Shown: in pieces, positions 1 through 64,000 of the stretch
Layout: every line of letters starts with the position of its first letter
Numbering within the stretch: the stretch's first letter is position 1
Assembly: GCA_947584535.1 (NCBI GenBank)
Contig: CANPWO010000002.1
Location: 12,784 to 76,783 of the forward strand
Direction: 5' to 3'
From: an uncultured Clostridia bacterium
GTDB lineage: Bacteria > Bacillota > Clostridia > TANB77 > CAG-465
DNA length: 64,000 bases
Translations under genes and position numbers: made by a program
Notes under the pieces: generated by a model
Database searches by the model: none
Told to the model about the DNA's origin: nothing
The model's input: only the letters and a program-made list of their open reading frames with translations

Positions 1-1
1 A

Positions 2-1537
2 ATTATATCATTAGTTCTATTTATTCTTTTTTTCTGTTTACAATGTGGATATATATTTATATTAAAATCACATGATTTTGAATATATAATAGATGAATTC
101 TTTTATATTGTAAATGAAATTATTCTTGTTACTGGAACAATTAGTTTATTACTATGGTTTAAAAAGAATAAGATAAAGGATATATCAAGTTGTCTAGTTT
201 TCGTTATAGCTACTATACTAAATTTCTCTTTTATGATTAATAATGAATCAACTACTAATACTATTATTGATTTTTCTAATAATTTCTCTCATGAATTAGT
301 TATAAAGTTAGATAGTAGCACAGGAAATGCAGTTGTATATAAAGATATTAGATTATTTATATTTGCAAGACCAAAACTTCAACTTCCTTATGAAATAAAA
401 GGTGATATTAAAAGACAATGGTTAACTAACGATATTTGTAGTGTTACATATACTGATAAAGACGCAAATTTAAGAGAGTATGTTGCAACTTATGGAGATA
501 GAGGAAATGGCATTTCATATTCCTATGTAGTTAACGCTTTACAAGGAGATTGGTTAACTCTTGAAAAAGAAGGTAATAATACTAAACTTAATACAAATAA
601 AAGAGGTATTGTTATTTACAAAGACGATAAAACTGAAAGTTTCGCAAATTCAGATATAAAACAATATGGAACAATTGCAATTGTATTATACCAAAATGAA
701 GTACCAAGATACGTAGTTGCTTTAAATAAAGATTGTACACTTGACGATAAAACTCATATAATTAAAAATGGTGGAACTATTACAGTTGTTGAAGTTTCAA
801 TGAAGAAAACATTACCTGAAATATTATCTCGTACTTTAGCTAAAGAAAGTATTGATAAAAATGACTATAAAATTAAAGATGGAATATTATATTATTCTTA
901 TGATGGAGAAACTTCTATAGATGTACCAGGGGACTTTTCTAATGTTGTATATGATTACACTGATTATAATTATCAAATATCCTATTTTAAAACTGTATTC
1001 TTTAATAAAGATGAACATCAAAAATATTTAATTTATTCTGATGATATGGGAAATACATGGCAAAGAACTAATATTAATGTTAACTCATATATTCAAAATA
1101 TTCAGTTTATTAATAAAGATATTGGATTTATGCTTCAATTCTATGATAAAGCAATGGGTACAGCTTTTGGTGAAATAAGTAAAACAGAAGATGGTGGAAA
1201 GACATGGAAATCTGTAAGTAATGGTATAGGAAATTACGGAAATGAAGAATTTAAAACTGGCAGTCATATTTATTTTGTAAATGAAAATATAGGGTTCTTA
1301 ACAATGCCTAATACTAGTGGAGAATATTGTAAATTATATATTACTAAAAATGGCGGGCATAATTTTGAAGAACTTAATATTTCAAATAACCAAATTTATG
1401 ATTTTTACAATCTACCAACTATTGAAAATGGTGTCTTGACACTTGAAATATCACAAGGATCTGATGGAGATTATAACGGTGGAGATAGTTTAATATTTAT
1501 ATCTAATGATAATGCAAATACTTGGGTAAAAAAATAG
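2..1537 (+). CDS. Membrane-anchored protein with C-terminal BNR/Asp-box (S-x-D-x-G-x-T-W-like) repeats; 5' end probably lies outside the window
   Basis: Frame 2 is open from base 2 with no stop and encodes hydrophobic segments (LVLFILFFCL, LVTGTISLLLW, LVFVIATIL) before the listed Met at 233. The C-terminal half has repeated DDMGNTWQ, EDGGKTWK, KNGGHNFE and SNDNANTW motifs. Confidence 0.6.
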   Translation: MISLVLFILFFCLQCGYIFILKSHDFEYIIDEFFYIVNEIILVTGTISLLLWFKKNKIKDISSCLVFVIATILNFSFMINNESTTNTIIDFSNNFSHELVIKLDSSTGNAVVYKDIRLFIFARPKLQLPYEIKGDIKRQWLTNDICSVTYTDKDANLREYVATYGDRGNGISYSYVVNALQGDWLTLEKEGNNTKLNTNKRGIVIYKDDKTESFANSDIKQYGTIAIVLYQNEVPRYVVALNKDCTLDDKTHIIKNGGTITVVEVSMKKTLPEILSRTLAKESIDKNDYKIKDGILYYSYDGETSIDVPGDFSNVVYDYTDYNYQISYFKTVFFNKDEHQKYLIYSDDMGNTWQRTNINVNSYIQNIQFINKDIGFMLQFYDKAMGTAFGEISKTEDGGKTWKSVSNGIGNYGNEEFKTGSHIYFVNENIGFLTMPNTSGEYCKLYITKNGGHNFEELNISNNQIYDFYNLPTIENGVLTLEISQGSDGDYNGGDSLIFISNDNANTWVKK

Positions 1538-1561
1538 TTTAAGATAATTAATTTTATATAA

Positions 1562-1591
1562 AATAATGGGGCTAAAAAAAGTCCCATTATT
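1562..1591. terminator. Bidirectional rho-independent terminator between convergent genes
   Basis: Stem aataatggggc / gtcccattatt (one G-T pair), 8-nt A-rich loop, A-run upstream and T-run downstream. It overlaps the ldhA stop codon. Confidence 0.5.
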
Positions 1592-2579
1592 TTACTTCAT
1601 TTTGACAACTACCATTTAAAAATATATCTTGTATGTTCTTAAAAGTATCACTTGCTATCTTATTTAATGCTTCTTTAGTAAAAAAAGCCTGATGAGATGT
1701 TATTACAACATTTGGCATTGATAGTAAAGTTAATAAGTCTTTATCTCTTATGTATGAATTAGATAAATCATTAGAAAAAATCTCTGATTCTTCTTCATAT
1801 ACATCTAAACACAGACCACCTATCTTTCCTTCTTCAAGTCTTTCAATTAAACTATCTGTATCTATTAATTTTCCTCTACTTGTATTAATTATATATACTC
1901 CATCTTTCATCTTAGACATTGTATTATGATTAATCATTTTTTCATTTTCTTCTGTTAAAGGACAATGTAAAGATATAATATCAGAATTTTCATATAATTC
2001 CTCTAATGTAACATATCTAAAATTTAATTCTTTTTCTGCGTTTTTATCCTCAAATATATCATATGCAATAACATTTGCACCAAATCCATTCATTATTTTT
2101 ATAAAACACTTTCCTATTTTTCCTGTTCCTATAACTCCTACCGTTTTTCCATGAATATCAAAACCAAGTAAACCATTTAATGTAAAGTTATATTTTTTAG
2201 TCCTTTGATATGCTTTATATATTTTTCTATCAACTGTAAGTAACAATGCAACAGCATGTTCAGCTACTGAGTATGGTGAATACTCCGGAACTCTTACTAC
2301 TTTAATACTACTATCCATATGTTTCATATCTACATTATTAAATCCAGCACATCTTAACGCAATTAATTTTACATTACATTCTTTGAGTATTTTTATAGTT
2401 TCTTCATCTACCAAATCATTTACAAATATACATACTACATCATATCCTTTTGTAAGTGGTGCTGTTTCAGCATTTAACTTAGAACTAAAGTATGTAATAT
2501 CAAAATTATATTTTTTATTATATTCATCAAATACTTCTTTGTCATAGTCTTTAGTACTAAAAAAAGCAACTTTAATCAT
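1587..2579 (-). CDS. ldhA: D-lactate dehydrogenase / D-isomer-specific 2-hydroxyacid dehydrogenase
   Basis: 330 aa, colinear with enterobacterial LdhA as I recall it (MIKVAFFSTKDYDK, ALRCAGFNNVD, GVIGTGKIGK NAD-binding loop, SLHCPLT, NTSRG, HQAFFT). Confidence 0.9.
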   Translation of the reverse strand: MIKVAFFSTKDYDKEVFDEYNKKYNFDITYFSSKLNAETAPLTKGYDVVCIFVNDLVDEETIKILKECNVKLIALRCAGFNNVDMKHMDSSIKVVRVPEYSPYSVAEHAVALLLTVDRKIYKAYQRTKKYNFTLNGLLGFDIHGKTVGVIGTGKIGKCFIKIMNGFGANVIAYDIFEDKNAEKELNFRYVTLEELYENSDIISLHCPLTEENEKMINHNTMSKMKDGVYIINTSRGKLIDTDSLIERLEEGKIGGLCLDVYEEESEIFSNDLSNSYIRDKDLLTLLSMPNVVITSHQAFFTKEALNKIASDTFKNIQDIFLNGSCQNEVK

Positions 2580-2705
2580 ATTAATATTTCTCCTTGTATA
2601 TCTATTTTATATTAAATATTATTTTCATATGCTTTTATAATTATACAAAGAAAAGAAACGAAAAAATATATTATTAATACACTTTTTCATTTCTTTAAAT
2701 TTTAA

Positions 2706-3722
2706 CTAAAATTTCTTTATTTTTAAAGCATTTCCTTCTTCAAGTAACTCTATATGATTTAAAGCTTTACCTGTTCCTATAGCTACACAAGACTGTGCAT
2801 CTTCAGCTATCATAACAGGTATTCCTGTTCTTTCTTCAATAAGTTGGTCAAGACCATATACAAGTCCTCCACCACCTGTAAGGTAAATTCCTCTTTCACT
2901 AATATCTGCAGAAAGTTCTGGTGGTGTTTCCTCAAGTACACTGTAAATTCCTTCAATCACTATATCTGCACATGGTTTTAGTGCTTCAAAAATTTCCTCA
3001 GATGTTAACTCTATTTCTACTGGAAGTCCAGATGTTAAATCTCTTCCTTTTACATTCATTCTTTCAACTACTGTTTTTGGGAACATACAGCCAATATTTA
3101 TTTTTATATCTTCAGCAGTTCTTTCGCCTATAATTACATTTCTTGCTTTTTTAACATATTTAATTATTGCCTCATCAAATTTATCGCCTGCCATTTTAAG
3201 TGACATACTTCTAACAGAACCACCAAGTGATATGACAGCTATATCAGTAGTTCCTCCACCAATGTCAACAATCATACTTCCATATGGTTTTCCTATATCT
3301 ATTCCTGCACCAATGGCTGCTGCTATAGGCTCTTCTATTAGAAATACCTTCCTTGCACCAGCATGATTTGCCGCATCAATTACTGCTTTTTTTTCTACTT
3401 CTGTAACTCTTGATGGAACACATATCATAATTCTTGGTGAAAAAACAAACTTACCGCAAACTTTAGTAATAAAGTATTTAAGCATTTTTTCTGTAATAGT
3501 ATAGTCTGAAATAACGCCATCTTTTAATGGTCTTAAAGCAATAATATTTCCTGGAGTTCTTCCAAGCATTTTCCTTGCTTCTTGTCCAACAGCTAGTACT
3601 TCGTTTGTATTTTTATCTATTGCTACTACAGATGGCTCTCTTAAGACAATACCTTTTCCCTTAACATATACGAGTATTGTAGCAGTACCTAAATCTATAC
3701 CGATGTCCTGTCCAATAAACAC
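2706..3722 (-). CDS. mreB: Rod-shape-determining actin homolog MreB/Mbl
   Basis: 338 aa with DIGIDLGTATILVY, REPSVVAI, VDIGGGTTDIAVISLGG and LTGGGG motifs. It lies downstream of spoIIID, as mbl does in Bacillus. Confidence 0.9.
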   Translation of the reverse strand: MFIGQDIGIDLGTATILVYVKGKGIVLREPSVVAIDKNTNEVLAVGQEARKMLGRTPGNIIALRPLKDGVISDYTITEKMLKYFITKVCGKFVFSPRIMICVPSRVTEVEKKAVIDAANHAGARKVFLIEEPIAAAIGAGIDIGKPYGSMIVDIGGGTTDIAVISLGGSVRSMSLKMAGDKFDEAIIKYVKKARNVIIGERTAEDIKINIGCMFPKTVVERMNVKGRDLTSGLPVEIELTSEEIFEALKPCADIVIEGIYSVLEETPPELSADISERGIYLTGGGGLVYGLDQLIEERTGIPVMIAEDAQSCVAIGTGKALNHIELLEEGNALKIKKF

Positions 3723-3904
3723 AATTTCGCCCTCCTATATGTTACAATTATATTACATTTTGTTTACAAATGCAATATAATTTTGAAAAGTTATTTTAAA
3801 AGGACGAAATTATTTATTAATAGTTTTAAATATTATTTTATATATGTAGTATATATTTATATAAATAGTAATTCATATTTTACTTTAACACAAAAATCAA
3901 TAGT

Positions 3905-5197
3905 TTATATATACTCTAAAGGTACCATATAGTTTTTTTCATCTATAGCATGAATGTCCTTACTTAAGCATATAACTATTCCATTTGGAGAATTCATTTC
4001 AAAATTTTTTACTATTTTAAAATTTTTTACAGAAGTTTTGTCAATATTAGCTCCTTTTTTTATTTCAACAGGATAAATATTATCTTCATCAATAATTAAT
4101 AAATCAATTTCAACTCCATTATTATCTCTATAATAATATAGATGTTTTCTAGGATCTCTTTGATTATTAGTATAACTTTTTACTATTTCAGATATTACAT
4201 AAGTTTCAAAAATTTGTCCACTATATGCACTGCGTTGTAATGTTTCACTACTTACATAGCCTGTTAAATAGCAAGCAAGTCCAGTGTCCATAAAATAAAT
4301 TTTAGGTCTTTTTATTATTCTTCCAACATTATTATTCATATGTGGTTGCAGTAAGAATATAATATATGTATTACTTAATATTCCTGTCCATTTAATTACA
4401 GTATCAATTTTAACACCAACATCTTTTGCTATATCAGCAGCGTTAAATTCTTGTCCCGTCCTTGCCGCAATACTTGATATAAATTTCATAAATTTAGGTT
4501 CATCCTGTATATTAATTATTTTTCTAATATCTCTTTCTATATATGTTCTTATATATGATGAAAAAAAGGCTTCTAGATTCACTTTATTATTTTTATAAAG
4601 TTCTGGATAACTACCTCTAAAAATTCTATCATATAGATTATCCATATATTCATATTTTAAAGGTTCTCTTTCTTTTATATTATTAATATTAGGAATAAAT
4701 ATATTTTCCTTTAAATTATATATTTCGCGAGTTGATAATGGGTACAAATCAATAATTCCCACTCTTCCAGCAAGTGATTCAGTAATATTTGCCATTGTTT
4801 CAAATATTTGTGAACCAGTAAGATAATATAATGTTCCTACTTCTTTACCATCACCAAACATTTCATTTCTTCTTGATTCATCAATTTTTATTTTTATATA
4901 TGATAATAAATTAGGTGCATATTGAAATTCATCAATAATTAATGGTACACCATGAGTTCTAAGAAAACTCTCAGGATCTTCTATAGCTAAAATTCTTTCA
5001 TTTATATCATCCAAACTTACTTCATTTATTTTCTGTTTTTTATTAGTGGTAATATATTGCAATACTGTACTTTTTCCAGATTGTCTTGAGCCAGTAACTA
5101 ATATAGCAGGAAAATTTCCATACATTTCATCTAACTTATTTTCTATTGTTCTATGAATATATTGACTAGCCATTATATTCGCCTCCATTTTATACAA
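3905..5197 (-). CDS. AAA+ ATPase, AAA_14/DUF4143 family (COG1373-like), paralog 1; true start probably ATG at 5173
   Basis: Walker A GSRQSGKST and Walker B IIDEFQ. C-terminal GVEIDLLI...YPVEIKKG resembles a PD-(D/E)xK motif. GGAGG lies 8 nt upstream of the ATG at 5173 (MASQYIHR), and the listed N-terminal extension overlaps a 5' palindrome. Confidence 0.85.
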   Translation of the reverse strand: MYKMEANIMASQYIHRTIENKLDEMYGNFPAILVTGSRQSGKSTVLQYITTNKKQKINEVSLDDINERILAIEDPESFLRTHGVPLIIDEFQYAPNLLSYIKIKIDESRRNEMFGDGKEVGTLYYLTGSQIFETMANITESLAGRVGIIDLYPLSTREIYNLKENIFIPNINNIKEREPLKYEYMDNLYDRIFRGSYPELYKNNKVNLEAFFSSYIRTYIERDIRKIINIQDEPKFMKFISSIAARTGQEFNAADIAKDVGVKIDTVIKWTGILSNTYIIFLLQPHMNNNVGRIIKRPKIYFMDTGLACYLTGYVSSETLQRSAYSGQIFETYVISEIVKSYTNNQRDPRKHLYYYRDNNGVEIDLLIIDEDNIYPVEIKKGANIDKTSVKNFKIVKNFEMNSPNGIVICLSKDIHAIDEKNYMVPLEYI

Positions 5198-5254
5198 ATA
5201 TCCAATTCAATGGATATTTGTATAAATTATATCATATTTTTTGTTATTTATCAA
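5191..5254 (-). promoter_or_regulatory. Sigma-A-like promoter plus perfect 14-bp inverted repeat (operator-like) for ATPase paralog 1
   Basis: On the minus strand: TTGATA (5249-5254), 17-nt spacer, TATAAT (5226-5231). This is followed by TATACAAATATCCA-N6-TGGATATTTGTATA (5191-5224) covering the expected transcription start and 5'UTR. Confidence 0.5.
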
Positions 5255-5438
5255 TATAAAATGTATATTTTACCACATTTTTACAATTTTTTATTATTAA
5301 TAGAATAAAAGTTATAATGTTCTTTGTATAACAGATATGTTTTTTAAAAATTTAAAATTTGACTACTGTTTTCTTTTTTAATTATATCAAATTTAACTAA
5401 AATACTTTTAATAATTAAGTATGACTTTCCTATTGTAC

Positions 5439-5472
5439 AAAAAACTATTCTTTTTTGAAGAATAGTTTTTTC
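5439..5472. terminator. Bidirectional terminator downstream of the PIN pair
   Basis: aaaaactattctt / aagaatagttttt stem flanked by an A-run and a T-run. Confidence 0.55.
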
Positions 5473-5519
5473 TTTATTTGCATATTTATATTATGAAAAA
5501 CAACACTCAAGATTAATAT

Positions 5520-5732
5520 TTAATTATTTTTTTTATTTTTCTCTGCTAAATATTTTTTAAAATCTTCAATAGTAATATCCTCATCATTTTCATATTTTTC
5601 TTTAGTATAATCACCTATTCCTACTCCTAGCATTTGCAAAAATTGTACTAATTCTGATGGGCTTAATTTTTCCTTTAATGCGGCAAAACCTTTATCTTTA
5701 ATTCTCTCCAGCTCTTTTAAATTTGTTCCCAT
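5520..5732 (-). CDS. Small acidic protein translationally coupled to the PIN gene (putative antitoxin-like partner)
   Basis: 70 aa. Its ATG immediately follows the TAA of the upstream PIN gene, and GGAGGTG lies inside the end of the PIN gene. Confidence 0.5.
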   Translation of the reverse strand: MGTNLKELERIKDKGFAALKEKLSPSELVQFLQMLGVGIGDYTKEKYENDEDITIEDFKKYLAEKNKKNN

Positions 5733-6176
5733 TTATATCACCTCCGTAATGAGCTCTATTGGATTCATAACTTTTATTTTTAAATCTTTTACTTTAGATA
5801 CAACATTTATCAATATTCTGTCTACTGTTATGAAATAATCCAATTTTCCGTACTCGGCGTATGCTATATGTAAAGCATCTTTTTCCTTTATATTGTATTT
5901 TTTTAGTTCTACTGCTCTATCTATTACTTCATTTGTTGTATCAATATAGTTTGATCTTAAAGAACAATATACATCTAATATTTTGTTTCTCTTTATAATA
6001 TTCTTCATTTGACTTATTTCATAATCTAAAATTCTACTTTTATATATATCTAATTTACCCTTTTTATATAAATCTAAAATTATAATTATTGCTTGTGATT
6101 CAATATAATTTTTTTGATTTGTCAAATCATCAAATGGTCTATTATAACAACAATTATCTAAATATAATTTTAACAT
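5733..6176 (-). CDS. PIN-domain protein (VapC-like toxin candidate)
   Basis: 147 aa with acidic residues placed as in PIN domains: LYLDNCC near the N-terminus, ESQAI, EKDALHIAYAE and FITVDRIL. Confidence 0.7.
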   Translation of the reverse strand: MLKLYLDNCCYNRPFDDLTNQKNYIESQAIIIILDLYKKGKLDIYKSRILDYEISQMKNIIKRNKILDVYCSLRSNYIDTTNEVIDRAVELKKYNIKEKDALHIAYAEYGKLDYFITVDRILINVVSKVKDLKIKVMNPIELITEVI

Positions 6177-6347
6177 TTAATTATCTTCTCCTTTTATTAT
6201 ACTATATTTTACTAAATTTATCCATAATTTTTTAACATTTTCTATAAATGCAATATAATTTGTGTTACTAATATAAAAAATATAAAAAATATATAAACTA
6301 ATTTAATTTTTATTATATTTTATATACTTTTGATTCTTACTTTTAAG

Positions 6348-6720
6348 TTAATCAAGTAAAGTCATTTTTACTTTTTTTAAAACTGTCAATAATTTTAAAT
6401 AATTTCTTTTAAATCTATCAATACATTTATAATTACAAAAATTAGCAATTTCTTTTGCTGTTCTTTCTTTATTACAATAATTTATTATTCTATTATTTAT
6501 ATCATCATACGTCTTTTCATACGTCTTACGTCTTAATTGCATCATTTTCTGTTAATCCATATAATTCTTCATCTGTCTTTCTATTAAATACAACAGCAAA
6601 ACCATTTTTCAATATTTTTTGATAAATATAGTGTATTAGCAATTAATTGATCTCTCAGCATTGGACCTTCTTTTAACTCCCTTGTAGTTTTTTAATTCAA
6701 TTTTTCTCATTTCCAAAAAA
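6348..6720 (-). pseudogene. Degraded remnant of an AlbA_2/RecG-like ATP-dependent transcriptional regulator
   Basis: The 65 aa ORF (RTAKEIANFCNYKCIDRFKRNYLKLL) resembles the C-terminal wHTH tail of that family. Upstream sequence up to ~6720 (start MRKIELKNYKGV) reads as broken fragments with stops. Confidence 0.35.
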
Positions 6721-6873
6721 AATTTATGTTTGACATATTTATTAACTTCCTTACTAAAATCATTATAATTATACTAAGATTTTAGTTACAAGTCAACATA
6801 AAAATATCGACAAAATTTGACATATAAAAAGAAAATCAAACAATAAAAATTGCCGATTTTCTGAATAACATTT

Positions 6874-7125
6874 TTAACTTTTATTTGCCTTATATTTCAT
6901 TTTAGTAGCCATTCCACCTCTTATATGTCTTTCTGACTTATTAATTTCTAAAACCTTCTTTGCTTCTATTGCAAGAGATGGGTTAACTTTCTCAAGTCTT
7001 TCTGAAATATCTTTATGTACTGTTGACTTACTAATATTAAACTTTTTAGCTGTTTGCCTTACTGTGCTTTTTGTCTCAATTATATATGTTGCAAGAATCT
7101 TTGCTCTTTCCTCTATATCTAACAA
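6874..7125 (-). CDS. spoIIID: Stage III sporulation protein D (mother-cell transcription factor)
   Basis: 83 aa with TVRQTAKKFNISKSTVHKDI HTH and ERHIRGGMATKMKYK; typical size and sequence. Confidence 0.95.
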   Translation of the reverse strand: MLDIEERAKILATYIIETKSTVRQTAKKFNISKSTVHKDISERLEKVNPSLAIEAKKVLEINKSERHIRGGMATKMKYKANKS

Positions 7126-7211
7126 TGTAATCTCCCCTTTTTCTTCTTTTTATTTTAATTTTCCCTATATTTTAATTCTATTCAAAACACTATCTATTTA
7201 TGAATTATAAC

Positions 7212-8282
7212 TTACTTAAAAATACTACTTGGATTTTCACTTTTATTATTTTTATACAGCATAAAATGAAGATGTGATTCATCCTTAATTTCGCCAATAG
7301 CTGTTTTCCCTATTTTTCCTATTTTATCTCCTTTTTTTACTGACTGTTTTGCTTTTACAAGAGTAGTATTATCTAAATTAGAATAACTACTTTTATATCC
7401 CTGACCATGATCAATAACAATTGTTGTTCCTAGAAATGAATCCTGATATATTTTCTCTACTGTACCTCTTTCGATAGTTTTAACATATGTACCTTCTTCT
7501 GCTTTTATATCAATACCATCATGTACTTTCCAAAGTTCTAGTGTTTTAGAATAAATTACTTTATCAGGTGAATATACTTTTAAAATTTCACCTTCTATAG
7601 GTTTAGAAAAACTTAATGGAACAACTTTAACTTCATTATTTTTCGATGAATTATTTGTAGTAGTTTTTGTTTTATTTTCTTCACTTTCAGTTTTTTCTTT
7701 ACTTTCTTCTTTAAATTCATCTATTGTATCTTTATTGCTTGTCTCAATACTTTGTAAATTAAGTTCTTCCGTATTCTCATTTTCTTTATCTGTATTATCA
7801 ATACTAGTAATAGTTTCTGTCGTATCTTCTTTATCAGCACTATTAAATACTTGATAATCTTCTTGCTTAAAAAGATTATATGTTTTTGAAGCAAGTAGAA
7901 CGCTACCTGCTCCAAGAGCAATCATTGCAAAAAGTAATATATAATATCCTCTTGATAGTTTATTTTTATTTTTTACTAAATTTTGATAATATAGCCTTAA
8001 CTTAAAATTATTATCTTTTTGTTCTTGCACAAATCCCTTTCTTCTTTTAATCTGTGTTAATTCATCTTCTTTTTTTACTTCTTCTACTTCTTCTATATCA
8101 ATATTTTTATCTAAATCTTTAACTTCACTTCCCTCTCTTTTTCTTTTATTTTGTTCTATTTGTTTATATTGTGTGTTTTCTATATCATTTACATCATATA
8201 CTTTTTTTAATTTAATTTTATTACTTTCATTTGTTTTTTTCCTATTTTTATTTACAAAAATATTTTTTATCCTAATTTTCAT
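7212..8282 (-). CDS. spoIIQ: Membrane-anchored M23/LytM peptidase-domain protein, SpoIIQ-like
   Basis: Single TM segment (YYILLFAMIALGAGSVLLA). C-terminal M23 domain has HDGIDIKA and SHLHFML motifs. It lies between spoIID and spoIIID. Confidence 0.7.
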   Translation of the reverse strand: MKIRIKNIFVNKNRKKTNESNKIKLKKVYDVNDIENTQYKQIEQNKRKREGSEVKDLDKNIDIEEVEEVKKEDELTQIKRRKGFVQEQKDNNFKLRLYYQNLVKNKNKLSRGYYILLFAMIALGAGSVLLASKTYNLFKQEDYQVFNSADKEDTTETITSIDNTDKENENTEELNLQSIETSNKDTIDEFKEESKEKTESEENKTKTTTNNSSKNNEVKVVPLSFSKPIEGEILKVYSPDKVIYSKTLELWKVHDGIDIKAEEGTYVKTIERGTVEKIYQDSFLGTTIVIDHGQGYKSSYSNLDNTTLVKAKQSVKKGDKIGKIGKTAIGEIKDESHLHFMLYKNNKSENPSSIFK

Positions 8283-8304
8283 TTTAGTTTTTCTCCTTTG
8301 TTTA

Positions 8305-9333
8305 CTAATCTAATTTAGTTATTTGAACACCTGTATAATAATGATTTATAATATCCCTGTAACTATATCCTTTTTTTGCATAAGTGTCAGCACCTACTTG
8401 ACTTAGTCCAACTCCATGACCGTTACCAACTACATTAAATACAAGACTATTATCTTTAATTTCAATAGTAAAATTAGTAGATCTAAGACCAAATAATGTT
8501 CTTAATTTTTCTGCACTGACTTTTATATTTGCAATTTGAATATTTTTCACTCTACCACTTGTAGTATAGTCACATATTTTTACACTTTTACAATCTTCTG
8601 TTTTTAAACTTGCCCTTGAATTATTATCTTCTTTTAGTTTATTTACGAAATCTTCAAACTTTACTTCAACTTTACTTGTTCTATTATCATAATCTTCTGA
8701 TTCTTCGTTTTCTACAGAAACTAAATACGGTAATTTCTCACCTCCCCATATTTCTTCTACACTTTCAGTTCGTACTGGACTACTTGCATGAAAGAATGCT
8801 TTTATAAGCTGACCATTATATTTTATAACCTCATTTTGAGTTGAAACTACTGCTTCATTTACATTATTCCAATATTTTTTTATAGTTTCATCATCATAAC
8901 CTTTTCGTTTCCATATAGCAATTATTTGATCCTTATTATAAAATGCTTGACAATGAGCATAATTATCACAAATATCTATACCATCTCCTTCTGCATGAGC
9001 ATCTATTCTTTTATATGTAAATGTTCTTGCAACAACTGCTTGAGCTTTTATTGCTTCTAAGTCATAATAAGGTGGCATTTCGGCTGGCACTACTCCTCTT
9101 AAATAGTCGTTTATATCCATAGCAACTACTTCACCTGTTTTACAAAGTTTTACTCTAATAGTCTGATTTGCTTTATATTCAATAATATTTTTTTCTTCTT
9201 CCTCTTTTTTTTCTTCCTCTGCTATATCTTTTTTAGCACTTCTTTCCTTAAAAAAATTTATACAAAATAGCACTACTGTTACAATAATAAGTATACAAGT
9301 TATAGAATAAAAAAAAACAAGCCACTTTTTCAA
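8305..9333 (-). CDS. spoIID: Stage II sporulation protein D (lytic transglycosylase)
   Basis: 342 aa with an N-terminal TM segment and a SpoIID/LytB domain (YLRGVVPAEMP, ALKAQAVVARTF, GHGVGLSQ). Confidence 0.9.
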   Translation of the reverse strand: MKKWLVFFYSITCILIIVTVVLFCINFFKERSAKKDIAEEEKKEEEEKNIIEYKANQTIRVKLCKTGEVVAMDINDYLRGVVPAEMPPYYDLEAIKAQAVVARTFTYKRIDAHAEGDGIDICDNYAHCQAFYNKDQIIAIWKRKGYDDETIKKYWNNVNEAVVSTQNEVIKYNGQLIKAFFHASSPVRTESVEEIWGGEKLPYLVSVENEESEDYDNRTSKVEVKFEDFVNKLKEDNNSRASLKTEDCKSVKICDYTTSGRVKNIQIANIKVSAEKLRTLFGLRSTNFTIEIKDNSLVFNVVGNGHGVGLSQVGADTYAKKGYSYRDIINHYYTGVQITKLD

Positions 9334-9649
9334 TATATATCACCTTGATATATATATATTCATGACTTGTCTTTTTTATTACTGTTTGTCCCAAAATTTT
9401 ATTAGGAATTATGAAATACTTAATTATTAAATCAAAAAAGCTGCATATAATGAAACAGATTTTATATTATTTTCAAATCCAAAGTTTTTAGTTGAACTTT
9501 TAATCTCAACATTTTTCTGTACGTATTATGCTATATAATTTTTTATAGTATAATAGAAAGTAGACACGGATAGTTAGAAAAAAGTTTTAAATAATAAAAA
9601 AATATGATAAAATTATTTAAACTAATAATCTAACAGAAAGGAGTCTACT

Positions 9650-9994
9650 ATGTCACATTTAAATCCATTAGAAAAGGAAGTCTTAATAAAAAGATACAAA
9701 ATGAATAAAACAGTAAAGATGCAAGATTTTTGTACAACAAATAATATTTCGATAACAGCTTTTAAAAAGTGGTTAAAACAGTATGAAGAAAATGGAATAG
9801 AAGGATTAGCTAGAGCAGATAGTACAATACCAGATGTTTTACCAGAAGGAATTGATAAAACAGAAGAAACATATAAAAGGGAAATATTAAAGCTTCGAAT
9901 AGAAAATGAAAGACTAAAAAAAAATTATATGCTTCAGAAGAAAGAGGATGGAACACAGGAATACATTCGTTTAAAACTCAAGAATTCGAAATAG
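9650..9994 (+). CDS. IS3-family transposase OrfA (HTH)
   Basis: 114 aa with an HTH and a leucine-zipper-like tail. An A-run slippery site (cta aaa aaa aat, 9916-9924) lies before its stop. Confidence 0.85.
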   Translation: MSHLNPLEKEVLIKRYKMNKTVKMQDFCTTNNISITAFKKWLKQYEENGIEGLARADSTIPDVLPEGIDKTEETYKREILKLRIENERLKKNYMLQKKEDGTQEYIRLKLKNSK

Positions 9995-10947
9995 TTGAAT
10001 TACTTTCAAGGGAATATGGTGTAAAGGATTTGTGTGATTTAATGGGAGTAAGCCGTTCAGGATATTATAAGTGGAAAAATCACGAAAAGACAGATAGAGA
10101 TTATAATAGAGATGAGATGATAGAAATAGTAAAGCAAGTGCATGAAGAACATCCATCTCACGGTCATAGATGGGTGAATGCGTATATAAAAATAAATTAT
10201 AACAAAAAATATAGCGATGGTTACATTTATAAAGCATTTAAATATCTAGGAATAAAAGCAGAAAGCAAACATCAAGTGCATTATAAACCAAGAAAGGTAA
10301 AAGATAAGTATCAAAATTTAATATTTACAACATGGGAAACAGTAGATAGACCAAGACAGGTTATAGTATCAGATATGACAGCATTTAAAGTATGGTATTT
10401 CTATATAGAAGTTACGTTCTATTTTGACGTATTTACAAAACAAATATTAACATTTAAAATAGCAGAAAGGCGAGGAGATAGAAGACAATATATAGATGGC
10501 TTGAAAGACATCGTGGAACTTTTAAGAGGAAATAAAGAGCCAACAATAATACATACAGATCAAGGTTCAGTATATTCTTCAAAAGCATATAACTAATTAA
10601 TAAAAGATGAAAACATAGTAAGGTCAATGTCAAGGGCTGGGAAACCAACAGACAATCCAGTAAATGAATCTTTAAATGGATGGATAAAGGAAGAAATATA
10701 TATTGATTTTAAGCTTGAAAAATGCAGAGATAGAAATGAAATAGTTGAAATAATAAAAAGATATGTAAAGTATTATAATAGTAAAAGACCATGTTACTCG
10801 TTAGGATATGATACGCCAGATAATTACTATAGACGTTTTAAAAATGGTGAAATAGAGAAAAAGGACACTTTTTCTAAAAGAGAACTAACAGAGATACCAA
10901 AGTTTGTTCAGAAGAAAATAAAGAAAAGCGAAAACACCGAAAAATAG
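9910..10947 (+). pseudogene. IS3-family transposase OrfB (DDE), interrupted by an in-frame TAA at 10594-10596
   Basis: The -1 frame is open from 9910 (LCDLMGVSRSGYYKW, IHTDQGSVYSS, then MSRAGKPTDNPVNESLNGWIKEE). The two listed ORFs (10030-10596 and 10627-10947) share one frame separated by a stop. Confidence 0.8.
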
Positions 10948-11123
10948 CAGATTGTAAGTTGTATGTCCACTTTTAAAAAAGGAAAATTTCTAAAAAATAA
11001 ATCTGTGTCTACTTTTGGAAATAGAAAATAAATAAAAAAGTTGGCTATGTCCACTTTTAAAAATATAAAATAAAAAATAATTTTTTTCGTGTCTACTATC
11101 TTGACATAGTACATTTTTTAAAA

Positions 11124-11207
11124 AAGTGGTGCAAAAAAAGTGTAATTTGTACTAAAAAGTGGTGTCAAAAAAATGCATTTTATTCTCGAAAGTGGTGTCA
11201 AAAAAAT
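11124..11207 (+). repeat. Three direct ~19-bp repeats (AAGTGGTG(T)CAAAAAAA(G/T)TG) spaced 32-33 bp apart, upstream of ATPase paralog 2
   Basis: Copies at 11124-11142, 11157-11175 and 11189-11207; the last ends 10 nt before the -35 hexamer. Confidence 0.7.
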
Positions 11208-11216
11208 GTAAAACTA

Positions 11217-11245
11217 TTGACAAATAATATATATAATATTAAAAT
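11217..11245 (+). promoter_or_regulatory. Sigma-A-like promoter of ATPase paralog 2
   Basis: TTGACA (11217-11222), 17-nt spacer, TAAAAT (11240-11245). It is nearly identical to the promoter at 62640-62668. Confidence 0.55.
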
Positions 11246-11262
11246 AAATATAGGTGATATAA

Positions 11263-12558
11263 ATGAAAAGAAAATTTTATAATGTATTAATGGAATGGAA
11301 AAATAATAATATCGATATTCCATTAATGGTTGTTGGTGCTAGACAAATTGGAAAAACATATATAATTAATGAATTTTGCAAAAATGAATTTGACGATTAT
11401 ATTTATATAAACCTAATGGAAAAAACAAGTATTGTAAAAATCTTTGAAGAAGACTCTGATTTTGAAACTAAAGTAAAAAAATTAGAGTTAGAATTAAATA
11501 AAAAAATAATTCCAAACCAAACGATAGTATTTATAGATGAAATTCAAGAGTCAGAAAAAGCAATTAGTTCATTAAAAGCTTTTTGTGAAAGTAATATCAA
11601 ATATAGAATTATTTGTGCTGGTAGTCTCCTTGGAGTCAAAATACGAAGGTTTAACTCATCTTTTCCAGTTGGCAAGGTTCAAATTGAATTCATGCATCCA
11701 ATGGATTTTGAAGAATTTTTAATTGCACTTAATAAACAAATGTGGGTAGATGAAATTAAAAAATGTTATAACAGTATGGAAGAAATAAGCATACATGATA
11801 AATTACTAGATATGTATAGAACATATTTATGTATTGGAGGTATGCCTCAAGCTGTACTTGATTATAAAAATAAAAATGAGGATATACTTTTATGGAATAA
11901 AAACATACTTAAAAATATAGTTATTTCTTATTTAGCTGATATGAATAGATACACATTAAATAATAATGAATCAGTAAAAATAGAAAAAGTATATAATACT
12001 ATTCCATCTGCTTTAGCAAAAGAAAATAAAAGATTTAAATATGTGGATATTGAACATGGAGCAAATAAAAGAGGATTTGAAAGTGCAATTGATTGGTTAG
12101 AATCAAGTGAAATGGTATATAAATGTAAGTATATAAACAAAATTGAGCCACCTCTTAAAGTATATGCAAAAGATGATATATTTAAGTTATACATTAGTGA
12201 CATTGGAATACTTACATCATTACTAGATATAAGTTTTTCAGAAATATTATTAAACCAAAACTTTCTGTTTAAAGGTGCTATTGCAGAAAACTATGTAGCA
12301 CAAGCTTTTGTATCTAATAATATCCCTCTATATTATTGGAATTCAGGAAATAAAGCAGAAATAGATTTTTTACTATATAATAGTGATGGAATTATACCTG
12401 TAGAAGTAAAAGCAGGAGACAATACACAATCAAAAAGTTTAAATGTATTTAAAGAAAAATATAATCCAAGATATTGTATAAGAATATCTACAAAAAATTT
12501 TGGATTTAAAAACGATATAAAATCGATTCCATTATACGCAACCTTTTGCTTAAAGTAA
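11263..12558 (+). CDS. AAA+ ATPase, AAA_14/DUF4143 family, paralog 2
   Basis: Walker A GARQIGKTY, Walker B VFIDEIQ, and C-terminal AEIDFLL...IPVEVKAG. Confidence 0.85.
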   Translation: MKRKFYNVLMEWKNNNIDIPLMVVGARQIGKTYIINEFCKNEFDDYIYINLMEKTSIVKIFEEDSDFETKVKKLELELNKKIIPNQTIVFIDEIQESEKAISSLKAFCESNIKYRIICAGSLLGVKIRRFNSSFPVGKVQIEFMHPMDFEEFLIALNKQMWVDEIKKCYNSMEEISIHDKLLDMYRTYLCIGGMPQAVLDYKNKNEDILLWNKNILKNIVISYLADMNRYTLNNNESVKIEKVYNTIPSALAKENKRFKYVDIEHGANKRGFESAIDWLESSEMVYKCKYINKIEPPLKVYAKDDIFKLYISDIGILTSLLDISFSEILLNQNFLFKGAIAENYVAQAFVSNNIPLYYWNSGNKAEIDFLLYNSDGIIPVEVKAGDNTQSKSLNVFKEKYNPRYCIRISTKNFGFKNDIKSIPLYATFCLK

Positions 12559-12629
12559 CATAATTAAAAATTTCTTAAAATGTGACTACTTAAATCATTA
12601 TTAATTAAAATTTAAACAAAACATATAAA

Positions 12630-12666
12630 ATTATGCATATTGCCAAAAGATATGCATAATTTTTTA
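12630..12666 (+). terminator. Rho-independent terminator
   Basis: attatgcatat / atatgcataat 11-bp stem followed by TTTTT. Confidence 0.7.
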
Positions 12667-12778
12667 TATATATTTGACATTATGTAATCAAAATGATATA
12701 ATTAATGCATGATTTTTTATATTCGTTTTCATATTACTATATGGAACTTTATATATAATAAAAATTTAAAATATAATT

Positions 12779-14284
12779 ATGAAAGGATTGATTAAAATGA
12801 AAAAATTAATCACAATATTATTAACAATTTCTATAATGTTCTCATTTGCTATTCCTGTATTAGCAGAGGAAGAAATAAAGGTTACAGTAAATAATAATCA
12901 AATCAACTTTACTGAAAAGCCTGTACTGGAAAACGACCGGATACTTGTTCCTATTCGTGCAATAGCGGAAGATTTAATGTTTGATGTCGGCTGGGAGCCA
13001 AGCACTCAAAAAATTACACTTGAAAATTTTAATACTATTCTTACCTTGTATGTTGGGCAAGATACAATAACAAAAGAACTAATTTATGCAAGTTCCTCAT
13101 ATAAAGATAAAAATACAGTAATTAAAATAGACGTACCGGCCAAGGTAATAGACAGCAGAACATATATCCCTTTAAGAGCTATTTCAGAATTATTCGGAGC
13201 TGAAGTAGACTGGAATCAATCTACATCTACTGCTAACTTGACTTATGCTCTTACAAAAGGAGATATTGTCACATTTGAAGACGAAGGTATGGAAAAATTT
13301 TGTCGTTTAGCAATAACTTTAGGGGACATTGATGCAACTAATGCTGATAACTTCGAACAAATTAAATTGCTTGATTTTGAAACTATGCCCTCTAAATTAT
13401 ATCAGGGTCCTATATATAAAGGTGCATTAGAAAAAATAAAAACTCTTGGGATTAACTATTTTAATATTTTTGCAAAAACAGTACATTCCATAGATGATAT
13501 TTCAAAGTTTCCAAATCTTGAAAATATATATTTGAATAGTCAATATATACAAGATTTATCATCATTAACTTACAAGGAAAACTGGAAAGAAATAGATTTT
13601 ATTAATAACCCAATATTTGATTTTTCTCCACTTACTAAGATTCAAGTCGACCATTTTATAAACGTTGGATATTCAGATTATATTTTTTCGTATAATAATA
13701 CTACTTACAACAATAGTAAGAATATACCTGAATCAGAAAGAAAAAAATACGAATTATTTTCTACTAACTTAGTAAAAATATTTAATACTATGTTAAATGT
13801 AATAAAAGACGGTATAACTCCAAATATGACAAGATCTGAAAAGGTAAAAGTTATAAACGAATGGATAATAAATAATATACAGTATGATAATAATAAAGAA
13901 TTCTTTAATAATATTCCTACATTTTATACAAACGTAAATTCAGAATATTACATTGATGATAGTAATTTGATTGAATGTGCCATTTTATATCATTACGCAG
14001 TATGTCAGGGCTATTCTATAATATTTGATATTTTTTGTGATATGCTAAATATTCCAAACGCTATAATATATGGAATAGCTTCTAATGAAACACATTCATG
14101 GAATATAGTTCAATTAGAAAATGGTGATTTTTACCATATAGATACCACCTGGAACTGTAATGACAATATATATTTCCTTGTAAATGACGAATATATGGAA
14201 AAAGACCATACGTGGAATAAAGATGAAGTTCCCCAAATTATAAATGTAAAAAAAGATAGAACGTATTTTGTTAATTTTAACTAA
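12779..14284 (+). CDS. Secreted protein with copper-amine-oxidase-N-like stalk repeats, LRR-like region and transglutaminase-like Cys protease core
   Basis: Signal peptide (true start may be the ATG at 12797, with AAAGGA upstream). Two DRILVPIRAIAE / SRTYIPLRAISE repeats. C-terminal CQGYS, HSWN and HIDTTWN fit a Cys-His-Asp triad. Confidence 0.65.
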   Translation: MKGLIKMKKLITILLTISIMFSFAIPVLAEEEIKVTVNNNQINFTEKPVLENDRILVPIRAIAEDLMFDVGWEPSTQKITLENFNTILTLYVGQDTITKELIYASSSYKDKNTVIKIDVPAKVIDSRTYIPLRAISELFGAEVDWNQSTSTANLTYALTKGDIVTFEDEGMEKFCRLAITLGDIDATNADNFEQIKLLDFETMPSKLYQGPIYKGALEKIKTLGINYFNIFAKTVHSIDDISKFPNLENIYLNSQYIQDLSSLTYKENWKEIDFINNPIFDFSPLTKIQVDHFINVGYSDYIFSYNNTTYNNSKNIPESERKKYELFSTNLVKIFNTMLNVIKDGITPNMTRSEKVKVINEWIINNIQYDNNKEFFNNIPTFYTNVNSEYYIDDSNLIECAILYHYAVCQGYSIIFDIFCDMLNIPNAIIYGIASNETHSWNIVQLENGDFYHIDTTWNCNDNIYFLVNDEYMEKDHTWNKDEVPQIINVKKDRTYFVNFN

Positions 14285-14292
14285 ATAATTCT

Positions 14293-14331
14293 AAAAAACT
14301 GAGATTCATAGTTAAGAATCTCAGTTTTTTT
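14293..14331. terminator. Bidirectional terminator shared by 12779-14284 (+) and the filament operon (-)
   Basis: Perfect 10-bp stem actgagattc / gaatctcagt with an 8-nt loop, A6 upstream and T7 downstream. Confidence 0.8.
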
Positions 14332-14354
14332 ATAAATAGATATTAATATATTAT

Positions 14355-17300
14355 TTAATTAAAATCTGTAGCAGCCCTATTATCAAGATCATATAATATT
14401 ACAGTACCTTTTATATCCTGATAAACACTATCATCAATAGACCAACTACCTTTTTCAAGTTGTAAATTAACTCTAGCAGATTGTCCCGCAGTAACTCCCA
14501 TATATCCTTCATAATCCCATTGACTTGTATTTGGTATACCACTTTTAGTTTTATCATTTTGGTTATAATATGTTTCTATTGTTGGTCCTCCTGTTCTACT
14601 TTCAACACTATGCATATCATCAAACACTACACCTATATATCCATCATTTAATGGATTATTAATGTTATTATGCTCTGTTGAACCACTACAATCTACAGCA
14701 ATTGTAGAGTTAGGTAATTTAAATTCTCCAAACCAAGTTTGTATATATCCTGAATTTGACATCAGCATCATATTTGTGTTTAAAACTATTTTTTCTGACA
14801 CATTAAGTTTTTCAAGTTTATTACTTATTTTGTTTATTTCTCCACTATCAATAGGATTAAATAAACCATATCTATAACCATCATTTGGTTTAAAATATAT
14901 ACTATAACCGCTATTTACAAATTCCTTATACTTGCCAGAAGAATCTTTATAATATAATTTTATATCTTTTATATATTTTCCAGATTTAGAAACGTAATAA
15001 TATTTTGGTGTTATCTCAATTCTCTTAACAGCATTTCCACGTGTATAATATCCAGATGTACTTACGTTAAAGCTTATTCTATAACCAAGTTTAGGAGCAA
15101 AAATATATGTTGACTGAGTATTTTTATATGGACCTAATGGTAATAATGTTTTTCTATTAGCATCTTCTAACATAAACTCATTATTTCCAGAAGACATATC
15201 AGAATATACAAAATATTTTTTACCACTAAAATATACATTATTTGTATGTTGATTTACTTGACTACCACTATTGTTTTGTTTTCTAAATATATTTTTATAA
15301 GCTAAATCTGTACAATCAGTAACCATAAAGTCAAATATTCTTCCTATATTATTTGTAGTAACTTGTGTTCTTACTGCATGATTAGTAGAAGCATATAAAT
15401 CATTACGCTTTAATAAATTATCTGTAACTTGTGATGTTAATGTCCTCCTATTAGTAACAGCTGTAGTTGAACTAGATGTATCAATATATTTTCCAAAATC
15501 AAAGAAATTTCCCCAAGACATACTTCTTGCAATCCAATTAGAAAAATTTTTAAAATTTGAAGATGTTATTCTATTACTATTTGAATCAAAAACATCTCTT
15601 AATCTTGTATTATCAATTGATTTTGTAACGGCAACTACAGAAATATGATTTGAAGTTGACCATGCAGAAACATAATCTTCTGTACCAGTTGAGATACCTT
15701 TAAATTTTATATTTGAGCCTTCAACATAAACATCAGTATTAGCTTCTATAGAGTTTCCAGGATTTAAATCATCCCATCCGCCTGAGCCATTATACACTTT
15801 TGCGGTAGCTTCACCTCTATATTCTAACTTAAAATCAAAAGTAATATAGTATCCTTTTATATATCTATCAGTAGGAACATTACTATAAATAGAACCAGAA
15901 TAATTCTTACTGTTTACATCTAAAGTAAATTCTTTACCAGTTTGTAACACAGAACCCGACACATTAGAATGATTTACAGAATTTTCAGTATCTATTTTTG
16001 CATTAACTGATAATGGTGTTAAAACATTAACTCTTCTTACTTTATCTGCATTAAAGTCTCCTTCATTATCATAAGTGCTACTAAAATTAGAACTTAATTT
16101 TCCAACTTCAATACTTTTATTATTCTCAATAACATTTGAATCATTTGTATTTGTTAAAGCCTTATCAGCAGTAAAATTAGAATTTCCACCTCTAACATTA
16201 ACTTTTGAATATGTAATATCACCTTTTAACTGTCTTATACCATTTTGGTTTGATGCATTAACTGTTTGTATATTACCTGAATAATTAAAGTCATTATATG
16301 TAGTTAAATTTTGTGTACCTTTCATATAATTATCAATATTTGAAGATAAGTAATCTGATGTAGTCGAGTCTAAGGTATATTCATTACCATTTTGTGAAGA
16401 TATAGTTTTACTAATACTTTTTTCATTTCCTTTTGTTAATTCTACATTATTATCTATTTTTACAACATCATTTGTACATGTAGCTACTAATTTTAATCCT
16501 ACTGCATTTGCCACTGCAGAAGCTGATGGATTATCTCCTGCACTACTTGTGCTAGTACTACTATATTTAAAATCAGCTGTCAAAACATGATCTGTTATAG
16601 TTGCATTACTTCTACTTAAATAATCGTTACTAGTTGACAAAGTAAATGAATCGTTAGAGTTAAATAATTTTCCACCAATGTTAGAGTCACTATCATTAAC
16701 TTTTACATTAGATATTTTATATGTTATTAAATTATCTATCTTGTTATATTTATATTTAACCTTTGCAGTATATGTGTAATTGACAGATTTAGCATGTCCA
16801 GGACATGGATTTTCTTCATCACCACAATCATCATACTCCGTCCAGTTTCCTGTTAATGTAACACTTACTGTTTTATCATCACTAGATTTATAATCACTAA
16901 CTCCATAATCAATTGCCTTGATAAAATATGGCTGTGCTCCATATATATATGGAGATAACTGTTCGTTAGCTGGAATATAATCTAATTCAGTAGCAGTTCT
17001 ATCAGAACTTCTATATGTTGCACCTTTAAAATATGAACCAGTATTTATAAAATCTAATCTTCCTTCTACTTTTGGATCATGTTCATTGCTTTGTATAGAA
17101 GTGCCTGGTTTAAAATAGAAACTTATTAAATATACTCTAGTTTCGCTTAAGCTTGGGATAATTAATCCTTTATTATTTTTAGGTGCTGTTCCACTATTTA
17201 AACTTCCAATTCTTAAAGCTTCCAAATAATCGCTTCCACTTGCATATTTCATTCCAACATAATAATATTGTTTACCGTTATATGATAAAGCTGTTGTTTT

Positions 17301-18758
17301 ATTATATATATCATTCTTCAGACTAATAGTGCCAACTCCAGAGATTTTCCTTACAAATTTTTGAGGATAAGGAGCAATATCAGCAGGTTCTATTTTAGTA
17401 AAGTCTCCTATTTGTGTCTCATCTAAACTACTTTTAAAACTTTCAACTGTTGTCATTGTTGTTTGATCTATATAATTTACATATACTTGAACCTCTTTAT
17501 CTATTTTTACAACTTCTTTATAATAATATACTACTCCTAAATCGCCAGAAATTTGATTAGCACCATCAACATGGCAATTTTTAACGTTATTACCATGCCA
17601 AACTTCACTATTATTATTTGAAATATTGTAAACATAAACTTCAGCACATTCATATGTTTTTCCATTATATTGTATTTGAGCAGCAGCATTATTTCCAGAT
17701 AATGTAGTTAATCCATTTGATGTAATATACTTTTCTTGCCAACCACTTGAATCTATACTTGTATATTGATTTTCCAAAGTAGTATTACTATCATCTACTA
17801 ATTGAGTATTTGCAATACCAATTATATTTTCATTTGAATTAATTATTTTATGTGCTACAAAAACACTTCTATTTCTTGTTGGAATTGATATACGATTATC
17901 AAAATTATTTAGCACAGACTGCCCTTTAATTCCATTTTCAGCGACGTCATGCCAAGAAGTAGAATCATATGTCCATATATCTCCTTCAGGACCGAAACCA
18001 TAGTTAGAATTTGCCCACGAATTTTCCATATTACTATAAAAATCATATGCATTATTATATAATCCTGCATTACCCCATTTAGTAGCTAATATGCCACTAA
18101 AAAAAGTCTCATAAGTATTGCCAGTTCCTGCACTAACTCCAAGTTTATTATACAAAGCTTTTGTTGCTTCATTATTTAACTGGAATGTATTAATTGTAAA
18201 CCAATTATTAGTTGTTCCTTGAACATTATATAAATCATAACCATAATGCTCTTTAGTCCAACTATTCACTGTTAAAATTTCTAGTTCTAATAAATCATTA
18301 AAGCTTTTTCCAGTTATCCATGTAGGTGCCATCGCAACTTTACTTTTATAGCTCTCTAAATCATATACACCATCTGAACCCCCTCCAGTATACACATTAA
18401 ATGGTCCTTCAGAACTATAGTCATATCCAACAAATCGACTTGCTCCACTTTTTGCATCGCTATAATTTGACATATACCTATTATGGAAAGTTACACCAAC
18501 AGTCTCATATGAACCTGAGCCACCTCCAGAAGATTTAACTGCAGAATGAGACTCCACATCGGATGTGTTATTATAATTAGGACTATCCTTACTAAATGAT
18601 TTAACATAATTTGTCCATCTAAGACTCATTGTATTCTCAGAATAAGAATTTAATAATTCTGCCTTATAATACAAATCTTTTGCAAATAAAGAAGGTGCAA
18701 AAAAACATATTAAAGTTACTAATGAAAATATAATTTTGTTTATAATATTCTTTTTCAT
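14355..18758 (-). CDS. Large secreted N/S/T/Y-rich protein (1467 aa), last gene of the filament operon
   Basis: Sec-type signal peptide (MKKNIINKIIFSLVTLICFFAPSLFA). No recognisable catalytic motifs. A 9-nt gap separates it from the upstream gene. Confidence 0.7.
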   Translation of the reverse strand: MKKNIINKIIFSLVTLICFFAPSLFAKDLYYKAELLNSYSENTMSLRWTNYVKSFSKDSPNYNNTSDVESHSAVKSSGGGSGSYETVGVTFHNRYMSNYSDAKSGASRFVGYDYSSEGPFNVYTGGGSDGVYDLESYKSKVAMAPTWITGKSFNDLLELEILTVNSWTKEHYGYDLYNVQGTTNNWFTINTFQLNNEATKALYNKLGVSAGTGNTYETFFSGILATKWGNAGLYNNAYDFYSNMENSWANSNYGFGPEGDIWTYDSTSWHDVAENGIKGQSVLNNFDNRISIPTRNRSVFVAHKIINSNENIIGIANTQLVDDSNTTLENQYTSIDSSGWQEKYITSNGLTTLSGNNAAAQIQYNGKTYECAEVYVYNISNNNSEVWHGNNVKNCHVDGANQISGDLGVVYYYKEVVKIDKEVQVYVNYIDQTTMTTVESFKSSLDETQIGDFTKIEPADIAPYPQKFVRKISGVGTISLKNDIYNKTTALSYNGKQYYYVGMKYASGSDYLEALRIGSLNSGTAPKNNKGLIIPSLSETRVYLISFYFKPGTSIQSNEHDPKVEGRLDFINTGSYFKGATYRSSDRTATELDYIPANEQLSPYIYGAQPYFIKAIDYGVSDYKSSDDKTVSVTLTGNWTEYDDCGDEENPCPGHAKSVNYTYTAKVKYKYNKIDNLITYKISNVKVNDSDSNIGGKLFNSNDSFTLSTSNDYLSRSNATITDHVLTADFKYSSTSTSSAGDNPSASAVANAVGLKLVATCTNDVVKIDNNVELTKGNEKSISKTISSQNGNEYTLDSTTSDYLSSNIDNYMKGTQNLTTYNDFNYSGNIQTVNASNQNGIRQLKGDITYSKVNVRGGNSNFTADKALTNTNDSNVIENNKSIEVGKLSSNFSSTYDNEGDFNADKVRRVNVLTPLSVNAKIDTENSVNHSNVSGSVLQTGKEFTLDVNSKNYSGSIYSNVPTDRYIKGYYITFDFKLEYRGEATAKVYNGSGGWDDLNPGNSIEANTDVYVEGSNIKFKGISTGTEDYVSAWSTSNHISVVAVTKSIDNTRLRDVFDSNSNRITSSNFKNFSNWIARSMSWGNFFDFGKYIDTSSSTTAVTNRRTLTSQVTDNLLKRNDLYASTNHAVRTQVTTNNIGRIFDFMVTDCTDLAYKNIFRKQNNSGSQVNQHTNNVYFSGKKYFVYSDMSSGNNEFMLEDANRKTLLPLGPYKNTQSTYIFAPKLGYRISFNVSTSGYYTRGNAVKRIEITPKYYYVSKSGKYIKDIKLYYKDSSGKYKEFVNSGYSIYFKPNDGYRYGLFNPIDSGEINKISNKLEKLNVSEKIVLNTNMMLMSNSGYIQTWFGEFKLPNSTIAVDCSGSTEHNNINNPLNDGYIGVVFDDMHSVESRTGGPTIETYYNQNDKTKSGIPNTSQWDYEGYMGVTAGQSARVNLQLEKGSWSIDDSVYQDIKGTVILYDLDNRAATDFN

Positions 18759-18767
18759 ACTACCTCC

Positions 18768-20027
18768 TTAATTTGTTTTTATTTCATTTTTTGATATATC
18801 TAATAACATAGAGCTTATACTTTCTTGAGAAACATATACCTGTTTAGAGCCAAATACATATCCCATTTTTGCATCTATGTATACAGTATAATTATTTTTA
18901 TCATATATCTTTGTTTTCCCTATATTATCCATATATAATAAATTTTCTTTAGTATTAGCTTCTTTTACCTCAAATTCAAGTTTCATCCTAATTCTGCAAT
19001 ATCCACCATCGTTATATATACAAGGAATTTGAGCAGTTGCCTTACCCGAAATACTAATTTTATTATTTTTTACATATTGAACATATTTATTTAACTCAAC
19101 ATCTTCTACATTTCCTACAACTAAATTTTGTAATTTTTGATGTAAATCATCATATGAAATATCTTTATATGATATATTTAAAATACTATTAAAATAATCT
19201 TCTGCCGTTTTTATTGTACTTATATAATAATCTTTTCTATATGTATAAAAATCTGCTGGATTAAGAAATTCTTTTTCTTGTTCAACTTTATATGATTGCT
19301 CATAAACTTCTTTATCTACATCAGACACAATATATGGATAATCATTAGAATTGCTAGGTAAATTTTTTTCATCTGTTACAATTGTTCTTCCTAGGATTGA
19401 CAATAAATTATACTTATTTATATATTTTATTATTATTCTATTACATAATCCCTTTTTCAAAGCTTTATATGCATTTAATCTATATTTACTATTTTCTATT
19501 ATATCTTCACTTAATAAATCCAATATATATATTTTTTCATTATCATTATACTTTTTGTAATCACTTAAATTAATAGTATCTGTAGAAGAATATTCTTTAC
19601 CTAATAAATAATACTTTGCTTTTGAAATATATTGTATAATATCCATATATCTAGCACTTTTATTTATATTTTTTATATTTACTTCTTCAGGAGTTGTAAT
19701 TCCAATAGAGTATGAATAATTAAGTATTTTCTCTTCTTCATTCTTTCCCTCAGTATTTAGAATTAATTCTTCTATTTCCAAAGTATTTTTTGTAGAACAA
19801 ATTGCTAATTTTAAAGCTTCAATTTTTGTAACATTCTCATTAGGATTATTGCTTTCATTATTATACAATTTATTTAATCCATATATATTAATTTTTTCTT
19901 CATATTCTCCATATTCATATTTATCTTTAAAATTTAAGATTAATATAATACCAAATAATAAAATTACTACTATACAAGAAATTATTAATATAATTAACTT
20001 TGCTTTCTTGTTATTTTTTAACTTCAT
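18768..20027 (-). CDS. N-terminally membrane-anchored protein, paralog of 20036-21370
   Basis: One TM segment (LIILIISCIVVILLFGIILIL). It shares INIYGLNKLYNNE...VTKIEALKLAI and a C-terminal YCRIRMKLEF block with the neighbouring gene. Confidence 0.65.
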   Translation of the reverse strand: MKLKNNKKAKLIILIISCIVVILLFGIILILNFKDKYEYGEYEEKINIYGLNKLYNNESNNPNENVTKIEALKLAICSTKNTLEIEELILNTEGKNEEEKILNYSYSIGITTPEEVNIKNINKSARYMDIIQYISKAKYYLLGKEYSSTDTINLSDYKKYNDNEKIYILDLLSEDIIENSKYRLNAYKALKKGLCNRIIIKYINKYNLLSILGRTIVTDEKNLPSNSNDYPYIVSDVDKEVYEQSYKVEQEKEFLNPADFYTYRKDYYISTIKTAEDYFNSILNISYKDISYDDLHQKLQNLVVGNVEDVELNKYVQYVKNNKISISGKATAQIPCIYNDGGYCRIRMKLEFEVKEANTKENLLYMDNIGKTKIYDKNNYTVYIDAKMGYVFGSKQVYVSQESISSMLLDISKNEIKTN

Positions 20028-20035
20028 TACATCAC

Positions 20036-21370
20036 CTATTTATTTGTATTACTAACTATACAATCATTAATACTTTGTAAATATACATATAAACTATTTT
20101 CGTTATCACGTTTATTTACTGGCAAATCAACTATAACTTGTCTATCATTTTCATCATAATTATATGTATTGTTATACTTAAGACTATCACCAAAGAATAT
20201 ATTGTTCTTATTATCTGCATTTTCAATAGAATATGAAACAGTACATCTTATTCTATAATTATTTCCATCAAAATAAAATGCAGGGTATACCACTTTACAT
20301 TGTCCTTTAACAATAATATGATTGCTTTTTACATAATTTATATATTCTTCTATTGTTTTATCTGGTACAGGATATAACAAACTATCATTTAATGCTCTTT
20401 TAAAATCATCAATTTTAATCGTATTATAATCAATATTTAAGATTGTTAACATATATTCTTGTACTCTAACTCCTAAAGAGTAAAAATTTTCTTTAAACTC
20501 AGAATAAATTTCTGAAGGTTTCTTAAATTTTGTAACATCTGAATACAAATATCTTGTTTCATATGTTTGCTTATTAACATTTGATACACAATATGCATAA
20601 TCTAAATAATTTTTAGGTAATTTTTCATCATTTATAACTATCTTTTCATCATTTTCTGTAATAGTATTATATTTTTCTGAATATAATACTATTAATTTAT
20701 TTAATTCACCTTTTGATACTTTCTTATCCGCATTTAAATTCTCAGATTTATCTTCAATAATCTTATTCCATACCATATCTCTAATAATAATTTTATCTTC
20801 ATTACTATATTTATCAAAATCTGAAAATTTTGGATTTGCCTCTATATCAGTATTTAAATTCAATATTTTAACTTTAGAATTATACATATATTTTAAACAA
20901 TCCATTAAAGTTGCTTTATCATTATAGTTGTCTTTATTTATTTCATTATTAGATATAATTTCATTTTCTATTGCATATTCTACCCACTCTTGATTTTCAT
21001 AATCTAAATTCTCAATATAGACTAATTTATCAATATTTGACATATTTATAGTAGCAGATACAATTAACTTTATAGCTTCACTTTTTGTAACTCTCTGATA
21101 TTCTGTAGTTTTCTCATTATCATATAATTGTCCAAATCCATAAATATTCATTTTATCAGAATATTGACTATATTGTTTATATTTATTTAAAAACAAATTA
21201 ATAATCAAAATTATACTTACAGAAAGTATAATAAGTATTATAATACAAATTAATACTTTTGTAATTTTTGATTTTATTTTTTTTGGTTTATTGTGCGTTT
21301 CAACTTTTTTATTATAATTAGGTATAATTTTAGTCTTGTTTTCTATAATATCAGTTTTATTTTCTTCCAA
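20036..21370 (-). CDS. N-terminally membrane-anchored protein, paralog of 18768-20027
   Basis: One TM segment (VLICIIILIILSVSIILIINLF), MNIYGFGQLYDNE...VTKSEAIKLIV, and C-terminal YRIRCTVSYS. Confidence 0.65.
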   Translation of the reverse strand: MEENKTDIIENKTKIIPNYNKKVETHNKPKKIKSKITKVLICIIILIILSVSIILIINLFLNKYKQYSQYSDKMNIYGFGQLYDNEKTTEYQRVTKSEAIKLIVSATINMSNIDKLVYIENLDYENQEWVEYAIENEIISNNEINKDNYNDKATLMDCLKYMYNSKVKILNLNTDIEANPKFSDFDKYSNEDKIIIRDMVWNKIIEDKSENLNADKKVSKGELNKLIVLYSEKYNTITENDEKIVINDEKLPKNYLDYAYCVSNVNKQTYETRYLYSDVTKFKKPSEIYSEFKENFYSLGVRVQEYMLTILNIDYNTIKIDDFKRALNDSLLYPVPDKTIEEYINYVKSNHIIVKGQCKVVYPAFYFDGNNYRIRCTVSYSIENADNKNNIFFGDSLKYNNTYNYDENDRQVIVDLPVNKRDNENSLYVYLQSINDCIVSNTNK

Positions 21371-21385
21371 TTACATCACCTCTTT

Positions 21386-22564
21386 TTATGGATTACATAT
21401 TGGGCATGGATAAAAGCCACCTTGTATATCATTATTGCCATCAATTGTATAAGTAACCATTGCAGATGCTGCCTGTTGTTTTGTTAACACATATGAAGGT
21501 GTAATAATACTTCCACCCGAATAATTATCACCATTATGATAAGACAACAAATATTCTGGACATTTTTCATCTTTATGATATAAATTTAAATTATATTTTG
21601 ATCCATTTGATAAAAATCTTGGAATAGAAAAATAATATTTATCAACTTCATCTAATTGTGAAACTGAATAAGACTTAGTATTTAAATATCTATTTCCACT
21701 GTTTAATCCTTGCACAAAAGCAAATATTCCAATATTATTTATTGCATTTGACATTTCTTCATCAGTTATTGTTGGGAAGACAAATTCATAACTTATTCCC
21801 GCATTTTTAGCATAATTATTTGCTTTATTTGTATAATACGCAATTTGTTTTACTATTGTATCTATAATTACTTGTTTTCTTACTTCCAATAAATGTTTTA
21901 TAACATTATTTCTCATTATACTATTATTACCACCATATAGTACTTTATTGTTTTCATCTACTGAATCTGATTTTGTTGAATCTGATATATAAAAACTTTT
22001 TGCATTGCCATCTGTTGTTCCTCTATGAGTTATATAGTCATCCATCGTAAATTCAACTGTATGATATTCTAAAGCTCCATCAACTCTTCCAGGTGTTGGA
22101 ACAGTTTTTCCAGCCTCTATACTATATGTATATGAATAATATACTTTTGGTTTAATAATATGTTCTACTTTATTACCAACTTTTTCTTGAGATGATATAT
22201 ATACACCATCATAATCAATTATTGCTATTACAGGTATAAAAGTTTGAAGATAACGTTCTGCAGCATCATTTCCTTTTATTCCAAAATTGTTATATAAAGA
22301 ATTTAAAAATGCTGTTTTTGCAATCTCTGGATTTATACTAACTTTACTATTTTGCAAACCAGAATAACCATAATCATTTTGAGCATCATTACTTTCAACT
22401 TCTTTCATCTGATTTGCTGCATCCTCAGTTGCAATATTTATTATCTTATTATAATACATCTCTTGTTCTTCTGCTTTTATTGTATATGAAACATTTACAT
22501 ATACTGTAATAATTATTGGTAATAATATTGCAACAAAAATTAATGCAAAATCTGTTATCTTCAC
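21386..22564 (-). CDS. Filament-locus protein with an N-terminal hydrophobic helix (392 aa)
   Basis: MKITDFALIFVAILLPIIITVYV N-terminus and a C-terminal CPxC (YPCPICNP). It is tightly packed in the operon. Confidence 0.6.
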   Translation of the reverse strand: MKITDFALIFVAILLPIIITVYVNVSYTIKAEEQEMYYNKIINIATEDAANQMKEVESNDAQNDYGYSGLQNSKVSINPEIAKTAFLNSLYNNFGIKGNDAAERYLQTFIPVIAIIDYDGVYISSQEKVGNKVEHIIKPKVYYSYTYSIEAGKTVPTPGRVDGALEYHTVEFTMDDYITHRGTTDGNAKSFYISDSTKSDSVDENNKVLYGGNNSIMRNNVIKHLLEVRKQVIIDTIVKQIAYYTNKANNYAKNAGISYEFVFPTITDEEMSNAINNIGIFAFVQGLNSGNRYLNTKSYSVSQLDEVDKYYFSIPRFLSNGSKYNLNLYHKDEKCPEYLLSYHNGDNYSGGSIITPSYVLTKQQAASAMVTYTIDGNNDIQGGFYPCPICNP

Positions 22565-22586
22565 ACTTTTCCCCCCTTTTTATCAA

Positions 22587-24020
22587 TTAATTATATTCAA
22601 CCTCATATCCATAAGCTCCTCCAATTCCACCAGGTAAGTTTAATACGCAATTTGGATGTTGATTTTTATAATAAATTCTTATTTTTTCATATTTATTATC
22701 ACTATTTAATAATGAAAAGTCTATATCCATCGAAATTTTAAATATTCCGTTCTTACCTTTATATTCCTTTCCATCTGTGTATATATAAGAGCTAGGTGTT
22801 GTAATTGTAGTTTTTGTTGTTACCTTTCCAGAATTGAAACTTCTTTCACGTGTTCCTTTATCTTTAGCTATATCTTTCATAGTAGTATTTAAAATAAACT
22901 CTTGAGTTCCATCAGATTTTATTCCATATATTTGTACAATATCTCCCTCATATGCATGTCCTGTATTTCCTAAATAAACATCCAAATGCAACTTTTTTGG
23001 AAATGCATTTAAGAATTTATCAAGAGTTTTATCTAATTCTTGCATATTAATAAATCCGCCTTCACCTGTACCACCAGTTAGGTTTTCTGTTATACTTATT
23101 TTTATCTCAGTAGGATCAGTCTCATTTCCTGATGCATCTTGTCCTCTTACTAATAATGTATATTCACCTTTTATCATAGAACCAAAATTTAATGTATATT
23201 TATCACCCAAATTTGTAGTGCTCTTTTGAGATCCAGATATATTTGGGCCCTTTAATTCCCATGTATGTCCAACTATTTTATTCCACCAACTTTTATCATT
23301 ATCTGGACCTTCAGCCTCTAATTTTAAATTATCACTTAAATTAGTTGAAGGATATAAAGTTATTCCATCTTCTGGATTCTCTTTTTGAATATCATTTGTA
23401 TCTGTAATTCCATTAATAGTTTTACTATAGAATTTAACTTTCGGTCTAGTATTAACAATATGAGCTAAATCATAGTATTTTGCATCCACTTTTGCCCATG
23501 CTTGATTTTTTACTACACCCCCATAATTAACACTTATTCTTTCCTTACTTGCTGTTGGAACAATAGCATTAAATATAGCACCAGCCATAGTTGTATTACT
23601 ATTATTCACTTTTACATAAAACTGATCTCCTTCATTTAAATAATATTCTGCATTCTTAACAATATGAGCATTCATAACATCTTTAATTTCAGGATTTTCA
23701 GTAAATATATCTTTATTATAATCTATTCTGTATTGCTCATCAAAATTATTATTCTCACCACTTGTTAATATTTTTCTATGTGCTTCTAATTGTATATCAT
23801 ATATATTTCCTGTATCAGCTAATTCATTTGTATAATTTTCGTACATTTCTTGTGTTAAGTAACCATTTTCAAGTACCTCATCTACAAAGTTAGTAGTTGC
23901 TTTTAAAGCCAAGTTATATGACATGTCATCTTGTCTTTCAAAATAATTATACAATGGAAAAATAACAATAAGTATTACAAATATTAACATAGTAATAACA
24001 ATACTTAAATTATCTTTCAT
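22587..24020 (-). CDS. Filament-locus protein, paralog of 24864-25805 (N-terminal helix plus conserved TTNFV...GYLT...TGN(I/V)YDI domain)
   Basis: The first ~80 aa align closely with 24864-25805. A longer C-terminal beta-rich region follows. Confidence 0.6.
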   Translation of the reverse strand: MKDNLSIVITMLIFVILIVIFPLYNYFERQDDMSYNLALKATTNFVDEVLENGYLTQEMYENYTNELADTGNIYDIQLEAHRKILTSGENNNFDEQYRIDYNKDIFTENPEIKDVMNAHIVKNAEYYLNEGDQFYVKVNNSNTTMAGAIFNAIVPTASKERISVNYGGVVKNQAWAKVDAKYYDLAHIVNTRPKVKFYSKTINGITDTNDIQKENPEDGITLYPSTNLSDNLKLEAEGPDNDKSWWNKIVGHTWELKGPNISGSQKSTTNLGDKYTLNFGSMIKGEYTLLVRGQDASGNETDPTEIKISITENLTGGTGEGGFINMQELDKTLDKFLNAFPKKLHLDVYLGNTGHAYEGDIVQIYGIKSDGTQEFILNTTMKDIAKDKGTRERSFNSGKVTTKTTITTPSSYIYTDGKEYKGKNGIFKISMDIDFSLLNSDNKYEKIRIYYKNQHPNCVLNLPGGIGGAYGYEVEYN

Positions 24021-24049
24021 ACTTTAACTCCTTAAAAACTTTTTATATA

Positions 24050-24443
24050 TTAATAAATTTGAAATTGATCTATATCTGTTAATCGTAATTGATAATTTTT
24101 ACCCTTTATATAATCAATTAAATCTTTATATTTAATATCATTTGCACGTAACCTTGAATCACTAAAGCTTACTTTTGAAATACTATTTGGTATATTTGAT
24201 GAATATTTATCTTTTTTTACGTAATTCATATAATAAGACACTACTTGGCTATCATTAATATATAAATTTTCTTCCGCTGGAGCTTCAATTAAGGTTTGTC
24301 CCGTTACCAAATTACCGATATTCATAAGACTTTTCAGCTAAATCACTTATACCATTAAATAAATACAAAGATGTAGTCAGAGCTACAATAAATATTATAA
24401 TATACACACCCGTATATATTGCTTGAAAAGCAGACTCTTCCAT
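24050..24443 (-). CDS. Pilin-like protein split into a 43-aa TM ORF (24312-24443, not in the ORF track) and a 91-aa ORF (24050-24325); joining needs a +1 shift at TAT-CGG-T
   Basis: Read by hand, the minus strand gives ATG GAA GAG TCT ... TAT GAA TAT CGG TAA (MEESAFQAIYTGVYIIIFIVALTTSLYLFNGISDLAEKSYEYR). Skipping C 24317 gives a product of roughly 130 aa, the same size and layout as neighbouring pilin-like genes. Confidence 0.5.
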
Positions 24444-24461
24444 AATATTACTCCTTCCTGT

Positions 24462-24848
24462 TTAGTTGAATTTAATTGTGACTTTTATATCATTTCTTTC
24501 TATACTACAATTATATTTTTTGTTATATTCTGTTTCTTGACCATATTTATTGTTTATTTGATCTTCAGATAATGTATTATTTTGATTTGAATAATTTTTT
24601 ACAGTTATATTTACATTATTATCTTTATAATATTTATTTAATGCATTTAAAAGGTCTAAACCTGTTTTGGTTGTACCATCAAATTCATCAAATTCATCAA
24701 ATCCACTGGAAATATTTATATCCGTTTCATAGACATCGGAATACACATCTCTCATTAATCCTATAGAAACAAATATAGCGGATGTAATTGCTATAGTAAT
24801 AAATATAGCTACACCAATAACAATAGCCTTATTTGTTATAAAATTCAA
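24462..24848 (-). CDS. Pilin-like protein 4 (128 aa)
   Basis: N-terminus MNFITNKAIVIGVAIFITIAITSAIF matches the locus consensus K-A-I-x-I-G-V plus a hydrophobic helix. Confidence 0.65.
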   Translation of the reverse strand: MNFITNKAIVIGVAIFITIAITSAIFVSIGLMRDVYSDVYETDINISSGFDEFDEFDGTTKTGLDLLNALNKYYKDNNVNITVKNYSNQNNTLSEDQINNKYGQETEYNKKYNCSIERNDIKVTIKFN

Positions 24849-24863
24849 ATTATATTCCTCCTT

Positions 24864-25805
24864 CTATATATAAAAACTCTTATCTGTATCATCAATGACT
24901 CCATCACCATTTACATCAGCTATTATTTTCTGTACTACTGTTAAACTAGATGGATCATCTTTGTATTTATTAATTAATTCCTTATCCCTATCATCAACTA
25001 TTGCATCCTGGTTAATATCTCCACGTTTACTAACTCTATACTCTTGATTTTTAATTGTTCCACCATAATTAATATATACTTTAGTGTTATTACCAGCATT
25101 TGCTCCAAAAGTTAATGTATTAAATAACATACTTGCTATAGTTGTATTGGTATTTTTTACTACAATTGTAAATTGATCACCAGTATTTAATGTCATTATT
25201 CCTTCGTTAATTAAGCCATATATTCTTGAATTAATTGGAATATCATTTATAGATTTATTATTATATTGACTAGTATTAGAAGGTACAAAATTACTCTCTC
25301 CATTTAACAAATTTATTATTTGATCTGTAGAATATTTTCTATTAGATAATTTATATGTAACTTGTGCCTTTGTAGAAGAATCATTTTTACTAAAGCCTAG
25401 TATATTTATATCATTAAAAATATCTTTTTTTGAGTTATCCTTATCATAGGCTTCAAAATCATCTTTTTTTTCTAAATAATCATACTCCTTGACTAATACC
25501 ACTTTTCCATTACTTGCATTAGTTTTCCCCAGTATTTGTATTACTGGATTATATTGCTTAGCCACATATTCCATTGATATATCATAGACATTTCCTGTTG
25601 TCGAAAGTTCACTAATATAATCATTATACATATCTATGGTTAAATAACCTTTTTCAGTTACTTGATTTACAAAATTAGTAGTTACTTTTAATGCTAATGC
25701 ATAAGCAATATCATCTTTTTTTTCAAATGCAATATATAATGGAAGTAAAAAAAATATTAAAACTGATAATAATATAGCAAATATTCTTTGTACAACATCT
25801 TCCAT
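24864..25805 (-). CDS. Filament-locus protein with an N-terminal helix and a C-terminal type-I dockerin-like module
   Basis: The N-terminal region is paralogous to 22587-24020. The C-terminus has GDINQDAIVDDRD and ADVNGDGVIDDTD, two EF-hand-like D-x-N-x-D-x(6)-D loops. Confidence 0.65.
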   Translation of the reverse strand: MEDVVQRIFAILLSVLIFFLLPLYIAFEKKDDIAYALALKVTTNFVNQVTEKGYLTIDMYNDYISELSTTGNVYDISMEYVAKQYNPVIQILGKTNASNGKVVLVKEYDYLEKKDDFEAYDKDNSKKDIFNDINILGFSKNDSSTKAQVTYKLSNRKYSTDQIINLLNGESNFVPSNTSQYNNKSINDIPINSRIYGLINEGIMTLNTGDQFTIVVKNTNTTIASMLFNTLTFGANAGNNTKVYINYGGTIKNQEYRVSKRGDINQDAIVDDRDKELINKYKDDPSSLTVVQKIIADVNGDGVIDDTDKSFYI

Positions 25806-25814
25806 ATAACTCTC

Positions 25815-26255
25815 CTAACTATCTTTATCTATATTTATTGTAATTATTTCATTATTAATGTTATGTTCTATTTTATATTTACTATTTGGTAAAATAAATT
25901 TAATTACATCTTTTATTCTTTCTTTATCAGATTGTATACCCTGTTCTAAAGATGTTTCTACAATATTTCCACTTGAATCATTTTTATACAATTTTAGTTT
26001 CTGTGTGTTTATAACAACATTACTTTTTCCTGCAAAATAATCTAATAAGTTTTGTACATCAGTACCATTACATTTTTTCTTTAATAAAATATCTTCTATA
26101 CTTTTATCATATAGCCCTGCTATATCTACACCACTACCTATTTCTTTTACTGCATCTTTAGCAGTATTATAGTATGTAAGAACAGCTGTTATAGTTATAA
26201 TAGATACAAGTACGCCCACTCCAATTGTTATTGCTCTAACTGTAACATCTTCCAT
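25815..26255 (-). CDS. Pilin-like protein 3 (146 aa)
   Basis: N-terminus MEDVTVRAITIGVGVLVSIITITAVL. Confidence 0.65.
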   Translation of the reverse strand: MEDVTVRAITIGVGVLVSIITITAVLTYYNTAKDAVKEIGSGVDIAGLYDKSIEDILLKKKCNGTDVQNLLDYFAGKSNVVINTQKLKLYKNDSSGNIVETSLEQGIQSDKERIKDVIKFILPNSKYKIEHNINNEIITINIDKDS

Positions 26256-26346
26256 TATTTCACACTCCTTAAATTGAAAAGTAAATATATGTTTTAAAAA
26301 ATATGCAAAACAATTTTACATACTTTTTAAAGCACATAAATGTACT

Positions 26347-26895
26347 TTAAATGGCTAAAAAAGCCATACCAACTATATATCCATTACATCTTATTAATAC
26401 TGATTTATATTTTCCGCTTATATTAATATAGTTCTTATTACCTGACTTACCATATGATTTCAAATCCTTTTTTAAAACATTATTAATTGATTTTTCATCT
26501 ATTAATAAACTAGTAACATCATTATAATTATTTGAAATAATAATACTTTCAAAATTTGTATTTTGGCCAAATTTAGCACTTCTACCTGTAATCCAAAATC
26601 TATCTACTGCATTATCATAATTTTTGCTATTATTAAGTAATAATATAAACAAATCATCCCTATTATAATAATTATCTATTGTCGTAAGTACTTCTGTACC
26701 TGACAAAATTGTATTATCATATATCTTACTTGTACTATTACTTAATAAATCAGATGTAATAATCATTTTTCTAGTAACATTATTAGTTGTATCAAATAAT
26801 TGTAAACAAATAAAATACAAAGAAATTATAATAATAACTGAAATTATTATTAATCCTATATGTTCTACAATTAATAACTTTAATTCTTTAAACAT
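26347..26895 (-). CDS. Pilin-related protein (182 aa) with an N-terminal helix and the shared C-terminal strand motif
   Basis: N-terminal hydrophobic helix. The C-terminus NGYIVGMAFLAI resembles AIVGIRFQQK and AILGLYFKKE of pilin-like proteins 1 and 2. Confidence 0.55.
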   Translation of the reverse strand: MFKELKLLIVEHIGLIIISVIIIISLYFICLQLFDTTNNVTRKMIITSDLLSNSTSKIYDNTILSGTEVLTTIDNYYNRDDLFILLLNNSKNYDNAVDRFWITGRSAKFGQNTNFESIIISNNYNDVTSLLIDEKSINNVLKKDLKSYGKSGNKNYINISGKYKSVLIRCNGYIVGMAFLAI

Positions 26896-26902
26896 ATATC
26901 TA

Positions 26903-27376
26903 TCATTCTTTCTTAAAGTAAAGACCTAAAATGGCATCTGATTGCTTTTGGTAAATGATGTATGATCGATAATTTTCATTTGTTACTATTTCATTTGATA
27001 AAGAAGATATAGATGGATTATTATTCATTTCAACGGTTCCATCAAATTTATATACAGTATTATCTATTTGCGAATGTCCCCAGTTAGTAACCTTTAGTGT
27101 TGCATAATTTCTATTTACATCTTTTACAATCAATAAAAAATTAGGCTTATTATAAAATTTTTTAATAGTAGCAATTACACTTGCACCTGTCATAGTTTTA
27201 TAATCATAATCAGCAAGTAACTGCGATGATACACTTGCAGAAACACCACTTAATTGTTCATTACTACTTCTCATTGTATCAGTTCCAATATTAGTTATAA
27301 TTAATACAGCTGAAATTAGAGATATAGTTATTAATAATCCTACTCCAATTGCAATAGCCTTTTGTGCACTATCCAT
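26903..27376 (-). CDS. Pilin-like protein 2 (157 aa)
   Basis: MDSAQKAIAIGVGLLITISLISAVL; paralog of 27468-27977 along its whole length. Confidence 0.7.
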   Translation of the reverse strand: MDSAQKAIAIGVGLLITISLISAVLIITNIGTDTMRSSNEQLSGVSASVSSQLLADYDYKTMTGASVIATIKKFYNKPNFLLIVKDVNRNYATLKVTNWGHSQIDNTVYKFDGTVEMNNNPSISSLSNEIVTNENYRSYIIYQKQSDAILGLYFKKE

Positions 27377-27415
27377 ATATATACCTCACTTTATAACAAA
27401 TAAAAAATATTAATA

Positions 27416-27455
27416 AAAGGTATATAACTATTATTTAGTATAATTATATACCTTT
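27416..27455 (-). terminator. Hairpin directly after the first pilin-like gene (possible intra-operon attenuator)
   Basis: 12-bp perfect stem aaaggtatataa / ttatataccttt, followed on the minus strand by a T-rich tract. Confidence 0.4.
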
Positions 27456-27467
27456 CAATTATTCTAA

Positions 27468-27977
27468 TTATTTTTGTTGAAATCTAATACCTACAATTGC
27501 ATCATTTAAAGTTATAAGATTAGCTGAAAACTGAGCTGTAGTTGGAATATATTTAGCTTTTCCAGCTGTAGTTATATCTCCCATACTAGTTGTTGTTTTT
27601 GCAGCTTTAGTAACTGAAGAAGTGCTTGCAAGAGCCACTCTTCCGTCTGAACCTGGAGTTGAAGTTGGATTATTACTATAGCTAGTAGGAGTAGCCCAAT
27701 AATCCCCACCATTTGCTTTTAAATCTACATAAACAGCTAAATTAGTGTTATTATAATAGTTTTTTACAGCTGACAAAACTTGTGCACCAGTCATAGTTAC
27801 ATTATCATAACTATCTGTTAATTGTTGTTGTAATTGCGAACTCATTCCACTTAATTGTTGTGTTCCACTATTAAGTAAATCTTGTCCCATTCCAGTTATA
27901 AGCATTACTGCTGCTATAATTATAATAGTTATAAAAAGTCCTACACCAATCATAATCGCTTTTTGTGCGTTATCCAT
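27468..27977 (-). CDS. Pilin-like protein 1 (169 aa), candidate major subunit
   Basis: MDNAQKAIMIGVGLFITIIIIAAVML. It is the first structural gene after the platform gene, has a strong AAAGGAGGAAA RBS, and has its own flanking hairpins. Confidence 0.7.
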   Translation of the reverse strand: MDNAQKAIMIGVGLFITIIIIAAVMLITGMGQDLLNSGTQQLSGMSSQLQQQLTDSYDNVTMTGAQVLSAVKNYYNNTNLAVYVDLKANGGDYWATPTSYSNNPTSTPGSDGRVALASTSSVTKAAKTTTSMGDITTAGKAKYIPTTAQFSANLITLNDAIVGIRFQQK

Positions 27978-28015
27978 ATATCATTTCCTCCTTTGATTAA
28001 TTATTAATATATACT

Positions 28016-28062
28016 AAACATTGATAATTATATGGATATATTTTTTAATATTATCAATGTTT
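28016..28062 (-). promoter_or_regulatory. 13-bp perfect hairpin between the platform gene and the first pilin-like gene, with promoter-like hexamers
   Basis: Stem aaacattgataat / attatcaatgttt. On the minus strand TTGATA overlaps the 5' arm and TATAAT lies in the loop; my hand count of the spacer is 19 nt, so this is a weak promoter call. Confidence 0.35.
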
Positions 28063-28071
28063 ATAACATTT

Positions 28072-30129
28072 TTAGAAAGTCATATTGCTAAAGTAAGACA
28101 TCATTTGCATTATACTTACTATCATAAGTGGTGCAACTAAATATCCACCAATTAGTAGTACCATAGGTGCAAACCCTAATACCTTACCATAAGTAACTTT
28201 CTTTTGAATAAGTCTTTCATTTGCATCCTTTCTTCTTTCATGGAAGAATGCTCTTTCAGTTTCAAGTTCATCAAATGCATCTCTAATAGGTATTCTTTCA
28301 ACTGCAGAAAGTAATTGTTCGCATATTCTTTGGAAATCTTTGTATGGAACATCTTCCTTTAACTGTTCAAGAGCTACCTCTGCACCTGCTTCATAGTTGT
28401 TTAAACAAGTTGCAATTGGCTCCTTAAATGCATATGAAAATCTTTCAAGCCATTCAAGTATTGTTTGAACATCAATTCTATCAATATACATAAGCATTAA
28501 TATAATTGACTGAAATTGCATTATTTCGTTTTCTTTTTCCATTTCTCTTATCTTGTTTCTAATCATTAAAAGTAACGTTGGCATATAATATGCAACTATT
28601 GCGCATAAAAGAGAAACTAATACATGCCAAAATTTAATATATGAATTATTTACCGTATTTATTTTATCATATACTCTATCAACAGCTGTTTGATCAACTG
28701 TTCCAGTAGCCGAATCAGTAAACTCCATTGCTAGTTCTTCTTTTGTTACATTTTTGTTTTTGTACTTGTCTAGATAAGACTTATCTCTTTCATTTAATGC
28801 TTCTGCTGCTGCTTCTTGTTCAGCACTTAACTTACCAAATGATAAAAATTCATCACTTATTTTATTGTATACAGCACTAACATCAATTCTTTGCATGTTA
28901 AACATCAATATAAGTACGAGTATAAATGTTATAGCTGCCGCTGTAAGTTTATTAACATATAACCATTCTATTGTTAGATAAGAGTTTGTATTTTTTATAA
29001 GGATTGTTTCATTTCTATTTTTTCTAGTATGTGGCTTAGATTTAAAAGCATCAACTATCATTTTTACAAATGGATATTTATATACCTTATCTTGCCACTT
29101 CCTACCAGACATTCTATCAAATTTTATTTCTTCTGAATCTTCACGTACAATTCTAAGCATTAGATAAGAAATAAATATTGATACTATAATTAATGACTGC
29201 ATTACAAAGCCTATACTACTGTTATAGAAATTAGATAGTGCAGGGAAGTTTGACTCTGCCCAACCTTGTAATGGTTTTATTGCAAAAAGAGGTGCAACTG
29301 CAATTATAGTTAAACTTCTAAACATATAATTGATTTTATCTCTTTTTAATATTTCTAGATGTATCTCAGTTAATATATTATTTAAATTTTTAAGATATAC
29401 TGAAGTCCCATCTACTTTTTTATCTCCAAGATCAAGAGTTAGATAAGATACACCTGCAAACAGTTTTAAAAATCTATTTGGTGCAGTATCATAGTATCTT
29501 TCAAGCTCTGTTTCTGGATTAGTTGAAAGCATTGCTTCTTTAATTCTTTTTAGTTGAGGTACAACTTCTTTTTCGCCTAAATCGTCAATTGCCTCAACGA
29601 AAGATTCTTCTATCATTCCATGTTCATGAAATGCATGTCTTATACTTGTAAACACTTCCGGTAACTGTCTTAGTATCTTTTCTGATACAGCTGTTATTCC
29701 AAAATCTATTATCTTTTCTGTAATAATAAGTACACCTACTATTATCATTAAAGACATATACAAGTCATTTACTAAATTTATAAATACAAATAGTGAGACA
29801 AACAAGAATCCAAGTGCTATAAGCATTGACTTACCAGTTCTACGTCTTATTTCATATTCTGTATAATCGTTTGTCATTTCCATTTTTAGTCTTGTCTTTT
29901 TAGTATAATATTTTATAATTGGCATTTTTACAAATGTTAAATAAACAATTTGATAAATTCTATCAAAACCATCTTTAACTGAGCCTTTATTTTTTACAAC
30001 TAATTGATCTTGACTAAAAAGTGCACTATTCTTTTTATATCTTCTTTTTACTAATTGAAAATATACAAGTAAAGCAATTAAACCAACAACTGATATTGCA
30101 ACTAGGCCTATAGCTATATAAATTATCAA
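28072..30129 (-). CDS. Polytopic membrane protein, TadB/TadC (T2SS-F)-like platform, long fused form (685 aa)
   Basis: Multiple TM segments separated by helical cytoplasmic regions. It sits immediately after the CpaF-like ATPase, and the assignment rests on position and architecture. Confidence 0.55.
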   Translation of the reverse strand: MIIYIAIGLVAISVVGLIALLVYFQLVKRRYKKNSALFSQDQLVVKNKGSVKDGFDRIYQIVYLTFVKMPIIKYYTKKTRLKMEMTNDYTEYEIRRRTGKSMLIALGFLFVSLFVFINLVNDLYMSLMIIVGVLIITEKIIDFGITAVSEKILRQLPEVFTSIRHAFHEHGMIEESFVEAIDDLGEKEVVPQLKRIKEAMLSTNPETELERYYDTAPNRFLKLFAGVSYLTLDLGDKKVDGTSVYLKNLNNILTEIHLEILKRDKINYMFRSLTIIAVAPLFAIKPLQGWAESNFPALSNFYNSSIGFVMQSLIIVSIFISYLMLRIVREDSEEIKFDRMSGRKWQDKVYKYPFVKMIVDAFKSKPHTRKNRNETILIKNTNSYLTIEWLYVNKLTAAAITFILVLILMFNMQRIDVSAVYNKISDEFLSFGKLSAEQEAAAEALNERDKSYLDKYKNKNVTKEELAMEFTDSATGTVDQTAVDRVYDKINTVNNSYIKFWHVLVSLLCAIVAYYMPTLLLMIRNKIREMEKENEIMQFQSIILMLMYIDRIDVQTILEWLERFSYAFKEPIATCLNNYEAGAEVALEQLKEDVPYKDFQRICEQLLSAVERIPIRDAFDELETERAFFHERRKDANERLIQKKVTYGKVLGFAPMVLLIGGYLVAPLMIVSIMQMMSYFSNMTF

Positions 30130-30134
30130 CTATA

Positions 30135-32027
30135 TCACCTCCATGCTACATCAAGGAAGTTATCAAATTCCTTCACATCTTCAGGAGACATATTTTCTCT
30201 CATTGAAGTAATATTTTCTTCACTTATTGGATTTGTAAATACATACTTTCCATCATGCCACTCTACTATATTTCTATATGTATAATTACCATTCTCTGTT
30301 TGGTGTTCAAAATATTCAACTGCATTATCCATGAATTTATCTAGTTTACCATCCATTGATCTTTCATTTTTATAATCGTTATTATAGTTAAATTCAGGAT
30401 CTAGAGGAATACACTCTGTTATTCTTTCTATATATCTTGTTCCATCTACACCTCTTTTTAGATGGATATCAAAGTTTATAACTTGTACAACCTGTACTTC
30501 TGCAACATTTTCATTATTGAACATTCCAATTTTTAGTAATGAGTTTCTTAGTGCTGTTATAAGGTTAGGGAATGTTTTAGCATGGTGTGTAAATAATGTA
30601 AATTTAGAGGCAACCTGTGCCATTTGAATCATCCAAGCAGCAACGGGGTCTGTTGCAACCTCTCCTAGGATGTTAACACCACCATCTGTTTTCTTTTGAA
30701 CATCAAGTCCCATTTGACCTGTAATTGTATCTGTTTCTCTTAAAGATAGGATATTGTGATAAGGATAAATTTTTCTTAAGTGCAATTCGAACGCAGTTTC
30801 CTGTACACGAATTGTAATTGTTGGATATAAGTATTTCATTATAGCCATTAGAAGTGTTGTTTTACCACAACCCTGCTCACCTGTTATAGCTGTTACTCTT
30901 GCACCTCTAATAAGATACTTAAGCAATTCAATAACATTTTCTTTATTTTCATGTATAAGTAGTTGTTCTGCAGATATTAAAGTTGGTGGAGCAAATTTTC
31001 TTACGAAAAATGCCCATGATTCTGAGAAGTTTGGTCTAAGAACAACAACTCTGGAACCATCTTTCATTTCATTGATTTTAAAACCAACTGATTCAGATAA
31101 TTGTCCTGGATTATTGAATTTATATATATTTTGACATACTCTTTTAAGTTCTGCTTCACTGCCAAAAGATAAGAATGATAAATATGTAGCTTTACCTTTA
31201 TAGAATATCCATACTGAATCATATGACATCGGTATTTTTCTAGTTCCCATTTGTTCAAAATATTCATCCATACCTGAAATTTGATCTAGGAATGAAGGTG
31301 GGATACCAGATACACCACCAGATACACCATCAATATTCATATCACGAATATCATCAATTACGCTATATCCTTTATATCCTTGATATATTCTTTGAACAAC
31401 TATTTCAAGTTCATCATCAAATGTTAATGTATCAGCTGATACCTCTCTTGCAAATATATCTTCTATTTCTTTTGCAGTTATAACATATGATGGAACCTCA
31501 GGATCAAACTCATATTTTGGTACATCCAAATTATATTTTGTAATAATTTCTGTTAATGCTTCAGCATTATATTTCTTTTTATATATATGAAGCAAAATTT
31601 CAAACTTATCTTGAGGTGTCAATTCATCAAAATTATTAAAAGGTATTGCATTATTTATATTAAATTCATTTACTTTATAATTATTTCTAAGCAAATCAAA
31701 CATAAGAGTTTTTACATATTTTTTATCACTCTTATCTGCATAACCTGCTCCTTTTAATGCTTTTTTTAAATCATATTTTACATTTCTTCTTCTTTCAAAT
31801 TCCTCTTCTGAAAGAGCTAAATCATATAGATTCATTCTTGTTATTTCATCAAATTCTTTCTTTATATATTCTTTCATTTGATTTATACTATATTTTTCTC
31901 TTTCACGTGTTATAAGGTCTTTCTTTTCTTCTTGGTCAGAATGCTTTATTTTATAATAGAAAAAGCCCACTACAACTGCTACTAATAGAAGAATTAATAA
32001 TATGTTAAATATAAATGCAACTGACAT
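30135..32027 (-). CDS. cpaF: CpaF/TadA-type (T2SS-E/VirB11 superfamily) secretion ATPase with an N-terminal TM helix
   Basis: Walker A GEQGCGKTTLL, with downstream ETAFEL, ILGEVA and FTHHAK boxes in CpaF order. The N-terminus MSVAFIFNILLILLLVAVVVGFFYY is strongly hydrophobic. Confidence 0.75.
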   Translation of the reverse strand: MSVAFIFNILLILLLVAVVVGFFYYKIKHSDQEEKKDLITREREKYSINQMKEYIKKEFDEITRMNLYDLALSEEEFERRRNVKYDLKKALKGAGYADKSDKKYVKTLMFDLLRNNYKVNEFNINNAIPFNNFDELTPQDKFEILLHIYKKKYNAEALTEIITKYNLDVPKYEFDPEVPSYVITAKEIEDIFAREVSADTLTFDDELEIVVQRIYQGYKGYSVIDDIRDMNIDGVSGGVSGIPPSFLDQISGMDEYFEQMGTRKIPMSYDSVWIFYKGKATYLSFLSFGSEAELKRVCQNIYKFNNPGQLSESVGFKINEMKDGSRVVVLRPNFSESWAFFVRKFAPPTLISAEQLLIHENKENVIELLKYLIRGARVTAITGEQGCGKTTLLMAIMKYLYPTITIRVQETAFELHLRKIYPYHNILSLRETDTITGQMGLDVQKKTDGGVNILGEVATDPVAAWMIQMAQVASKFTLFTHHAKTFPNLITALRNSLLKIGMFNNENVAEVQVVQVINFDIHLKRGVDGTRYIERITECIPLDPEFNYNNDYKNERSMDGKLDKFMDNAVEYFEHQTENGNYTYRNIVEWHDGKYVFTNPISEENITSMRENMSPEDVKEFDNFLDVAWR

Positions 32028-32058
32028 TTTTTCACCTCTTTTTTATAATTTATAATAA

Positions 32059-32874
32059 TTAATTATCCCTAATTTTTGCAAGTTCAAATATTTTATTTAC
32101 TACATCCATTGTTTGTGAAATAAACATTCCATTATAATCCTTTGGGTCTGCATTTAAATTTCTATAGAAGAAATCAATAACATTTCCCATATTACATGCA
32201 TCTGCATAAAGATAATTATGAGGAACTGCATATATTGGATCTTTTACTCTAAATTTATTTTTTATATTCAAAATATTATATCTAGAATGTGGTTCATAAT
32301 CAGCTATTAAGAATATCTTTGTTTTATCTTTTAGCTCTTCCATATTATTTACTTTTTCAAAGAAATCATTTAATTTTACTTCATCTTGATTAACTACACA
32401 TACAACAATTTCAGCATCTGAAAGAGTGTCTAATTTAAACTTTTCATCATCGCTCTTTGGTAAGTCAACAAAAACCAGATCATAAACTTCAGCAGCTTTT
32501 CTAGTTATATATGGAAGATTATTTACAAGTTGTGAGTAATCTTCTTTTTCTTTAGAATTCATACCATATAAAATATCTAAACGCTCTTTTAAAACTGGTT
32601 TTGCATAGTTTTGTATTGCATCAGCAGTTAATTTATTAGATGTAACAAGTCTAATTAATGCACTTACACCTAAACTTGAACTGTCTAATGCACCACTTGC
32701 AATAAGCTCATCATAAGGAGTAAAAGATGATTCTATTTTTTTAGAATTAAAATGTCCTTGCATAAGTAAGCATGTTGCTTTATGTGATATACCCATTAAT
32801 GTACTAACTGCAACAATAGCATGAGTTGTTCCAACCATTGTATTATCTGGGCTCCAAAATACTACTCTTGGCAT
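32059..32874 (-). CDS. ParA/MinD-fold (TadZ/CpaE-like) protein with a degenerate P-loop
   Basis: RVVFWSPDNTMVGTTHAIVAVS replaces KGGxGK[ST]. A Walker-B-like LVFVDLP is present. It lies between the other ParA-like gene and the ATPase. Confidence 0.55.
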   Translation of the reverse strand: MPRVVFWSPDNTMVGTTHAIVAVSTLMGISHKATCLLMQGHFNSKKIESSFTPYDELIASGALDSSSLGVSALIRLVTSNKLTADAIQNYAKPVLKERLDILYGMNSKEKEDYSQLVNNLPYITRKAAEVYDLVFVDLPKSDDEKFKLDTLSDAEIVVCVVNQDEVKLNDFFEKVNNMEELKDKTKIFLIADYEPHSRYNILNIKNKFRVKDPIYAVPHNYLYADACNMGNVIDFFYRNLNADPKDYNGMFISQTMDVVNKIFELAKIRDN

Positions 32875-33584
32875 TAATCTCTCCTCCTTTTGATTTTATT
32901 TGCTACATCTTTAGATGTTACATCATCAACTATTTCAGCTGTAATATCAGCTATAGTACTTATATATGGTTTAGAATGTTTTTTAATATCAATTAAGCCA
33001 CTTAATTGTGAATCAATATTTTCAATTCTATCTCTATCATCATTTGGTATTTCATATTCTGGTTCAATCCATTTTACATTATATTCGTCTATTTGTGTTT
33101 CAAAATAATTTTCACTTGACCTTGATAAATATGCTTTAAACCATACTTTAGTAAGTTGTACTTCCTCTTGTTGATTATATACTCTTATTGCTTTAACCAT
33201 TTCTTTATTTTTAGCTATTGATAAAACACTTGTATCTATAAAGAAGTATACTTTATCCATTCCTCTTGTTCTAAATAGTTCATACCCTTTTGGGCTATCA
33301 ATATCAATCAATATATGATCATAAAGATTGATATTGATACCTTGTTCTATCATATAATTTTCAACATCATGCATACTGTTAAATCCAACAGCAAAATCAA
33401 TATTATTATATTGTGTAACATATGACCTTCCAATATTATCCAACGCAGGAACAACATACTTTAATTTTTGGTCTAACGTTGCATCTACAACAAGTACAGA
33501 TTTATCCATTATATTTATTGTTCTAGCTAAATTAATTGCAAAATCATATTTATCCATATAGCCTACTAATCCAATTACTTGCAT
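32874..33584 (-). CDS. Second ParA/MinD-fold (TadZ/CpaE-like) protein with a degenerate P-loop
   Basis: MQVIGLVGYMDKYDFAINLA and VLVVDATLD follow the ParA layout without a lysine-bearing Walker A. Its stop overlaps the start of the downstream gene. Confidence 0.5.
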   Translation of the reverse strand: MQVIGLVGYMDKYDFAINLARTINIMDKSVLVVDATLDQKLKYVVPALDNIGRSYVTQYNNIDFAVGFNSMHDVENYMIEQGININLYDHILIDIDSPKGYELFRTRGMDKVYFFIDTSVLSIAKNKEMVKAIRVYNQQEEVQLTKVWFKAYLSRSSENYFETQIDEYNVKWIEPEYEIPNDDRDRIENIDSQLSGLIDIKKHSKPYISTIADITAEIVDDVTSKDVANKIKRRRD

Positions 33585-33633
33585 TTATATTCCTCCTATT
33601 GTTTAATTTTTATTTTTATTATTTGTTATTTAA

Positions 33634-34791
33634 TTATTCTTCAGTAGTTTCTTCATCTACAGTTTCAACAGGTGTTAATAACTCTGTTCTAAGAGCTTTT
33701 TGATTAGTTATAGATTCTTGAGCACCAGAAACAACATTATTATAATCATCACCACTATCAGCTTTGTAATTATTTATTCCATTTTCAATATTTGCTCTAG
33801 CTTCAGCACTTAATTTTGCTTTTGCTTCTTCTAATATATTTCCATTAGTTTGCATCATTGCCATAACTTGCGCATTTGGTTGATAGTTTTCTGTTGTTCT
33901 TGTTATAGTACTAGCAAAGCTTTTATATTTTAATATTAGATTAAATATTGAATTTACAGCAGCATCAGCATCTTCAGATTTTATTGTATCTAATTCACCT
34001 TTTATTGCTTCTGTTAGTCTACCTTGTATTACAGAAGCTGTATCAGTTGCTTGAGTTGTAGTAGCGTTATCTGTAGTTGCAGTAGTATCAGTTGTTCCAT
34101 CAGTAGTTTCTGCATCATCATCATCTTTATTTGTAGATAAAGCTATGCTATCTGCTACTTTAATTTGAGAATCACTATCTGCATATTTTGTTGCATATAA
34201 TTTTGTTCCTTGATTTAAGAAAGAATCTACGATAGCACTATTTAAAAGCAATCTTTCATCTTCAGCTAAATTTATCCACATAGTTTGACCAGCAATTTTT
34301 TCAACTTGTTTTTGAGCTAAAACAATATAATCAGTACCATTTGGGTACATTATTCTTATATCAACATAGTCTAGTTCATTTAAATCACTAGGCATAACAA
34401 CAGTATTAACTTCTTGACTTCTTATATCAGCAGATATAATTTCATCAGTTAACATTGATTCTGTTAATGGTACATTAGCTGCGATATTATATTTTGCAAC
34501 TTGACCTGAAATAGATCCAACATCTAAAACTCCTGATGGAATTGTTTTAACATGTATTCTAGCAGTTGTAACCATATCATCAGTTATTACTTCTCCTTGA
34601 ATAACATCTCTTGTTAAAACAGCTACATCTTTTGTATAAAGTTCATTAAATTTTTTATTAGTTCCATTCTCATAAGTTTTTATAGTAGAAATAGCCCACC
34701 ACAAAGTTAGCCCAATTCCTACTACTCCAATAGCTGCACCAATAATAATTCCTTGTACAGTCTTTTTCTTAATTTGACTCATTCCTATCAT
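33634..34791 (-). CDS. cpaB: CpaB/RcpC-like pilus assembly protein (TM helix plus SAF domain), first gene of the operon
   Basis: N-terminal TM segment. VLTRDVIQGEVITDDMV and AANVPLTESMLTDE are SAF/RcpC-like. A T/D/A-rich low-complexity linker is present. GGAGG lies 10 nt upstream of the start. Confidence 0.65.
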   Translation of the reverse strand: MIGMSQIKKKTVQGIIIGAAIGVVGIGLTLWWAISTIKTYENGTNKKFNELYTKDVAVLTRDVIQGEVITDDMVTTARIHVKTIPSGVLDVGSISGQVAKYNIAANVPLTESMLTDEIISADIRSQEVNTVVMPSDLNELDYVDIRIMYPNGTDYIVLAQKQVEKIAGQTMWINLAEDERLLLNSAIVDSFLNQGTKLYATKYADSDSQIKVADSIALSTNKDDDDAETTDGTTDTTATTDNATTTQATDTASVIQGRLTEAIKGELDTIKSEDADAAVNSIFNLILKYKSFASTITRTTENYQPNAQVMAMMQTNGNILEEAKAKLSAEARANIENGINNYKADSGDDYNNVVSGAQESITNQKALRTELLTPVETVDEETTEE

Positions 34792-35126
34792 AAGTTTTCA
34801 ACCTCCATAATAAATAAAAAAAGTTTTTTAACTTACGCTAGTATATATCCAAAAGAATAATAATTCAATATTCATATTCTATTTTTTCACTTTTTTTATA
34901 TAATGTTAGAATATTGAAATGATATTGAAATATTTTTGTAATATTACATGTGATGATATATATTATTCAACTTAATTATATAATATATTATTAACATACT
35001 AATCAAATTTTATTATTATTTTAATATTAATTAACAACTCTAAGTGATCTAAAAGATAAAATGCATATAAATTAAAATGAATCATTTTCATTTAACTTAT
35101 ACGCACTTTTAATTATATTACTTCAC

Positions 35127-36774
35127 TTATTTAACTTCATGATATTGTTTTTCAACATTTACATTCCATACATTATTTTTATCACAATTATTTAATATAC
35201 ACTTAGATGCTATAATTCCAGTAAACATAGAATGATCCATATTATTATATCTATGTTGCCCATTTCTTCCTATACAATATAAATTATCAAATTGATTTAT
35301 ATAATCAATAATTTCATTCATATATTTATATGTTCCAAAATATGCTGGATATGCTTTTAATATTTTTATCCTCTTACTGCTAACAACATCTTTTTCATCA
35401 AATATAATATTTAATTTTTTTGCTTCTTGAATAGCAAATGCTATAAACTTTTCATCATTCATTTTCCAAAGTCTATCTTTTTCAGAACAAAAATATTCCA
35501 TACTTATTAAGACTTTATTTTTAAAATCTTCTCTATTTCTAAATAAATAAGGTGACCAATTATTAAATAATTGTAATCTTCCAACTTTAACATCTGGTTC
35601 TTGTATATAAATCCATGAATCTGGTACAATATTATTTATTGTTTTAATATTAGTTGTATTTTTTAACTTAAGTTTATTTACTACTAAACAAACGGACATA
35701 AATTCACGATATGGTAAATTAATTGCATAATTATATATTTTTTTATCAATATCTATCCCCTTAATGCAATAGAATAAATCTTTTATAGGCATAGATGAAA
35801 TACAGTAATTAGTTTTAATAATTATATCATTATTTCCGTTTTTGTATTTTATTTTATTAATATGAAAATCTTTGACATATATACCGAGTAACTTCACAAT
35901 TATAAACAATTTTGCCACCCATATTAATTATCCTTTTAGCCATTTCTTCCCACATTTGACCAGCGCCATATTTTGGATACAAGAAATTTTCAATTAAAGA
36001 AGTTTCAGTATTGTCTGCATTCTTTTTATTTAATTTTTTATTTAAAAAATCTTTTATTATCTCAAAGATAGATATTCCTTTTACTCTTTGTACTCCCCAA
36101 TCGGCAGATATATCTTTGGGATGTTTTCCCCATACTTTTTCTGTATAATTTTCAAAAAACATCTCATATAATACTTTTCCAAATCTATTTATAAAAAAAT
36201 CTTCTAATGTTTCTTCTTTTCTTTTAAATAAACATGATTTTAAATAACTAAATGCAGCTCTTACTATATTAAAGAATCCTAAATTTTTAATAAGATTATA
36301 ATTTAATGATATAGGATAATCATAGAATTTTTGTCCATATAATATCCTTGTAACTCTATCTCTATATAGCAGAGAATTATCATCCATTTCTGGATTAGAG
36401 CCTTCTGTATTATACTTTCTTTCTTTATTTAAAATAATATCATCATATGATGGCTTACACTGAATAGGCATTATATCAGTCCATATATCATTTATTATAT
36501 CAGATTTTGAAAAGAACCTATGGATTCCCGTATCAACTTTATAGTTATCAAATCTAACAGTTTTTGAAATTCCACCTACACACTCACTCTTTTCAAGAAT
36601 TATAATTTCATATTTATCTGTGAAACTTAACATATAGTAAGCAAATGTAAGTCCGGCTGGTCCTGCTCCAATTACAACTATTTTTTCTTTTTCCAAAATT
36701 TTCCTCCTAAATAACAATCTCATATAATTGATAAATTTCTTTTCTATTATAATAGCTATTAACAAGTAAATCAT
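35127..36774 (-). pseudogene. FAD-dependent oxidoreductase (amine-oxidase/UDP-galactopyranose-mutase-like fold) in two overlapping ORFs; +1 shift needed at ACT-CGG-T (CGG = 35884-35886)
   Basis: N-terminal GxGxxG (VVIGAGPAGL). The ORFs 35857-36774 and 35127-35918 overlap, and skipping one C joins ...YNCEVT to GIYVKDFHI... Confidence 0.7.
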
Positions 36775-38228
36775 CAGTTTTATATAAAAGGCTATAATTG
36801 TATTGATTTAAAATTGGTCTATAATCCTCACTTGAAGTCAATACATATACTTTATTATTTTCTGTCTTTAATTCATTTATTTTTTCTTTTATTTCTTCTT
36901 CTGATCTTTCTTTTAACCAATTATCATCCCATGTTATATATGTCATTTTTTTATTAGAATTTGAATGTATAAAACTATATTCATCTTTTTTTAAATATGC
37001 AATTACTGATTGCTGTAGTTCATCATTCAAGCATAAAATATTAGTTCCTTTTTTTATATTTTTATCAATATAACTTGCCATTATTTTTCCAGTTGAATAG
37101 TTTCCTTTTATATCTTTATACATAATTTTAAAAGTAGAAAATGTTGATATAAATACAAAAATTGTTAGTGCTATATAAGGACAAATATATAATTTATATT
37201 TTTTACTTATTTCATTTACATTATTATTAAGCTTTTTTTGTTTTGAATTCCATATCCAAAACATTAAACTATAAATTACGGTACAAACTCTAGTCATAAG
37301 CATAAACCAAAAAAATGAATGAAGTACTATAAATCCCAAAAATTGAACCCAAAATATACTTCCTTGCTCTATATCATCAAATATTCCCAAAGCACAAGCT
37401 GCTATAGCTATCATTATAAATAAATATATATATTTCGGAACAATACCTTTTCCATATAAGTTATATACAAATTGATTAACTGTTGATTTAATTTGATTTG
37501 TTATACCCATAATATTGTCTATATATTGAATATTATTTTGTTCTTCTACTATTCTACAATATTTTAAGGTGGCCACCACAATTCCTAGATATATTCCTAC
37601 TCCAATAATTACAATTAAAAGGCTTAACCAAAATTTTTTCTTATCATCAATCTTTTTTATTAAGAAAATATATTTTCCCCAATATAGTATAATTAACATT
37701 CCGAACAGTTGGTAGCATTATAAGATGAGTATTAGCAAGTAAAGCAATCAAAATTGCATATAAATAAGTTTTTTTCTCTTTTTCTTGATATATAATTGAA
37801 ATTAAAATTAAAAGTAATGGTATCATGCAATATGGTCTTGCTATGGAACTATAAAAATATAACAAGCCTGCACTAAATATAACTAATACTTTTATAAACT
37901 TATTGAATGGAGCCTTTTTTAGTATTAAAAATACTGATACTAAGCAAAATATCCATGATATAACACTTTGAACTTGTATAGGAAATCCAAGCTTAGCAAA
38001 TGGTGCCATTATAAAATACCATAAAAATGAATGCCCTTCATATTTCATCTGATTTATAATTCCACCAAAACTTAAGTCTCTTGATATTAACCAGCTTTGT
38101 GCTTCATCTTCATATGCTTCATGATTTATAACTGTTATTCCTGTAATAATAACATATATTAAAAAAATTATTATATTAAATATTTTCTCTTTATTTCTTT
38201 TTAAGAATTCTTTCATTTTATACACCAA
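36707..38228 (-). pseudogene. Polytopic membrane protein, GT-C-like glycosyltransferase candidate, in two overlapping ORFs; +1 shift needed at GTT-CGG-A (CGG = 37701-37703)
   Basis: The 193 aa and 330 aa ORFs are both multi-TM. Skipping one C joins ...IMLPTV to GMLIILYWGKY..., giving ~510 aa. The family assignment is tentative (YEDEAQSWLI loop). Confidence 0.55.
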
Positions 38229-39254
38229 TTATTTTTTTATATGCACTAAAAAACTATCCATATCATATTTAACTTTTAAATATTCATTTATATCTAATGC
38301 TACATTTTTATTTTTGCATAATAACATAGCTGTTCCATCGCCACCAGAGCCTGTTCCTTTTCCTCCATATATAAGAGGTTTTATATATTTATCGCTTAAA
38401 ACTTTATGAAGTATAGGAGCTTTTAATTCATCACAAATTGCAGAAACTTGATCCATTAAAAGCTGAAATTCATTAAATGCATAGCCAAGTTTTTCAATAT
38501 TACCATTTTCAATAGATTCACAAGATATATCTACAAGTCTTTTATTATTAATTCCTATAACATTATGTACCAATAAATCTTGCTCATTTTTTGGAAACGG
38601 TAATGCATTATTAAAACAATTCATAATTTTTCTTGTATCTTTATTTGCTTTTAAATCAACTAATAAAATATATATATCCTTCTTTACTGTAATTTTTCTA
38701 GAAACAACTGATTCCTCTAAAAAAGTAAGATGTGATATATTTTTATTAACTATACTACTTTGATCAAGGCGTCCACATTTTGATAATGCTAAATGTTCTC
38801 CTTCATATGCTATTTTTATAATCTCATTATCTGATAAGTTCAAATTATACAGTATATTAATCCATTGTGCTATGGTTATACAAATTGCTGCACTTGAGGC
38901 TAAGCCTTTTTTTATAGGTAAATCCATTTTTACAATTTTTAGTTTCAATCCAGATATATTATAATTCTTTAACATATATAATAAAGTACCACACATATAT
39001 GAAAAATAATCATTATTTTCTGCACCATTCTTCAATAAGTTTTCTTCCATATCACATTCATAATGTATATTACCAAAATCATATATAAATTTTTCATTTT
39101 TACAAGCACTAGAATAAATACCTTTATCTATTGCAACAGCTATAGCACAACCAGGAATTAAATCTTTATTTAAAGATAAATATGGACTAACTAAATCACT
39201 TATTCCTCCAATTAAGCTAATTCTCCCTGGTACAAATATAATTTTATCATTCAT
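38229..39254 (-). CDS. GHMP-family sugar kinase
   Basis: GRISLIGGISD, the PIKKGLASSAAICI GHMP motif, and C-terminal GKGTGSGGDG. Confidence 0.75.
   Translation of the reverse strand: MNDKIIFVPGRISLIGGISDLVSPYLSLNKDLIPGCAIAVAIDKGIYSSACKNEKFIYDFGNIHYECDMEENLLKNGAENNDYFSYMCGTLLYMLKNYNISGLKLKIVKMDLPIKKGLASSAAICITIAQWINILYNLNLSDNEIIKIAYEGEHLALSKCGRLDQSSIVNKNISHLTFLEESVVSRKITVKKDIYILLVDLKANKDTRKIMNCFNNALPFPKNEQDLLVHNVIGINNKRLVDISCESIENGNIEKLGYAFNEFQLLMDQVSAICDELKAPILHKVLSDKYIKPLIYGGKGTGSGGDGTAMLLCKNKNVALDINEYLKVKYDMDSFLVHIKK

Positions 39255-64000: not shown

Follow-up and report, generated by a model that had tools for sequence, protein, structure and literature searches.

A probable Tad-like type IV filament operon in an uncultured gut Clostridia bacterium, with relatives on plasmids of cultured Bacillota

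Described systems and their correspondence to the locus

The closest described system is a 'pilus gene cluster' that Kim et al. (2024, Nat Commun 15:10726; PMC11680825) present as confined to TANB77, an uncultured order of the gut. The published cluster comprises 12 genes (927–938 of HRGM_Genome_2725, CAG-245 sp000435175) and is a single-copy core trait found in 122 of 129 TANB77 species (95%). The material consisted of MAGs and one recombinant protein, and the products were assigned as CpaB, TadZ, CpaE, TadA/CpaF, a fused TadC+TadB protein and pilin-like proteins. Roseburia and Paenibacillus TadA/CpaF are given as sequence homologues of protein 930; beyond these, the sections drawn on here mention no plasmid relatives, and the term prepilin peptidase does not occur in the paper.

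Canonical Tad/Flp systems are known from tad (Aggregatibacter) and cpa (Caulobacter), and the Firmicute version was represented by the locus of C. botulinum pCB111, in which the platform genes are separate and the Flp-like pilins measure 57–77 aa. Archaeal adhesion pili (Epd/Aap-type) carry class III signal peptides, and modular type IV pilins are known from Streptococcus sanguinis (PilB/PilC) and from the R64 thin pilus (adhesin PilV). Tad is evolutionarily linked to archaeal systems (Denise et al., 2019; PMC6668835).

The locus analysed here occupies positions 34791 to 14355 on the minus strand of a window of 64 000 nucleotides (contig CANPWO010000002.1), the whole stretch of DNA that was analysed. 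It corresponds to the TANB77 cluster, with which it was matched on gene order, sizes and component assignments, and is hence not new. Product sizes are near-identical: the first five measure 358/231/280/640/693 aa in the published cluster and 385/236/271/630/685 aa here, and those downstream measure 165/170/143/146/237/178/621 aa as published and 169/157/182/146/313/128/(131)/477 aa here. Both have a one-TM-helix ATPase, a fused TadC+TadB platform, small pilin-like proteins without detectable homology and an uncultured low-GC gut Clostridia host. An earlier note on this DNA had read the locus as a separate and little-known branch of the type IV filament superfamily, with a host resembling Clostridia; the branch and the host stand, but a description of the system already exists (Kim et al., 2024; PMC11680825). 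The published cluster has 12 genes, whereas the conserved module here runs on through genes 14–17. The additions to it are the reach of the module through a 1467 aa protein, plasmid relatives in cultured Bacillota, a frameshift in gene 12 and the finding of no prepilin peptidase near any of 82 gut loci. In all probability the host is a monoderm, spore-forming gut Clostridia bacterium of low GC content, and the operon probably specifies a strongly diverged, Tad-like machine for a type IV filament.

Operon layout and assembly machinery

Seventeen genes form one operon, an unbroken run of co-directional ORFs, as the earlier note had proposed. Neighbouring genes are spaced from a 1 nt overlap (gene 3 start and gene 2 stop) up to 94 nt, and the gene 17 stop codon is followed by a strong terminator-like hairpin (14293–14330, minus strand; 15 bp stem plus T-run), one of only two terminator-like sites within 14000–24000. 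The promoter presumably lies in the 335 nt gap 5' of gene 1 (34792–35126, minus strand), where the DNA is 25% GC and a sigma-70 scan found sites no more frequently than in shuffled sequence. The products of genes 1–9 comprise 385, 236, 271, 630, 685, 169, 157, 182 and 146 aa and those of genes 10–17 comprise 313, 128, 91, 477, 392, 444, 419 and 1467 aa; all coordinates given below refer to the minus strand. A crude hydropathy scan located one N-terminal hydrophobic segment in each of the products of genes 6 to 17, in agreement with the hydrophobic starts claimed previously for the downstream products, and also in the ATPase and in gene 1. The 91 aa ORF (gene 12) is only seemingly an exception, being the downstream portion of a frameshifted gene. 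The setting is chromosomal, with sporulation and housekeeping genes around the locus. Matches were found in 271 species; gene order was compared and found to be kept in 80 loci, each from a different GTDB species, so that the arrangement is not due to chance.

Gene 1 (33634–34791) encodes a membrane-anchored CpaB/RcpC-like protein with a single TM segment (residues 12–30), a SAF domain (residues 55–114) and an acidic, Thr-rich C-terminal region. It matched Pfam SAF at 6e-10, over the cutoff, and the CpaB model TIGR03177 at 4e-6, with a score of 26.3 that lies below the cutoff of 71; hhalign against three CpaB/SAF proteins of canonical Tad loci gave an E value of 1.3e-4 over 267 columns. The expected CpaB-like SAF protein is thus found as the first gene on the Pfam and hhalign matches.

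Genes 2 (32874–33584) and 3 (32059–32874) gave no match in the Pfam search, and weak sequence signals suggest that both products are degenerate ParA/MinD-like proteins, that of gene 2 being a putative P-loop analogue of TadZ/CpaE. The gene 2 family profile weakly matched MinD (0.007, 0.013) and FlhG in the PDB; its P-loop is degenerate here (GYMDKYD) and canonical (GADRTGKS) in the C. argentinense plasmid homologue, and a Walker-B-like motif (YDxhhhDxD) is retained. Gene 3 matched MinD only marginally and contains YDLVFVDLPKG and a P-loop-like WSPxxxxxGTT that lacks the lysine. Its Thermobacillus composti homologue is named ParA by NCBI, and its TANB77 counterpart is ascribed a TadZ/CpaE-like fold by Kim et al. 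(PMC11680825).

Gene 4 (30135–32027) encodes a membrane-anchored CpaF/TadA-like secretion ATPase, consisting of an N-terminal TM helix, an extension of about 250–270 aa and an ATPase core at residues 270–550. CpaF was the best match among solved structures (E values of 3.8e-7 with the single sequence as query and 9e-8 with the profile); next came 2oap, a secretion ATPase from archaea (0.008), and VirB11 (0.085). The catalytic boxes are invariant (Walker A, GEQGCGKTT; Asp box, QETAFEL; Walker B, ILGEV; His box, THHA), and the T2SSE profile score of 17.3 bits is below the 24.9-bit cutoff. Identity between species is 61–98% for the ATPase and 30–60% for the pilins.

Gene 5 (28072–30129) encodes the inner-membrane platform, a tandem TadB/TadC (T2SSF) fusion of 685 aa that is visible by profile–profile comparison only; HMM-to-sequence searches gave no match. 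Using a family profile from 116 sequences as the hhalign query, the N-terminal half aligned to canonical TadB/TadC with a probability of 97% (E value of 2e-11, 241 columns) and the C-terminal half with a probability of 86% (5e-6, 258 columns). Restriction to annotated T2SSF sequences gave E values of 3e-6 and 3e-4 for the two halves, and the reversed and shuffled controls were clean (0.1–0.99); the structure model failed, with a pLDDT of 36. The CpaF-like ATPase and the long TadB/C-like platform described in the note are therefore supported, and both proteins belong within the T2SS-E/F families.

In common with canonical Tad, the locus has a CpaF-type ATPase, a TadB/TadC-type platform, a CpaB/RcpC SAF protein, ParA/MinD-like accessory proteins and small downstream subunits in one operon. 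However, its ATPase core is only 23–26% identical to those of canonical Tad and falls into a separate clade in a neighbour-joining tree; the ATPase is membrane-anchored and extended, the platform is fused and two short degenerate ParA-like proteins contrast with the single receiver-ATPase TadZ. The canonical Flp (50–80 aa with G/xxxxEY) is not in the locus, the subunits of which measure 128–477 aa; TadE/TadF HMM matches and TadV are also absent, and genes 14–17 are extra. Pfam and NCBIfam models for T2SSF, Flp, TadE and peptidase A24 found no match in the locus, and the prepilin peptidase hallmark GxGD[x]K was absent from the window, the 82 related gut loci and the fetched plasmid stretches, including 124 kb of pTHECO01. 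The profile searches thus agree with the previous reading that Flp, TadE/F and prepilin peptidase are not recognizable, and no standard Firmicute Tad or Com system matched gene for gene, the pCB111 locus being different.

Much of the proposed mechanism is drawn by analogy from established knowledge of type IV pili and of Tad. The CpaF-type ATPase (gene 4) would act as a hexamer, anchored in the membrane through the helix at its N-terminus, and power the platform (gene 5), one polypeptide in which the TadC and TadB domains are joined. The platform would take hold of each pilin at the hydrophobic N-terminal helix, draw it out of the membrane and insert it at the filament base. The CpaB-like protein (gene 1) may form an envelope-spanning collar, and genes 2 and 3 may place or scaffold the machine in the manner of TadZ/CpaE.

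Pilin-like subunits and downstream proteins

Gene 6 (27468–27977) encodes the candidate major pilin (169 aa). Its N-terminus (MDNAQKAIMIGVGLFITIIIIAAVMLITG) is near-invariant between species over the first 29 residues, while the C-terminal head is hypervariable and frequently present in tandem duplicates, a pattern that indicates diversifying selection on a surface that is exposed. The AF2 (AlphaFold) model (pLDDT 76) has a 55-residue helix over residues 3–57 followed by a beta-sheet head, as would be expected of a pilin-type N-terminal helix; it had no fold match in the PDB or BFVD.

Gene 7 (26903–27376, 157 aa) is a pilin paralogue with 35% identity to gene 6 over the full length (E value of 6e-27), and gene 8 (26347–26895, 182 aa), weakly paralogous to both, is poorly conserved between species and was detected in the closest loci only. 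Two further small pilin-like proteins are encoded by gene 9 (25815–26255, 146 aa; N-terminus MEDVTVRAITIGVG), a gene 7 paralogue with its position kept in group 1 (loci with an ATPase 74–98% identical), and by gene 11 (24462–24848, 128 aa; N-terminus MNFITNKAIVIGVA), which is paralogous to genes 6 and 7. Gene 12 (24050–24443), also pilin-like, has its real start at 24443 (MEESAFQAIYTG...), and reading the sequence showed that a surplus C near 24317 shifts its frame by +1. Its orthologues are intact (131–161 aa); the same split into 43 aa and 91 aa occurs in ENA assembly ERZ27249228, the only fetched locus reaching this site. The paralogy groups within the operon are 6/7/8/9/11, 10/13 and 15/16. 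The major subunit is probably the gene 6 product, with its paralogues serving as minor or alternative ones.

The pilin-like proteins matched neither Flp, TadE and pilin models nor solved pilin folds. They resemble archaeal adhesion pili in subunit size (130–190 aa), in the lack of Glu at +5 and in a pre-segment that is short and has [K/R]-[A/G] as its last residues ahead of the hydrophobic helix, and the ATPase profile also picks up the archaeal secretion ATPase. They differ from them in the bacterial host, the CpaB and ParA-like partners and a pre-segment that is acidic or neutral instead of basic, and no PibD/FlaK/EppA-type peptidase was found nearby. Given the archaeal-like pilins, with a [K/R]-A-[I/L] junction reminiscent of class III signal peptides, the rank of the archaeal ATPase as second among the solved relatives of gene 4 and the extreme conservation of the ATPase, an archaellum-like rotary motility filament was considered. 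This reading is highly implausible: ArlH/ArlJ/ArlF/G/CDE-like genes are absent, the TadB/C-type platform with CpaB and ParA-like partners is a Tad trait, and a propeller is ill-suited to modular adhesin-like subunits.

These modular subunits are encoded by genes 10 (24864–25805, 313 aa) and 13 (22587–24020, 477 aa), two minor-pilin-like proteins with 49% identity over residues 1–79. Gene 10 consists of a conserved core of ∼180 aa, common to gene 13 and to 169–184 aa proteins of the plasmid modules, and a C-terminal dockerin (Dockerin_1, 4e-5, over the cutoff); dockerin-like motifs were found in seven loci. Gene 10 orthologues are 248–1497 aa long and those of gene 13 are 331–1264 aa long. In its architecture of a pilin-like N-terminal core plus variable C-terminal modules the pair resembles the modular type IV pilins, although the assembly machinery is from a different branch of type IV filaments. 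Gene 13, judging by its position and its large size, is likely to be the counterpart of 'pilin 938', the N-terminal quarter of which is TadE/PilV-like according to Kim et al. (PMC11680825).

Gene 14 (21386–22564) encodes a conserved membrane-anchored protein of 392 aa that has cysteines at its C-terminal end and a TadE-like N-terminus (DFALIFVAILLPIII); the hhalign match to TadE has an E value of only 0.04 and is confined to the N-terminal segment. Both gut groups have this protein, as do all three compared plasmid modules. The products of genes 10 and 13, with the conserved core and variable modules (here dockerin), and that of gene 14 may act as minor or priming subunits presenting adhesive modules. 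Genes 15 (20036–21370, 444 aa) and 16 (18768–20027, 419 aa) are membrane-anchored paralogues (32% identity over 401 aa, E value of 3e-52). The last gene, gene 17 (14355–18758), encodes a 1467 aa secreted protein with an N-terminal signal-like segment. Residues 1126–1466 of this protein share homology with the C-terminal regions of the large proteins closing the plasmid modules (E values: T. composti, 1e-14; P. urinalis, 1e-10; C. argentinense, 0.002, a weak match). Gene 17 itself did not match Pfam DUF5704, a domain present in its T. composti relative. Genes 15–17 would supply wall-associated or secreted partners, with gene 17 possibly an adhesin.

On plasmids as in the gut lineage, the module always closes with a large secreted protein and wall-binding proteins; together with the several minor subunits and the lack of a visible retraction ATPase gene in the operon, this would also suit a type II-secretion-like pseudopilus that exports gene 17 and wall-associated proteins through the thick wall without a long external pilus. 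We consider this improbable, since the hypervariable, duplicated head of the major subunit points to an exposed surface, gene 17 has a Sec-type signal segment of its own and the ATPase is of the Tad rather than the GspE type.

Plasmid relatives and function

Homologous modules occur on plasmids of T. composti (pTHECO01, NC_019898), Paenibacillus urinalis (CP118110), Lysinibacillus sphaericus (pSSII-1, MT075580), C. argentinense (pRSJ17_1, CP014175) and C. botulinum (pST0210E1, KT897277); they are previously unstudied gene-for-gene relatives of the gut operon. BLASTP against the T. composti, P. urinalis and C. argentinense modules matched genes 1–7, 10/13, 14 and the C-terminus of gene 17 with the order kept, gene 2 being matched in the latter two only; the T. 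composti ATPase and platform are 57% and 37% identical. The L. sphaericus and C. botulinum modules are alike in layout as judged by annotation. This gene-for-gene correspondence implies that the gene set is a functional unit extending to the large last protein. The plasmid modules have fewer pilin paralogues and carry SLH or cell-wall-binding proteins at the place of genes 15/16; the SLH, cell-wall-binding-repeat or Cu-amine-oxidase-N proteins are presumably positional equivalents of gene 15.

The analyses establish the families of genes 1, 4 and 5, the pilin-like build and variation of gene 6 and the conserved nature of the module; we infer filament production, the roles of genes 2, 3 and 8–17 and a function in adhesion or colonization. 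The plasmid setting recalls R64, in which a type IV pilus lies beside conjugation genes. A coupling protein (T4SS) and a replication-relaxation (relaxase-type) protein adjoin the module in three of the five plasmids examined (pTHECO01, the P. urinalis plasmid and pSSII-1), pTHECO01 also has a Tcp-like Gram-positive T4SS alongside, and in the ATPase tree the gut sequences branch from within the plasmid clade. In Micrococcus luteus, Tad pili support transformation, and mating is stabilized by the thin pilus of R64. The filament could accordingly be mainly a DNA-transfer organelle (a mating-pair or DNA-uptake pilus) rather than a host or substrate adhesion pilus, the gut lineage having inherited the module from Bacillota conjugative plasmids and perhaps still exchanging DNA. 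This is a minority reading that we regard as rather unlikely. The tree is a neighbour-joining one with midpoint rooting only, and no coupling-protein, relaxase, GGDEF or HD homologues were found in the window or in the 82 gut loci with 10 kb on each side. Kim et al. (PMC11680825) report the cluster as single-copy and core in 95% of TANB77 species, which is unlike a mobile element. An adhesion pilus better suits the hypervariable heads and the modular adhesin-like minor subunits, and GGDEF and HD genes, typical for surface-attachment control, follow the plasmid modules of T. composti, P. urinalis, C. argentinense and C. botulinum.

Operon layout and chromosomal setting

The GC content is about 25% all along the window. 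An earlier note, made from the sequence alone, had described a tight minus-strand operon of seventeen genes, and this layout was confirmed. Genes 1–17 (34791–14355, minus strand) are consecutive ORFs with products of 385, 236, 271, 630, 685, 169, 157, 182, 146, 313, 128, 91, 477, 392, 444, 419 and 1467 aa, respectively; the spacing between them ranges from a 1 nt overlap to 94 nt, and a hairpin (14330–14293, 15 bp stem plus T-run) lies directly 3′ of the gene 17 stop codon, with a convergent gene opposite. The gap upstream of gene 1 is 335 nt. A promoter scan was uninformative in this 25% GC DNA (90 sites versus 94 expected); internal promoters are claimed for the related cluster of the gut order TANB77 (Kim et al., 2024; PMC11680825).

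A hydropathy scan placed a single N-terminal hydrophobic segment in the products of gene 1, of the ATPase gene and of every gene from gene 6 onward except the 91 aa ORF, which lacks the segment because it is a frameshift artefact. Gene 12 starts at 24443, with a good ribosome-binding site upstream (MEESAFQAIYTGVY...), and one extra C near 24317 divides it into ORFs of 43 and 91 aa (24050–24443). Its orthologues in other species are unbroken (131–161 aa). The same split is called in another assembly of the same species (ENA ERZ27249228, locus L091, 15687–16080), the sole fetched locus that reaches the site. Gene 12 is either a real pseudogene or a site that needs a frameshift, among otherwise conserved small pilin-like genes.

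The flanking genes encode SpoIID, YqfD, YabP, MreB, a tRNA ligase, a D-Ala-D-Ala carboxypeptidase and other similar proteins. Since these are sporulation and housekeeping genes, the window is part of the chromosome of a spore-forming Clostridia-like organism. An origin from a phage or integrative element was rejected on account of the same flanks and because the clade carries the cluster as a core trait.

The machinery proteins

[quoted passage not shown] The PDB sequences closest to the product of gene 4 were three CpaF structures (E = 3.8e-7 with the single sequence in phmmer and 9e-8 with the family profile, over approximately 275 residues), followed by the archaeal secretion ATPase 2oap (0.008) and VirB11 (0.085); no PilB, PilT, GspE or ComGA structure in the PDB was matched up to an E value of 10. 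The Walker A motif (GEQGCGKTT), Asp box (QETAFEL), Walker B motif (ILGEV) and His box (THHA) were invariant in an alignment of sequences with 61–98% identity, and the ATPase core is preceded by an N-terminal transmembrane helix and a conserved extension of about 250 aa. Gene 4 is thus predicted to encode a T2SSE/PilB/CpaF secretion ATPase of the type IV filament superfamily. The ATPase is strikingly conserved: more than 7500 homologues were found (the best 120 being 83–98% identical), with matches in 271 GTDB species. The closest relatives came from 'uncultured Clostridia' and from Clostridium sp. CAG:465 and CAG:1219 MAGs, names for which literature searches revealed no connection to TANB77.

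Sequence-to-profile searches of the gene 5 product for T2SSF were negative, whether Pfam was run on the protein itself, on 24 orthologues or on 64 distant relatives, and family profiles built from 24 and 116 sequences revealed no T2SSF link in the PDB. An AlphaFold model computed from 14 sequences (78–100% identical) reached a pLDDT of 36 and was discarded. The kinship with T2SSF was found by profile–profile comparison only, using as references the TadB and TadC proteins of Tad loci annotated on plasmids of Rhizobium, Azospirillum and Arthrobacter and of a canonical Firmicute Tad locus on Clostridium botulinum pCB111. With hhalign, the N-terminal half (residues ∼40–345) matched TadB/TadC with a probability of 97% and an E value of 2e-11 over 241 columns and the C-terminal half (residues 380–685) with a probability of 86% and an E value of 5e-6 over 258 columns; with the references restricted to seven annotated T2SSF sequences the values were 3e-6 and 3e-4, respectively, and reversed and column-shuffled controls gave 0.1–0.99. 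These matches in both halves argue that gene 5 encodes a T2SSF-family platform in the form of a tandem TadC/TadB-type fusion of 685 aa, whereas canonical Tad systems have separate tadB and tadC genes. A search for an internal repeat by comparison of the two halves (E = 0.03–0.05, 35 columns) was not counted as evidence. An exhaustive representative search gave 981 clusters at 50% identity for the gene 5 family, and most of the 150 cluster representatives listed, out of the 981, were full-length fusions of about 670 aa; the fused platform appears to define a sizeable family in which fusion is the rule. A TadC/TadB fusion is also inferred from predicted structures in the TANB77 study (Kim et al., 2024; PMC11680825).

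Gene 1 encodes a predicted CpaB/RcpC-like SAF protein, the counterpart of the SAF protein of canonical Tad systems (hhalign against CpaB, E = 1.3e-4; Pfam SAF, 6e-10, over the cutoff). Family profiles of genes 2 and 3 matched MinD/FlhG structures weakly (0.007–2). Both products retain a YDxhhhDxxx(G) Walker-B/switch-like motif and their P-loops are degenerate; at this position gene 2 has GYMDKYD, compared with a canonical GADRTGKS in the C. argentinense homologue. The Thermobacillus homologue of gene 3 is named ParA by NCBI. Comparison of both with TadZ/CpaE by hhalign was not significant (0.33–0.44), and no receiver domain was found in either, whereas canonical TadZ/CpaE combines a receiver-like domain with an atypical ParA/MinD ATPase. 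Genes 2 and 3 are read as degenerate TadZ/CpaE analogues, an assignment that draws in part on the structural comparison in the TANB77 paper (Kim et al., 2024; PMC11680825); the profiles point weakly to a ParA/MinD fold.

Pilin-like subunits and their maturation

Among the remaining products are three sets of paralogues (6/7/8/9/11, 10/13 and 15/16), and gene 12 matches the small pilin paralogues in size and N-terminal pattern. Residues 1–29 of gene 6 (MDNAQKAIMIGVGLFITII[I/V]IAAVMLITG) are almost invariant across species, and beyond them the protein is hypervariable; in many genomes the gene occurs as two or three tandem copies that share the first ∼50 residues and have different heads. Such a combination, a conserved helix for assembly and a head that is exposed and diversifies, is what a major pilin, flagellin or archaellin would be expected to show. 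An AlphaFold model of gene 6 (120-sequence alignment, pLDDT 76) consists of a helix spanning residues 3–57, a short helix and a multi-stranded β-sheet, a predicted fold with the 'lollipop' architecture of pilins. The head gave no Foldseek match with E < 0.1 (best 0.8 in the PDB and 0.13 in BFVD), the NTF2/SnoaL-like folds that were the top PDB matches of the model not being significant, and no pilin HMM matched the sequence. A sub-threshold Pfam match of residues 1–32 to the His1 virus capsid protein (E = 0.03–0.07) most likely reflects the hydrophobic helix.

Tad/Flp pili are built from an Flp major pilin of about 50–80 aa with a G/xxxxEY motif, whereas no such pilin is present here: the candidate major subunit, gene 6, has 169 aa and the N-terminus MDNAQKA/IMIGVG, and its comparison with Flp-like pilins by hhalign gave an E value of 0.23. 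Among 332 downstream proteins from related loci, the polar pre-segment is mostly 6–8 residues long, starts with M-D/E, carries a net charge of 0 to −3 and ends in K/R followed by Ala, yielding a [K/R]-A-[I/L] junction. Such a junction resembles archaeal class III cleavage sites. The Gly-1/Glu+5 signature is absent from the pilin-like N-termini, and none of the operon products carries an N-terminal methylation motif.

Genes 10 and 13 share a core of about 180 aa with a TadE-like N-terminus (…FFLLPLY…), followed by species-specific C-terminal modules, so that orthologues range from 248 to 1497 aa. Against TadE, hhalign aligned the N-terminal segment only, with E values of 0.085, 0.53 and 0.04 for genes 10, 13 and 14, respectively. 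The product of gene 10 (24864–25805) ends in a type I dockerin (residues 262–310; Pfam, 4e-5), and dockerin-like Ca-binding motifs were seen in gene 10/13-type proteins of seven of the related loci (L002, L003, L008, L015, L023, L060 and L065).

The prepilin peptidase family A24 of Pfam was matched by none of the 47 window ORFs scanned (all but two of the same-direction ORFs of at least 100 aa). The GxGD[x]K motif was absent from the window in six frames, from 82 gut loci with 10 kb on either side and from the plasmid stretches described below, including 124 kb of the 149 kb pTHECO01; the sole match in the scan, inside a CpaB-like protein, was attributed to chance. No prepilin peptidase is annotated in the plasmid stretches. 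This absence from the locus is compatible with a peptidase encoded elsewhere, since Tad peptidases can be unlinked; the TXSScan models treat the Tad peptidase as a 'loner' (Denise et al., 2019; PMC6668835). The pilins may be cleaved after [K/R]-A by such an unlinked peptidase, or they may stay uncleaved, with a conserved acidic residue at position 2–3 near the free N-terminus. On C. botulinum plasmid pST0210E1 (L094) a signal peptidase I gene (lepB, 24321–24809) lies just downstream of the module, beyond a GGDEF gene and one small hypothetical gene, and no type IV prepilin peptidase is annotated near it.

Standard profile libraries were nearly blank on the operon. Besides SAF and dockerin, Pfam gave a sub-threshold T2SSE match to gene 4 (17.3 bits against a cutoff of 24.9 bits) and nothing for genes 11–17; NCBIfam gave nothing beyond sub-threshold CpaB (TIGR03177) and 'TadA family' matches. 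The Flp model had no match, and neither library matched TadE or TadF. Because standard profiles find almost nothing, the earlier note was right to call the Flp, TadE/F and peptidase signatures unrecognisable, and the same holds for the platform signature. Its reading of the operon as a divergent type IV filament locus also proved right, given the CpaF-like ATPase, the T2SSF platform and the pilin-like model of gene 6. Every type IV filament model tested from Pfam and NCBIfam gave no match or fell below its cutoff, and HMM-based detectors such as TXSScan therefore probably miss the family as well; the platform, the pilins and any peptidase are invisible to standard libraries.

A canonical-looking Firmicute Tad locus was encountered on C. 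botulinum pCB111 (L087, NC_025146, 182.6–189.0 kb), with a SAF protein, a 468 aa ATPase, two platform genes of ∼290 aa and pilins of 57–77 aa with KKGG/LSQLLSVV leaders. Pfam T2SSF and Flp likewise failed to match the platform proteins and pilins of this locus at an E value of 1, so that this blindness is not unique to the TANB77 family.

Relatives in gut genomes and on plasmids

Gene order was compared among the loci of 80 species. In group 1 (ATPase 74–98% identical) the order 1–5, 6/7, 9, 10, 11, 13, 14, 15/16 is kept, and identity falls from about 84% in the ATPase to 30–60% in the pilins. In group 2 (L068–L080, ATPase ∼62% identical) small, divergent pilins (MDNASKALIMAGAILI...) lie downstream of genes 1–5, then a core of the gene 10/13 type (166 aa) and a homologue of gene 14, after which the genes are unrelated. 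Gene 14 is present in most related loci, including all group 2 loci. Judged by the gene content of group 2, the minimal set consists of the five machinery genes together with the small pilins, a single protein of the gene 10/13 type and gene 14.

A published cluster corresponds closely to the operon. Of 129 species of TANB77, an uncultured gut order, 122 carry one copy of a cluster of 10–14 genes (Kim et al., 2024; PMC11680825). Its proteins 927–938 match genes 1–13 in order, size and topology (Table 1 of that paper), and the ATPase has one transmembrane helix in both; the platform has six segments here in a crude scan, compared with eight by DeepTMHMM in the paper. From the order, sizes and topology of genes 1–13 we strongly infer that the operon is this cluster. 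The paper further describes the N-terminal quarter of protein 938 as TadE/PilV-like and reports that recombinant 938 activates dendritic cells via TLR4 and improves anti-PD-1 efficacy in mice; no filament was observed in that study and a peptidase is not mentioned (Kim et al., 2024; PMC11680825). Since the gene cluster and its component assignment are already published, the novelty of the locus at this level is low. The conserved module is longer than the published one; what keeps the locus of interest is its mechanism, the longer parts list and the existence of culturable relatives that bear the module on plasmids.

Searching PLSDB with the ATPase core (tblastn) gave 34 records with at least 80% query cover, the best identities being 63% for Thermobacillus composti pTHECO01, 54% for a Paenibacillus urinalis plasmid, 49% for Lysinibacillus sphaericus pSSII-1, 42% for C. 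argentinense pRSJ17_1 and 38% for C. botulinum pST0210E1. The three modules compared by BLASTP, those of T. composti (L081; NC_019898, 55.3–69.9 kb), P. urinalis (L082) and C. argentinense (L083), contain the same genes in the same order as the operon: a SAF protein, two ParA-like proteins, the ATPase (Thermobacillus, 57% identical over its full length), the fused platform (37%), pilins (N-terminus MSTNASKALYFGAS...), a gene 10/13 core of 169–184 aa and a gene 14 homologue of ∼340 aa. These are followed by an SLH, cell-wall-binding or Cu-amine-oxidase-N protein and, as the last gene, by a protein of 950–1200 aa annotated as DUF5704 on three plasmids. The other two plasmids, pSSII-1 and pST0210E1, have the same layout by annotation. 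Residues 1126–1466 of gene 17 are homologous to the C-terminal region of both Paenibacillaceae last proteins, the C. argentinense match being weak; as the plasmid modules end in such proteins, gene 17 belongs to the pilus system. In a rough neighbour-joining tree (midpoint-rooted, 280 core columns) the gut ATPases lie inside the plasmid clade as the sister of the Thermobacillus ATPase (72% core identity), and the combined clade is 23–26% identical to canonical CpaF/TadA.

The context of these modules bears on function. In three of the five plasmids the module lies just downstream of genes for a T4SS coupling protein and a replication-relaxation protein, on pTHECO01 it also adjoins a Tcp-like Gram-positive T4SS, and GGDEF and HD genes lie downstream of it in T. 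composti, P. urinalis and both Clostridium plasmids. This plasmid context makes it a real alternative that the pilus family originated in association with DNA transfer, or continues to act in it. The structural genes are homologous gene for gene, whereas the gut loci lack the coupling-protein/relaxase adjacency: neither the window nor the 82 gut loci contained a homologue of the coupling protein, relaxase, GGDEF or HD genes. A more specific version, in which the operon, now fixed in the chromosome, descends from an unrecognised Bacillota family of type IV filaments, ancestrally a Gram-positive 'mating pilus' of conjugative plasmids, with leaderless pilins that have no dedicated prepilin peptidase and use Asp/Glu at position 2–3 in the role of Glu5, is considered rather unlikely. 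No paper was found that describes the plasmid module, its role in conjugation or DUF5704.

A Com pseudopilus or type IVa pilus would comprise a ComGA/PilB ATPase, a ComGB/PilC platform, FTLIE-type pilins and ComC/PilD; the operon does not fit this composition, and none of its genes matched the NCBIfam Com and Pil models. The evidence best supports a Tad-like type IV filament machine whose platform is fused and whose ATPase is tethered to the membrane, with pilins that are large and hypervariable and minor subunits of modular build. The machine is a fixed chromosomal trait of a gut Clostridia lineage, in which its most plausible role is adhesion or colonisation. Filament formation, pilin maturation and any role in conjugation are accessible to ordinary genetics, because homologous modules occur in culturable strains of Thermobacillus, Paenibacillus, Lysinibacillus and Clostridium.

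Several further features of the window were recorded. The gene convergent with gene 17 (12779–14284, plus strand) encodes a protein with Cu_amine_oxidN1 and transglutaminase-core domains; it resembles the P. urinalis Cu-amine-oxidase-N protein located at the position of genes 15/16 (E = 6e-7, 23% identity), a likeness at the domain level only, and a functional link to the pilus module is possible. Directly upstream of the operon, a flavin amine-oxidase/NAD_binding_8-type gene (35127–36774, minus strand) is present as two ORFs of 305 and 263 aa that overlap by 62 nt; it is split likewise in ENA assemblies (279 and 263 aa) and may be a second frameshifted gene. Three AAA_14/DUF4143 ATPase paralogues are scattered over the window (3905–5197, minus; 11263–12558, plus; 39649–40947, minus), and a fragmented IS element (9650–10947, plus strand) retains HTH_28, rve and rve_3 in three short ORFs. 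A 2714 aa ORF (47839–55983, minus strand) probably encodes a giant surface adhesin; its product contains seven Big_2 repeats as well as fibronectin type III-like repeats, and over this stretch the AT skew is unusually strong (−0.3 to −0.46) and the GC content slightly higher.
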